DNA from: Stegostoma tigrinum
Taxonomy: Eukaryota
Assembly: GCF_030684315.1 (NCBI RefSeq)
Contig: NC_081358.1
Span: 6,690,496 to 6,754,495 of the forward strand
Length of the DNA: 64,000 nt
Reading direction: 5' to 3'
Below are positions 1 to 64,000 of this stretch, one piece after another. How positions within the stretch are numbered: the stretch's first letter is position 1; the number at the start of each line of letters is the position of its first letter. The notes under the pieces were generated by a model, which was given only the letters and a program-made list of their open reading frames with translations, had not been told where the DNA came from and did not search any database. A program made the position numbers and the translations under genes.

Positions 1-148
1 ATCTTGATTGTCAAGGGGATCAAGGGTTATGGGGAGAAAGTGGGAGCATGGGGTTGAGAAGCTTATCATCCATAATTGAATGGCAGAGCAGACTCAATGG
101 GCTGAGCAGTCTAATTTCTGCTCCTATGGCTTATGGTCTTATGGTCTA
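1..148 (+). mobile_element. CR1-type LINE 3' end
   Basis: caaggggatcaagggttatggggagaaag... ending in (cttatggt) tandem repeats. Confidence 0.65.
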
Positions 149-274
149 AGTGTTATATTTTTCCTTTTCATTTACTGGTAAATTGGTAAACTGCAAGCCA
201 TCACAAGAGTTGCTATTAAAAGGACTGTAGATGAACATCTCAATTTCATGCCAGCAGATAACATTGATGGAGAT

Positions 275-466
275 AACAAAGTGTGGAGCTGGATGAACAC
301 AGCAGGCCAAGCAGCATCTTAGGAGCACAAAAACTGACCCTTTGTCTAGGCCCGAAACATCAGCTTTTGTGCTCCTAAGATGCTGCTTGGCCTGCTGTGT
401 TCATCCAACTCCACATTTTGATATCTCAGATTCTCCAGCATCTGCAGTTCCCATTATCTCTGATAC
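275..466. mobile_element. PLE family A fold-back mini-insertion
   Basis: Head-to-head pLTR pieces (arms of about 65 bp) flanked by the 15-bp TSD aacattgatggagat (260-274 and 467-481). Confidence 0.85.
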
Positions 467-544
467 AACATTGATGGAGATGATAGCTTTTGCATAATTT
501 ATTTCTAATTCTGGTCTCTGAGTAGGTCCATTGCAACATTAAAA

Positions 545-810
545 ACAAATTTATACAGCACTTTTAAAGCCGGAAACCAATCCAAAGCCCTTCAAAGTAA
601 TTATTAAATAAAATTTGATACCAAGCTACATTGGAAATAAGTAAATGAATGAAAGATTGGCCAAAAAGATAAGTTTTATGAAGCATCTCAAAGAAAGAAT
701 AAGAGGCAGCGAGGTTTAGGGAGGAAATTTCAGAGATCATGGTTTTAGCAGCTGAAGATTTGGCCTCCAGTGGTGGTTTGAGGAAAGGCAAATTCGCCTA
801 AGAGGCTAGG
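545..810 (-). mobile_element. Old L2-like LINE 3' fragment
   Basis: Resembles L2 3' ends (atttatacagcactttt...gaggtttagggaggaaatttcagag) but is heavily diverged. Confidence 0.4.
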
Positions 811-1689
811 TATGGAGTTGAAAACTGTACCTAGTTCTCCAGTTGTGGTCTCACCAAAATGAAGCCAGAGTTCCCTACCACTTGAACTCCATTCCTCTTG
901 CAATAATGGTTAACAAATCATTTTCCTTTCTAATTGCTTCATGTGCTTATCTGATATCTTAGTATGCTTCCTATATAAGAACACACACGATTAGAGCTTT
1001 AAATTATTTGCTCATTAGGAGAATGAAGTGCCAGGGCATGAGAATACACGTGACTCCTAGTCTTTATGCTTTGCTTTTGGTCATCTATTATTCCACCAGG
1101 CCACCCCGCATCATTAATGCACTCAATCTTGGCTTTGTAGGAACCACCAGACTTCATCCCAGTCTTGGTTTAAATTTGGGTGCGAGATCTGAATGTTATG
1201 TTTGTTGCCATAGTAGCTATATCCATTTTGAAAGAACTATTCAATTTGATGTGGCAGCGATGAGCAATGGCAAAACTAAAAACAAAGGGTTTATGCTGAG
1301 AGCCATCCCATGAGTGATTTAAAACTGTGATAAAGGAAGATGGTTGTGGTAATTAGAGGCCAATTATTACAGCTGCATGACATTATGGTAATCCTTTCTC
1401 AGGGCTATGTATGCTGCTCATCCAACTTCAAATATTTCCTCAACCACCTTTTAGCCATAATGTCGGAAATGAGGTTTTGTGCTGACAATTAGGAAGTTTT
1501 ATACTCTGCCAACTTCTAATAATGAATTAACTCTTACAGTAGGCCCTGGATAATAATTAGGCTTGTGCTGTCAAGGGAAGGTGGCATTCGAATTACATAA
1601 CTACCAGATAATGATAATCACCAACAAAATTGGCCTGGTACCTATTTCTGATTTTTCAATAGCACCTGGGGAGTCACCATTGACCAAAT

Positions 1690-2726
1690 GTTTTACCACA
1701 CCAGCACGATCGCTGTAAATAAATTGAAATCCAACCCAGCCAATTATCACCTCCATCAAGCATCTGCACCTGATCACAGCAAAGTAATGAAAGGAATTGT
1801 TGACAGTGCTATCAAACAGCACTTATTCTGTGATAATCTACTCTCTAGCACTCAGTTTGAGTTCCACCAAAGCTACTCAGCTGTTGATCTCATACAACCT
1901 TGGGCCAAGCATGAACACAATTACATTCCAAAGGTGAAGAGAGAATCAATCCCCTCGATATCAAGACAGTACTTGACTGAGTGTGGCATCCAGGATCCCG
2001 AACAAAGGTTGCATCAAGGGGACCTGAGGAAGAATACTCCTCTGGTTCAGTTCAAACCTGTCACAAAGGAAGGTGCTGGTGGTTATTGGAAATCAATGAG
2101 CTTAGTTCGGGTACATAACTGCAAGAGATCCTCAGGTAGTGTCCTAGGCTCAACCATCTTTCACTTCTACATCAATGAATTTAAGTTCATCGTAGGTCAG
2201 AGGTGGGGATATTTACTGCTGATTGCACAACATTCCGCACCATTTGTGACTTGTCAAGGACTGAAGCAGTTTCAGCTCAGGTCTGGACAACATTCAGATT
2301 CCGAATGGCTAGAGGCAAGTAACATTTGTGACACACAGTTGTCAGGCAACACCCACTTCTAACAAGAGAGAATCTCACTATTGATTCTTGACATTCACTG
2401 GCATTTCCATTACTGAATCCCACAGTATCCCGATTCTCAGGATTGATATTCTCCAAAAACTGATTTGGGCCAGACATCTGAATATTACGGCTACAAGAGC
2501 AGGTCAGAAGCTAGAAATTCTTGTGCAAGTAACTCACCCACTGATTCCCCAAAGCCTGTCCACCACTTTAAGGCACAAGTCTGGATTATGATGAAATCTT
2601 CTCTGCTTGCCTGGAAAGTACAGCTCCAATGACACTCAAGAAGCTTAGTGCAATCTGGGATCAAAAAACCTGCTTGATTGGCATCCCATCCACATTCATT
2701 ACCAATGCACAATGTCAGAATGTGTA
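1690..2726 (+). mobile_element. Old CR1-group LINE (RT region), 5' part
   Basis: Frameshifted RT remnants (QFEFHQSYSA, GSVLGSTIF..YIN). It continues at about 4620-4960 after the Tigger. Confidence 0.75.
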
Positions 2727-4618
2727 CAATCTTCTCTGCTGTAACACGATAGTTGCGTTCTTATGTGACCTCATGCTATAGAAAATTGCACAATAAAAAT
2801 AACAAGCCTTAAGAAAAAAAATAGAGTTGGGGCAGACCACCGAAAATATTACTCAAAATCAAAACAAATATAGTAGTTAGCCTAACACAAAGGATAGTAC
2901 AGTTTAGATAAATGTTGAATTAATATTTAATAGTGAAATAATACAGTAAACTTGACAGTTCACCTTGAAAAGGTTTGAAGATAACTTGTTGGGGGAAAAG
3001 GGTGGGGTCTTCACAGTGGGACTCAAGCAGCTCTTTAACATCCTCACTCTCCACATCTTCAAACCCAACTCGCTTTGCAAGAGCAATACAATGTTCTTTG
3101 ATTCTTGAGAGCTCCTCTGACTGTTCAAAGCCTTTAAAATCATGAATAAAATCTGGGAGAAGCTTCCACCAAACTGTATGCAAGCAGTCCTTACTGACAT
3201 CACCCCAGGCCTCCATGATAATGTCAAGAGCATTCTTGATGCTAAAGCTTTCCCAAAATTGAACAACACAGTCCTTATTATCCCCCTCAGTAGCTGCAAT
3301 CAGCCTCTTAAATGTCCACCTTAAATTAGTTTTAAAAGCTGCTATTGTACCCTGGTCAAGAAAGTGTGAAGCCGGATGAACACAGCAGGCCAAGCAGCAT
3401 CTCAGGAGCACAAAAACTGACGTTTCAGGCCTAGAGCTAAGCCCGAAACGTCAGCTTTTGTGCCCCTGAGATGCTGCTTGGCCTGCTGTGTTCATCCAGC
3501 TTCATACTTTGTTGTCTTGGATTCTCCAGCATCTGCAGTTCCCATTATCTCTGATCACAATTGTACCCTGGTCCATGGGTTGAAGGAGAGATATTGTGTT
3601 TGGGAGTAGAAATAGTGTTTGATTTTTTCAGAAAGTTCAGCAATGGTGGGAAGATGGCTTGGAGCATTATCCAGAATGTGGACAGTCTTGAAATCCAAGA
3701 CTTTTTCTGGCAATAATTTCTAAAAACATCTTCAAAAATATCAACAATAAGGTCAGAAAAAAATTGCCCTGTCTTCCAATCTCTTTCGCTTGACCTAAAG
3801 TGGGCACCTACAGTAGACTTACGGTAACCTTTCAAGGCTCGTGTCTTTGCAGGGTAGGATACCACCACAGGCTTAAGCTTTAAGTCTCCAGCAACTTTGG
3901 CACCCAACAGCACAGTCATACGATCCTTTGCAACCTTAAAGCTTGGGGGGTGAGTCTCGTTCTTAGAAACGCAGGCTCTTGATGGCATTTGCTTCCAGTA
4001 TAAACCCAGCTCATCCAAACTGAAAATTTGGTCTAAGTTGTAGCCTTCTCCCTCAATCAAATTTATCCACTATCAAAGGAAATGTCATCTCATGTTCCTG
4101 GTCTGTGCTAGCAGCTTCGCCACATGATTTTACATTATGAAGAGGATAGCAATACTGGCACTAAAGGCAGGCGCAATATCACACGTTCTTTCATTAGGTT
4201 CATCAGGTTTATAACATTTAGCTTCTCTCCAAGTGTTATAGCTTTTCTTTTATGTTCACCACCAGCAATTTTATTACCAGGACGCTTCTTGTAAACATTC
4301 TTGTTACTTTGTCCTCCCATAATTATGGGCAACACGGCAAACTTTGGGAAACAATAGATGAAAACTAAGGAGTACCTTTCGAAAAGCACTTCTCAACAAA
4401 GCATGTAAGTCAACTGAATATGTGATGTTGATGTGGAGACCCTATTGGTGTAAACAGTGTATTCCTCTGCGCACCATGACTCTTAAAGTGTTGAAGATGC
4501 AGTCACATAATAGCCAACACGTGTCAGCAAAAGGCCGCATTTTTCAAACAGCATTCACCTATTTATCAATTGTGTTACAGCCAATTGATGAAACACGTGT
4601 AAATACCATAAAGCACTG
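2727..4618 (-). mobile_element. Decayed Tigger/pogo (Tc1-mariner superfamily) DNA transposon
   Basis: Broken transposase fragments: RKAITLGEKLNVI (psq-type HTH), EGYNLDQIFSLDELGLYWKQMPSR...FKVAKDRMTVLLGA.VAGDLKLKP, DQGTIAAFK, FWESFSIKNALDIIMEAWGDVS. It interrupts a LINE after a TA at 2725-2726. The termini are degraded. Confidence 0.85.
3358..3559. mobile_element. PLE family A fold-back mini-insertion inside Tigger transposase
   Basis: Inverted arms centred on gcctagagctaagc. 14-bp TSD attgtaccctggtc (3344-3357 and 3560-3573). Confidence 0.88.
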
Positions 4619-4960
4619 TTCCATCTACAAAGCATGTTGGCTCCTTTGACAATACCTTCCAAATCATTGAATCTTACTGTCTAGAAATGCAGCAAATACT
4701 TGGGAACACCACTAACTACAACTTCCCCTCCAAGATATATAACATGCCTACTTGGAAATAAATCACTGTCTTTTTTATTGTCACTGTGCCAAAGTCATGG
4801 AACTCACTTCCTAACAGCCCTGTGGATGTCTCTACATTATTTTAGATTGCAATGGTACAAGAAGGCAGCTCATTGCTACTTTCTCAAGGGAAATTACATG
4901 CAAACAACAAATATTGGCTTAGACAGCCCCGTCCACAACCTGCGGAAGGATTAATTAAAA
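4619..4960 (+). mobile_element. 3' end of the same LINE
   Basis: Homologous to 41160-41515 (aagaaggcagctca...ctcaaggg...). Confidence 0.7.
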
Positions 4961-5296
4961 ATGAGCAAATAGAAATTCTTCATAATCACTCCCAACACTT
5001 AATAAATCTAAATCATTAGAGAATTCCCACTCTGTAATCTGTAAATTCAAGTTAAGTGGGTTTCTTTTGCTGCTGTGTATATCAAATGGATAATTGATTT
5101 CACAATATAAATTCACCCTTAAAATGATTAGCCTACATTTTCAAATTACCCACTTCATCAATTTGGACCTGAAGAGATATGTGTTTGAAGGGTCTTTCTG
5201 CCATGTGCCCCTCTGTCCTGTTACACCACCTCCACGTAGCCCATTGCTGCTCTCTATGTCTGGTGTCACTCAGTTTATCCATATTGGTGAAGCTGC

Positions 5297-5972
5297 TTTG
5301 GATAGTGAAGACAAGACAGTGAAGAAGGAGTTTGGTACGCTCGTCTTTATTTGTCAGTGCATTGATTACAGGAGCTGGGAGGTCTTGTTGAGGCTGCACA
5401 GAACGTCGATTAGGCCACTTTTGGAATACTGCATTTAATTCCGGTTTCCCTGCTACAGGAAGGGTGTTGTGAAACTTGAAAGGGTTCAGGAAAGATTTAC
5501 AGGGATGTTGCCAGGGTAGGAGGGTTTGAGCCATAGGGAGAGGCTGAATAGGCTGTGCCTGGAGTGTTGGAGGCCGAAAGGTGACCTTATGGAAGTTTGT
5601 GAAATCAAGAGGGGCATGGATAGGGTGAATAGCCAAGGTCCTTGCTCTGGAATGGGGGAGCCCAGAACTAGAGGGTACAGGCTTAAGATGAGCGGGGAAA
5701 GATTTAACAGGGACCTAAGGGGCACCTTTCTCACACAGAGGGTGGTGCGTGTATGGAATGAGCTGCCAGAGGAAGTGGTGGAGGCTGGTACAATTCCAAC
5801 ATTTAAAAGGCATCTGGATGGGTATATGAATAGGAAGGGTTTAGAGGGATGTGGGTCAAATGCTGGCAAATGGGACTAGATTAATTTAGGATATCTGTTT
5901 GGCATGGACAAGTTTAACCGAAGGGTCTGTTTCCACACTGTACAACTCCCAGACTCTATGACTTTATGACTC
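5297..5972 (+). mobile_element. CR1 LINE 3' fragment (HER1-like)
   Basis: RPLLEYC, RVQERFTGMLP and FLTQRVVRVWNELPEEVVEAGTI.TFKRHLDGYM, with an (actctatg)n-type tail. Confidence 0.9.
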
Positions 5973-6582
5973 GGTGAGAGGAAGTTCGCTCATCGGTGTA
6001 AAAGGTACAACTGCCAACCACATTCAGCTCCAGAACAAGGCACACCATGGCCGAGCAGTTCAATTATAGAGAATTAATTAAACACTGGCATCGATGCAAA
6101 ATTGGACATGTATGTTCTGATCATAAAAACAAGAGCAATGCAATCTATTCACATACTGCCATGTCAGTCTACTCTCAAAAATCAACAAAGTTTTATAAGG
6201 TATCATTGACCGTGGGATTAAATGACACTTACTCAGCAGTGAATCTCGGTGTGAGATTTTCAAAGATTACTTCACACCACATCTCATGTGACCTCAAACT
6301 TGGATAAATGAGCTGAATTGTTTGCATGAAAGTGAACTTCAATGCAGTATGACTGAGTGTGAAATTAAGGAGCTGTCATCACATTGAAGTCATTGGGAAT
6401 CAGAAAGATTCTCCATGAGTTGGAGTTCTAGCTACCACAAGGGAAGAAAGCTATGGCTGTTAAAGATCAGTCATCTCAGTCCCAGGAAATTGGTGCGGCA
6501 ATTACTCAGGGTAGTGCCCTAAATGTATCAGGCCTTGCATTGCACGACAGTCCAATTTCTACAAGGGCTCCAAGTAGGCATT

Positions 6583-6896
6583 CAGCACGGTGGCTCAGTG
6601 GTTAGCACTGCAGTCGCACAGTGCCAGGGACCCAGGTTCAATTCTACCCTCGAGCGACTGTCTGTGTGGAGCTTGCACATTCTCCCCGTGTCTGCATGGG
6701 TTTCCTCCGGGTCCGCCGGTTTCCTCTCACAGTCCAAAGATGTGCAGGCTGAGTGGGTTGGCCATGCTAAATTGCCTGTTGTGTCCAGGAATGTTAGGGT
6801 TATCATGGGGAATGGGTCTTGGTTTTGCTCTTCAGAGGGGTGGCATGGACTTGTTGGGCTGAATGGCCTGTTTCCAATCTGTAAGGACTCTATGAC
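6583..6896 (+). mobile_element. HE1-like V-SINE (tRNA-derived)
   Basis: A box gtggctcagtgg, B box ggttcaattc, V-domain tctgtgtggag...tctccccgtgtctgc.tgggtttcctccgg and a CR1-derived tail. Confidence 0.88.
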
Positions 6897-7829
6897 CTTT
6901 TTTCTACTACATCCAAAAGTGCTATCACGCACAACTGAATGGCTTTTACTGCCATTAGATATCCTGTTTTTCCAATTGCTCAATTTATGTGCAGACCCCA
7001 TTAAGGGCAATGCAATAAAACAAAATATGAGGGATAAGTAACCTGACCCTTCTTTGCCAACACATGATTCAGGAGTGGCCCTTTGCTCACTTATTGCTAC
7101 AACATTAGCGCATGTGACGGATGGCCTTTCATAGCGGGGTTTAAAAGACACCAAATTTCTTAGCCTCTGTTTCCTTATTCAGCGATCATTGTATGTATGA
7201 TTACATAGAAAAAGATGTGTACCTGAAACATTTTAAAGATTGGTGCAGCACCATGTTTTCCATATAGTTACATTTTTGTCTAAAAATCCTTTGGATTCCA
7301 CAATGCAGTTGACTTCTGAAGGTCACAAACGTTTGTAGTGAATGGATTTAAGTTTGCAATTGCTTCAACTAAGTTTCACACTTCTCTGGGGAAATGCAGC
7401 AGGTTGCTTATTATAAATTCCAGTTTCCAGCATTAATATCGTAAAACAAATGCGAATATTCTCTGTCAGCACTGAAAGAAAATTTCATAACTGCATTGGA
7501 ATTATGAGCAGCTGTGTCTATGTGATGAACGTGTTCATTTTGGAAAAGGTTAGGAAGCCATTATGAATAAATAATTCTTAATGTATTTTTAATCAAACTT
7601 TTTCTTCAACCTTCATCCATTTGGGAGGACGATGTGTTCAGGGGGTCAACTGCTTTCTGCAAAAAGACAGGTTTCCAGTTGTAAATCTGGGCCAGAGTTT
7701 ACAGCTCCTGTAGGCATTAGCCAAGTTACTCTAAAGAAAAAAAATATATTTTGCCTTTAGGCCAACTGACCAATTAGATTGCCAGTGCTGCAGGACTGAG
7801 GTGAACTTTCCAGGAATTGCAGACTCATC

Positions 7830-8560
7830 TTGATAATACTGCTGCTAGCAATCATAGACAGTGTAATTAGGCCAAAGAAGAAGGATTTTTGACCCTCTAA
7901 GTCAATATAGGCTCTCTGTACAGCAATCCAACTTGTCCTAATCCCGCCCCCCATTCTATCTCTGTGGCCCTGCAAGTTCATTTACCTTAAATGCTCATCC
8001 AATGTCCTTGTGAAATAATTTATGCTCTCCATTTCCACCAACAGCGTAGGCAGCGAGCTCCAGGTCACTACTATTTGCTGAATGAGGAAGTTTTTTCTCA
8101 CATACCCCCATAATCACTTGCTCAAATCCATAAATCTGCGTCCCTATTCCTTGCACAATCAGCTATTACTAACATTGTTGCATGAGCTTGGCTTTTATTT
8201 ATAGCAAGTTGAGGACAGATCTGATTGTGGAGTTTAAAAGATTCAAAAGAATTGATGGCATCGATATAGGGAAACTGTTTCCTATGGGTGGGGAGATGGA
8301 GAAGCTGGGAAATAAATTTAGAGTGAAAGCACTTAGGAATGAAATCTGTAATCGTTTTCTTTGCCATGCCAAAAGTGTTATAAATCCATGTTTGACTTTC
8401 CTTCCCCTCAAAAAGCAATAGTTGATATTGAGACAAGGCAGCTTTACAGGCTGAGATAGGTACATTTTTGTTGGGTAAGAACTTTAAAGGATGTGGAGCA
8501 AAGAGAGTAAGATGGAACCAGGATGAGTTGAACCATGGCTAATTGAATATTTTGAGAAGG
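7830..8560. mobile_element. Two old CR1 3' fragments in opposite orientation
   Basis: Minus-strand tail at about 7850-8170 and plus-strand LRTDLIVEFKRFKRID...LFPM at 8205-8420. Confidence 0.55.
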
Positions 8561-10236
8561 CCTTTGAGCATGGTTCCTTCTATCTCCATGTCCATGGATT
8601 GCTTTTCCAATCATTATAAGCATGATAAGAATGATGGAGGCTGTGAATTCACTTAATGCTTTGTGGCTGCATTCAGAAAACCAGTTTGCGGATACTATGA
8701 TTTTCAAATAGCATGTGATAAGATTACAGAGGTTTTCAACGATGGTTTAAAAAAAGAGAATTGGTACATGGTAATTAGGTTGACTGAAAATAGACTTAAT
8801 GGTAGGAAGCATCAAGGATAATACATAAAAACACTTTTTTATTAATAGGGATTAACATTTAAAGGCATTTTAGGATAGATGTCAGGTTATTAAAGAAAGA
8901 AAACCCGATTTAAATGGTGCCTTTCACAAGCTCGGGCATTCCAAAGGCTTTCAGAGCCAATAGAATATCTTTTTATGTGCATCTATGTTGCAACGCGAAA
9001 GAACAAGCTTGCAATCTATTACCAGGAATAGAGTGCTTTGGAAATAGATGGAAACGTGCTTTGCTTCAGGCTACTCAACACAAAAACTGAAAAGAAGAGC
9101 ATCCTGGCCACAGGGTGTCACTCCTGAGCTACAGATAACATCACAGCAGGGTCTTAGGCGTGCTGGGAGCCTGCAGAAAAATAATGAATGTTTTTCACTT
9201 TATTCTCAGTTTGAAACAATAATTAAATAAGATTTTTAGGTACAGTCTTAAAATGCTGAATTAAAATATACAAGTGATACCATTGATTTCAAATGATTTC
9301 AGGCTATTTAATTGGATACTTTAATGAAGAGCTAGCAAAAGCACACTGTGCTGAAGGAGTGTTGCATCGTTTGAGGATTGTATGAACTTCATCCATTGTG
9401 CATGAATTATCTCCAGTCGAACCAGAATGTAATGATAGCCCATGGCACTGTTGTGTCAACTCAGTTCAAATAGATAACACTGAATTTTCATCTTGGAGTT
9501 GGAAATTTGTGAGTCAGGCCAGTTTCCAATGTCACAACCCTGCATTCTGCCAGCAGCAGGCCCTAGATATCTTGAGGCCGGGTGGTAGGGTTAGATTGAG
9601 GTCAGTGCTACTGGCTCTTCTTGTGACTGATCCAAGGCAAGCACCTTGAAAGGTCCTTCACTGCTCACTGGAACATTGGCCCAGGTATTGGAGAGGAGTG
9701 AAAGGGTCCTTAACACTACCCACTACCACTTCAATCATCCTTCTCCCCCACGTAACTCTTTCATAGTCCTTACTCTCTAATACGCCTTATTTCCTCTCTC
9801 AGCCTCCTCATTCCCTTCACACCTACTCACCAAATATTCACCCACAATCAAATTAGAGCTTCAATGTTGTGCATTGGAGAATAGTGTTTATCGACTGGGT
9901 AATGAATGCCATTATATCAAAGGCTTGCTTACTTTTATCAGCTATTCAAGTAAATGGTCACTAACTTTTTCAATCAAAGCTCTGCCATCAGTTACTGATT
10001 TAAAAACAGATAAAGCATATCTAACAAAATAACATACCATTATGATATAAACTTTGCATCATGTTTTTAATTTACCTGCCATATGGTCCCTGGCTCTAAA
10101 CAAGGGCTCCTAACATCTCTTAACTGGTGTGCACCAGATGACCTTCAAAAAGTCAACCCAACTCCATAAAAACTCCGGCGATTGGTGGGTAGGGAGAGTC
10201 AGGTATCTTCAAATGTCCACTTCTGCAATGGAGACA

Positions 10237-10460
10237 GAATCTAATGATGACCATGAATCCATTGTCAATTGTTGGGAAAAACCCATCTGGGTCACTAATA
10301 TCCTTTAGGGAAGGAAACTGCCGTCCTTAACTGGTCTACATGTGACTCCAGACCCACAGCAATGTAGTTGATTCTTAACTGCCCTCTGGGCAATTAGAGA
10401 TGGGCAATAAATGCTGCCTGGCCAGTGACACCCTCATCCCGTTAATGTATAATAAGAAAG
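10237..10460 (+). mobile_element. SINE family 2, 5'-truncated
   Basis: Matches 31990-32215. Confidence 0.8.
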
Positions 10461-10602
10461 TTTGCAATGCCTCCTCTTATCCAAAGCCAATCCAATCTGC
10501 CAGTGACTGGGATAATGAATTCCAGAATCAGGTTCTGTCTGCCACCTTTATAGATCAATTAGTGCAGGTTGGCCCTTCTGGGAAAATCCAGCACTATAGT
10601 TA

Positions 10603-10937
10603 GGGGCTGCACAGTGGCTCAGTGAGTAGCACTGCTGCCTCACAGCACCAGGGTCCTGGGTTCATTTCCACTCTCAGGCAGCTCATTGTGTGGAGTTTGC
10701 ACATTCTCCCTGTGTCTGTGTGGGTTTCCCTCACAGTCTAAAGATGAGCAGGTTAGGTGGATTGGCCATGCTAAATTGTCCCATGGTGTTCAGGGATGTG
10801 CAGGTTAGGGGCACTAGCCATGGGAAATGCAGGGTTATAGGGCAAAGGGTGGGTCTGGATGGCATGCTTTTCAGAGAGTGGGTGTGGACTCAATGGACCA
10901 AATGCCCTGTTCCACACTGTAGGGGTTCTATGTTTCT
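10603..10937 (+). mobile_element. HE1-like V-SINE
   Basis: Same head, V-domain and tail as 6583. Confidence 0.85.
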
Positions 10938-12479
10938 ACTGGAGTTGGGGCACAAATCTCTTGTCAGTGACAGATAGCATTGTGTAACTCCAAAGCAACA
11001 CACTCGTTGCATTTCTATCTACACTGAGAGTGATCGTAACATTCAGCCTACTGCTAAGTATACTGTTTTTGAGTGACTGGTTGTTTTAGGAGGGGACCCA
11101 GATTCATGTGAGACACACACAATTTAAAGCCAGCATGCAGTGCTTCAAGCCAGACTGCAACTGTTAATGGTGAGGTATGTTCTGGTTGGTCACATTGTGA
11201 AGGATTCAGCAGACCATGACAAATCTGGACATGTGTTCTGACCTTTCTGTGAGGCTCTCCCAGAGTGGCCAAGATAGCTGACCTGCTGCCTCAGCATCTC
11301 AATGGTTTGCTCTTTGACATGGTGGTTTACATACTGAGGGAACAGCACATTAATGCAGAATGAATGCAGCATAGCTTCTGCCAGGATATAGATTATTTAC
11401 TGGCATGATTTACTGAGCGTGGTCATGACATGATTCACTGGCTGAAACCCACCACAGTCCTGTTTCATCTCGGTGTCTAAATGATGTATGCACAAAGCCA
11501 ACCTGTAAGTGGTCTGTAGCACCTGACATCAGGGACAAAGCCTCTGATCAGCATTTCCTCATTTTCAGACTGAGTCTCTTGAGCTCCTGGCCAATCAGAA
11601 TCTGATGTCCCAGCACATGGCAATGCTGTGATCCTGCCTCTAGGCTGAATCTGTCCATCCTGAATGAGTTAGTGCAGCACAAGAGCTGCATCCCCCTTCC
11701 TCCAAATTCCAGCCCAGTTTACCAGTAATATACAGGCAGGCTCTTCCTCATCCCATCTGGAACTGAAATATATACAGACCAGGAGGGATGAAGATCTTAA
11801 GTGGCCATTAGTTGATAACTTACAAGACCCAGTTCAGCCCGGAAATCGAACAATGGGCATTCCTTCTCCGAACCTTATTTCTGAGGTGGTGGGAACTGGG
11901 GAGTGGATGTTGGATATTGCACATGCCCACCTGGACCATTACTGGCCCTTCCCATCAGCTACCCTGTGACTTATTGAGAGCAGGAAGCTCAGCCTGATTT
12001 TTTTGATCAGAGGCAATCTCACAATGCATTCCTCTTTCTTGACTTGAAGAGCTTCTGCAACCTCCCTGATGCATCATTGGATATGAACTGGTCGATGTTA
12101 TAGATGTCACCTGCTCCAAACTACAATGAGTCCAACAATAATGCATCTAAAGCTGTGGTCACTTTCACAGTCCTCACCCTGCCATATCTATATAAAATGA
12201 GCATGCCCTTGCTTAGCCCATGGCAGAAGGAATGATACCAGAAGACCCTGGGTGGACAATGCTTCCTTCTGAGATGTCATCCGCTGCCTCCCTCAATGAA
12301 CAGCCTGTGTTTTTCCCCACTGCCTCTGCACCATTTCCATTTATCAACAAGTGACGGTGGTAATCATTAAGACTGCAAACACGTCACCTGACCAATACCC
12401 TTAAGTTAAAACTAAGCAGTACATCTGCCTGTCAACTTCATCAACTTGGAAGAACTCTGTAAACCGACAGCCACTTCTA

Positions 12480-13250
12480 TAACAAGGAACAAAAACAGAA
12501 GTTGCTGGAAAAGCTCAGTAGGCCTGGCAGCATCTGTAAAGAAAAAAATCAGAGTTAACGTTTCGGACCCAGTGACCTTTCCTCAGAGCTGATGGTGGCT
12601 GGGAAATATCAGTTTATAGGCAGAAAATAGGGAGGTGGGTGTGGGGTAGGGAGTAAACAATAGGATATAGAGCCTAAAGAGAGAGAGAAGAGCAGTTGGA
12701 TAGACAAAGCAGTTGGTAACGATCAGGCTGGGATGGTGAATAGTTGTTAATGGGGAATAGTAGTGACTAACAACAGGGAATGTGTAACGGCAGGCTATGT
12801 GGCAACAAGGCTTGGTCTGTGCCGCAGGGGGCTGGACATGGGAGGTTTTACACCCTAAAATTATTGAACTTGATATTGAGTCCATGGGGTTGTAGGGTTT
12901 CCAAGCGGAAAATAAGGTGTTGCTCTTTCAGCTTGCAATGAGCTTCGCTGGCACACTGTAGCAAGCCAGAGGTAGAGATGTTGGCCAGGGAACAGGGTGG
13001 TATGTTAAAGTGGCAGGCAGCAGGAAGCTGAGGGTCTTTTTTGTGGGCAGAACATAGGTGTTCTAGGAAGCAGTCATCCAGTCTATGCTTCGCTTCCCCA
13101 ATGTAGAGGAGACCACATTGTGAGCAGTGAAAGCAGTAGACTAGATTATGGGAAGTGCAGGTGAAGTGTTGCTTCACCTGGAAGGTTATGTTTCGGCCTT
13201 TGGATAATGGGGAGGGAGGAGATAAAAGATGTTGCATTCTCGCTGGTCAC
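12480..13250 (-). mobile_element. PLE family C 3' fragment (GIY-YIG plus pLTR)
   Basis: ORF 12848-13237 NLVYCFHCSQCGLLYIGEAKHRLDDCFLEH...RLETLQPHGLNIKF. Its pLTR end is shared with 36135-36302 and 53712-53868. Confidence 0.88.
12553..12590 (-). ncRNA. Hammerhead motif (PLE family C), stems partly mutated
   Basis: Minus strand agct-CTGAGGA-A-aggtcactgggtcc-GAAA-cg-TT-aact. Confidence 0.6.
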
Positions 13251-16200
13251 AGGGCTGGCTGCTTCTACAAATTGAGACACAGCCAGTAAAATGCCTAGCA
13301 ACCATCATGAGTGGTTGCTGATCCTTTTGTTTAGCACTAGTGACAAGTGAGGGAGAAGAGAATTTTCCTACCTTCTACCTTCCACTTACACGTTTAGCTG
13401 TAGGTTTTTAAGTGATGATGTTCGCTGGAATGGCGAAGTCAATAAAGGGCAGTGTCATACTGACTGATGTTATAATCTACCTACTCTGCACATTGCTTAT
13501 TCACACTCATAAAGTCAGTGCTGTTGACTGCCCCAAAATGATCACTGTTCACAGGCAGCATGGAGTTCAAAATGACAGCCACAGCTCCACAATGACAGGT
13601 ATTTCAGAGCCTCATTTTAGGGACAGAGTTTCTGATAGTTAATGACTTTTTTTTTGCTCTGCAGAACAGAATGCATTGCGTTGTATCTTTCCTGATGATT
13701 TGACTGAAGAGCGATTGTGCCTCAGAGACACAAATAAGGCTTCATACAAAGAGAAGCAGCAGAGCAAATTCTATTGTTTAAGTAGTTCACTAAATTTATG
13801 GTGGCCCTGTTGGCAACGCTACAACACAAAGTATGAAAACATTCTTGATTATGAGAACATTGCATGCACCTGCACTCTGTCAAAAGGATTTACGTAATTT
13901 ACATAGCTGCCAATGTTGTCATCTCCCTCTTTGGTTTCTGTTACTGCCACTTACAAGGTATAAATAAAACTTAGAAAATCTAATTTAATCATTATGCCAA
14001 CCAAAGTCACATATAAGAACATTACAATTAGATTCTTGCCATTAGAGAATAGTATAACATAGTAAGTGTCCTCTTCACCTTGCGAGTCTAATCTGGCTCT
14101 TTTTAAAAGCTCAACTTGCACTAAAATAAAAACAAGATATACGTCCATGTCCAGGAAGTTATTTGGATTATTTCTAGGGACATTGAGAGCAACACAGTTC
14201 TTGGCTTCCTGTGCTAGAACTTACTGAATCCCCAATGTCCACAAACATTCTCCTCAAAGACTATCACTAGCTGACTGCTAAGGAAGCCCTCTCATTGACA
14301 AATTCAAATACAAATGCCCACTCTACTGGAACATGCCTGACAAATTGATGATTATCCCAATTCATGATGGCACATCTCCTGGTCAACTGCAAATATCAAT
14401 AACCCCAATCAGTTAACTGACCCAGGTGGTAAAGTCCCAATTTTCAAACTTCCATGGGAAACCTGGGCAACTTTCAAATGCTTCAGGATGGGCCAAGTGA
14501 GATGTGCCTGCTTGGTCCATGAGTGGAATACAAGAAGCAGCTCTAATTATGACTGGCTATCCACACCAGACTGTCACCAACATACCTTAATTTCTGCTTA
14601 GAGTTCCATTCTTGGCAGCATCACAACCGTGCAGCTGAGGCTGTGTCATGGATTGTTAAGTCTCAACATCAAACTACAAACGCATCTGCAATTATATAAA
14701 TGGAAAAAAAGACTCAAGATCCAGATGACCCAGGGTGGCTTTTGCCTGTAGCAGTGAAATAATTAGCTTAGCCATTTGTTGTGTTTGCCCCCAGATTTCC
14801 AATGGGAATTTTTGTTGGAATTTAGTGTATATTGGTAAGACAAAAGGCATGTTGCCTTCTGGTAAACCTTTCTGTAAACAAGGAAAGCACACACGTACCT
14901 TCTTAACAAATCAATTTGTAAGGTTGTTATGAAGCAGCACAGAGGTTGAATGAGGAAGTGTCAGAACATTGAACTCATTTTCAAATCATCTGCAGAAAGA
15001 AAAGTTAAGAGCGGAAAAGAAGGTTAACAGAGAAAAATAAAGTAATATCAAATGTATTAAAATTAGACTTTGTGGTATTAATATCTGACAAAATATGAAA
15101 GAAGAGGCCTCCATAGTTATTAAAGTAAATTATCATCGCCAAAGAGGTGGTTTACAGGTATTTATCATTTAACATCAGTAAATTTGAACATGAATGAAAA
15201 CACCTTGACTTTCTCTGGATAATTTAGTTCCTACGTTAAACACATCGTTATGTTGTGTAATATATATTGAATGATGAGTCACATAGCAACATATTGCCAC
15301 TGCGCAGTTTTTGGGGGAGCAGGGCATCTTAGAAAACAACTTCAGATGGCTTTCACATCTAACGCAAGTATAATCACCGGAAACAACGTTTGTATGAATA
15401 GCAGGGCACTGTTCACCTCTTCATTATCGCTGCTGCAAAATCTGATTCCATGTTTCATTTGCAGTGTCATTATCAGCTCATATTTTCAGCTACTTGCCAG
15501 GCAAAAATATTAAAAAAGTAAAATGGTAGACATTATTGAATGCCATAGCCAGTTATGTCCATGTTGTCTCACTGTTTTTAATACTAGCAGTCGATAATAA
15601 AGACAGAAGATCTCTAACAAATGTAAATTTTGCACTCTAAATGATAATACAGTCAATATGAGCAAGTTACTTGTGGCTCATTACCATATTCCATTGCCTA
15701 ACATTCAGTATGCTCTTAGCATGACATGAACAACATGACTTCTTTAAACAATATTGATTTTTAATTTGCTTTGTACCTGCCGAAGTAGATGTTACTGCTT
15801 GAATAGAGAGTGAACGTTGAATAAGTAAAGTCACTCTTACTGTTCTTTGGAAACACTTCTAATGATCAATGATTGTCAGAATTCAACGTTTCAGAGTTGT
15901 TAGTCTCTATCCACTGGCATTTAGTAATTACCTGATGGCATCTCAGTCCTTGCCATTCTGTTTATTTTGTAGCTATCTTTTTGTTCTAATTCCTGCAACA
16001 TTGAATGATGAACTTAACAATGTTTTCCAGTATATTGTTTCCCTCTTGTTGCAACTTAACTGTCCTCCCTTGAAGACATCAGTTAGATGGATTCACTCTC
16101 TCCCTCTCACTTCCAGCAATTCCCTGGATGCCTGGCCTTATCTTCCAGTAACATGCAAAGTGCAATCAACATACTACAACTAGCCTAGACTGCCCTGATG

Positions 16201-16914
16201 CTGAGATGGTTATGAGAGTTGGGGTGGACTGGGGGTGGGTTGAGGTGGGGTGGAGTTGGGAAGATGGGGATAAAGTTCATACTGAAACCGGAAATGCCTC
16301 CATACTATTCAACTCAAGCCGTGCAACTGTGAGTACAATGTTTCTCATAGGTTTCTGAAGGAAGATGTTTTACCTGTATTCCTTTATGGATGTAGTAATG
16401 ACTGTCTTATGTTTATGGCCCCAAGTTTTGGGCTCCTCTGTTTCATTTGATACTTTGTAATGTTACATTTGCGCTTTGAACTTTCATGCGTCTTGTTAAA
16501 GGGAGAGACAATCATTTCCACAAATTGTAAAATAGTAGTCCAATAATAGTTTAAGAACAGACTGCTCAGTTATTCTTTGAAGTATGCTTAATCCATGAAT
16601 TTAGGACAAAATAAATAGAAATTTGTGTTGTATTTCTTGCTGCTCCAGGGGAATATATTATACTTTAGGAGCTCAGTTTTTATCTTAGTAAGCTTCATAT
16701 CCGTCTCTGCTTAAACAATTACCTAACATCCGCACAGCAATGCAATCTGATACCTAAAAGTGTTTTAATTTGTAGTATCTTGCGTGGTGTTGTTCATTGA
16801 GGTTCTGACTTATTGTGCTGAATACTCATTTGTGAATCCTGATCTCACCATCAGGATGAAATGTGAACTGGAATCTTCATGTGCTGCTTAGGAACAAAGC
16901 AGGCAATTTTGATT

Positions 16915-17790
16915 TGATTTGATTTATTATTGTCACATGTACCTAGGAACAGTGAAAATTTTATTTTGCATGCAGTAAAGGCAGATCATACTATACAAAG
17001 TGCATTAGGGTAGTATAACACAGCGAGAAACACAAAGTTGTGGCTGCAGGGAAGATGTACAGAGAGCATTATCAATGTTAAACTTAAAATTTGCGAGGTC
17101 CATTCAGAAGTCTAATAACAGCAGGGAAGATGCTTTTCTTGAATCTATTCATACGTGTATACAAACTCTTATATCTTCTTGGAATTCACTTGGAATACTG
17201 CGTCCAGTTCTGGGCGCCCTATTATAGGAAAGATGTGGATGCTTTGGAGAGGGTTCAGAGGAGGTTTACCAGGATGCTGCCTGGACTGGAGGGCTTATCT
17301 TATGAAGAGAGGTTGACTGAGCTCGGTCTCTTTTCATTGGAGAAAAGGAGGAGGAGAGGGGACCTAATTGAGGTATACAAGATAATGAGAGGCATAGATA
17401 GAGTTGATAGCCAGAGACTATTTCCCAGGGCAGAAATGGCTAGCACGGGGGGTCATAGTTTTAAGCTGGTTGGTGGAAAGTATAGAGGGGATGTCAGAGG
17501 CAGGTTCTTTACGCAGAGAGTTGTGAGAGCATGGAATGCGTTGCCAGCAGCAGTTGTGGAAGCAAGGTCATTGGGGTCATTTAAGAGACTGCTGGACATG
17601 TATATGGTCACAGAAATTTAAGGGTGCATACATGAGGATCAATGGTCGGCACAACATTGTGGGCTGAAGGGCCTGTTCTGTGCTGTACTGTTCTATGTTC
17701 TATGTTCTTCCCGCTGGAAGAGGGTGGAAGAGAGTATAGTCAGGGTGTGAGGGGTCTTTGATTATGTAGAAGTTTTGAAGGGACAGCCAA
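16915..17790 (-). mobile_element. Rex1/Babar LINE 3' end split by a CR1 insertion
   Basis: Joining 17709-17766 to 17095-17178 gives minus-strand IIKDPSHPDYTLFHPLPAGRRYKSLYTRMNRFKKSIFPAVIRLLNG, a typical Rex1 C-terminus, with an (atcaa)n tail. Confidence 0.75.
17185..17708 (+). mobile_element. Young CR1 LINE 3' fragment
   Basis: Uninterrupted HLEYCVQFWAPYYRKDVDALERVQRRFTRMLPGL...FFTQRVVRAWNALP with a (ttctatg)n tail. Confidence 0.92.
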
Positions 17791-18018
17791 GTAAATAGGT
17801 ACATCTGGTAGCCCTGTTCAATTATGGACAGGGGGCAGGTGCCTAAGGCTAGAGAACTAATACATCACAACTTCTAGCACTCAGAGACTGGCAATCCCAA
17901 GTTCAGAGATGGCCATGTCTATAAGTAAGGGAAGAAAGGTACGTTTGCAGGTAAAGGTGTTGTGTCAGGTGATTTTTAACATTTTTAATTGTTTAAAATG
18001 ACAAAACTGCCAACATGA

Positions 18019-18170
18019 AGAGGCAATGGCCTGGTGGTATTATTGCTGGACTGTTAATCCAAAGACTCAGATAATGTTCTGGGGCCTGGGTTCGAATCCC
18101 ACCATGGCAGATGGTGGAATTTGAATTCAATAAAATATCTGTAATTAAGAATCTGATGATGACCATGAAC
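18019..18170 (+). mobile_element. SINE family 2, 5' head
   Basis: A box tggcctggtgg and B box gggttcgaatcc. Confidence 0.8.
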
Positions 18171-19774
18171 ACAATGTGGCTTGTTATATTATTTGTAAAG
18201 TGCTAGAAACTAATTGTTATGAGAATGAACATTCAGGGCGCTACACTCACTCCTGTACTGCATCAATCCATTAATCACATGGAGAACTGTAAGACATACA
18301 TTGCATGAATTTGCAAAATTTTGATTATTGTGGTTATTATTGCAACCAGAAGACATAATACCTTCCTCCTCTACCTCCCTGAATTTACCGCCAGGCAGTT
18401 GCCTCCACTTTAAGGCTGTGCTTTGGCCGCAGTGGGGCCCTGCCTGCTGAGTGGAAAATTCAGGTTGATGTATGGAGATTGCTCTGAAGAGGTCCTTTAA
18501 CTGTATTAATGGGCTATCTGCAATTTGTGGGCATGTAGCCATCACACCATGTAAGATATAATTACCTCCTCTTCCCAGTCGAAACCATGGTCTGAGTGTG
18601 AGATGTTGGCAAACTGGAGGAAAGGACAAAAAAAATTGGAGGAAAGGCCCTGTCTGCCTCCAATCTTGTCTTGCTGGACGTTTCAGACCTCAGTCCCTCC
18701 AGGACTGGAATGTGAGCATGGAGGGGTATAGTGCTACATCAGTGTTAGTTTTTACAATAGAGGGAGTGAGCTTTGAAACTGTGAGCATGATATTTGAGAA
18801 GGGACCTTTTAGACGGTTTCTGTCACCATCTTTGGTTGAAGAGCCAAGCAGAATTAAATGAAAGCGATGTCAGATGCATGAGATCAATCAGTACAACTGG
18901 GCCACATGCCACTTTAAAACGATGAGCACACAATTAGGCCAACTTCAACAAGCCTGGCATATAACTCAGCAAGGCAGCATCGATCAAATAAACACTCCTA
19001 TTTCATGTACAGAAATGTTAACAAAACTGGTAGCAGTACGGCTTACAATAAAGCTACTGCACATTTCACAAAGACATTGCAGTAGTCTGGTGAAATGCTT
19101 ATTTGATTGTTTCTAAAATGACTGCCGTAACAATGAGTTTAAATGTGGCAGTGGTCCGAGGAAATGACTAATTAGTTACTAATAGTGTCTATGAAGAGAG
19201 GAATATGAATAATGGAACAAAAAGATCTTTAAAAAGTGTTGATTTATCAAAAGGTATGGAGAAATTATTACATTATCAGCTGCAACATTTGACTGTTGTT
19301 GTGAATCACTTAATGCTGCCTTTAGATTTCAGTGACATGAAAATGCTGGTATTTCACCAGTGGAGGTCAGATTGGCAGCATATTCGAATCATTTTGATCT
19401 AACTGGGGGAGACCACCCTCAGTTTCCTCCTGTCATATCACTCCCGAGAGATTTTTTTAAACGTAAGCTGCAGTGAAATCGTTTCAAACTGTGGCTTCCC
19501 AGTGCTGCTTTGACCTAATGGTATTTAAAAGTTGGCAGCTGAAATAATTGAGTGCAAGTCAAGGCACCAGCAATATCTCAGCTATATTGCTATGCTGTTT
19601 GTAAAGAGCTGGGAACTAATTATTATGTGAATGTACACTGAGGGTGCCACATTTATTATTGCACCTCAGTCAGGTGCCAAACAATAATGTATCAATGTAA
19701 CAGCCACATTGAGTTGTTAGAAATATATTTGATGTAGATCCAGCACTTTGAGTCTAAATTGTGATTTTTAAGAA

Positions 19775-20540
19775 AATTATACAGTGCAGAACCGGCCCTT
19801 CGGCCCTCGATGTTGCGCCAACCTGTGAACTAATCTAAGCCCCTCCCCCTACACTATCCCATCATCATCCATATGCTTATCCAAGGGCTGTTTAAATGCC
19901 CCTCATGTGGCTGAGTTAACTACATTGGCAGGCAGGGCATTCCACACCCTTACGACTCTCTAAGTGAAGAACCTACCTCTGACATCTATCTTAAATCCAT
20001 CACCCCTCAGTTTGTAGCTATACCCCCTTGTACAAGCTGACACCATCATCCTCGGAAAAAGGCTCTCACTGTCCACCCTATCTAATCCTCTGATCACCTT
20101 GTATGCCTCTATTAAATCCCCTCTTAGCCTCCTTCTCTCCAATGAGAACAGACCCAAGTCCCTGAGCCTTTCTTCATAGGGCCTTTGCTCCAGACCAGGC
20201 AACATCTTGGTAAATCTCCTCTGCACCTTTTCCAATGCTTCCACATCCTTCCTGTAATGGGACGACCAGAACTGCACGCAATATTCCAAATGAGGCCGCA
20301 CTAGCGTTTTGTACAGTTGCAGCATGACATCACCGCTCCAGACCTCAATCCCTCTACCAATAAAACTTAACACACCGTAAGCATTTTTAACAGCACTACC
20401 AACCTGGGTGGCAACTTTCAAGGTTCTATGTACATGGACACCAAGATCCTTCTGCACATCCACACTACCAAGAATCTTTCCATTGACCCAGTATTCTGCC
20501 TTCCTATTATTCTTTCCAAAGTGAATCACCTCACATTCGA
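19775..20540 (-). mobile_element. CR1 LINE 3' fragment
   Basis: ORF 19960-20544 CEVIHFG...[12 protein letters not shown]...RRLRGDLIE. Confidence 0.92.
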
Positions 20541-21134
20541 ACATCTGGGAGGCAGAAGTTATTTAGTGGCAACAGCTTTTGTAAAAACCTCATGTTTTAT
20601 ATGAATTAAATCTTTAAGAACTGTGGAGGGCAAGAAGAAAAAAAATATGTTTCTAAAAAAAGAACTGACCAGGATGGTTCCATAATTTCACAACGAGGAA
20701 TACAATTACTAGTTAGAATTTTGTATTTTGTGGCTGTGGATTTCCTGCAATGTGCAGATGTTCAGTAGCTGAGGAATTGCTTACAAAAGAACCTGATTGG
20801 TTGTCAGCTAACTGAGCAGTTTGGAACTGGAAATGAGTTACAGAGACATAGTCAGACAATGAAAGAGAGAAGCACAGAAGGTTGTGTTGCCCTCTCTAGC
20901 AGAATCTGCCTCTTCTCTGCAGTAAAAAAAACTTAGTTTAAGCTTGAATAAACCAAGCATCTTTCCTGATGTAGTTGCTGTGAGCTGTGGCCTTTGAATA
21001 GATAAATCAGAGACATTTTCCAAGTGAATCAGTTGGTTTGTTCTTCTTATAAATCAGTAGAAGCTCCTAGAGAAAGATAATGGAATACTATGGGCCTGTT
21101 TTGCCAAAGTAGAATCTTCTTAACATCAGAAAGT

Positions 21135-21543
21135 TTTTTTTCACTGAAGCGTAGGAGGTTGAGAGGTGATTTATAGAGTTTATAAAATCATAAGGGGTAC
21201 AGATTGGGTTAATGGTATGTGTCTTTTCCCTCACTTGCGGGATTTCAAGACAAAGGGGGAACATTTGTAAGGCGAGAGCAGAGTGATTTAAGAAAGATGT
21301 GGGGCAAATTTTTGCACAGTAGGTGGTTCGTGTGTGGAATGAATTTCTGGTGAAAGTGGTGGATGTGGGTACAATTACAATGTTTAAAAGGCACTTGGAT
21401 AAGTACATGAATAGGAAAGTTTTGGAGGGATGTGGGCCAGGAGCAGGCAGGTGGCACTAGCTTAGTTTGGGATTATGTTTGGCATAGACTGGTTGGACCG
21501 AAGAGTCTGTTTCCATGCTGCATGATTCTATGGCTCTATGACT
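21135..21543 (+). mobile_element. CR1 LINE 3' fragment
   Basis: Homologous to 5560-5970. Confidence 0.82.
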
Positions 21544-22309
21544 TAGGCAGTTTGACCCCTCTAGGTTGTGGTGTGGTCATTGTTCCTCAATCGAAGGTAC
21601 TCAATACCTTTGACCAAGGGACGAGACACTGCAAATGGCAATGACCAGCAATTGGTGCTTACAGGGAATGGAAGAAGAATTGAGCAATACTTTCTGAAGG
21701 AAGTTGGATCAGCACTTGAGCAAAATAAACTTTGTTCTGAGACTAAAGCAGGGAAATCACACTGACTGTTCAGAGATTTAGCTTGTATACGATGGGCTGA
21801 ATCTGCCATAAATGTCTCGGTGAGAACACCAGAGAGGAGGACAGGTCTGGAGGTGTTAATCCAGTCATCTCCAGTTTGACACTGGTGGAGCAACAGATGG
21901 TGAAGCCTGGTGAAGGTTCAGATATGGGAGTCTCCTAGCCTTATAGTGACGGAATTAAATATTGCACAGTGATGTGCGATTGAAACCAGATGTTGTAGTT
22001 GCAGCCATTGCTTTTGTTTGTGTTGACTGAGCCTCCTTCCAGCCTGTGAATGCTGTTGGTGCCATTGTAGGGAGCTTGTGAAATGGCAATTGGCACCTTT
22101 TCTGTGAACGTCTCCTACTACTGCTGTAGCAGCCGACATTCAGCTCTGTACCCACTAAATTTAAGCAGCCCTTTGTTCAGCTTGTCTAGGGCTTTCTGCT
22201 TACTGGAAAATGCTTGGCTGGGTTAAAGCAGAATTCATTGCTTGAGTGAATTGAAGCCCCTGCTTCCTGGGATGCTATCAATATTTGCCTCTAGAATGGT
22301 CCTTTGCCT

Positions 22310-22642
22310 GCTAGGGACATAGGAACAGGAGGAGGCCATTCAGTCCTCTAACTGTTTTGCCATTCAATTAAATCATGCCTGATCTGTGGTCTAACTCCAT
22401 ATACCTATCTTTGGCCCATATTCCTTTCTGCCTTTGCTTAACAAAACTGTATCTATCTCAAATTCAAAAGTTACAACTGATCTAGTGTTCAGGGCCATTT
22501 CCGGAAGAGAGTTCCAAACATCTGTCGCCTTTTGTGTTCAGAAGTGTTTACTAACATTTTTCCTGAATGATTTGGCCCTAATTTTTAAACTATGCCACCT
22601 AGTTCTAGAATTCCAACCAGTGGAAATGGATAACTTTATCTA
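22310..22642 (-). mobile_element. CR1-type LINE 3' end
   Basis: acataggaacaggaggaggccattcag... tail typical of the CR1 copies in this window. Confidence 0.6.
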
Positions 22643-25600
22643 ACCAGTTCTGCATGACCCAATGTCCTGCCATAGCTCCTTATGCACATGCTCAGTAGTT
22701 ATCATTACAGAAATGATACAGTTTGCCCTTCACCCACAATACCTTATGTAGAAGGCAATAGAGGCATCATGGAGTTTGATGGGAAATGGTTATTTCTTTG
22801 GGAGAAGGCTAGAATGGAGCATTAAAGCTATCATAGACAATTGAGACTAAATGGACTGTTGTGCTGTGGATGCAAAGTGTCCAATTTTATCTAAGAGGTG
22901 GTTGAAGAAGATTGTGAAGTGGAGTGTTAGGAAGACGTTGGAGCAGTTCCAATGCTGTAAAAGAAGGAAAATTGTCCAGCTTCCTGGAACCTATGATTCG
23001 GGAAATTTTAACTCCAGGCTTTACTCACATACCTTGAGCATGAAGCTCACCCAAAGTTGGTGGGATTGACACAATTACTGGAGGATAATGAGCCAAATTT
23101 GTTGCAGTGATGAGCTGGGGTCAGGCAGGGGATGGACTGGAACAGTTTGTGGCAAGGTTACTTAAGGACATGGCGTTCAACAGGTCATGGGTCAGGAAAG
23201 GGGGAAATCTGAAGGTGCAAGATTCCTACCAGCCCATTAGATACTTTCAAAAAGAAAAAGACTTTCTTGACTGCCCCTGGTTTGGATCTTTCCCACCACT
23301 GGGCTTTGTTGGCAGAGCCAGAGTCTGTGTGAGCTGTAGTTTAGATCTATGAATAAAAATTATATAATGGAGTTGTGGCTGTTCCATTTCATTCAGATTC
23401 TCAATCCTCTGGGAGGTGCAGTCTTCCTGTGCCCCAGGACAGGTAAACAAAATGGGTGGGGTTGGGGTGAACACACAGCCTGTGATTTAATCCCTCTAGG
23501 CCTCATTGCCCCACAGGATGAGGAACTTGGGGATGTTTAACACTGAACCCTCTATAATTTGGTGTAAACTGTAGAAATGACTGAGTAGGCGTGGATTGCT
23601 TTTTAAGCATGAAAATTACACAAGCAATGCCTGTGTTGAGCACAGGCTGTGATTCTCACAGAGAGGAGCACAATTTAAGTTCACTGACATTTTGCTGAAA
23701 TCCGTTCTGGTAATGATAATCCATTACTTGATGCGAAAGGTTTGTTCTGTTCCATCCAGTCATCCAACAGCTGTCATCACTTACTGTGAAGTAGTTACTA
23801 GTCTTCAGAAAGGCCAAAGTAGATGACTGCACAGTGTGTTCTGGTCATGCCTGCTCTCTTTTTAGTTCCTAATCATGCCTGTGCATGCTGAGGAAATGAT
23901 TTTTTGCATTAGAATGAGAAACTTGTGACAGCCTGCCTCAGCCTCCCCACTTTAACTTTGATTGCTTTGGAGGGTGCTTATGGGGGATTTGCAGAACACT
24001 ACCATTACATATGACGATAATGTAACTTGTTCTAATTACTCTCTTAAGCACTACCGCATGTACCAAGCAAAGACACAATGAACCACAGACACAAGCATGC
24101 AAATTACAAAGGTATTAGGCAATTACATGGTAGGTGAACATAAATGTGGGAATTAGTCATATTCCACATTTTGGTATCATCTCAGGTTGATTTAATGTAA
24201 TAATGGCAGGGTAATTGATTAAAAGCTGGCATAAAATGGATCACTTAATGACTCTAAAGCCATGTGAGCTAAACTTGTCTGATTTAATACTGCTTTACTG
24301 AGCAGGCTGCAAGGACGTCTGTCTAGAGCTAGTGTCCTTATCTACACATGTATGTTGTGTTCTGATGATCCTGTCGAGAACCAACTGTTATTTTCACTCA
24401 ATGGCCTGATGGAAATTTCTTCCAACGATTCGAAGTCAGCTCACCCAGGCCTCATAAAAATGCTAAAATTTACTCTGCCGAGCATTCATTTCAACTTCCT
24501 AATCAAAGAGGCCCGCAAAAATAAATCAAGATTACCTCCAGCGGTCTTCTTCTCTCACTTTACTTTCAGAATTAGACAAAACCTGCACAGCACATACTCC
24601 AACCATTTCTACCTTAAATACCAATTGACTTTATTTACAACAAATGAAAACTGAGGTCTATGCAAGAAGAGGCCTATTGTTTGAAACAGGCTTACAGTTT
24701 GGTTACCTGGAGGTAGGGTCCTTTTAAAATTAACTAGTTACATTCACGCAGTTAATGATTCAGTTACTGTTGTCATTTTTTTGGCTGTTATCATCCCATT
24801 TATACCAGGAGAAGGGAATGCAGTTAACAGGAGCAAAAAAAAGGCTTGATTTAGGAAGAGTTTCTAACATATTATAACCCATTTTACACAATCGTCCAAA
24901 GTTAAAATCTACCTCACGGTGAGTATCTCATGCATTTTTCATTCATTTTGTATGATTTAGGGTTAATGGTTAGATTTGAGCTTGATCCCATATTTGGCAG
25001 ACAATGAGAATCAGCTTTCTAGCAATAAGAAACTCAACCTACTTATGGAAAAAATAATGTAGACTTCAACATGAGAAAGATGCTGGGACAAAGCCCAAAC
25101 TGTAACATCTGTTCGTGACCATGCTGCACGCTGCCCTGATGAATAAACAAATCATGAAAGACATAGAACAGGTTGATTATCCTGTGTAGTATCTTGAGTT
25201 GACATTTTTGCATAAGCTGCGGAAACTTGAGTGTGTGAATAGCGTTTGGGATAGATGAAGTTCATGTAATGGATCTTACTATGTCAATAAATGGCACAGG
25301 TTAGTACTGTATACTTACTTATAAAATTATTAGGGGCCTAAACAGACAGATTGAAAATATCTATTTCCCTGAACAGAGATGACTAGAATCAAGTATAGAT
25401 TTAAAGTAAGCGCCAGAAAGATTAGAGAGCAGAGAGTGGAATTTTCATTTGCATTTTTTTACTTCATATTTTTAAAAACCACATGGCCATACAGTGTAGG
25501 AGAGAAATGGACAGGTCTTTCAGCCTATCAAGTCTGTTCTATCATTCAATGTGATCACAGCTGATGTGATAATACTGAACTCCATTTCCTGCCTTTGTCT

Positions 25601-25779
25601 GATAATCCTTGATTTCTTAAATATCTATCTTTCTATCTATCTCAGCCTTGCAAATATGTAACTTCTCAGCCTTGACAGCCCTCTTGGTAAGAGATTTCAC
25701 CCATTCACTACCCTCTGAGAGAAGAAATCCTTTCTCACCTCTGTGTTAAATGTGTAACCACTCAGCATTGAAGCATTCT

Positions 25780-26820
25780 GTGTTCAAATGCAGCAAAACC
25801 AAAGCAATATCCAAGGAGCAAGTAGCATTCCCACCACATAAATGCTAGAAATAATCATTCACTACAAGCGAGAATCTAGCTGTCACCCCTTGACATTCAG
25901 TGGTGTTACCATCTCACTATCAACACTGTGCAAGTTATCATCGACCAAACTGAACCTGCATATAATTACTTGGCTCCATGTGGAGGTCAGGTGTGATCAT
26001 GCAGTAACTCACCTCCTGACTCCCATAAAGCCTATCCACTGTTTACAAGGCATGTCAGGATATGATGGTACAGTAGTTACTTACTGCTGCCTCACAATGC
26101 CGAACACCCAGGTTTGATTCCAGCCTTGGATGACTGTCTGTGTGGAGTCTGCATGCTCTCCCTGTGTCTGTGTCGGTTTCCTCTGCAGATGTGCAGGTTA
26201 AGTGGATTGGCCGTGGTAAATTGCCCTGCTCTGTCCAGGGATGGTCAGGCTAGGTAGATGAGCCATGATAAATATGGGGATAGAATGGGGGTGTTTGGGT
26301 CTGGGTGGGATGCTCTACAGAGAGTTGGTGCAGGCTCCATCAGCAGAATAGCCTCTTCCTGCATTGTAGAGAATTCTTTCCATTTGCCTGCAGGAATGCA
26401 GCTTTAACAAACCCAGTGTACTTGATTGTCACCCACGCTCCAGTTACAACATCCATTCCATCCACACTATCATAAACTACGATGTGCCATTTGCAAGATG
26501 TGCTGTAGCATCTCATCAATGTTCCTTCGTAAGCATCTTTCAAACCCCTGACCTCTACCACCTGGAGGCCCAGGGAAGCACCACTACCTGCAGTTTTCCT
26601 TCCAAGCTGCACATCATCCTGACTTGAAAGTACATTCCCATCCCTTCACTGAGCCAAAATCCTGGAACACCGTTTTTAATGACAATGTGGGTGTCCCTAA
26701 CCTGTTTAACTGCAGTGGTTCAAGAAGGCAGCTCACCACCACCTTCTTAAGGGAAATTAGGGATGAGGGAAAAATGCTGGTCTGCAGACATGTCCATATA
26801 CTGCGAATGATTAAAAAATG
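25780..26820 (+). mobile_element. Old CR1-group LINE 3' region interrupted by a V-SINE
   Basis: Homologous to 40830-41515 on both sides of the SINE at 26066-26376. Confidence 0.7.
26066..26376 (+). mobile_element. HE1-like V-SINE
   Basis: V-domain present; inserted in a LINE. Confidence 0.8.
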
Positions 26821-29800
26821 ACAGCCACATAATATAAACACTGCAGACTGCAGAATATGCACTGATACACTTTTGTCTTTGTTGCAGGGGAATATGCACA
26901 TAACAGAAAACAATAGGGAAGAACTGGAGGCATACAAGATACCTGTATGTTTTAACAACCGCAAAGTAGTCAATATTATTGTTCTTGGGATGGAGATCAA
27001 TAGGACTGCGGTCAATGGCAGATTTGGAGCTGTCAGTGATGAAGATATGCACTTCCTACGCCCATCCTATCTCAGCAAGAATTCAGTTTTATGGTTCAAT
27101 CTTTTCCGACTGAGAAGCTCCAGATTGTATAAGCCATCTTGCCTTACCTTTCCTGTTTTCATTTGAGACAACAGATAATTGGACCATTCCCTGCTAGTGA
27201 AGGAAGAATAAGACAATGTTGATGTCACTTGATCAGGTCATAGGCGCCAGTTCAAATATTGAGGCTGCACACATTTTATAGACTAGAATACAGTTGGGTT
27301 TTCCCAAGATGAGACATTTGGCGCAAGTGGATTGAACCAAGAAAAGGGAAAGGTTGGCCAAGGTATCAATGTGCTTGAGCATAAGGCCACACATTTAGTT
27401 TTGCTGAACAAAATGAGATAAAGGCTTTAATGCCTCAGGATAAAGAAGAAAGCAGTTCAGTTTATGTAACCAAGTGCTCAGTAAACTGAAAAACCAGTTG
27501 TAACAAATCTGTACTCAATACTATTGAACACATAGGAATCCCGAACTTACTTGATGCGTAGCTTTGTGTGGACCTTAGAACCAATCGTTACCAATATGAA
27601 ACAGGTGTCCACCTCCACCAGAGCACCCATGAAAGCCATCATGATGTAGTGTCTGATGGCCAATATTGATGAAGCAAAAGCAGCTTCTCTCAAAGGTCTA
27701 GGTGCTGTAGTGGAAGCATAGACTGTTGCCACCATGGTTCTGGACATCAGTTTTTAAAGGATCTTCCAGGACACAATCACAGTTCATCCAGCTGATCAAT
27801 CTGTTCTCTAACAGGTCAGTGGGATCTCTGAGAAGCCATTTGGCAGGGGGACAGTGGCTTTCTTTCTCAAAGTGACAGAATTACTGCTTCCATCCCTGCC
27901 ATTCTGCTGATGCCCTAGCTATTGCTTGTTAGTCAGCCAAACCCAATTGTTGTACTCCAGGATTAAATAGTGAGATATGAAGCTTTCTAGGCTTCATGAG
28001 ATCACTTGCTAAGACCTGTTGCAGTTTGCTCAGTTGGAGATCAATGGCGTTGCACCAGCCATGCACTAGGTACAGTACCTGGCCACAAAAAGGCAGAGGA
28101 AAGAATCATAAAGTAAATGTACTGTAGGTGATTACTATGTGTATTATGTCAACACTGAGTTTATGGAAGTTTTTAAAATGTGCATTTATGGTGGGTTTTA
28201 TTTTACTGCTGTTCATAAGATTACAAAAATAGTCAATGGTCGAGGATGGGTGAAGAATCAGAGAGTTTGGTGAATGGGGAGTTGCGATTGAGGTTATTAA
28301 TATCACTCCCCTAACTATTACAGCTGGTCATAAAGAGATTTTCTATCTCTTGCAACTCTTTTTTCCCTATTCCGTTTCTGCAACTCTTCATGCACTTCCT
28401 TCTTCATGACCTCCTCCTCAATCTCCATGTTCTCATGTGCCGGCTCTTTGGCTATTCACTTAATTAGTACAGACATATCTATTCCTTCTTAATGGTGAGC
28501 TTGTAAAGCACATATGCTACCACAAATTTTGATGCTCAGCTGAATATCACAGGGTTCCTCCAGAACAGCCCAGGCAGCAGATGACTTGTTTGAGGACTAC
28601 AATGGTAAGCTTTTTAAGGTTCCGTGAGGCAGCATTGCCCTCAATCTAAGTCTCATTGTCGGCTCTACAGATGTGAGAGAATTCTGGACTGGAATAATGA
28701 GTCATGTCTGGATTTGGGAGGTGTCTAAAATCAAAGAAGTTTGATTAATTTATTAATTAATGTGTTAATCATCTTTATTAATAATCACCTAAAAAAGGGA
28801 GATGGCTGACTATGATGGCAATCAAGCTGCAGTGCTGGTTTGACAGTAACATTTCCATTATTACATCCAATGCATTTCCCATTGAAAGTGTGCATGCCAA
28901 CTTTAGAAAAATTGTTTGAGTGCTAAGAAACCAATAGTACCTTAAAAAATGGACGATGTAGAGCCCAATGTCTTCTCTATATGTACAAATAACCATCTAT
29001 GTGAAGGACATACTAACCTTTCTTCACAGGCTTATATTAATAATTCTTATGCTATGGCACAGTGTCAGTAATTTGTTTATCATTGAAGATGATCCTTCAA
29101 TCTTTAGCAAAGCTTGTAATTAGGCAACTCCCTGGACCCATATCACTTCACTTTGAAATATTCCTCATATCTAATATTGATGGAATATTCTGCAGGATGT
29201 ATATATTTTATAAAACAGAGAATTCTATCTTCACTATTGATTATATGCTGTTTTGACAACTATCTGTTACTTTTGGGGAAAGACAAGTCTAGTTTTTAAA
29301 TACAAGTGATTCACTGGCCTTGCAGAACAGACTAATGCATGGTGATATTGTGACTAGTGGAAGTGAAGGGGTTAATTTTAGTGGACTGGTTACCAAGCTT
29401 GAGGACAGCAGGAATCCAAGGGACAGGTCCAGTTGAAGGAGGCTGGGGACAGATGGGAGAAAAGTACATAGGGGTGTGGAAGTGGAAAGAGTCTTTGCAG
29501 GCCATGCATCAGCAATCCTGGACTCTCAGGGATTCCACAAAAGGGTAACACTTTGAAATGAAACATGAACATTTTGGCCACTGTGCTAAATCCTGCCGGA
29601 CCATGAGGTTGGAATTTGGGTTTTGTTGGCCTCCTGTTTTTTTTTCAGCTAGAAGGGAATTGTGGGACTGATCTTATCATTGAGCTGCAATCTTTCCATG
29701 TGAAGTAAACAAGCTCTTCCAGGCCTGAACTAAGATTGACTAAGATAGTGCAGGTTGGAAGTTGGGGACAGGAGTTGGTGGAGAAGGGGGACTGGATTCC

Positions 29801-30700
29801 CTTGACTGGGTCTAAGGATCTACTTGGTTTTCAGTGATATAGGAAAACCATTAGTGAGTGTCAACAGGAAGTGGCTGCCATCTTACACAAGCTGTCATTT
29901 ATCATATGATAGCAATCAGGTCCGACTTACCACTAGTATTAATGGTAGACCTATGGATATAAGTCTTCACTCTACAAGATCCTGAGATGTTTTATCTTTT
30001 CCAACACAAATTCTTGTGTCATCATCAGATTGTGTAGGGATTAATGCAGTCTCCAACATTAATCCTTTCAGAACCATGCCTTATACGACATGAGGATGCC
30101 TCAAGAGTGCAGCATTTCTCTCTAACCAACCCATCTCTCTGTTATGCAATCTTTGCTGTATTGGTTAAAATTACTACTAAAATGTTTAAAATTTATAACT
30201 GTACTCTTTGATCCAGTAAATGAACAAAGAGATTGGAATATACACTATAATAGCATCCTGTTAAGAAAAGATGATCCTTTTTCTTTAAAGTCACCTAAAT
30301 AATTTCCTCATTCCCCACCCAAGGTAAGACCCCACTCCTGGGCCTAAGAGATGAGAAAACAAACCGGGTGCAAATGGTGCAAATGCTAACCTTCTCTCCT
30401 TTCTTATTGGAAAACAAATGCCACCTATTGCCCTGTGCCTGCCCATCCTCTCCTCACTATTTGAGCTTCATTCTGTGAAGTGTCATTTAATTGATCAGTG
30501 CCCCTGTCACTGTATTCAACATGCACCCCCTTCCCCAAAGGCACACAGTAGATGCAGTGTTGACATGCATTGCTGTTCCTCTGTTACTACATTAACCATT
30601 ATCTATCTACTACCGTGAGGGACCATTGTCACCACAGGTCTGGAGATGTTCAAGTGAAATATGTAGCATGGGATTCTCAGACTATCAAGCAATGAGCTAT

Positions 30701-30808
30701 AATTGTGGTCCATATTCCAATACCAAACGTAAATAATTGTATTTCTAAATCAAGAATTGTGGTCCATATTCCAATACCAAACGTAAATAATTGTATTTCT
30801 AAATCAAG
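30701..30808 (+). repeat. Perfect 54-bp tandem duplication
   Basis: aattgtggtccatattccaataccaaacgtaaataattgtatttctaaatcaag at 30701-30754 and 30755-30808. Confidence 0.95.
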
Positions 30809-31410
30809 AAATTCAGAATGCTGGATCAGGCAGGAAACCTATATAATTATAAATCTGATGCATTAAAAAGAGGAGCTAAAAAGCACAGCAAATTACATAA
30901 AAATTCAGCCTATTTTAAATAAGTAGAACAATCATAATGGTAATGTTTTAGAATTAAATATATCTATTACATTGACCTTCTCCTGGCTGAAAATTTTGAC
31001 ACTTTTTGTTTGTAATGCTTCTAAGTGTCATGAAGTTATCAACTCCTCTCACTTGGAATGAACTCAAAAGATAGTAAAGTTGTGGCTGAGGCATTTTAGG
31101 CATTGAATAAACTCTCCAGCTGGCATTAAAGCATCAACATTGAATCAAAGCTCTTAAGGGCCTCAAGAAATCTCTTAAAGGCATCAAAGGGAAGCACCCA
31201 AAGGAGACTCTCAAAGGCATCAAATCACATCAAAAGCATTCAGCAACCCATGTGTTGACAAAAGCAGTGAAATCTGCAAACTTATAAAACAATGAAAATG
31301 GTAACATGAACTACAATGAAAACAACAAATTATAAAAACAATGGGAATCATATAAAATAGCCAGAAACCCATCAGTTATTAAATAGCCTCCAATTACATG
31401 ACTGAAACTT

Positions 31411-31590
31411 GAGATGCTGCTGGGCCTGCTGTGTTCATCCAGCTCCACACTTTGTTACCTGGTGAGTCTCCATCTTGTTTCAGAGACAGTAGGAACTGCA
31501 GGTGCTGGTAAATCAGAGATGAACACAGCAGGCCAAGCAGCATCAGAGGAGCAGGAAAGCTACTGTTTCAGACCTAAGCCCTTCTTCATC
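31411..31590. mobile_element. Two short PLE family A pLTR fragments in opposite orientation
   Basis: gatgctgctgggcctgctgtgttcatccagc on +, then a minus-strand pLTR end running to a decayed hammerhead (cccttcttcatc). Confidence 0.7.
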
Positions 31591-31691
31591 TTGTGTTTGT
31601 GTAGCAGCTGTTGATGGTGGGATTGAGTCCTGACTCAGGCACTCCATCTTTATTGTGGTGCAGTTGGTTGAACACTGCACAAATAACATGA

Positions 31692-32346
31692 GCGTGCGAT
31701 GGCCTAGTGGTATTTTCACTGGATTGTTAATCCAGAGATTCAGGTAATGTTCTGGGGATCTGGGTTTGAATCCCACCACGGTTAATGGTGGAATTTGAAT
31801 TCAATTAAAAAACATTGGGACTTAAGAATCTAATGATGACTATGAATCCATTGTTGATTGTTTGAAAAAGGAGGAGGCAATGGCCTAGTGGTATTATTGC
31901 TGGACTGTTAATCTAGACACCCAGATAATGTTCTGGGGACCCTAACATGGCAGATGGTGGAATTTGATTTCAATAATTATCTGGAATTAACAGTCTAATG
32001 TTGACCATGAATCCATTGCCAATTGTCAGGAAAACCCATCTGGTTCATTAATGTCCTTTTAGGGAAGGAAACTGCCACCCTTACCTGGTCTGGCCTACAT
32101 GTCACACCTGACCCACAGTGATGTCGTTGACTCTTAACTGCCCTCTGGACAATTAGGGGTATGCAATAAATGCTGCCTGGCCAGTAATACCCTCATCCCA
32201 TAAATGAATAAAGAAAAATAAAACTCATCTGGTTCACTAATGTCCATTACAGAAGTAAAATGCCACCCTTACCTGGTCTGGCCTACATGTGACTCCAGAC
32301 TCACAGCAATGTGGTTAGTTCTGAACTGCCCTCTGGGCAATTAGGG
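31692..32346 (+). mobile_element. Cluster of three pieces of tRNA-derived SINE family 2
   Basis: Two heads (tggcctagtgg A box at about 31700 and 31881) and two bodies (catctggttca.taatgtcc...ccttacctggtctggcctacatgt). Confidence 0.8.
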
Positions 32347-34896
32347 AGTGAAAGGTTACTATGTGACAATGTGTTACTTTCTTTACCCTGAATAAAAATA
32401 TAAGTAAATCAGCTTGCATGGGAGGAGAAGGTTTTGCTCAGTAAAAAAACTAATTTCCTACCAAGCTTACTACAACTTTGATTCATGTTCCCACAATCCA
32501 GTTTTGATTTACTCATTGCAAGTGTCTCATCTATTGTCACAAACAGATGAGATGGCAAAATCTTTTTCTTCATCCCCTCTCAGTCATTCACAACAAATAA
32601 TTTTGCTTCTTTTTAATGTGCAGCTTTCACATTTCAATTGAAGTGTAATTAACTGGATCAAAATGCAAATAAAAATACTTGAGTGCAAGAAAGAGGAATT
32701 TTATTACCTATGTCCCCAAGAGAATAATAAAAATGTGACATTAAACACACAAAAACACAGTTAATAAACTTAAAAATAAGATGGGAGTGAGCTGGTATCT
32801 GCAGTGATAATGAGTGATAACAATTTCTTGTTTCACGTTTTTAGAGTCTAAATGTGTTAGATTTTAATCTCAACTGTCTTATTTCTTCAGTGAAGTTTGT
32901 AGATCTTGAGATGTCAGTGAACAGTGTCTCAGTTATAATTTTAGTGGGCACTGGTTTTTGAGATGAGAGGTAAACAGGTAGAGAGTTTTTTTTCCAGTTC
33001 TGGCTTGCAAATGAATTTTTCTTCCTCTCTGCTTTGTCACTTGGAAACAACTGTTAACATAAGTTTGTATTTCTCTACAACTTCTGAGTCCAGAATCAAG
33101 GAAGAGGGATAACATTTACCCAGTTGGAACCAGAAAGTCTCCTCTTCACCTCGCTTCATCTTTGAGATCCTCGTCATTTTTACAGCTTGTTGTTCATCAG
33201 TAGCATTCCAGTCTGAAGGAGCTAAGATCTTTAAATGTCTCATTAAACATGCTCATTGTTTAGTTTCTCTATTCTCTAGCTGTCTAGGAATGGGCACATT
33301 TTCATTGAAATAAAATGGAGTTATTGTTTGCATCTAACTCCTCAAACACTTGGTTGTGGAAGACTCTTATTCAGCTTCCAGCCTATAACTATCAACAACT
33401 GAGAGCCAAGCATCGCCGTGATGATGCCTAAGAGATACATCTTGACCAAACTTTTACATTTCTGCACCTTTGTTCATCTTCTCGACTGTAGAAACTTTTG
33501 TGTTTCGCGAATTTTGCAAGATGAATCACTGATTGTCTAATTAGGGAAAGGACCTCTCCCAATAGAAAAGTTCTCTGTACGAAAGCCAATAGTCCTGAAT
33601 TGGCAACAAGATTCCGATATATTTTCCGTGTTAATGTCATGCCTTGCTTCCCACATTAGTGAGGAGAGAGAACATTCAAGTCAATGCTTTTAGCTTTCAC
33701 ATTCAATTGATTTACACAAAAGATCTTTCATGATGTTTGCAGATGCAGAAATCGGCTTCCCAAGGAGAGTAATTGAATTGAAAATAACATACACAATTAT
33801 TGTCAAATTGATAAGTAGGTGGAAATTGCTGGTTTGATGCAAGTAGTCTTCACTTTTTCAGGATGTTATTCAGGATTGTATTCACTTGCTTCATGCAGCA
33901 ACTGCAAGTAGTGCCAGTTTGGCATGGATTCATCATGGTTCCTCAAAATGTTATCATTTCAAATTCACGAAGATATTTTAGTGCAATACTGAACTTGTAC
34001 CTAGCTGGAAAGACCTTCTGAATTTCAAATAAGCTTACCATCTGCCTGCTGAGATCATAACATATCTCTGAAGTATTTGAAGAATAGCTATTCTCATATT
34101 TTTGTCAATGTTTAACTCTCATCTAGTATTGCCAAAAATGAATTTAGTGCTCATTCATTTAATTGTTGCTTTTGGGACCTTGTTTTTAAATTAGATGCAT
34201 CCTGATTTTTGTCAGAGGGTCATATCTGAGCAACCTTTCACACTGTCAGATAGTTGGTAAATTTATAGCTGCACTGGATCAATTTGGCTGGAGGCCAGGG
34301 GCAGGGACAGAAATCATGGGCCCTGGTGCTGCTCCTGCCTTGAGTTCCTTGGCCTCCATAGAAACCATAGAACCAAAGAAATGATACAGCACGGAAGGAA
34401 GCCATTTGGTCCTGCTTGTCCATGTCACCCCCAAAGATGTCCCTTCTCATCCCATCGTCCTGCATATAGGCCATACCCCTGCAGGTTTCTCTTGTTTACT
34501 CTATCGCTATACCTCACAGTTTTGTATCTTGTTGCCTCTCAGCCTTCTCTGTTCCAAGGAAAACAACCTCAACCTCTCCAATCAGTCCTCATAGCTACAG
34601 CTCTCCAGCCCTGATAATATTCTAGTAAATCTTCAGTGCACTTTCTGCAATTATGTCTTTCCTGTAATGCAGCTAGTAGAACTGTGCACAATATTCCAGG
34701 TGTGGCCTCATCAGTGTCTAATACAGTTTCATCATCATATCCCCACTTTTGCATTCTATACTGCTGCCAGTGATGGATAGAATTCTGTGTGGCTTTGTTA
34801 CAATCTTATCTACCTGTGCAGGTATCTTTAGGAACGTGTACATGCTGAGATCTTTCATTTCATCTACCCCTCTCAGTACATTACCGTTTATTGTAT

Positions 34897-35530
34897 ATAG
34901 AACATAGAACAATACAGCACACTTCGGCCCTCGATGTTGCGCTGACTTGTGAACTAATCTAAGCGCATCCCCCTACACTATCCCATCATCATCCATATGC
35001 TTAACCAAGGACTGTTTAAATGCCCCTAATGTGGCTGAGTTAACTACATTGGTAGGTAGGGCGTTCCACATCCTTATCACTATCTGAGTAAAGAACCTGC
35101 CTCTGACATCTGACTTAAATCTATCACCCCTCAATTTGTAGCTATGCCACCTCGTACAAGCTGAAGTCATCATCCTCGGAAAAAGACTCACTGTCCACCC
35201 TGTCTAATCCTCTGATCATCTTGTATGTCTCTATTAAATCCCCTCTTAGCCTCCTTCTCTCCAATGAGATGAGACCCAAGTCCCTCAGCCTTTCTTCATA
35301 GGGCCTTTGCTCCAGACCAGGCAACATCCTGGAAAATCTCCTCTGCACCTTTTCCAATGCTTCCACATCCTTCCTGTAATGGGGCGACCAGGACTGTACG
35401 CAATATTCCAAATGAGGCCGCACTAGCGTTTTGTACAGTTGCACCATGGCTCCGGAGCTCAATCCCTCTACCAATAAAACCTAACACACCGTAAGCCTTC
35501 TTAACAGCACTATCAACCCGGGTGGCAAAT
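34897..35530 (-). mobile_element. Young CR1 3' fragment nested in an older CR1
   Basis: [29 protein letters not shown], highly similar to 19780-20415. An older CR1 lies at about 34355-34896 and resumes at about 35530-36590. Confidence 0.9.
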
Positions 35531-36134
35531 TCTGTCATATTCTGTTTTACTGTTTGGCCTCCCTAAATGCATTACCTCACACTTATCAGAGTACCACTTT
35601 CCTGCCACCTATATCATTTTGGAGTTTGCAGTTATCCTCTACACTATCCACTACATGTCCAATTTTTGTGTTGTCTGTAAATTTCCCATTTGCAAATCCC
35701 TATGTTCAAATCTAAATTGTTAGTACATAAAACAAACAGCAGGGGTCCCAACTCTGAGCCCTGTGGAACATCACTTGAAACAGATTTCCATTCACAAGGA
35801 CACCCATCAACTATTACCTTTGTTTCCTGTCACTAAGCCAAACTTGGATCCAATTTGACACATTCCCCTGTGTTCCATGAGCTTTTACTTATCGTCTGCC
35901 ATATGGGACATGACAAATTCCTAACTAAAATCCGTGCAGACAACATTCATTGCACCACATGTATTGATCCTTCTTGACACTTCTTCGAAGAGTTCAAGGA
36001 AGTTTGTAAGGCATGATCTTCCCTTAACACAGCCCTACTGACAATCCATGACTGGTCCATACCTTTCTAAGTGACAGTTTACCGACCTCTCAGAATTGAT
36101 GCTAACTATCGACCCACCACTGAAATAAGACTAA

Positions 36135-36302
36135 AAATCAAAAGAACTGCAGATGCTGTAAATCAGGAACAAAAGCAAAGTTGTTGGAAGGGCTCAGCAA
36201 ACCTGGCAGCATCTGTGAAGGAGAAAACAGAGTTAACGTTTCAGGTCCGGTGAGCCTTCCTCAGAAGTTCCGAGCAAGGGTCACCTGACCCAAAACATTA
36301 AC
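36135..36302. mobile_element. PLE family C mini-insertion with inverted hammerhead pair
   Basis: gttaacgtttcaggtccggtgagccttcctcagaa followed by its decayed reverse complement gttccgagcaagggtcacctgacccaaaacattaac. Confidence 0.8.
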
Positions 36303-36593
36303 AGTGAAGTAAAATTAATATGCCTATGATTGTTTGACATTTCTTTTATACCATTTTAAAACAATCAAATCACATTTGCTTTTCTCCAGTTCTCCAGCAC
36401 CTCACCTGGGTCCTGTAAAGATTGGAAAATAATGCCCAGAGCATCTGCAATTTCCTCCCCGTCCCCCTTCAACATCTCAGGGATTTTTCATCCAGCTCTG
36501 GCAACTTATCCATTTCCAAGCATTCCTACCTCTCTTGTTAGGACTATTTTGTCCAATATTTCACTGCTCTGCTAGGATTACAATAAAATCCTT

Positions 36594-36812
36594 TCAGAGA
36601 TAGTAGGAACTGCAGATGCTGGAGAATCTGAGATAACAAGGTGTAGAGCTGGATGAACACAGCAGGCCAAGCAGCATCAGAGGAGCAGGATAGCTGACAT
36701 TTCGGGCCTAGACCCCTCCTCAGAAATGGAGTAGGGGAAGGGGGTTCTGAAATAAATAGGGAGAGAGGGGGAGGTGGATAGAAGATGGATAAAAGAGAAG
36801 ATGGGTGGAGTG
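36594..36812 (-). mobile_element. PLE family A-like solo pLTR
   Basis: Homologous to 60143-60360 and includes a hammerhead-like motif at 36696-36723. Confidence 0.82.
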
Positions 36813-37029
36813 GACACGGACTCCTCCCATTGGTTTACCACTGATTTATCCTTTAGCAGTACTGCCCAGTCCACCTCAGCCAACATGAGAACAGAGGCCT
36901 TGACCCCAGCTCAAGCACAGTGAGCCCTAGTTATTGGATTCCACTGTCCCATGCCCTGCTCAAGGCACAGCTAGTTCTGGAAAATAGATTTTCAGTCCTA
37001 CAGTCAAACTGTTATCTGAATCCATTCCT

Positions 37030-37830
37030 TTTCCATTACCAGTGCACTCAGACCTTTCTTGATGTCACCTGGGGTGAATCAATTTGACAGGTGGCTGACA
37101 ACTGTAATGATGAGGATCTGGCTGGAGGGGGTGGTGAGCAGTTCAGCATGTTCTAGACCCTGCAATTGTTGAGAATGGCATGTTCAAGGAGCCTCCTCCT
37201 CCCGTTAGCAGTTTTAATTGTCCACAACCATTCATAACGAGATGTGGCAGTACTGTAGATTAATGCTGTTATCAGCTATGGGATCTAGAAGCTCTGTACA
37301 TAATGTGTTGCTTCTTGTGGTTCTCATGCATGTCATCCTGCTACCCCAGGTTGATGCATTAGTTTCAGATATGCCTTGTTACATTTCTGGTATGCTCATT
37401 TGCAATTTTCATTGAAAAAGGGGTACTTGTTTGGCCCGATAATGATGGAAGGATGCAGAAAATATGTGGCAGCTTGGTTACAGACTCAAGCACAATTCTC
37501 CTGCTGCTCCATTGACTCACAACCTCATGGATAACCAATGTTGAACTGTTCGATCTCTTCTTAATTTATCCCACCGAACAGAGCCATAGTAGTGTACAAC
37601 ATAATGGAGGGTGAAAAAGGGGCCAGATTTCCATAAGGACTCTCTGGTCGTCACCTCTATCAATGGAGGTAAAAACAGCTACGTCTACCACAGGTAGATT
37701 AGTGAGGATAATATAGAGTCAGTTTTTCCATCATGTTCATTCACCATTGGCAGCAAGCAAGCCCATCTGGGAGATATGTTCTTCAAGATTTGGCCAGTTT
37801 GGTCAGTAGTCATTCTCTCAAGCTACTTTG
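37030..37830 (-). mobile_element. Old LINE endonuclease-region fragment
   Basis: Diverged CR1-group sequence. Family assignment is tentative. Confidence 0.4.
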
Positions 37831-37838
37831 TTGGATAA

Positions 37839-38410
37839 CATCATCAGAGCAGCCTCCGATCAAGCGTTGGTGTGTTTTCCTGCCTGGTTTTTAAACTCTG
37901 GGGTCCGTTGAGCTGGTTTACCTCACTTCCAGTTTTCCTTTGTAGTGGAGTGCATGTGGGGTCGAGTTCTATGTGCTTATTGCTGGCTTTCTTCATGGAG
38001 TACCAGGCTTCTAGGAATTCCCGTGCCTGTCTCTGCCGAGCCTGTCTCAGGATCTTGGTGTTGTCCCAGTCAAAGTGGTGGCTCTCCTTGTCCATGTGGA
38101 TTGAACTGAGTGAGTATTGGTCATGTCTTTTTGTAGCCAGCTGGTGTTCATGTACTCTTGTTGTTCTACACAGAGAACTCGACCCCATATACACTCTGCT
38201 ACGAAGGAAAACCGGAAGTGAGGCAATCCATCTCAGTGGACTCCAGAGTTTAAAAACCAGGCGGGAAAACACACCGACACTTCATCGGAGGCTGCACTGA
38301 TGATGGTCTGAGCGCATGGCAATGAATCATCTGCGGGACAACTAACCAGTTCGGCCAGCCAACCAACCTCAACACCCACAACTCGAACTACAAATCTACT
38401 CCAAAACCTT
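37839..38410. mobile_element. PLE family D (Poseidon-like) 3' fragment with inverted pLTR
   Basis: Minus-strand RVHEHQLATKRHDQYSL...HHFDWDNTKIL...REFLEAWYS...NKHIELDP, which is a GIY-YIG C-terminus. 37843-37965 is inversely duplicated at about 38175-38303. Confidence 0.85.
38294..38334 (+). ncRNA. Decayed hammerhead motif (PLE family D)
   Basis: gca-CTGATGA-tggtctgagcgcatggcaat-gaat-ca-TC-tgc. The 5' core and stem I (gca/tgc) remain, while GAAA and stem II are mutated. Confidence 0.45.
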
Positions 38411-38549
38411 AGAGAGCTACTCTTCATATTGAACATTAAAGTTTCAAATCAAAGTATATTTTGTCCCTTTGGCACCCTTGGGACTACTTCTAATATCAGT
38501 AGGTAAAAATCAAAGAGTGTCATCTAATCTGAACAATACTATTTTATCC

Positions 38550-38685
38550 AAGAAAACAAAATGTGGGGCTGGATGAACACAGCAGGCCAAGCAACATCTT
38601 AGGAGCTGCTTGGCCTGCTGTGTTCATCCAGCCTCACACTTTGTTATCTTGGATTCTCCAGCATCTGCAGTTCCCATTATGTCTG
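38550..38685. mobile_element. PLE family A fold-back mini-insertion
   Basis: Inverted arms with TSD aatactattttatcc / aatactactttatcc (38535-38549 and 38686-38700, one mismatch). Confidence 0.82.
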
Positions 38686-38959
38686 AATACTACTTTATCC
38701 TTATTCTATCAGTTTTAATGTGCTCCAACCTTTATCGTGAGTCCAATCTTATCTATGTTTTCTGATACCACTTCAGAAAATCCAAACAGGTTAGTTAAAT
38801 GTGACTCCATTTTTCAGGATCCACGCTGACATTTTCAAAACTTTATTTTCCATCACTTGTGTCACTTGTTCATCACATTAGTTCTTTGACATGCCGCACT
38901 GCACAAATAAAAAATTCGATTAAAAAATATACCATTTGTCTTCAGTCTCCATCACAAAC

Positions 38960-39310
38960 TCTGATGCCTGGCCATTGCCTCCACTTCGCTGCCTGGTACG
39001 TGTCCGAGGCTGAAGGATACCATTCGCAATCTTGATGTCATAGTTGACACTGAGCTACACTTTCCACCTCATATCCATTTCATCACCAAGAACACCTCCT
39101 TTCACTTCCATAAAATTGTCTGAGTCATCCTTGTTTTAGTTCATCTGGCACTCATACCTTCATGCCACCCTTTGTCATCTCTGGACTTGACTATTCCATC
39201 TCTCTTCTGGTGGGTCTCCCAATTCCAGCCTACATAAACTTGTGCTCACCTAAAATTATATTCTAACTCATGCCAAGTTCTTTCCACCCATCATGATGTC
39301 AAACCTGCTG
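38960..39310 (+). mobile_element. L2 LINE fragment
   Basis: IRNLDVIVDTELHFPPHIHFITKNTSFHFHKI...FVISGLDYSISLLVGLP resembles the L2 C-terminal motif VRNLGV.FD..LSF...RLDY.NSLLAGLP. Confidence 0.65.
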
Positions 39311-40829
39311 CCTCAATTTTCTCTTTAAGCTTCGGCAGATGGCAGAGCTAGGGTAGAGGATGGGTCTGGGTGGGATTGTCTTCTGAGGGTTGGTGTGGTC
39401 TTAATGGACTGAATTGCCTGCTTCCACAATGTGGAGATTCTATGATTCTAAGTTGCCTGCAGATGAAAGGGTAGGGTGCAAAGTGAGAATTTTCAATAGG
39501 TTTTGAGAGGAAAAAGTATCCAGTTGGAAGTCAAATGTTTATCTGTTGGCCTAATTGAATAAGTGATGAGTTGAATGTATAAATTGCCTATATTTATCTC
39601 ATGTATATTCTCAAACTCATGTTACTATTCGCTCGATAATGAAATGTAGGAAGAAATCTATTGTAAAATGTTTCCAGTGACTTTGACAAGCAGAACATTT
39701 AAGATCTAATCAGTGAATGAGAACATGCTGTAATGGATATCAATACAAACATACACGGCCAATCTGTCAACCAGAATTGACTGCATCCTAAGAAGCAAAA
39801 CAATTTAGAGAAAAAAATGAACATTCATCCTGAATAGTGGAGAGCAAATATTCTTGGAGCTTACAGGCTTGGAGGTAGAAAGGACTCTTAATTTGACAAG
39901 GAGGTGGTGTACCCAAACTCTGCCACCTTGTTCAGAATTATTTCTGGTCCAAGGTTGACATTCCCATAATGCTACAAATGGTTAAGTGGCCAATTAAATG
40001 CCACCCAGGGGCCGAAAACTGCTGCTGGGGTTAAGCCAGCTGAAAACAGGCCAATGGATGTACTAGACAGGTCAACCTGTGTGGATCAGCTGGGGTGGGA
40101 TGGGAGGGGAAAGTCCCTTAGTTAAAGGCCGTCAGGGACTGGGAAGAGGGAGTAGTTCTTGCTTCTGACTGGTTCTCCCTATCCCCACCCCTAAAGACTT
40201 TCTTGTCTATGAAACCTCTCATTGTTTATCCCACCCTCCGGCCATAAAACTTCACCCATTGTCCTGGGTCCCCTGGGAATCTGGGTCTGTTCTTCTCGTT
40301 GTATTGCCAGGATCGTCCAAGTTGCTGCTGAGCCTAAGATCCACCCTTCTCGAATTGGCTGGTAGCTCTTACTGGGTGGCACTTCTGCCTACAGGTCTTG
40401 ATGTTCAGCACCTCAACAGGATTCTGTCCAACTGGTGGGGAGATTGGTGGCTGTGTGGGGAAGGAGTCCTAAAAAATTTGTGGGGGGCTGCTCTTGCCCA
40501 GAATCTTAATTTCATGAACCCCGTTCAGTAATTTACCAGTGGCGAGAAAACACCAAATCAGTGTTGAGATTACAATGCAATGAACTAGAATTAAATTTGT
40601 CAAGTAGTTACTCAGTATCATTTTGCACACAATTGTTAGCAACTTGGGATTTCTGGGCTGGCACGCAGAAATCTCAGGTGTTCAGATCCCTAACTGGTTA
40701 AAGTTGGTAGTTCTGACTTGAGACCTTAATGTCACCTCTGGAAGTCAACTATATTGAGGTGGTTGCTTCATCGGTAGTTGATTTGAAGTGGTAAATATGG
40801 GAGCAGAAAAATTACTGCCTGTAGTAGCA

Positions 40830-41518
40830 GATTGAATCCCCCACTATCAGCATCCTGGGCGTTACCATTGATCAGAAACTCAACTGAACTCACCACATAA
40901 ACATAGCAGCTACACGAGCAGGCCAGAAGCTGGGAATACTATGGGGAATAACTCACCTCCTGACTCCTCAAAGCCTGTCCACCATCTACAGGGCACAAAT
41001 CAGGGGTGTGATGGAACACTCCCCACTTGGCTGGATGAGTCCAGCTCCAACAACTCTCAAGAAGCTTGCCATCATCCAGGACAAAGCAGCCACTTGATTG
41101 GCACCACATCTACAAGCATTCACTCCCTCCACCATTGATGCTCAGTAACAGCAGTGTGTACTATTTACAAAATGCACTGCAGAATTTCGCCAAAGATCCT
41201 CAGACAGCACCTTCCAAACCCACGACCACTTCCATCTAGAAGGACAAGGGCAGCAGATATATGGGATCATCACCATCTCCAAGTTCCCCTCCAAGACAAT
41301 CACATCCTAACTTGGAAATATATCGCTGTTCCTTCACTGTCGCTGGGTCAAAATCCTAGAATTCTCTCCCTAATAGCATTGTGGGCCAACCCATAGCAGG
41401 AGGACTGCAGTGGTTCAAGAAGGCAGCTCACCAACACCTCCTTAAGGGTAGCTAGGGATGGGCAAGAAATGCTGGCTAGCCAGTGATGCCCATGTCCCAC
41501 AAATGAATTTAAAAAATT
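40830..41518 (+). mobile_element. CR1-group LINE 3' end whose tail is shared with SINE family 2
   Basis: ILGVTIDQKLN*THHI...; ends with agggatgggcaagaaatgctggctagccagtgatgccc. Confidence 0.8.
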
Positions 41519-41787
41519 GCTCAAGGTGGGGGAGTAGTCTGCTGATGGGGCTATTAGTGACAATGAGAGTTGATTGTCATGGTGGCACTCAGCAAGGCAT
41601 TGGTGTTGGCTCACAGAGAAAGAAAAGTGTCAAGTTCCCAGGGGAGGTTGGCAGGAATGACAGAACACAAGGGGAGGAGAGAACATGGGAGGGTGAATTT
41701 CTAGCTGGTCATGACAATGAAGAGTACATAGGGAACCATGAAGTAGGGCCTATCCAGGACCAAGACACACCTCAAATACCTACAGTT

Positions 41788-42081
41788 CATAGAATCCCTG
41801 CTGGGCAGATTTGGTCTGCACCAACCCTCTGAAGAGCATCCCACCCTATCTGCACAACCCTGTATTTACCATGGCTAATCTGTCTAGCCTGCTCACCCCT
41901 AGGCACTATGAGGCAATTTAGCATGGTCAATCCACCTAGGCTGCATGTCTTTGGACAGTGGGAGGAAACTGGAGTACGCAGAGGTAACTCATGCAGACAC
42001 GGGGAGAACATACAAATTACACACAGACAATCACCCAAGGTTGGAATCGAACCCGGGTCACTGGTGCTGTGAGGCAGCACC
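41788..42081 (-). mobile_element. HE1-like V-SINE
   Basis: Reverse-complement V-domain and B box (ggaatcgaacccggg). Confidence 0.85.
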
Positions 42082-43486
42082 TCTCTTGGTTTAGTTTGCT
42101 GTGTCCAAATTATCCCATTTCCAACCTCTTGTAAAAGGATATTCAGTATTGTGAATTTCTGTGCTGGACCTTCATGTGACTGAATAAAGCCACAAATCTT
42201 TGGATGCGTGGGGCAGGATGTCCCATGAGGTAATGGGGAGCAGAATTTGCTTCCTTTTCCTTCCTTAGCTGCAGCCACTCTACCTTATCAACAAGACATT
42301 GGGTATGAAGGGTTAATGCAGCTCGATGGACGAGTATCTCCATTCTGAACAATGGGGGCAAGCTCTGCCCACTGTTGCCCCTCTGGAAAAGAATGGCCAT
42401 ACATGTGGCTGCCCAGTGACCCCTCCCCATAAAGAAGGCGGATGTCGCCATAGTGTAGAAAATTTGGGGCTGGGTCCCTGTTCCATGCAAATGGTGGGAC
42501 CAAAAACTTTTTTTTATTGAATTTGGAGTTTACAAAAGATATTTATGAAGCCTCTCCACCCATCCCCAGGAGCCATCTCTTCCTCCATCCCATCTCAATC
42601 TCACCCTTTGTGGAGCTGAGAAAAATACAGCCTGCTTGCTTAGGACTTCATTCATTCTCCACTCAATGATTCAATGGAGACTGCGGCTCCCAAAGTCAGA
42701 GTTGGCCAGTTGTGATGCTACTGAGCCATTCGTGGTGATGGACATGGAAGTTGTCATGACCACAAATCATAACCTAGAATCTTCTATAGCTATATTACAC
42801 TATTATTTCCAACGTCATTTTTTTCCCAAAAGAGGACTGCTGCCGCCAAAATAATATGGATGTAAATTCAGTGGCCAGTAAATTCAGAGGAGTTGGTCGG
42901 GGGGAGGTGAGAGTGTGAGAGAGACAGAGAGAGAGAGAGAGGGAGAAAAAGATTGTGGATGAGCCACACCTGATGAGTTGTCAAGGATGCTTCAAAAAGA
43001 TGTACCAAAAAGGGAGAAAATGCACTACAAACTGAGTCATAACCTTCTGGTCTCCTGTGACCTATTTCAGACTGTGAACATGATGGGAGAAAAGATAACA
43101 CTTTGGCAAGAGCTATGTTTTGCACCCTCCTCTTTTAAGAACAAGAAACAAGAACAGGTGAGAAAGGAGGTTCAGCCCTGGCCTGTGTGTGCTAGTGGAA
43201 GAAGGTATTGTGGTTAGCTGAAGTGCTCACATGTGGCAGTGGACTGCAGTACTCATATATACAGTTTGGGTTTGAGAACTAACATATTATGAAAATTGAC
43301 GAACCACCCAATAGTCACCCCTGTGTTGCTGGTCAAGGACTCTCTTGCTCTGAGTGTTAGTGGCCAATCATTATCAGAAGGAAACAGGACAAAAGAATCT
43401 CAAATAAACTGCAAAGCCATGGACAAAACAGCTGAACTCTAGAGGTGAGTTGAAAGTGATGGCCCTTAAAGTCACAGCAGCATTGG

Positions 43487-43770
43487 GGTGGCACAATGGC
43501 TGAGCGGTTAGCACTGCTGCCTCACAGCATCATAGACCTGGATTAGATTCCAGCCTTGGGCGTCCCTGTTTACGGGGTTTACATATTCTCCCTGTGTCTG
43601 CATGGGTTTCCCCTGGGTACTCCAGTTTCGTCCCAGATGTGCAGGTGAGGTGGATTGGCAATTGGAAATGCAGGGTTTATGGGAATAGGATAGGGGAAGG
43701 GTCTGGGTGGGATGGTCTTTGGAGGGTCAGTGAGGACTCATGGTTTCTGCACTGTAAGGATTCTATGACC
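43487..43770 (+). mobile_element. HE1-like V-SINE
   Basis: ggttagcactgctgcctcacagc head and V-domain. Confidence 0.82.
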
Positions 43771-44995
43771 ACATCAAGGAACTCTAGTAAAACTGGAGTT
43801 AATAGGAATCTGAGGGGGAGAAACCCTTCCTGGTTGGAGTCATACCCAACACAAATGAAAATGATTATGTTCATTGGAGCTCAATCATCCAAGCCAAAAG
43901 ACAACATTGCAGGAGTTCCTGGTAGTAGATAATTTCTAATCAACCTGTTCACATATGTTATTACATACCTCCAGAGCAATTGGGACTTCAGCCCAGCACT
44001 CCTGGCTGAGAGATTTAGACATAATTGGCACATCCACGTGAATGCTCAATAGATTCCTCAGGGCAATGTCCTAGATCCAACCATCTTCAGCTGCTTCATC
44101 AATGACCTTCCCTCCACCATAAGGTCAGAAGTGGGGATGTTCACTGATGGTTACATAATATCTGGTACCACTTATAATTCCTGTGATACTGATGCAGTCC
44201 ATGCCTAAATGAAGCAAGACATAGACAACATCTAGGCCTGAGCTGATAAGTGGCCAGTACCAATTGCACCACACATGTGCCAAACAATGACCATCTACAA
44301 AAATCAAGAATATAACCATTGCCCCTTGACACTCAAGGGCATTGCTCAACTCCCCACTATCAACTTTCTGGGAGTTATCATTGATCACAATCTGAACTGG
44401 ACAAGCCAGATAAATATTGAACTACATAAGCACGCCAGGGGCTAGTAATTCTTGTAGGAAGAAACTCAGCTCCTCACTCCCCAATGCCTGCCCACCATTT
44501 TCCAGGCACAAAAAAGGATTGTAATGGAAGATTGTCTACTTTCCTGGATGTCTGCTGCTGTAACAAACTTCAAGAAATTTGACAGTATCCAAAGGAAGCA
44601 GCCCATTTGACTGGCATCTCATCTGCAATTTTCAACATTCACTCACTACACCACCAATATGTGGTGGCAGCAATGTATACCTTCTACAAAATAGCTCTTC
44701 CATGACCTTCCAGATCGTTGACTTCAGCCATATAGAAGGGCAATGGGTGCATAGGACATCACCACCCGTTAAGTTCTTATCCAAGTCGCAGGCCATCCTG
44801 ACTTGGAACAATACCAACAGACCTTCACTGTCATCGGGTCAAAATAGATGTTCCCCAGGAGCACCTTGGTGTTCTTACACCATAATCACAGCAGTGGTTC
44901 AAGAAGAAGCTCATCATCAGCTTAACAATGCAGTCAGGGATGGGCAATAAATGTTTGCCGAGGCTTTGATGCCCACATCACAATGAATTAAACAA
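43770..44995 (+). mobile_element. CR1-group LINE RT plus 3' end
   Basis: WLESYP, IAGVP...PQGNVLDPTIFSCFINDLP and MFTDG, with the same tail as 41400-41515. Confidence 0.8.
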
Positions 44996-46395
44996 AAGCT
45001 AAGTTGCATAGCAGACTGCTGTTGACATGCAGCATCTTTTTTGATGAAATACAGTAGCTGGGGCTGAAGATCTCCCACATTCATCAAACCCTTCCCAAAT
45101 AGTCCATCATATACTGTGGTTCTGTACAAGCTGATAATGCATGTTGTATGAAGGTCACATTCTGACAGAATGAAGAAGGTGAGCCATCCATTTACAGCAA
45201 AGTGGCATTGATTGGGCATGGGGCTGACAGACATTTTCCCCTCCACTGCGATCTCCACGTTTGCTTAGTCAAACTGAAGAGTATCTTCTTGCTATCCGAC
45301 GGGATGAGAAATGATCACCTTCTGTCTGAGGCTGGGGGAGAACCTGAAGGCATCTTGGTCACCCCTGATTCTGCAAGCCTTCCACTGTATTGAACAATGG
45401 CCAGCTCCTGGGTTTCTGGATTACACAAGGGTTCGCCTTCAGATTGAAGGGGTTCCATTCTAGAGGAATGCTTTCTGCCATTTGGAGTGCGAAGCAGAAC
45501 TGAAGGCAGGTTTGGCAGACTCTTAAAAAAAGGAGCCAGCATCTGCCTGAGGTTGGTACCTGATTGCCTACCCTTGTGCCAAGATTGGAAATGCCCTGTG
45601 CCTCCGTTTATTGCAAAACCATGGCCAGCTAGCTGGATTTCTTCAGTACAGCAATAGAAGTCCACATCTATTAATTCAATCCACATTATGCCTTATCATA
45701 TCTTTGAGCAATGTTGAAAGAATATGTCACAAATTAGATTATAACCAGCAATCTAACCAATATGCACACGGTAAGGTGTCACGTTGGTACACGGGCAAAC
45801 ACTATAGTTATTATGTACAAGAGTTTTTCTGTTATAAATTGGCCTTAAATCCACAGGAATCAGGCCTTACTGTGAGTAAGTGGAGATTGGATCACTAACA
45901 CTGCATACAGGATTGATTTCCAGTCAGAGTATTTGCACCCAATAGAAGCATGTTCGGTCAGAGAAAGTGCACTGAAGCTAAGTACAGTGAGAAAGGCAAT
46001 GAGAACTGCTATCCCTAAACTAGTGGCTAAAAATCTTCCATGTGAGATGGGTTTGAATTGCTCATAGGGTGGAATACAACAGAAGGATGTACAGCAACAG
46101 TAACAGGACTGTTCAAATCATTATTTACATGGAATGGCATTTAAATTAACTGTATTTCACCAGATTATGAACACATTGTATGTCAGCAGCAACATCAATG
46201 AGAATGGCAGTGTAGATGGTGAAAAGCTTCAAAGAAAGGTCAGTAATTAATATTTATTCAAACATGTCTTTTTTCAGGGTATGCAGGGGTTTTTTTTGGG
46301 GGGGGGAGAAGGTTGGGGGATGGTGGCTGTGATGGTTGCAAAAGTTGTTTATTTCGTCTCCTTTTTATTTCACAGAACTTCCCTAAGTGCGATCT

Positions 46396-46490
46396 TTTTT
46401 TCTGACGAAGGGTCTAGGCCCAAAACGTTAGCCTGCTCCTCTGATGCTGCTTGGTCTGCTGTGTTCATCCAGCTCTACGCCTTGTTACCG
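46396..46490 (+). mobile_element. PLE family A-like mini-insertion beginning at the hammerhead core
   Basis: ctgacgaagggtctaggcccaaaacgttagc...; 11-bp TSD aagtgcgatct (46385-46395 and 46491-46501). Confidence 0.82.
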
Positions 46491-47707
46491 AAGTGCGATC
46501 TGCAGGACATTCTCATTTACTCGCACCAGGCTAGAAAATTCACCATCATTTATTAGATTTGAGTTCACACACACAAAAAATGAGAAACTCTTTGTTTGGT
46601 CTAGCACAAAGTAATCAAAAAACATAATTGTTGCATTACAGTTTAATAATAAACATTTACTTTTTATCGATTAATACATTGTTTGATTTTGGGTAAGTGT
46701 ATTTTTATTAATCCTGAAATGTCTGAATAGTTCTAGAGAAATGACTGTCTCCTAGGTTGGCCAGTTCCATTGATTTTCAAACTAAACATTGTGAACAGTG
46801 AAGCATACAGTAACTTATACAATTAAAGCTACTAAACAGTCAGGAGTTATTACATTCATCCTACAAAAATAATCAGAAAACACATCTACAAATAAAAATA
46901 TAATCACTTGAATTCTGCACAACTTTTTCTCTCTTATTTTCATTCTCTTATTTCCTAACATATATTGAAAATAAAACATTAAATTAATTTTAGTTTGGTT
47001 TCCCTTTAATCTCAAGGCTTTTAATATCTTTTCCCACATCTTTTCTATCCATATTAGAAATCGTAACTCCAGAAATAAGACTTTGCAATTGCCCATTAAG
47101 GAGATTTAAAGACTGGTTTCACACCCAACAAAATGGCTCACAAATCTTAAAATGGATTTGATTGTGTAAAACACACGACTAGTTTGACCCCTAATGTGAA
47201 ATAAAAGCATCACACTGGATCCAAGATCTGCCAAATATTTATTTAGTAGCACCTCTTAGAAGCACCTGGATGAGATTTTGAACAGCATTTTAATAGTTTC
47301 AGTTGAAAAGAAGCTGTTACTTTTTAAATACATTTGAAAATCTTTTTCATCTGGTCTTTGATTTGGCTTCATTTAAGTCAAGAGGGTAGTTGAGCAATCT
47401 GTCCCTTTACCTTTATCATTATCACTCTGAAGCTGACCACTGGGAGCAAAATGGGAACACTCTAGTGATTGGCACCAATTTTCTCAGATCCCTTATGAGA
47501 ATGCGTTTGACTTCCACATACTCCATTTTGCAATGCGGCTATAATCAAATACTCATCATCTGATGGCAAGTTATTTCAGCTGTGTAGATTTTGTAATAGT
47601 CTGTACGCAATCCACATTTTATTTATATCAACCCAGAAATAAGTTCCACAAGTAACTGAAAATGTAAAGCACTTTTCTAATTTATGTCTACTTCATAATA
47701 GCTGACA

Positions 47708-48000
47708 TGGCACAGTGGATCAGTGATTAGTATTGCTGCCTCACAGCACTAGGGACCTGAGTTCGGTTCCACCCTCAGATCACTGTCTGTGTAGAGTTTG
47801 CACATTGTCCCCGTGCTTGTGTGGGTTTCCTCTGGGGGCTCTGGTTTCCTCCCACAGTCCAAAGATGTGCAGCTCAGGTGGACTGGCTGTGCTAAATTGT
47901 CCGTAGTGTCCTGGGATGTGCAGACTAGGTAGATTAGACATGGGAAATGCAGGGTATAGGGTCAGGGTGAATGCTGCTTGGATGGACTGAATGGCCTGCT
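47708..48000 (+). mobile_element. HE1-like V-SINE
   Basis: Head plus V-domain with a truncated tail. Confidence 0.82.
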
Positions 48001-48189
48001 ATTAACATTCGGCCAACCGCATCAATATGTCCAGCAGATCAGTTGCAATAACAAAACAAAGAAACTCTCTGTCCTGTGGTGCCTTATTTACTACATAAGT
48101 GATCACCAGTTTCTTTTTCTGGTTATACTGCCATCAATGTAGACTGCACCATCTTCAAAAACTGTAAGATGCGGCAAATGATCATTTTT

Positions 48190-48901
48190 AACACCAATTC
48201 GTACAAGTCTTTATTAATATTATATATGTATAGCATCAAGGAAAATCTAATTCCCACTCAGATGACGGGCAGCTTTCTCTTTGCTCAACTAAAATTGACA
48301 ATAATTATGGTGCTGCTGGATTTCCAGGTAAATGTGTTTCAGGCAGATTTGTGATACTGTGAGCTGTTCGAACACCAGGAAGGCAAGTAACTTTGTGGCT
48401 AAACGAGATCTCACTTCAGCCACAGAACTGTACATTGGTCGCAGGATACATGACCAGCCAATGTGATGCAGGAACAGCTGTTCTTTGAAAAATGCACAGT
48501 ACAACACATATTTCATGAATAGACAGAGTTTTCTTTAAAAAAAAATCCCTGCTTTGGATTAGCTACAATCTATTTGGATGCCAATAAAGTGTAAATGGAC
48601 AATAAAGACATTTAAACTGTCCTCGCCACTGTCAAGTTTTACAGGGATAGGCTATTAGCAAACCCATCATACAAGTGCAGATATCATTCTCTCCAGTCTG
48701 GGAGAGTTATGCTAAGATTTTTAGCACATCTAGGTTTCATGAAGCAATTCTGAACTCCCTCATAGATTCAACACACTCTTTATGGCAGTCTGGCTGTCCA
48801 TAAAGGACCACAAGACAGTTCATCTTTGCTGATAATGTGAGACAAGGATGGCAAGTACCACGGAAGTAATATCACCTTCACTACACAGATCCGATGTGTC
48901 A
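48190..48901 (-). other. Probable STAC 3' UTR
   Basis: Repeat-free, AT-rich sequence directly after the stop codon and ending near a candidate AATAAA. The true end is not determinable from sequence alone. Confidence 0.55.
48210..48215 (-). terminator. Candidate polyadenylation signal AATAAA
   Basis: tttatt on the + strand, about 690 nt after the stop, with a GT-rich ttggtgt about 15-20 nt downstream on the minus strand. Other AATAAA hexamers exist further on. Confidence 0.4.
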
Positions 48902-49000
48902 TCAGATATTGACAAGGATGTCAAGTGGCACAAAACCCTTCTTCTTTCCACTGCACACTTTAATGAATCCATTTGTTTCTTCACCCTTATCCACACAGAT
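48902..49000 (-). CDS. STAC: STAC-family last coding exon including stop codon
   Basis: Acceptor cctatttgcag| followed by ICVDKGEETNGFIKVCSGKKKGFVPLDILVNI-TGA (99 nt), in frame with ...KENQ. GKKKG..PLD.L.NI fits STAC1 better than STAC2 or STAC3. This frame is absent from the ORF track and was found by manual translation. Confidence 0.92.
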   Translation of the reverse strand: MCVDKGEETNGFIKVCSGKKKGFVPLDILVNI

Positions 49001-49619
49001 CTGCAAATAGGAGGAAGTGTTGAACAGCAAGTTGCAGGAGATTCACGTGACAACATTGGAACCATCAACAATACTCCAAATACTAATTTACATCAGCTGT
49101 GAGAATGTAAATGTATGTGTGACACATGGCTTAATGCAAATGAAATCTACACCCCTTAACTCCAGATTGGACATCTTACAATACCAAAGCCTAATCACCT
49201 GATCTGAAAAAGATCGGGTCAAAAATCACATAACACCAGGTTAGAGCTGAACAGGTTTATTTGAAGATGCAACCTTTCAGAGTCTCGCTCCTTCTTCAGA
49301 TGTCAGAGAGAGAGCTGGCATCAGACGCAGAATTTGTAAGCAAAAGATCAAATAGGTCATAGAACTGATGCAAATGTGCTGAACAAACTTTGATTTTATC
49401 AGTATACCAGAGGTGACATCTCAGGTGAGACAATGCATATTAGGTGTGAGGCCTTGTTTAGAATCTGGCTGTGTACCAACTTGGAGTCAGATTGTTTTCA
49501 TTTCCAAAGTAGGAATTTGTAAAATGTCACATTGTCTACAAACTGTGTGCCTTTTGAATAAAATAGAATGTATCTATGATTAAAAATCTGCAAATGCAAA
49601 TTCACCCCATAGATTTATA

Positions 49620-49922
49620 TGTGTGTGCACATGTGTGCATGTGTGGGAGCAACAGAGAGAGTGTGAGCACGTGCAGGAGCGAGGGAGAGAATACGCGCTC
49701 GTGCAGGAGCGAAGGAGAGAATGCGCACATGTATGCATGTGAGGGATGAGAGAGAGAGAGTGTGTGTGTGTGTCTGTCTGTCTGTGTTGGGAAGAGGGGG
49801 AGAGAGAGAGAGAGAGAGAGAAAGAGAAGGCGTGTGTGCATGAGAGAGAGATATGTGTACGCACGTGTGTGTGCGTGCTTGAGAGAGAGAGAGTTTGTGT
49901 GCATGTGTGTGAGATTGTGTGT
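49620..49922. repeat. Compound (GA)n/(GT)n microsatellite within the PLE family B pLTR
   Basis: Runs of gagaga and gtgtgt, with a shorter complementary (CA/CT) tract at 51200-51340. Confidence 0.85.
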
Positions 49923-50011
49923 ATAACAATGAACACCTCGCCAAGATCTTCCCTATGCCCTACTTCTCATCTTCAAACAACCACCAAACCTTAAACAGAT
50001 CATCGGTCACA

Positions 50012-50398
50012 CCAGCCCAGTTCGTCCCCTCCACCCACTGCATCCCAAAACCAGTCCAACCAGTCTCTGCCTCCCTAACCTGTTCTTCCTCTCACCCATC
50101 CCTTCCTCCCACCTCAAGCTGCACCTCCATCTCCTACCTACTAACCTCAGCCCACCTCCTTGACCTGTCCGTCTTCCCTGGACTGACCTATCCCCTCCCT
50201 ACCTCCCCACCTACACTCTCTCCACCTATCTTCTTTACTCTCCATCTTCGGTCCGCCTACCCCTCTCTCCCTATTTATTCCAGTTCCCTCCCTCCATCCC
50301 CCTCTCTGATGAAGGGTCTAGGCCCGAAACGTCAGCTTTTGTGCTCCTGAGATGCTGCTTGGCCTGCTGTATTCATCCAGCCTCACATTTTATTATCT
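50012..50398 (+). mobile_element. PLE family A solo pLTR nested in the family B element
   Basis: Matches the pLTR at 53290-53675. The host sequence resumes after it (tcggtcaca / tcgttcaca near-duplication). Confidence 0.85.
50304..50335 (+). ncRNA. Minimal hammerhead ribozyme motif (PLE family A)
   Basis: ct-CTGATGA-A-GGGT-ctag-GCCC-GAAA-cg-TC-ag. Core is intact, with palindromic ACGT and GUC cleavage after 50333. Local stem I is only 2 bp. Confidence 0.72.
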
Positions 50399-50825
50399 TC
50401 GTTCACAGGAAACTACGCAGCCTTCAGGACAACATAGAACATAACACCACAACAACCCTGCCATAGCAACCTCTGCAAGACACGTCAGATCATCAGCATG
50501 GACACTACCATCACACGTGGGAACACCGCCCACCGTGTGCACGGCAGATAGTCATGTGACTCGGCCAACGTTGTCTGTCTCATACGTTGCAGGTGATGAT
50601 GCCCTGAGGCATGGAATATTGGCAAAACCATGCAGACACTACAACAACGGACATATAGACATCACGTAACTATTGCCAGACAGGAATGATCCCTCCCAGT
50701 GCAGGAACACTTCAGTGGTCAAGGACATTCAGCTTCGGATCTTTGGGAAAATATCCTCCAAGGCGGAGTTTGAGATACACAGCTACAACGCACAATCGCC
50801 GATCAGAGGCTGATAGCTGCGCTTT

Positions 50826-51133
50826 AGAGTCCCTACAGTGTGGAAACAGGCCCTTCGGCCCAACAAGTCCACACCGACGCTCGCAGCATCCCATCCAGAC
50901 CCATTCCCCCTATAACCCACCTAAGGTGCACATCCTGGACACTACGGGCAATTTAGCATGTCCAATCCACCAATCCTGCATATCTTTGGACTGAGAGAGG
51001 AAACTGGAGCACCCGGATGAAGCCCTCGCAGACAGGGGGAGAATGTGCAAACTCCACACAGACAGACACCCAACGCCTGGATCCCCGGTGCTGTGAGGCA
51101 GCACTGCTAACCACTGCACAACCGTGCCGCCCC
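50826..51133 (-). mobile_element. HE1-like V-SINE nested in the PLE family B endonuclease
   Basis: Reverse-complement SINE splitting ...DQRLIA | ...GTHEDGLYRDLG. Confidence 0.87.
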
Positions 51134-51733
51134 TGCTTGGCACACATGAGGATGGCCTCTACCGGGATCTTGGGTCCATGTCGCACTACAGGTGAACCAA
51201 TCACACTTCACACTCTCACACACACAAGCACTCTCCCTCTCTTCCACACACACACACACACATGTGTGACACATCCTTTTTCTCTCTTCACCCCACTCCC
51301 AAATGCCCCCCAACCCACCTTCTCCCGCCCCCAACACACTCATGTAAATGTGTGGGGTGAGTTTGCATTTGCAGACTTATTCCATTTTGTTCGAAAAGTG
51401 CACAATCTATAGACAGCCAATGCGGATTTTTACAAATTCCTACTTTGGAAATAAAACTAATCTGACTCCAAGTTGGTACACAGCCAGATTCTAAACAAAG
51501 CCTCACACCTAACATGCTTTGTCTCACCTGAGATGTCACCTCTGGTATGCTGATAAGATCTTTAGTTATCTCAGGGCTCACTTGAAAGAAATTCTGGGAT
51601 TTGCATATTAATGCTTTTTAACTGATTAAAGACTTAACAGCCATTTTGAGTTTGTTCAACACATTTTGCATCAGTTTTATGACCCTTTGATCTTTTGCTA
51701 ATAATTTCTGTATCTGATGCCACTTCTCCCCCT

Positions 51734-51772
51734 GACACCTGAAGAAGGAGCGAGACTCCGAAAGCTTGTGTC
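51734..51772 (+). ncRNA. Minimal type I hammerhead ribozyme (PLE family B)
   Basis: gacac-CTGAAGA-A-GGAG-cgaga-CTCC-GAAA-gc-TT-gtgtc. Stem I is gacac/gtgtc (5 bp), stem II is GGAG/CTCC, stem III is replaced by palindromic AAGCTT, and the predicted cleavage is after CUU (51767). Confidence 0.8.
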
Positions 51773-52911
51773 TTCAAATAAACTTGTTCAACTATAACCT
51801 GATGACATGTGATTTTTGGCCCTGTCCACCCCAGTTCAACACCGGCACCACCACATCCTGAAAAAGATGTTATTTTGAACCGCACAGCCCATACAGCAAC
51901 AAGGTGGAGTGACTTCACACAAATATGTTCCACTTGACTCTCTTCTGCAGGTAACAGAAAAAGTGCTTTCGCAAGCTTGTGTGAATATGCTCATTGACTG
52001 GCAACCAAGATTAACAAAAAGAAGCTAAAACTTATAATTTATCAAACCAGATTTCATTCTGGGATCTGACTTGTCCAATATTACCACAGCACGAACCATA
52101 ACAATCTGTATTAACCAAGGAGCTTTTCAGAGGCTTAAACTGCTATTGTTTTATTTGAAAAGTATGGCTGTTCTATGGCTTAATGCAGCTGATTTTCGGA
52201 AATCATTCCAAATGTTTCCGGGATAATGCTATTTTCAGTTTGCTCCCGATTTCTTGATATGCTGCCATAATGGGTGAGGCTCTAAACTGAGAGGATAGAT
52301 TTGTACAACCACCTCTAAGTGACCATCTATGTCAAATATTACCTGCTTGAGTTTTAGCAATAATAGTCGTGTGGTGCTTATGGTTCAAGCATAGTATGGC
52401 ACAAATATAATGTTCAAATTTTTAAAAGGTACAAAATTAAAGGTTTAACAATGTTAAGGACCTCATGACCAAGTATAAATGGTTGTGAGTTTCAGATTGA
52501 ATGGAAAGCAACAAATTGTATTTATATTGTGCCTTAAATGCAGTGAAATTTCTAAAGACTCATCACCGGTGTTGACAGTCCACAGATGTGTTTTTCTTTT
52601 GAATGGAGTTTTGGATTAGCATATCTAATACACTCTACCGAAGGATCCTGCTACATTTAGTTCCCGGCTTCAAAGATGTAAAATAGATATCTGAGGGTCC
52701 AAATGGCAGGCCACATGTATGTATTCTTTCTGTACCATACCTACCATGCTCTAAAGAAACCATGATTGACCTCTAAGTTTTAGGTATTTAATTACATAGA
52801 ATCATAGAAATATTTGAATAAAAGGCATCAGTTCGTTCATAAACTGAAGTTGCTGTTCATAAACAGAAGCATCTGTGAAGAAGATATCAAAGTTAATTTG
52901 ATTAAAAAAAA

Positions 52912-53711
52912 GGCCCCGAGATCACTTTCCATATTAAGCAGAGGTTCACCTGCACATCTGCCAATGTGGTATACTGTATCCATTGTAACCGGTGTGGCTT
53001 CCTCTACATTGGGGAAACCAAGCGGAGGCTTGGGGACCGCTTTGCAGAACACTTCCGCTCGGTTCGCAATAAACAACTGCACCTCCCAGTCGTGAAACAT
53101 TTTAACTCCCCCTCCCATTCTTTAGATGACATGTCCATCATGGGCCTCCTGCAGTGCCACAATGATGCCACCCGAAGGTTGCAGGAACAGCAACTCATAT
53201 TCCGCTTGGGAACCCTGCAGCCCAATGGTATCAATGTGGACTTCACCAGCTTCAAAATCTCCCCCTCCCCCACTGCATCCCAAAACCAGCCCAGCTCTTC
53301 CCCTCCCCCCACTGCATCCCAAAACTTGCCCAGCCTGTTTCTGCCTCCCTAACCTGTTTTTCCTCTCACCCGTCCCTTCCTCCCACCTCAAGCCGCACCT
53401 CCATTTCCTACCTACTAACCTCATCCCACTTCCTTGACCTGTCCGTCTTCCCTGGACTGACCTATCCCCTCCCTACCTCCCTACCTATACTCTCCTCTCC
53501 ACTTATCTCCTTTTCTCTCCATCTTTGGTCCGCCTCCCCCTCTCTCCCTATTTATTCCAGAACCCTCACCCTATCCCCCTCTCTGATGAAGGGTTTAGGC
53601 CCAAAATGTCAGCTTTTGTGCTCCTGAGATGCTGCTTGGCCTGCTGTGTTCATCCAGCTTCACACTTTATTATCTTGGATTCTCCAGCATCTGCAGTTCC
53701 CATTATCTCTC
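52912..53711 (+). mobile_element. PLE family A 3' fragment (GIY-YIG plus pLTR)
   Basis: ORF 52966-53352 VYCIHCNRCGFLYIGETKRRLGDRFAEH...RLGTLQPNGINVDF, with the same pLTR as the 60140 element. A 10-bp duplication tcaaagttaa lies at 52887-52896 and 53712-53721. Confidence 0.9.
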
Positions 53712-53715
53712 TCAA

Positions 53716-53753
53716 AGTTAACCTTTCGGGTCCAGTGACCCTTCCTCAGAACT
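53716..53753 (-). ncRNA. Minimal hammerhead ribozyme motif (PLE family C)
   Basis: Minus strand agtt-CTGAGGA-A-GGGTC-actg-GACCC-GAAA-gg-TT-aact, with a 4-bp stem I and 5-bp stem II. The stem III palindrome reads AGGT here but ACGT in the copies at 12553-12590 and 36231-36265. Confidence 0.72.
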
Positions 53754-53879
53754 GTTCTTTCTGTTTTTTTCCTGTTTTTCTTCACAGATGCTGCCAGACC
53801 TGTAGAGTTTTCAAGTAACTTCTGTTTTTGTTCCTGATTTACAGCATCCGCAGTTCTTTCAGTTCTTACCATTTGGTTT

Positions 53880-54900
53880 ATTATGTTTGCGCTGGCCAGA
53901 AAAGTGTAATGCAGTCTAATGCCACTTTCTAATTCAGTCTTCTAGTATACAACACTTCAATTGCATATCTAAGTTCTTTAAAATGTATTGAGGGTCTCTG
54001 TCTCTACTACCCTCTTAAGCAGTGTCACTCAGACCCACCATCATCTAGATGAGAAAATTACCCCTCAGCTCTCCGCTCATCCTTCTACCAAAATGACTTT
54101 AAATTTGTCTAATATTCCCTCATAACTAAGATTATCTAGTCCTGGTAACATTCTTGTTAATCTCTTCTTTTTATTTTTCTTTTAATTTTCTTGTAATACA
54201 ATGACCAGAAATGTACACAGTCCTCTAGATAAATAGTTAGAGCCCCTGCTCTTATTATATATGCCCTAGCTAATAAAGGCACATATTCTGTCTGCCTTAT
54301 TGATCAGCTTACTTACTTGCTCTGCTACTTTCAGGCAACCGTGGACATGAACTCCAAGGTCCCTTTGTTCCTTTACAATTCTCAGTATCCTACTATTTAT
54401 TGCATATTTCTTTACCTTATTTGCTGTTCCTAAATGCATTGACTTCTCCAAACTTAATTCTGGGCTCCTGACCAGTCCACCCATCTGTTCCTGCAGTTTA
54501 CAGGTTCATTCCTCATTATCAAAGACAATCTTTGTATCATCTGCAAACGTTTAACTATGCTCACTGCATTTAGGTTTAAATCATGAATGTCTACAAAAAT
54601 CCAGGATCACCTGTTTAGCCCTGTAAAACCCCACTGGAAACAACTTCCCACTCACAAGAACACCTATTGACGTTTTGGTTCTTGTTAATGAGCAAATTTG
54701 GATCTAACTTGCTACATTCCATCCCTTGTTTACTTTTCTGACTAGTTAATGACTTGGAACCTTATGAAAGGCTTACAAAATTTATGTTGATGAGAACAAA
54801 TGTGCTACCCTCATCAACTTTCCTCCTTAGCCCTTCAAAATATACAATCAAGTCACTTGGATTCCCATGCCCTCAGTCTTTGTCCTTCTTGATGGTTTTT
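53880..54900 (-). mobile_element. Old CR1 LINE fragment
   Basis: MHLGTANKVKKYAINSRIL...EQRDLGVHVHGCLKVAEQV. Confidence 0.72.
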
Positions 54901-55009
54901 GTTTTGGAAGATGTTGCCAAATTACAAGAAAAAAAGAGAAGAGATTAACAAGAATTTTACCAGGACTGGATAATCTTAGTTATGAGGGAATATTAGACAA
55001 ATTAGTCAA

Positions 55010-55720
55010 AGGTGAGTTACTGCACTGCCAATGGAGTGAGCTGCTTTGTCCTGGATGATGTTGTTAGCCCTCTACCATCCAGGCAAATGGGGAGTTATTC
55101 CATCACACTCCTGACTTGTGCCTTGTGGACAGGCTTTGGGAAGATAGTTGGCGGTCCAGCTGCTGCTAAACTCTAGCCTCTGACCTGCTCTTACAGCCAT
55201 TGTATTTATATCATTGGCCAAGTTCAGCTTCTGGTCGATGATAACCCCCACTGAAGCAGCCAGTGATGGTAATCCATTCAAAATCAAAGGGTAATGCCTG
55301 GCATATGTGCAACTGAGAGTTACTTGCCACTCATTAGCCCAAATCTCCAGGACTGTTTTCCAGGACTTGCATGTGGACATGGATTGTTTCAGTATTTGAA
55401 GACTCATGAATGGTGCTGAATATTGATATTTGCACAGTGAACATCCCCATTTCTGACAGATCGATGGTGAGAAATCTTTGGCGAAGCAACTAAGGGTGGT
55501 TGAGCCTAGGATACTACCCTGTGGAGCTCCTGTATGAGATGTCCTGGGATTGAGATGATTAACTTCCCACAACCATAACCATTCTCCGTTCTGCTAGGTA
55601 TGACTCCAACTAAATGGAGAGTTTTCCAGCCTTATTCCCAATGGCTTTTTCTAGGTCTCCTTGATCCTACACTTCATCAAATGCTGCTTTGGTGTAAAGA
55701 TCAGTGGCTCTCACCTCATT
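55010..55720 (-). mobile_element. CR1-group LINE RT fragment
   Basis: GAPQGSILGSTTLSCF, WANEWQVT and VGVIIDQKLN. Confidence 0.75.
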
Positions 55721-56379
55721 CCAGGTGTTAAACATATTTGTCCAAGTACAAGTTACCCTTTTCTACTCTTCCCTTAGTTATTCTCTGGTGCTTTATGTAT
55801 TTACAAAATAACTTTAGGATTCTCACAATTTTATTTGCCAATATTTTCATGTTTTCTCTTTGTTGACCTAATGTCCTTTTTGCTTTAACTTGGACTTTCT
55901 ATACTCCAGGCTTTCTTCTGCATTAAACTCATGATAGAACTCTCCTCAATTACAATAGTCTACACCCTGTACACTTGGCAGCTGGGGTGCTCTTCTTTGT
56001 GAGATTATATTCGTTCTGAACCCTCATTATTGTCTGCTTGAAAGCTTCCACTCTTTCATCCTAATGATCACTATGATTTGTTCCCTGTTCACCTTTGCTA
56101 AAACTCACTCTATCTTTATAAAGCTGGTCTTTCCTTAAGTGTGAACTTCTGCTCCTGGTCTATCTTTGTCCTTTTGCACAGCTACACTAACTAAATTATG
56201 ATCACTATCTTCAAAGTGTTATCCTATTGATATCCATTCTACCTAGCCAAACTTATTCTAGGTATAGCCCTTCAGCTGCTACAGATTGCACCTTTCTTAG
56301 GACTGATCCCAATGTCTAGAAATTGAACGTCTTCCTTCCCAACCTCCACTAACTTCTGCACCAGCTCTTCAGTAAATGT

Positions 56380-57130
56380 GTACGGAGAGGTTGAATGCAC
56401 CGGGACTATTTTCCATGCAGTGTCAGAGGGGGACCTTACAGAAGTTTATAAAATCATGAGGGGCATTGGAGAGGGCAGGAGGGTAGGAGAGTCCAACCCT
56501 CAAGGGGATAGGATTAAGGTGACAGGGAAAGATTTAAAATGGACCAGAGGGGCAACTTTTTCCACACAGAGGGTGGTGCGTGTGTGAAACAAGCTGCAAA
56601 AGGCAGTGGCAAAGGGGAGTACAATTACAACATTCAAAAGACATTTGGCCAGGTATCTGAATTTATTTTTACTCATTAGCAGGAAGAGGGCGTCACTGAC
56701 TGGGCAGCATTCATTGCCCATCCCTAATTGTCCAGAGGGCAGTTCATAGTCAACCGTATTGCTGTGGGTCTGAATCACATGTAGGTCAAACCAGGTAAGG
56801 ATGGCAGTTTCCTGCCCTAAAGGACATTAGTGAACAAGATGGGTTTTTCCTGACAATCGACAATGGATTCATGGTCATTATTACACTCTTAATTTCAGAT
56901 ATTTATTGATTTCAAGTTCTACCATGGTAGGATTCAAACCTAGACCATTAGCTGGGTCTCTGGATTAACAGTCCAGCAATAATACCACTAGGCCATCACC
57001 TCCCTTAATAGGAAGGGTTTAGTGGGATACAGTCCAAATGCTGGCAAATGGGACTAGATTAATTTAGGATGGTCAGCATGGATGAGTTAGGACAAGTTGT
57101 GTGTTTTTGTGCTGTACACCTCTATGATTC
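56380..57130 (+). mobile_element. CR1 3' fragment with a nested SINE
   Basis: GDLTEVYKIMRG and FSTQRVVRV. The tail resumes at 57007 after the SINE. Confidence 0.8.
56662..57004 (-). mobile_element. SINE family 2, near full length
   Basis: Reverse complement of 31872-32215. Confidence 0.82.
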
Positions 57131-58574
57131 AACAATTCTATAATAAATATTCCTATATCTTTGTATTTTCTAACACATGCACTGGGAATAATTTGGAGAT
57201 TACTGCTGTTGAGGTCATGCCTGCTAATTTATTTACAACTTCCTAAAATTTGTCTGTTGACCCCCACCCTTCTTTCTATCTGTATTGTTGGCATCAGTAC
57301 AATATTCAGTCTTCCTTTTAGAATATCCTGCGGCCAGTCAGTGATGTTCAGATCTGGCAACAGTTAGACAACATATCCCATGAGCATATCTGCAACTACA
57401 GAAATATCCGTCTGTTCCCCTAACTGTTGGATTTCAATTGCTACCACAGAATTACAGAATTGATACTCTGCACAAAGAGGCTACTCGCCCCACCATCTTT
57501 GCTCTGGCTCTCTGTCCTGGTTTAATCACCCCATTGTTGTTTCTCAGCTCAACTCATATGGCTTCCAGCATATAATTCCTTTTTGCAGATATAACTGTGT
57601 TCCCTCACAAATATTATTCTCTTTGAACTTATTTATCCCCCATAATCCCATCAGAAAACCCTATAATGAGAACTGTTATTTTGTAGCCATCTAAGAGCAG
57701 GGTGACAACTGCGCATTGTGAGCAGGGGTGTCAATGAAATGAGGTATCACACTAGTGCCACATACTAGGCCAATTCTATTCCCCATTGCAATGTTTCCAG
57801 CACTGAGGGGGCGGTGTCAGTTGTTCCACTCAGACATGGGTTAAGTGATACCTTTTAAACTGCCAGTTCAGGATGGACAATAAATTCTAGCTTAGCCAAT
57901 AGCATCCAGATTCTGTGCAAGAGTTAAGATAACTGATGGAAAGTTAAGGGTCTCTGCCAGTTAACATTGAAATTTAATTCACACTGGGGAAGCCCATGTC
58001 CCCTCCTTCCCCTGGCTAGGTCTTGCCAGTTTGGCCCTGGTGAGGCCACAGCTTTGCATCTAAGTCTGGCTCAGTCGCAGCCCATCTTCTGCAGGGACTC
58101 ACTCTAGTCTCAGCAGTGGCTAGCATTCTTGACCAGCTGCTGGGACAAGAGAGCCGCTGGTGTTTAAATAGCTGTGGGGCTAGTCAGCCAAGAGGGGTGG
58201 GTTCATTTCCAGCATAAAGTTCAGCTCCAGGAACGCTGAGCTGCCATTTCTGCCATACCTTAAGCACCATGTTGGTCCATGTATCCTCCTTGACATCCAG
58301 AGCACTGTAGAATGGGGAGTCATTTTATCTTTGTGGCAACATATTTGTTCTGAGCCCCCCGGATTTCTCTGATTTATTTTCAAGTAGCTGCTTGCGGTTC
58401 AGGTTTATCAAATTAGATGTCAACCAAGTTAGACCAGCCTTTCACAATTCAGAAATTTTTCCTACACTACCTTTTTCTGTATCCGTATTTTACAATTAGT
58501 TCGGAATAAATATACATTGGAAATGCTATTACGTGAGGTTTATTTTCTATTAATAACATTGAAAATAAAGTGAC

Positions 58575-58712
58575 CTGATTTTCTTTCACATTTATCTGTC
58601 CTTCTTCTTTACAGCCTGTGAATGGTTTGGTGCATCTGAAGACCTTCTCACCCACCAGCACTTTCTGAACAAACGTTGCAGGAAAATATCCAACACGATC
58701 AGCAATTTTGCC
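58575..58712 (-). CDS. STAC: STAC-family (SH3 and cysteine-rich domain protein) penultimate coding exon: end of SH3-1 and most of SH3-2
   Basis: 138-nt exon with acceptor tttcccag| and donor |gtcact. It encodes [46 protein letters not shown], matching the STAC C-terminal tandem SH3 region as I recall it (GKI.DR.GFFPANFVQ...GCKE.GQI.LKENQ). It splices in phase 0 to the exon at 49000. Confidence 0.93.
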
Positions 58713-59902
58713 CTGGGAAATGGGAAAGAGAAGCAAACAGTAAAGTGGATAGCTTCACATTTTTCCACTGCTGCAGAAAGATCAGGGTAAAATGTCACAG
58801 GTATAACTTTGAGCCAGTAATGACAACCTAGCAGACTCCTCACTGGCACAACTGTGTCATGACATTATGTCACCAGCGATGAACAGGGAGGGATACACAA
58901 AATAGCTGTCCATTTGTATTTCCCATTTAAGCCAGTGATATGACCGCTGTAGCCTTCTATGATAGAGGATTCCAGTGGTTCACACCTTCCGAGTGAAGAA
59001 ACTTCTATTCATCTCCAGTTGAAATGGCTTGAGGCCATGATCACCTGTTTCTCCTTATGCAACAAACCTACAATCCCGGGAATCAGTCTGGTGAACCTTA
59101 CTGCAACCCATCTATGGAAAGTAGAAGTTTTCTTATGTAAGAAGGCCTAAATTGCACTCCAAGGTGCGCTCTCACCCAGGCCTGTGGAGCTGGCGTAAGA
59201 CTTCCTTGCTCCTGTACTCAAGCTTTCTTACAATGAAGGCCACCATATCATTTGCTTTCAGACATACTTGCTGCACCTAAATACTTACCGTCAGTGTTGG
59301 CCATACAATTATATCAAGTGTTGTGCATCAACACTTCCCAATTTATCGCTATTTAAGTAATATGCTGCCAGTCTGTTTTTGCTATTGAAATGGACTTCTT
59401 CACACGTATCTACATTACTCTCCATCTGCCATGCATTTACTCATTCATTCAAATTGTCTAAATTCCCTTGAAGGCTATTTACAATCTCCTCACCACCCAC
59501 AATCCCACCTAGTTTTGTGTCCAGGCAGTCCCCTGGTTGCGAATGGTTTCTATTTCCAAATCTATTTGCAAGTCGATTTGTATGCAAATAGGAACGCAAT
59601 GCGGGATAACACAAAGTAGGCATTCATAAGAACTGGAAATGTTTGCATGTTGGATCTTTAAAATTACACCCGTGCATGGAATTATGTGTAAGTATGAGTG
59701 TTCATAAGTCAGATGTTTGTAGATCAGGGATCTCCTGTAGTTAGAAACTTGGAAATCTTACACTTGATTTCCTCATTCTATTTGTTGAGATCCAATGCTA
59801 AAAACTGGGCTCAAGCATTGATGCCTGCAGGACAACATATCACCATCTTCCACTCAAAAAAGACTCATTAAATGTCAGCTAACCAATGCTCAATCCATGC
59901 CA

Positions 59903-60037
59903 AAAATCACACAATGCCAGGTTATAACCCAAAAGGTTTATTTGAAAACGCAAGCTTTTGGAGCTCAGCTGTTTCCTCAGGCATTGTGATTTTTGACCTT
60001 ATCCCCACAGTCTAACACTGGCATCCCCACATCATAG
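59903..60037. mobile_element. PLE family B fold-back mini-insertion
   Basis: Matches both ends of the 49215-51857 element. 12-bp TSD caatccatgcca (59891-59902 and 60038-60049). Confidence 0.8.
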
Positions 60038-60139
60038 CAATCCATGCCAGTATATTAACGCCAATCCCATGGGCTTTGATTTTGTACACTAAAAGGTCTT
60101 ATATGAGACTTTATCAAAAGCTGACTGAAATTCCAAATA

Positions 60140-62237
60140 GTATCAGTGATAATGGGAACTGCAGATGCTGGAGAATCCAAGATAACAAAGTGGAAGCTGG
60201 ATGAACACAGTAGGTCAAGCAGCATCTCAGGAGCACAAAAGCTGACGTTTCGGGCCGAGATTCTTCATCAGAGAGGGGGATGGGGAGAGCGTTCTGGAAT
60301 AAATAGGGAGAGAGGGGGAGGCGGACCGAAGATGGAGAAAAAAGAAGATAGGTGGAGAGGAGACTATAGGTGGGGAGGTAGGGAGGGGATAGGTCAGTCC
60401 GTGGAAGATGGACAGGTCAAGGAGGTGGGATGAGGTAGTAGGTAGGAAATGGAGGTGCGGCTTGAGGTGGGAGGAAGGGATGGGTGAGAGGAAGAACAGG
60501 TTAGGGAAGTGAAGACAGGCTGGGCTGGTTTTGGGATGCAGTGGGGGGAGGGTCGAGCTGGGCTGGTTTTCGGATGCAGTGGGGGGAGGGGAAGAACTGG
60601 GCTGCTTTTGGGATGCAGTGGGGGAAGGGGAGATTTTGAAGGTGGTGAAGTCCACATTGATACCATTGGGCTGCAGGGTTCCCAAGTGGAATATGAGTTG
60701 CTGTTATTGCAACCTTCGGGTGGCATCATTGTGGCACTGCAGGAGGCCCATGATGGACATGTCGTCTGAGGAGTGGGAGGGGGAGTTAAAATGGTTCGTG
60801 ACTGGGAGGTGCAGTTGTTTATTGCGAACCCAGCGGAGGTGTTCTGCAAAGCAGTCCCCAAGTCTCCGCTTGGTTTCCCCAATGTACAGGAAGCCACGCC
60901 GGGTACAATTGCTACAGTATACCACATTGGCAGATGTGCAGGTGAACATCTGCTTAATATGGAAGATCATTTTGGGGCCTGGGATGGAGGTGAGGGAGGA
61001 GGTGTGGGGGCAGGTGTAGTACTTCCTGCGGTTGCAGGGGAAGGTGCCGGGTGTGGTGGGGTTGGAGGGCAGTGTGGAGCGGACAAGGCAGTCATGGAGA
61101 GAGTGGTCTCTCCAGAAGGCAGACAAGGGTGGGGATGGAAAAATGTCTTGGGTGGTGGGGTCGGATTGTAGATGGCAGAAGTGTCGGAGGATGATGCGTT
61201 GTATCCGGAGGTTGGTGGGGTGGTGTGTGAGAACGAGGGGGATCCTCTTGGGGCGGTTGTGGCGGGGGCGGGGTGTGAGGGATGTGTCGCGGGAAATGCG
61301 GGAGACGCGGTCAAGGGTGTTCTCGATCACTGTGGGGGGAAAGTTGCGGTCCTTGAAGAACGTGGACATCTGGGATGTGCGGGAGTGGAATGCCTCATCC
61401 TGGGAGCAGATGCGGCGGAGGCGGAGGAATTGGGAATAGGGGATGGAATTTTTGCAGGACAGTGGGTGGGAGGAGGTGTATTCTAGGTAGCTGTGGGAGT
61501 CGGTGGGCTTGAAATGGACATCAGTTACAAGCTGGTTGCCTGAGATGGAGACTGAGAGGTCCAGGAAGGTGAGGGATGTGTGGGAGATGGCCCAGGTGAA
61601 CTTGAGGTTGGGGTGGAAGGTGTTGGTGAAGTGGATGCACTGTTCGAGCTCCTCTGGGGAGCAAGAGGCGGCGCCGATACAGTCATCAATGTAACCGAGG
61701 AAGAGGTGGGGTTTGGGGCCTGTGTAGGTGCGGAAGAGGGACTGTTCCACGTGACCTACAAAGAGGCAGGCATAGCTTGGGCCCATGCGGGTGCCCATGG
61801 CCACCCCCTTAGTCTGTAGGAAGTGGGAGGAATCGAAAGAGAAGTTGTTGAGGGTGAGGATGAGTTCGGCTAGGCGGATGAGGGTGTCGGTGGAGGGGGA
61901 TTGGTCGGGCCTGCAGGACAGGAAGAAGCAGAGGGCCTTGAGGCCATCTGAATGAGGAATACAGGTGTATAGGGATTGGACGTCCATAGTGAAAATGAGG
62001 TGTTGGGGCCAGGGAATTGTAAGTTCTGGAGGAGGTGGAGGGCATGGGTGGTGTCACAGACTTAGGTAGGGAGTTCCTGGACCAAAGGGGAGAAATCCCC
62101 CTCTCTCCCTATTTATTCCAGAACCCTCTCCCCATACCCGTCTCTGAAGAAGGGTCTAGGCCCGAAACATCAGCTTTTGTGCTCCTAAAATGCTGCTTGG
62201 CCTGCTGTGTTCATCCAGCTTCACACTTTTGTTATCT
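60140..62237 (-). mobile_element. Penelope-like retroelement, family A (Neptune-type), 5'-truncated with an inverted pLTR fragment
   Basis: Contains an RT plus GIY-YIG ORF, a 3' pLTR at about 60140-60620 and an inverted pLTR copy at about 62095-62237. Flanked by a 14-bp TSD tgaaattccaaata (60126-60139 and 62238-62251). Confidence 0.93.
60704..61987 (-). pseudogene. PLE reverse transcriptase / GIY-YIG endonuclease ORF, disabled
   Basis: RT motifs DVQSLYTCIP, GVAMGTRMGPSYACLF and YIDD; Cys-rich linker PCNRRKYYTCPH; GIY-YIG VVYC...LYIGETKRRLGD.FAEH. It stops prematurely at RRLQ*, whereas the copy at 52966 continues RRLQEQQLIFRLG. A stop and an apparent frameshift lie just upstream of the Met. 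Confidence 0.9.
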
Positions 62238-64000
62238 TGAAATTCCAAATATACCACATGCACTAGTTCTCCCTCATCTATTGTATGAGTCAAGTCCACA
62301 AATAACTTCAGTAGGTTTGTTAAAACAATTTTTGTAAACTTGTGCTGATTTTGTTTAAGCTAGTTGATATTTTCTAAGTGTTCTACTATCACAGCCTTTA
62401 GAATGAACTCCAATGTTCTTTCTACGCCTGCTATTAGACTAATTGGTTTGTATTTCTCTGTCTTTCCATCCTTCCTTTTTTAAAATACTGATGTAACATT
62501 TTCCATTCTCCAATCAGCCATTTGTGTTTCAAAATCTTAAGAGATGACAACCAACAAATCCATGGCCACTTCCTTTAGTGACCTGGGATATAAATTATCT
62601 GACTGTGGATATTTATCAACTTTCAGCCTTATTAATTTCTTGAACTTCTTTTTTTATTAATACAAATCACATTCAATTCCTCCTTACTAACACACACCTG
62701 CTTCCCTAGCATTTCTCAAAACTTATTTGTGTCTTCTTGAAGACAGTACTAAACTTGTTTCATTGCTCTGCCATTTCCTTGTTGTCCATCATCAACATTT
62801 CAGACTGCAAATGGCCTACATTTCTCTTCATTAATCTTTTTTTTCTTTTACATACTTACAGAAGCTCTTACATTCTGCTTTTATGTTCCTTGCATATAGA
62901 TTCATATACTCCATAATTCCCATCTTAATCTCTTGCTCCCTCTGCCCTCACCACTTTTGATGAATGGTTCAAGTTTTTTAAAAATTAACCTGTAATACAA
63001 TGCTGGTACACTGAGGCAGGCTTCCTGCACAGTCTACCCCCTGACTTGGACAGTCCCTGCTCTCATTGTACTCTGCCACCCAGAACAAAAGCACATCTCA
63101 GGGGCTACTTTTTCCCATCTCAGCTTTACAGCGTCAAGAGTTGGCCTGACTACTTTTCTAACCCAGCAGTAAAAATCCAGCTCTTTTTCTCCAATAGTGT
63201 AATAAATCATAACCTGTTCTTTATTAACTTTGTTTGTCAGTGATTTGTTTATAGGCCCTAAGTTATAAAATGCAGATTGCTCAGCAATTCTCCACAGAGT
63301 TGGTAATGGGCACAGACAAATGGGGAAGTAATGATTCTGTACTTTAGCATACTGGCCCATTATGTGCTGCTACTGCATGGATTGACATTGCTACATACAG
63401 GCCTTACACATACTAACATTCTAACCCTACTGGAAATAATTTACTGGGGAGAGTATAATTAGGTTTATTTGATTCGGTGAATTTATTTGTTGTTGCCTGT
63501 GGCTTGCAGCTATTGTGTTGCTTACCAAAAAACAGAAGGAATTGAACAACTTTTGTTTAAAATTTTTCCTCAATTTTAATCAATTCATAAAATTACACCC
63601 CTAATTATTCTATTCATGGTGCTATGCCTCTGAAAGAAAAGGCAGATTATACGGTTCATCCTTCCTCATATGCCCTCTGTGAAATCAATACCATTACATT
63701 GCTTTCAAGCCATACTACATTTTGATTCTTAAGATTATTAAAGGCATGGTGTCACCCTGGAGTCATATTGCTATAGCACTTGGCTCAGTTACTAACATTC
63801 TTGCTCAAGTCCAATTCAGGCCCTAGTCCAATACTTGGTCATCTAACCTTGGCTGATGCTCACTTGTCAGACACCGAGTATTGCATGATATCACATGCAG
63901 AGGGGAAGGGGATTTATTTTCATATCCTGGAAACATTCCTTCCTCAACAATCACAACCAGCAACAAATGTCCAGCTTCCTGTACTGTTGTGTGATATTGC

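Follow-up and report, generated by a model that had tools for sequence, protein, structure and literature searches.

The window (the whole 64-kb stretch of DNA that was analysed) contains two short head-to-head elements, both of which are short representatives of the form in which a Neptune-like Penelope retrotransposon most often inserts, along with three further copies. Positions within the elements are counted from the hammerhead, with C17 as 0 and +1 as the first base past the predicted cut; in this numbering, stem II occupies -19..-8 and its CTAG loop -15..-12. Target site duplications are abbreviated as TSD.

260..274: element 1, left TSD, 15 bp, with an exact copy at 467-481
275..338, minus strand: element 1, inverted arm lacking the tail, spanning about +60 to -2
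339..343: element 1, junction made of four bases that match antisense -18..-21 (past a 15-nt skip over stem II) plus one extra base
344..466, plus strand: element 1, forward arm, -17 through the tail, without the 5' half of the core
467..481: element 1, right TSD, 15 bp
2920..4069, minus strand: decayed remnant of a Tigger/pogo-type transposase, with DDE_1 and reading frames on both sides, the host site split by element 2
3344..3357: element 2, left TSD, 14 bp, with an exact copy at 3560-3573
3358..3435, minus strand: element 2, inverted arm lacking the tail, spanning about +61 to -16
3436..3436: element 2, single non-templated base at the junction
3437..3559, plus strand: element 2, forward arm, -15 through the tail
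3560..3573: element 2, right TSD, 14 bp
38547..38686: third short element in head-to-head form, its junction at +10..12/+21..23 lying downstream of the hammerhead, flanked by a TSD of 15 bp (one mismatch)
46401..46487, plus strand: non-inverted short copy, 14-bp TSD, 5' end about 5 nt upstream of -28
60141..62245: parent element, a long head-to-head insertion with arms to -1846 and -75, 14-bp TSD

The inverted arms of element 1 (270-337 and 360-427, 94%) are joined from -2 to -17 via CCTTT, an insert that corresponds to the antisense strand running on to -21 by skipping 15 nt across stem II, from one GAC triplet to another; the skip occurs 109 times genome-wide, element 1 counted in. The final five bases of the left TSD of element 1 also match the element (the alignment reaches 270), which amounts to microhomology at the tail-less priming site. 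In element 2 (arms 3337-3434 and 3437-3534, 84%), -16 is joined to -15 with one extra G, which centres the element on the CTAG loop. The junctions of both elements touch stem II, as anticipated by the sequence-only reading, which had placed the inversion point of 3358-3559 in the ctag loop and that of 275-466 beside it. The predicted cuts lie between 361 and 362 and between 3452 and 3453, but inspection of the sequence shows that the CTGATGA half of the core is absent from both elements, and accordingly neither is a complete ribozyme.

The same reading had described the two as head-to-head elements of about 200 bp, each inserted independently with a TSD of 14-15 bp, and this description is borne out by the exact duplications and the inverted arms. 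The subfamily letters of the arms differ between the two elements, which is consistent with independent insertions, and element 2 is independently proven to be an insertion because it interrupts the Pfam DDE_1 match of the transposase remnant (E=1e-8) and its TSD is a duplication of the DQGT residues in LLQPMDQGTIAAFK.

The parent insertion holds a reverse transcriptase (RT), a CxxC linker and a GIY-YIG region, with RT followed by C-terminal GIY-YIG in a single frame, the order found in EN+ Penelope-like elements (PLEs). The RVT_1 matches (E=2.9e-5 and 2.8e-4) are below Pfam's cut-off and the GIY-YIG match (E=7e-5) is above it. Partial tandems (pLTR), a tail and an inverted truncated copy are all present in the parent family, which ends at about +65 and about +100, with some copies that extend across the tail into the ORF. 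The linker contains CNRRKCYTC, a feature of the kind attributed to Neptune and Nematis in the relevant passages of PMC8557442. By these features, the parent is an EN+ PLE of Neptune-like type.

The parent pLTR shows the features of a minimal type I hammerhead, namely a free N7, an extra base after A9, G10.1-C11.1, helix II and a palindromic helix III. Among 195 hammerhead copies, preselected as being at least 20/28 identical to a single natural core, C3, U4, G5, A6, G8 and A9 are each conserved in 183-190, whereas N7 varies (T in 128, A in 56); the fourth pair of stem II is U-G in 148 and U-A in 32, and helix I consists of two base pairs, U-A (180) followed by C-G (101), U-G (64) or U-A (18). 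A scan against Rfam at E<=1 returned no match to a hammerhead model, only spurious matches to miRNA hairpins. Self-cleavage after C17 is predicted, and the spike of genomic ends at +1 described below is only an indirect sign of it.

Arms and outer ends of the head-to-head insertions

An unbiased sample of eight 200-kb blocks (1.6 Mb) yielded 99 head-to-head pairs outside the window, 70 of which passed the TSD and insert filters and make up the strict set; the other 29 were set aside for a TSD score under 7, for an insert longer than 30 nt or because the locus was duplicated. With a looser set of 86 pairs, the result was the same. Arms had to reach +40 to be included, and very short arms are consequently under-counted. 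Altogether, 103 head-to-head pairs were collected, 86 of them with a TSD; the TSDs are mostly 13-16 bp long, and their range of 8-25 bp with a mode at 14-15 led to the rejection of a fixed short duplication set by a transposase.

In 67 of the 70 strict-set elements, exactly one arm is tailed, with one arm ending at each of two priming sites. The arm lengths are coupled, both arms being short (43 elements) or both long (23), with only 4 mixed elements, compared with 32 expected if the arms stopped independently. The outer ends spread over +56..+71 and +90..+108, the tail always making one arm longer, and pair with the TSD above shuffled controls (mean 1.39 vs 0.41 nt, n=59; at the other end 1.48 vs 0.46, n=54). 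In 26 of the 52 short and 12 of the 23 long elements, the upstream reach of the tail-less arm exceeds that of the tailed arm by 5 nt or more, which means that, in those elements, neither arm is a copy of the other. Template switching, put forward earlier, is excluded in the form of a switch to the first cDNA (snap-back self-copying) in no fewer than 26 of the 52 short elements.

About 60% of the units consist of two pLTR stubs. The 55 short elements in 1.6 Mb (2-12 per 200-kb block) extrapolate to roughly 110,000 hairpins genome-wide. Short elements make up 23 of 46 younger and 32 of 40 older elements (p=0.006), a rise with age that could stem from later collapse or loss of long palindromes.

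Distribution of the breakpoints

The breakpoints are far from uniform along the pLTR, the outcome on which the sequence-only reading had staked its claim. The break rate is 0.0185 per nt over -39..+5, compared with 0.0012 per nt over -300..-40 (76 vs 13 arms), a 15-fold excess over the hammerhead. Within this zone the breaks form two walls, one about 28-33 nt upstream of the predicted cut and the other a one-base spike at the predicted cut itself. Apparent 5' ends were also counted genome-wide, at 12 positions, with pattern survival alike across the eight prefixes checked (63-83 of 135 arms). The counts at the upstream wall are 84 at -37, 2,324 at -33, 2,715 at -30 and 5,387 at -28; in stem II, 2,431 at -19, 2,746 at -16, 1,115 at -12 and 606 at -8; and around the cut, 686 at 0, 3,961 at +1, 578 at +2 and 611 at +3. 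Elements 1 and 2 fall in the tail of the upstream wall, probably as trimmed products of that class.

These peaks are enhanced by microhomology. Among the first 100 matches listed that end at +1, 61 are of the AGCT-palindrome type and 9 of another microhomology type, which indicates that microhomology choice supplies much of the +1 spike; the remaining 30% extrapolate to about 1,200 ends, only about twice the neighbouring positions. The counts at -33, -28, -19 and -16 are inflated in the same way, the breakpoints there being ambiguous by 2-4 nt.

The class as a whole is not centred on stem II, contrary to what had been proposed from the two window elements: stem II contains 19 of the 88 breaks, against 17.6 expected, and its loop 4 against 5.9. 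The accompanying proposal, that the ribozyme hairpin stalls RT or that the cDNA folds back at stem II and copies itself, is very unlikely to account for the class. The RNA can form an extended hairpin centred on CUAG (-11.4 kcal/mol), the 5' strand of stem II exceeds background (-16, -19), the 109 skips across stem II and the 244 CTAG-centred palindromes point the same way, and the arms lie within 35 nt of each other in 7 of 23 long pairs. However, stem II shows no enrichment inside the break zone, the predicted stall positions (+3 and -8) are at background, the RNA hairpin is no stronger than shuffled sequences (z -0.18) and the cDNA hairpin is weak (-2.9), and self-copying is impossible in the 26 short elements noted above. 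The largest class of ends lies 5' of the core, and the foot of stem II, where a polymerase would be expected to stall, is low. The raised counts at -16 and -19 and the skips leave a minor effect of the hairpin or of microhomology. The other half of the original claim, that the cleavage product sets the stop, fares better for one class, that of the +1 spike and the AGCT palindromes.

Perfect palindromes with AGCT at the centre, which falls on +1..+4, number 1,061 genome-wide, compared with 244 for CTAG, 82 for ACGT and 44 for GGCC (palindrome survival 0.93, 0.58, 0.92 and 0.88, respectively). A single junction recurring 1,061 times is what would be seen if a few hairpin masters had spread as non-autonomous, MITE-like families, the peaks being founder junctions. 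Nevertheless, 28 AGCT-centred loci represent at least three subfamilies and 27 distinct outer-end pairs, 22 of them with their own TSD of at least 11 bp; of the 55 junction pairs in the unbiased sample, none was seen more than twice, and the junction closest to that of element 1 has 5 exact copies. Spread from masters is extremely improbable on these numbers, and the propagating family suggested by the sequence-only reading is not found; class II MITE status is likewise rejected, the termini not being fixed. Junctions of the form AGA-CCC were considered as telomerase-like slippage but dropped, many being the mere start of the opposite arm in paired matches.

The upstream wall is common to non-inverted copies. 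Among 145 single arms, 41 have a TSD and in 23 the TSD abuts the arm; of these 23, 14 have their start within -23..-34 and 2 at +3, and the stretch -40..-300 contains none. This bears on the possibility that the insertions were originally long and head-to-head and that deletions in the middle of the palindrome afterwards shortened them to ends within the hammerhead. Instability is a known property of long perfect palindromes, and the greater share of short elements among the older ones fits such a history. Non-inverted copies, however, have no palindrome and yet show the same wall, 11 of the 22 youngest elements are short already, and collapse offers no reason why ends should spike on one base, +1. 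Only 1 of 55 short junctions follows the register expected from the quasi-palindrome of the hammerhead, and crossover in that register is rejected. Altogether, collapse is quite unlikely as the source of the pattern.

The stops also differ with age: in the youngest subfamily, 12 of 14 arms stop at or after +1, compared with 3 of 28 in the next-older one (p=3e-6). No difference in the ribozyme core was noticed between these two subfamilies, and the shift in stops counts against the run-off reading set out below.

Proposed twin priming and run-off

The hairpins are dead-end head-to-head insertions that probably arose when both nicks of a staggered target cut primed RT and each cDNA ran off the RNA at its 5' end. 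The arm ends near +65 and +100, the coupled arm lengths and the pile-up of short ends at -28..-33 and +1 are seen directly. Under twin priming, the endonuclease would leave two 3' overhangs of about 14-15 nt. Base pairing over 1-5 nt would help each overhang to prime at one or other of the start sites that flank the tail; priming on the copies of these sites near the RNA 5' end would give cDNAs of only 65-135 nt. The RNA itself may start at about -33..-28 when uncut, this end being either a start of transcription or an edge protected from nuclease, or at +1 when cut by the hammerhead. End joining would then trim the cDNA ends and link them via microhomologies of 2-4 nt, and two cDNAs that both stop at +1 would carry self-complementary AGCT ends and produce a perfect palindrome.

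As described in the pertinent parts of PMC11167929, a Penelope-like protein cuts and extends both strands and begins at two adjacent sites, RNA downstream of the start sites is required, and the template 5' end sets the product length. Other results in the same passages run against two of the steps: ribozyme cleavage is dispensable in vitro and no RNA reads end at the cut, contrary to a cut-RNA template, and priming is reported without target homology, contrary to the pairing step.

Twin priming could also be combined with a roadblock, in which a protein bound, or a fold formed, at the border of the C-rich UTR in a long RNA halts both cDNAs past the ribozyme. The wall does sit where the template becomes C-rich, its end is smeared over about 6 nt, and one block on a shared RNA would couple the arms as well. 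Such a block is nevertheless unlikely, given that it leaves the one-base spike at +1 unexplained and that the break rate of the C-rich region equals background. Moreover, in one insertion (L244), where -32/-33 is reached three times, a cDNA passes -33 into the ORF rather than the C-rich tract and yet -32/-33 is again where both arms end, although this is a single case.

With run-off after twin priming as the preferred reading, we lean, by a modest margin of belief, towards taking the junctions as a fossil record in which the minimal hammerhead cuts in the germ line and the cut RNA serves as template: run-off cDNAs annealed through AGCT would mark the cut RNA, the upstream wall would mark the uncut transcript, the balance between the two would have shifted in the youngest subfamily, and about 100,000 perfect hairpins would be the result.

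Known systems and implications

In LINE-1 twin priming, both 3' overhangs of the target prime cDNA, giving an inversion within one TSD and microhomology at the junction. The insertions described here resemble it in all three respects; however, L1 inversions rearrange non-overlapping parts of one RNA, whereas here the primers start 35-40 nt apart and the same stretch is copied, which yields an inverted duplication.

The closest published structure is the insertion unit of EN+ PLEs, an inverted 5'-truncated copy plus a 30-40 bp tail at one end, as presented in the passages concerned of PMC8557442. The elements share with those PLEs the inverted truncated copy beside the 5' end, the tail on one arm, the pLTR hammerhead and RT followed by GIY-YIG, but differ in that the inverted form dominates and so many units are cut down to two pLTR stubs. 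Those passages attribute the tail to endonuclease resolution and give no breakpoint distribution. Poseidon of Anolis carolinensis (PAc), judging from the relevant part of PMC11167929, is similar in that two adjacent RT starts bound the tail, both strands are cut and extended, the hammerhead lies just upstream of the start sites and the template 5' end sets product length; in contrast to PAc, the present family belongs to a different clade, its ends in the genome spike at the predicted cut, and it shows short microhomology to the target.

The hammerhead agrees with the minimal type I hammerheads of PMC4209133, in the sections consulted, in the extra nucleotide between 9 and 10.1, G10.1-C11.1, the palindromic 15.2-16.2 and a very short helix I, although both window elements lack half the core. 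Those sections report dual hammerhead motifs in Schistosoma, which lie on opposite strands and are separated by 100-700 bp, and do not describe TSDs or junction positions. Non-LTR retrozymes (PMC7229834; 10.64898/2026.07.22.740005) are, in the portions concerned, also short non-coding PLE derivatives with pLTR and hammerhead, but they are head-to-tail, have complete ribozymes and can propagate, whereas the window hairpins are head-to-head, often have a broken core and appear one-off; retrozyme status is rejected for the window elements, which are head-to-head and without CTGATGA. The inverted-plus-tail form is thus already published, and in the open-access literature searched neither a mapping of PLE inversion junctions to the ribozyme nor a cut-site spike was found.

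The formation of the inverted PLE structure and in vivo cutting by minimal hammerheads are described as open in the passages concerned of PMC8557442 and of PMC4209133 and PMC11167929, respectively, and the junction map is a direct genomic readout on both points. For the existing in vitro system, it predicts cDNA ends at +1 and about -30 and a stagger of 14-15 nt. The hairpins themselves probably give rise to double-stranded RNA and probably lead to false annotations as MITEs or miRNAs.

Two inverted elements and the hammerhead of their parent

The two inverted insertions described in the sequence-only reading of the window are present, each enclosed by an exact target site duplication (TSD).

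260-274 and 467-481: TSD of element 1 (275-466), exact, 15 bp, enclosing an inverted arm pair
3344-3357 and 3560-3573: TSD of element 2 (3358-3559), exact, 14 bp, enclosing an inverted arm pair
12848-13246 (-), 17088-17621 (+), 19960-20562 (-) and 1652-2362 (+): one GIY-YIG fragment, from a Penelope-like family of greater divergence, with several degraded ORF pieces of LINE type

The LINE-type pieces are, we assume, CR1/L2-like. Two older-subfamily pieces at 31412-31588 are atypically arranged.

The parent is a Penelope-like element (PLE) that, by its sequence, can be termed Neptune-like. In 195 copies, the motif in its pLTR is predicted to behave as a minimal type I hammerhead, with a conserved core, free N7, an extra A, a 2-bp helix I and a stem II varying between U-G and U-A; these features agree with those of minimal type I hammerheads in PMC4209133. 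An Rfam scan did not detect the pLTR motif. Positions are numbered from hammerhead C17 (0), with +1 the first base past the predicted cut, the core CTGATGA at -27 to -21, stem II at -19 to -8 and its CTAG loop at -15 to -12. Element 2 lies inside a DDE_1 remnant of Tigger/pogo type, four codons of which it duplicates, and its junction links -16 and -15 with one additional base; element 1 joins -2 to -17 via five bases, four of which are the antisense strand resumed past a 15-nt skip over stem II (109 copies genome-wide). The complete ribozyme core is absent from both.

Coupled arm lengths and the position of breaks

Insertions were sampled from eight 200-kb blocks on eight contigs, placed at round-number coordinates; arms were mapped against natural copies and junctions called by split alignment. 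Blocks and window together contain 103 head-to-head pairs (4 in the window), of which 86 have a TSD exceeding the 95th percentile of the null, with a mode of 14-15 bp. In 67 of the 70 pairs of the strict set, all outside the window, the arms end near +65 on one side and near +100 on the other, the same form as the PLE hallmark in PMC8557442, an inverted truncated copy with the tail on one side; for Schistosoma, PMC4209133 describes minimal hammerhead pairs on opposite strands. Classified by how far upstream the arms reach, 43 strict pairs are short-short, 23 long-long and 4 mixed, compared with 32 mixed expected for independent arms, so that arm lengths within an element are coupled. In 7 of the 23 long pairs, the arm 5' ends lie no more than 35 nt apart, making near-perfect palindromes of up to 3.2 kb, and long near-palindromic elements survive in the assembly (blocks on contigs C1, C2, C3, C4, C9 and C15).

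The breaks are far from uniform, as the same reading had anticipated: in the strict set, their rate over -39 to +5 is 15-fold that over -300 to -40. The proposal that the ribozyme sets the breakpoints is supported in part, for the ribozyme region and the cleavage product but not for stem II, which contains 19 of the 88 breaks within -39 to +20 (17.6 expected), with 4 in the loop (5.9 expected). The interval -34 to -22, picked post hoc, holds 36 of the 88 versus 19.1 expected (p=4.5e-5). The looser set of 86 pairs shows the same pattern, and 35 of 55 short junctions carry 1-16 inserted bases.

Self-copying by snap-back is possible only where the tailed arm extends upstream no less far than the tail-less one. 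Of the 52 short elements, 26 fall short of this, as do 12 of the 23 long ones; for these snap-back is ruled out and both arms were templated from RNA. The two arms of an element share 88% of subfamily letters versus 37% expected (n=77), and the outer ends on both sides spread over about 10-15 nt and pair with the TSD beyond chance.

Two walls of 5' ends

Genome-wide, ends were counted at 12 positions as an exact antisense prefix followed by three non-matching bases. The profile has a hard wall past about -33 (-37, 84; -33, 2,324; -30, 2,715; -28, 5,387), falls through stem II (-19, 2,431; -16, 2,746; -12, 1,115; -8, 606) and shows a lone spike at +1 (0, 686; +1, 3,961; +2, 578; +3, 611), these counts coming from patterns unequal in degeneracy and subfamily reach, with apparent ends moved a few bases by microhomology. 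The eight prefixes checked survive in 63-83 of 135 read-through arms. Exact skips over stem II recur via short direct repeats, GAC (109 copies) or TTC (about one fifth of the -8 matches listed). Perfect 24-nt palindromes (at most one mismatch) number 1,061 for AGCT (+1 to +4), 244 for CTAG, 82 for ACGT and 44 for GGCC (+28), or about 1,140, 420, 90 and 50 when corrected for survival. Among the first 100 matches listed at +1, 70 fall in two microhomology classes, and extrapolation from the remainder gives no more than about twice the count at neighbouring positions, which counts against reading the spike as the cut site. The recurrent AGCT junction does not represent a single family, and MITE-like propagation was not borne out: 28 loci carrying it include three or more subfamilies and 27 distinct end pairs.

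Long palindromes that later collapsed or were lost may contribute to the short fraction, which grows with age (p=0.006), but the upstream wall is beyond the reach of palindrome collapse in non-inverted copies, where it is also present: of 23 such copies with an abutting TSD, 14 begin at -23 to -34, 2 at +3 and none at -40 to -300. Elements 1 and 2 probably belong to the upstream class as trimmed products, joined by chance at stem II.

A proposed twin-priming route and its products

The sequences themselves show the head-to-head structure, the arm-length coupling and the two walls. In the proposed mechanism, a 14-15 nt staggered cut would lead to twin priming, short elements would result from priming close to the 5' end of the RNA, either uncut (about -33 to -28) or ribozyme-cut (+1), and end joining would trim the cDNAs and link them by 2-4 nt microhomologies or short inserts. 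According to PMC11167929, a related protein cleaves both strands and extends them, beginning at two adjacent sites, requires RNA downstream of the start sites and yields a product that shortens as the template's 5' end does; the same paper describes cleavage as dispensable in vitro, with no reads terminating at the cut, a result that tempers the claim for cleavage.

The weakest step is the nature of the upstream wall. A single locus, L244, where -32/-33 is reached three times within one insertion, favours an RNA end there. The wall overlaps a pyrimidine run at pLTR -32 to -26 (for example, window 50301-50307), which presumably resembles a transcription start of the TCT or Inr type; in older subfamilies these positions read CCATTTC and many ends fall at -31. 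In short elements of the youngest subfamily, 12 of 14 arms end at or past +1; for the next-older one the figure is 3 of 28, and comparison of the core between the two revealed no difference. While the head-to-head class is already known, the junction map, with its cut-site spike, second wall and subfamily shift, was not found in the open-licence papers covered.

In two tandem mini-units, L230 (G000:C15:20164180-20164862) and one in the C6 block (81390-81721), an arm crosses the hammerhead once and the second pass stops at +2 or +1, which is what a dimer RNA cut at the 5' ribozyme only would give. At L229, L230, L232, L233, L235-L237, L239-L244, L246 and L247 there are numerous units of about 330-450 nt with internal deletions, in which the first 100-200 nt past the tail are fused to the 3' UTR; the fusion point varies and often lies at -95 to -160. 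The tail-to-ORF junction has 952 first-look candidates. These deleted units seem to have arisen many times over, each independently, as retrozyme-like tandem units.

Follow-up and report, generated by a model that had tools for sequence, protein, structure and literature searches.

The window, a 64,000-nucleotide stretch of the Stegostoma tigrinum genome (contig NC_081358.1), contains 15 recognisable minimal type I hammerheads in four families, A to D. The original prediction had claimed about a dozen, and its coordinates are exact or off by no more than about 5 nt; four motifs, at 31589, 49299, 59980 and 36270, were absent from its list. These are genuine minimal type I hammerheads, a kind already linked to Penelope-like elements (PLEs) (Cervera 2014). 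Beyond that published link lie the genome-wide scale and the 5' ends of copies at the motif edge and the predicted cut site. Positions along the element are numbered with the C of CUGA as 0. Scanning the window for the core plus a stem II of at least 4 bp, we found 6 perfect-core matches and 11 with at most one mismatch, whereas the ranges in 12 versions with locally shuffled dinucleotides were 0-1 and 1-4, respectively. Two of the 11 (30028 and 20765) fall in none of the families and are probably chance. An Rfam scan of the window returned no hammerhead among 15 matches at E<=10. Its miRNA matches are inverted pairs of short PLE copies, or stubs.

Motifs and stems across four families

The fully intact family A motif at 50306..50333 (plus strand) has the core, a 4-bp stem II, the ACGT palindrome, a GTC site and a 2-bp stem I, and forms the 3' end of a fragment at 50011-50399. 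Also on the plus strand, the motif at 62144..62171 has a decayed stem III CpG and lies in a short copy (62096-62247) inverted against a long one (60143-62053); that at 53583..53610, with G12 and the stem III CpG decayed, ends a fragment (52911-53710) with a GIY-YIG remnant. On the minus strand, the motif at 60244..60271 has a broken stem II and sits downstream of a long ORF remnant of 449 aa (60704..62053, minus strand) comprising the reverse transcriptase (RT) core, thumb, zinc-finger linker and start of the GIY-YIG nuclease. The older subfamily A2 contributes 36696..36723 (minus; stem III CpG decayed; copy at about 36594-36817), 46402..46429 (plus; G12 lost), a stub whose homology runs from 1 nt before CUGA (46401 to about 46487), and a decayed stub at 31562..31589 (minus). 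Three inverted stub pairs also belong to family A: the halves begin inside the ribozyme at 270..463 (+25, +10), at +11 and +12 at 3358..3554, and at +37 and +48 at 38546..38696, which lacks the ribozyme.

The fully intact family B motif at 51739..51767 (plus) has a 5-bp stem I gacac/gtgtc, GGAG/CTCC, an AGCT palindrome and a CTT site; 49271..49299 (minus) is decayed, as is a stub at 59952..59980 (minus) that begins 1 nt before CUGA. In family C, 53720..53749 (minus) has a 4-bp stem I, a 5-bp stem II and a damaged stem III palindrome, and belongs to an inverted stub pair at 53713-53859. The stems predicted for this family (GGGTC/GACCC, agtt/aact) fit this copy only; the copies at 12586 and 36264 have broken stems. 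The decayed motif at 12557..12586 (minus) lies downstream of a GIY-YIG remnant at 12848-13246 on the minus strand, and 36235..36299 is a back-to-back inverted pair (36235-36264 minus, 36270-36299 plus) with 5' ends at -2 and -4. The family D motif at 38297..38331 (plus) had been listed as decayed; the decay is heavy, and the motif is recognisable solely through its relatives. It directly follows the end of a putative Poseidon-type ORF, within an inverted structure at 37829-38412 that also holds another, truncated motif start on the minus strand, near 37847.

The motifs share the minimal hammerhead core, CUGANGA ... GAAA ... UH. An extra nucleotide before stem II and a G10.1-C11.1 closing pair are present in A, B, C and D, with 13 of 14 copies retaining this pair, either GC or GU. 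In a pairing test on 14 copies, 86.7% of cells were paired, against 62.0+/-3.3 in shuffles and 17-46% in slid controls. Six of seven stem pairs are altered on both sides across families; this measure alone was reached in 112 of 500 shuffles and the other four structure measures in none of 500. The compensatory change is between families, and variation within a family is mainly post-insertion decay. The claim that the stems differ yet stay complementary stands for the families, but just 2 of the 15 window motifs, the A and B copies above, are fully intact. The minimal type I fold with a palindromic stem III is borne out by the same pairing test and by the inventory: the palindrome is ACGT in A, C and D and AGCT in B, and departures from it in family A are mostly CpG decay. 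Stem I of family A is just 2 bp in 56 of 68 sampled motifs of family-A length. Dimer cleavage of minimal hammerheads comes from the literature and is putative for these families. The predicted active-dimer fold of family A has -5.5 kcal/mol, compared with -22.8 for two monomers, by nearest-neighbour energies that ignore tertiary contacts; an active dimer is possible in this model but is not the favoured predicted fold.

Host elements and genome-wide copies

As claimed, the four families belong to PLEs: each has motifs downstream of a same-strand RT and/or GIY-YIG remnant, family B through a single broken copy (L037). RVT_1 and GIY-YIG matches support the assignment (with Pfam RT scores below the curated cut-off), as do the motifs DKG, YIDD, the CNRRKCYTC linker and YIG. 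Two family A copies (L132 and L133) are organised as pLTR-ORF-pLTR with frames of 1092 and 1101 aa, or 1080 and 1089 aa from the ATG, encoding RT together with a C-terminal GIY-YIG nuclease; B, C and D ORFs are known as broken remnants only. Protein identity to A is 51-63% for C, 28-33% for B and 22-27% for D. A PDB sequence search with the full ORF gave 0 matches. Family A has two 3' ends 36 nt apart, at +91 or +127, and its ORF starts at +166. The copies have the traits of endonuclease-bearing (EN+) PLEs, namely pLTRs from partial tandems, inverted 5'-truncated copies and a 30-40 bp tail. The zinc-finger linker CX2-5CxxC is CNRRKCYTC in A and degenerate in C and B, and there is none in the two family D frames (L083 and L098). 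From these sequences, A, B and C appear to be Neptune-type and D Poseidon-type; the call of Neptune over Nematis draws on the linker and on the report, in the accessible part of Craig et al. 2021, that vertebrates have only Neptune and Poseidon, homologs being unnamed or 'uncharacterized'.

The suggestion of a very large genomic count held up: the core pattern matches 203,121 times genome-wide and 263 times in the control, and one family A 28-mer makes up 96,611 of the matches. Many copies are stubs of 90-130 bp, mostly dispersed, solo or inverted. The motifs had been placed in pLTRs; many instead sit in short 5'-truncated stubs and not in pLTRs flanking an ORF. Target-site duplications of at least 6 nt accompany 10 of 20 solo stubs and 2 of 20 controls.

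Inserted copies decay about neutrally, mostly at CpGs. Across 37 long A1 copies, mismatch is 1.0% at non-CpG core sites (4/407), 1.9% at other sites (23/1,184) and 12% at CpG sites (18/148); the rates were taken from long copies, and copies truncated inside CUGA inflate core decay (6.4%). That genomic copies form a functional ribozyme load acting on host transcripts is highly improbable. About 100,000 or more do retain core, palindrome and stem II, but these mismatch rates are near neutral, fully intact motifs number 17 of the 37, and, in the part of PMC4209133 available, minimal hammerheads barely cleave in vitro and single minimal motifs do not. The 'ribozyme load' of the original prediction is therefore right as to number and overstates function, since the copies are mostly dispersed, decay about neutrally and have an active dimer that is not the favoured predicted fold.

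Inverted pairs are frequent, with 107 of 245 sampled family A copies adjoining an inverted copy. Such pairs would follow if the fold were retained chiefly for RNA-RNA pairing or protein binding, as a signal that unites two templates at one break, with cleavage incidental. Across families the palindrome persists through a compensatory swap from ACGT to AGCT, and insertion by PAc, a Poseidon element from Anolis (Frangieh et al. 2024, PMC11167929), is unaffected in vitro by ribozyme mutants. We nevertheless regard such a signal as unlikely: beyond the palindrome, the catalytic core bases and cleavage triplet are also invariant across the four families, and Naiad PLEs lack canonical hammerheads yet make inverted copies (PMC8557442).

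Where the copies begin

In families A, B and C, the 5' ends of stubs cluster immediately upstream of CUGA. Those of family A gather at -8..+10, and there is another, smaller step at +28. Of young A1 copies at risk, 24 of 66 end in -8..+2, compared with 2 of 42 in -60..-9. Corresponding counts, which include repeated loci, are 46 of 133 at -7..-1 for family C and 13 of 40 at -9..0 for family B; family D has no pile-up at the ribozyme 5' edge (n=14 and 8). Family A ends at -4/-5 carry an extra G in 10 of 12 cases (expected 26%, p=6e-5), a small class picked after the data had been seen, half of whose ends are junctions of two element copies. The family C signal is ambiguous. Joints into -4 with one inserted G also occur in DNA contigs of run X4, possibly of the window's own source. 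In the -1/T class, 14 of the 26 rows are long copies of a TTTT subfamily that had been sorted as short, and these were left out. Copying of an RNA cap is known to leave an extra G, as reported for L1 and SVA (PMC3287187), and the presence of one at -4/-5 makes it likely that family A transcription starts 4-5 nt upstream of CUGA. An intron with its end just ahead of the ribozyme, the arrangement in Drosophila virilis, was also considered; it is not supported, since the nearest family A AG is at -23 and so few copies end in -60..-9.

The stubs could instead be an independent non-autonomous family, SINE-like or retrozyme-like and perhaps spread via circular RNA, rather than run-off products. Very high copy number would suit such a family, as would one tandem array of 208 bp among the matches listed and tandem stub joints that run from +124 back to 0, and PLE-derived retrozymes are reported from one chondrichthyan in the available text of Li et al. 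2026. However, the stubs equal the autonomous element base for base, with ragged 5' ends and the same two 3' ends, and cleaved-and-ligated circles would give no ends 4-5 nt upstream with an extra G. We find an independent family rather unlikely.

Genome-wide, family A breakpoints number 381 at +23, 221 at +26, 3,567 at +28, 508 at +29 and 556 at +30, so that about 3% of family A copies begin at the predicted scissile bond. In the separate histogram of sampled 5' ends, one reference copy has a substitution at +29 that shifts +28 ends to +30/+31, and a second was also used. Inspection of 30 loci at +28 confirmed 29 as real junctions. Among the +28 matches listed, 64 of 100 start with AAA, and nearly all of this class (14 of 15 checked) are perfect palindromes centred on AGCT. 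These cannot place the end at +28, because blunt joining at +30, or of any pair summing to 60, gives the same sequence. Setting aside the AAA and AGG microhomology classes leaves about 815-965 ends at +28, an estimate extrapolated from 100 matches listed on one contig, and the non-palindromic excess over +29 and +30 is just about 1.5-2.3-fold. Palindromic joining accounts for much, not all, of the peak.

With the same elements and start site, the step might be unrelated to cleavage: RT would pause at the base of a folded region, either the stem I base or an alternative CUGAUG/CGUCAG hairpin, and AGCT joining would follow. The base of the predicted family A monomer hairpin lies at +29, the ambiguous palindromic class makes up 64% of the +28 matches listed, and counts at +29 and +30 also exceed that at +26. 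Family C has no clear peak at its cut site either, with 4 of 133 ends at +27..+29 and none at +30, and in the small samples of B, C and D no cut-site peak is seen. However, a hairpin base predicts ends at +30, and non-palindromic ends after corrections number about 815-1,140 at +28, above the totals at +29 and +30. Some +28 ends abut host DNA and have a target-site duplication (L282, L280), others follow ORF sequence (L297, L298), and an equally long ACGT palindrome 5 nt off yields about 26-fold fewer junctions. We consider pausing with joining doubtful, if a serious contender, and take the +28 step as a genomic hint of in vivo cleavage.

Proposed role and known systems

Taken together, we think it probable, though well short of certain, that four PLE families carry these motifs at their ends as minimal type I hammerheads, that the stubs are reverse-transcribed from the 5' leader, and that the ribozyme is mostly off and likely a brake. 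With transcription starting 4-5 nt upstream of CUGA, the ribozyme would be the first thing in the capped RNA. Reverse transcription by the element protein would begin internally, at +91 or +127, as has been demonstrated for another PLE; from the 5' pLTR it would run off the capped end and leave ribozyme-only stubs, the likely origin of many short copies, and two such cDNAs at one break would give an inverted pair. Cleavage may occur just when two RNAs pair through the 4-nt palindrome, helped by protein, which would explain why cut RNA is the source of only about 3% of integrated family A copies. Cleavage would strip the cap from the leader or, at the 3' repeat, part the priming site from the ORF, making the ribozyme likely a brake on the element and not a required step. 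More tentatively, at a little under even confidence, the genome may be read as a fossil 5'-RACE: stubs in their tens of thousands would point to a capped start 4-5 nt ahead of the hammerhead, and several thousand to the scissile bond, a record of low-efficiency in vivo cutting as a cap-removing brake across about 200,000 motifs.

The function of PLE hammerheads is still described as unclear. A young, extremely abundant family provides enough insertions for RNA ends to be read from DNA, and the breakpoint test is transferable to any PLE-rich genome. If the +28 step is cleavage, the germ-line rate would be about 3% of templates and the ribozyme would lie at the extreme 5' end of the capped RNA, a rate and a layout that point to a regulatory role. 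Otherwise the finding reduces to a PLE expansion that is ordinary though unusually large, with a likely start site.

Our search, mainly of open-access literature, found nothing about shark PLE hammerheads or about 5' ends of PLEs falling at a start or cut site, and no existing names for families A-D in the literature and databases searched. The dimer-cleaving small hammerheads of PLEs of Lunse, Weinberg & Breaker 2017 are the same class by title and by the accessible part of review PMC6765202, and that work may already list shark motifs. As far as the available parts of Cervera & de la Pena 2014 (PMC4209133) go, their minimal hammerheads are likewise type I with no real helix III, a palindromic 15.2-16.2, an extra nucleotide between 9 and 10.1 and a G10.1-C11.1 pair, occurring as several families per genome, mostly as single motifs and with close opposite-strand pairs. 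The count here is about 20-fold above their largest vertebrate figures (Xenopus ~9,000, coelacanth ~4,000), with differing descriptors, and the family A stems (I 2 bp, II 4 bp) are shorter than those of the schistosome motifs (4-5 and 7-8 bp). The supplementary files of that paper examined contain no shark or skate term, and its results and discussion hold no 5'-end mapping, whereas 5' ends are mapped here.

The EN+ PLEs of Craig et al. 2021, both Neptune-type and Penelope/Poseidon-type, resemble the present families, within the portion of that paper accessible, in joining RT to a C-terminal GIY-YIG, in the distribution of the CX2-5CxxC linker (present in A, in degenerate form in C and B, missing from D), and in partial tandems, inverted 5'-truncated copies and a 30-40 bp tail. 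The non-LTR retrozymes of Li, Clavereau & Pollet 2026 (10.64898/2026.07.22.740005) are, in the text available, likewise non-coding units that derive from PLEs and contain a type I hammerhead, and one chondrichthyan has them. They are defined as tandem arrays, whereas most copies here are scattered as solo or inverted stubs, and none of the 10 tandem-repeat rows of the window has retrozyme-type units each with a hammerhead. PAc (PMC11167929) likewise has a pair of 3' ends that are separated by a 'tail' and lie downstream of the hammerhead, and its RT starts internally. Its cleavage is protein-assisted; a main template of uncut RNA and a ribozyme weak without protein are further points that we list as shared. 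The PAc ORF begins within the ribozyme, and RT begins within that ORF; the two 3' ends of family A, in contrast, are both located upstream of the ATG (+166). No RNA-seq reads begin or end at the cut site of PAc, whereas here a genomic step lies at that site.

Element families and their hammerheads

The original prediction placed four Penelope-like element (PLE) families in the window, with four different hammerheads whose stems vary yet stay complementary. Remnants or an ORF 5' of each hammerhead argue for four real families, as each of A, B, C and D is located behind its own PLE ORF or RT/nuclease remnant. Positions are numbered with 0 at the C of CUGA (C3) unless window coordinates are given. 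In full family-A copies (L132 and L133), hammerheads about 3.6 kb apart stand on both sides of an open frame of 1092 or 1101 aa, whose ATG lies at +166 of the 5' ribozyme and whose stop lies at -227 of the 3' ribozyme. The protein contains an RT (with Pfam scores under the curated cut-off), DKG, YIDD, a CNRRKCYTC linker and a GIY-YIG domain. Among its named homologs the best, with 77% identity, is an uncharacterized protein from the shark Chiloscyllium punctatum; further matches stay at or below 56%. A Pro/Thr/Ala-rich repeat (TPPTADADG-like) of differing length between copies precedes the RT (L132:3595-6834, minus strand), and the C-terminus has a repeated low-complexity tail. Identity to A is 51-63% for the RT and nuclease remnants upstream of family C. 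It is about 28% for the broken RT-linker-nuclease remnant upstream of family B, on the same strand at one locus (L037), and 22-27% for the linker-less ORF that family D directly follows. Judged by the linker, as in Craig et al., A, B and C are classed as Neptune-type and D as Poseidon-type. Subfamilies A2 and D2 are also present, the latter a second, younger Poseidon-type hammerhead family outside the window (L140:2980-3081; L167, L171, L216, L251).

The four families carry the stem II pairs GGGT/GCCC (A), GGAG/CTCC (B), GGGTC/GACCC (C) and GTTACC/GGTAAC (D), together with an ACGT or AGCT palindrome. Stem I is shortest in A, at 2 bp, and measures 3-5 bp in the other families; D2 has a 6-bp stem II and a 3-bp stem I. 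The predicted complementarity is seen in 14 natural copies, 11 from window families (L131, L133, L134, L140 and L150 among those included), where 86.7% of stem I and II cells are paired versus 62.0+/-3.3% when shuffled and 17-46% with slid partners, a descriptive statistic because the shuffle disregards relatedness. Both sides have changed in six of seven stem pairs. Each of the five copies tested can be drawn as an active double hammerhead, but in none is this the best predicted fold. For family A, predicted energies are -5.5 kcal/mol for the active dimer versus -22.8 for two monomers, and the monomer fold sequesters the core. Such a disfavoured dimer fits the weak, protein-assisted activity described for other PLE hammerheads (PMC4209133, PMC11167929). 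Two exact family-A hammerheads on the same strand, 59 bp apart (G000:C1:2722793 and 2722852), form a natural close dimer.

In the window, a core-plus-stem-II scan found six perfect-core motifs and eleven with at most one mismatch, while 12 shuffles gave 0-1 and 1-4, respectively. With natural relatives as probes, 15 hammerhead motifs are recognisable, and the coordinates first proposed hold with an offset of at most about 5 nt. Only A at 50306 and B at 51739 are fully intact. The window has no complete family-C copy, its family-D motif is readable only via relatives, and an Rfam scan of it reported no hammerhead. A 7-bp hairpin with a one-mismatch core at 29990-30028 (minus strand) matches none of the families and is probably due to chance.

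The window also holds a dispersed SINE-like family of about 200-330 bp in at least seven copies (6585-6892, 10602-10930, 26083-26333, 41816-42080, 43485-43662, 47708-47961, 50825-51134) and a perfect 54-bp tandem duplication (30701-30810). LINE-like RT C-terminal fragments, which we take to be CR1-type, lie at 17088-17621, 19798-20562, 34603-35531 and 5520-5964; 19798-20417 and 34922-35531 are 90% identical. A minus-strand DDE_1 transposase remnant (PF03184; 2920-3450 and 3545-4069) is interrupted by a family-A inverted stub pair, two short 5'-truncated copies joined in opposite orientation, at 3358-3554.

Genome-wide abundance and decay

The very large ribozyme load that had been anticipated is borne out as a motif count: the 3.2-Gb genome contains 203,121 generic-core matches (control 263), or one per 15.7 kb, by a pattern that covers neither stem pairing nor palindrome. 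The family-A 28-mer has 96,611 exact matches (control 0), and strict B and C patterns have 205 and 1,977. A sample of 120 evenly spaced 10-kb stretches holds 86 motifs, 47 of which combine the palindrome with a stem II of at least 4 bp; this sample lies below the genome mean, its 24 exact A 28-mers extrapolating to 64,000. The corresponding figures in Cervera and de la Pena (PMC4209133) are about 9,000 motifs in Xenopus and 4,000 in coelacanth. Among 37 long copies of subfamily A1, divergence is 1.0% at core non-CpG sites, 1.9% at other sites and 12% at CpG sites, which include G12 and the palindrome; 17 of the 37 are intact. Because this decay is near-neutral and CpG-driven, the hammerhead load is mostly a by-product of young expansion. 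At G000:C2:58043052-58044748, at least nine head-to-tail 208-bp units, each with the family-A 3' end from +23, form an array that is retrozyme-like and without the start of the catalytic core.

Copy ends at the probable start and the predicted cut site

Family-A copies end 3' at +91 or +127, a two-ended tail that Frangieh et al. (PMC11167929) trace to two internal RT start sites. Their 5' ends are non-random: for 86 young A1 copies, the share of those at risk that end is 24 of 66 at -8 to +2, 10 of 76 at +3 to +10 and 2 of 42 at -60 to -9. Family C has the same pile-up (46 of 133 ends at -7 to -1), family B a weaker one, and sampled family-D copies none. Target-site duplications of at least 6 nt flank 10 of 20 solo stubs versus 2 of 20 controls, and thus the stubs are insertion products. 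The 5' edges read TCAGTTC in C, TCACTTC in B and a pyrimidine run in A, presumably initiator-like. At -4/-5, a G stands in place of the element's own C immediately before 10 of the 12 ends, and contigs that may come from the window's own source (run X4) show joints into -4 carrying one inserted G. An untemplated 5' G in L1 and SVA insertions is attributed to cap copying (PMC3287187), and the D. virilis Penelope pLTR holds an internal promoter. From these sequences, a capped transcript probably starts 4-5 nt upstream of CUGA. A pyrimidine run leading to CACAG lies about 20 nt past the family-C cut site (53772-53859 in the window, and at family-C loci) and looks like a 3' splice site; in A2 the AG is missing at the matching position.

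Cleavage of family A is predicted between +27 and +28. Genome-wide family-A matches preceded by three mismatching bases start at +23 (381), +26 (221), +28 (3,567), +29 (508) and +30 (556). Of 30 fetched +28 loci, 29 proved to be true junctions, and the remaining one is a 2-nt deletion. Among 100 listed of the 3,567, 64 begin AAA, 9 AGG and 27 otherwise. Nearly all of the listed AAA class are perfect palindromes at AGCT, and the first 50 of 2,085 short inverted junctions centre on AGCT (27), GGCC (7) and ACGT (2). The palindromic class is ambiguous, since blunt joining of two +30 ends yields identical letters. The main rival explanation of the step is an RT pause plus microhomology, and the listed AGG class mostly shows 3-nt microhomology with the inverted partner. 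Outside the palindromic class, about 815-1,140 junctions after carry-over, extrapolated from the 100 listed, exceed +29 and +30. We lean towards self-cleavage as what this step in the sequence counts may reflect. The +28 starts amount to roughly 3% of about 189,000 copies (extrapolated from 71 in the sample).

Proposed mechanism and known elements

The motif, families, counts, 3' ends, 5' pile-up, +28 step and near-neutral decay are observed. In published work, other PLEs show internal RT initiation, both-strand extension and cleavage that is protein-assisted and dispensable. We propose that capped RNA would begin just 5' of the ribozyme and that stubs would be run-off cDNAs of the RNA leader. 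Cleavage would be rare, within a protein-held RNA dimer, and the ribozyme would act as a brake on the element because a cut takes off the cap or parts the priming site from the ORF.

Our literature search, drawing on PMC4209133, PMC11167929, 10.64898/2026.07.22.740005, 10.1101/2021.04.23.441226, PMC8557442, PMC6155905, PMC6765202, PMC2377424 and PMC3287187 and stopping short of Lunse 2017 and preprint supplements, returned no account of shark-PLE hammerheads at such scale, nor, within the same scope, of PLE genomic 5' ends at a start or cut site. With copy number and end maps, in vivo cleavage becomes testable. Hammerheads in PLEs have already been published, as has their occurrence in several families per genome, as solo motifs and in inverted pairs, and the families described here are additional cases of that published association.
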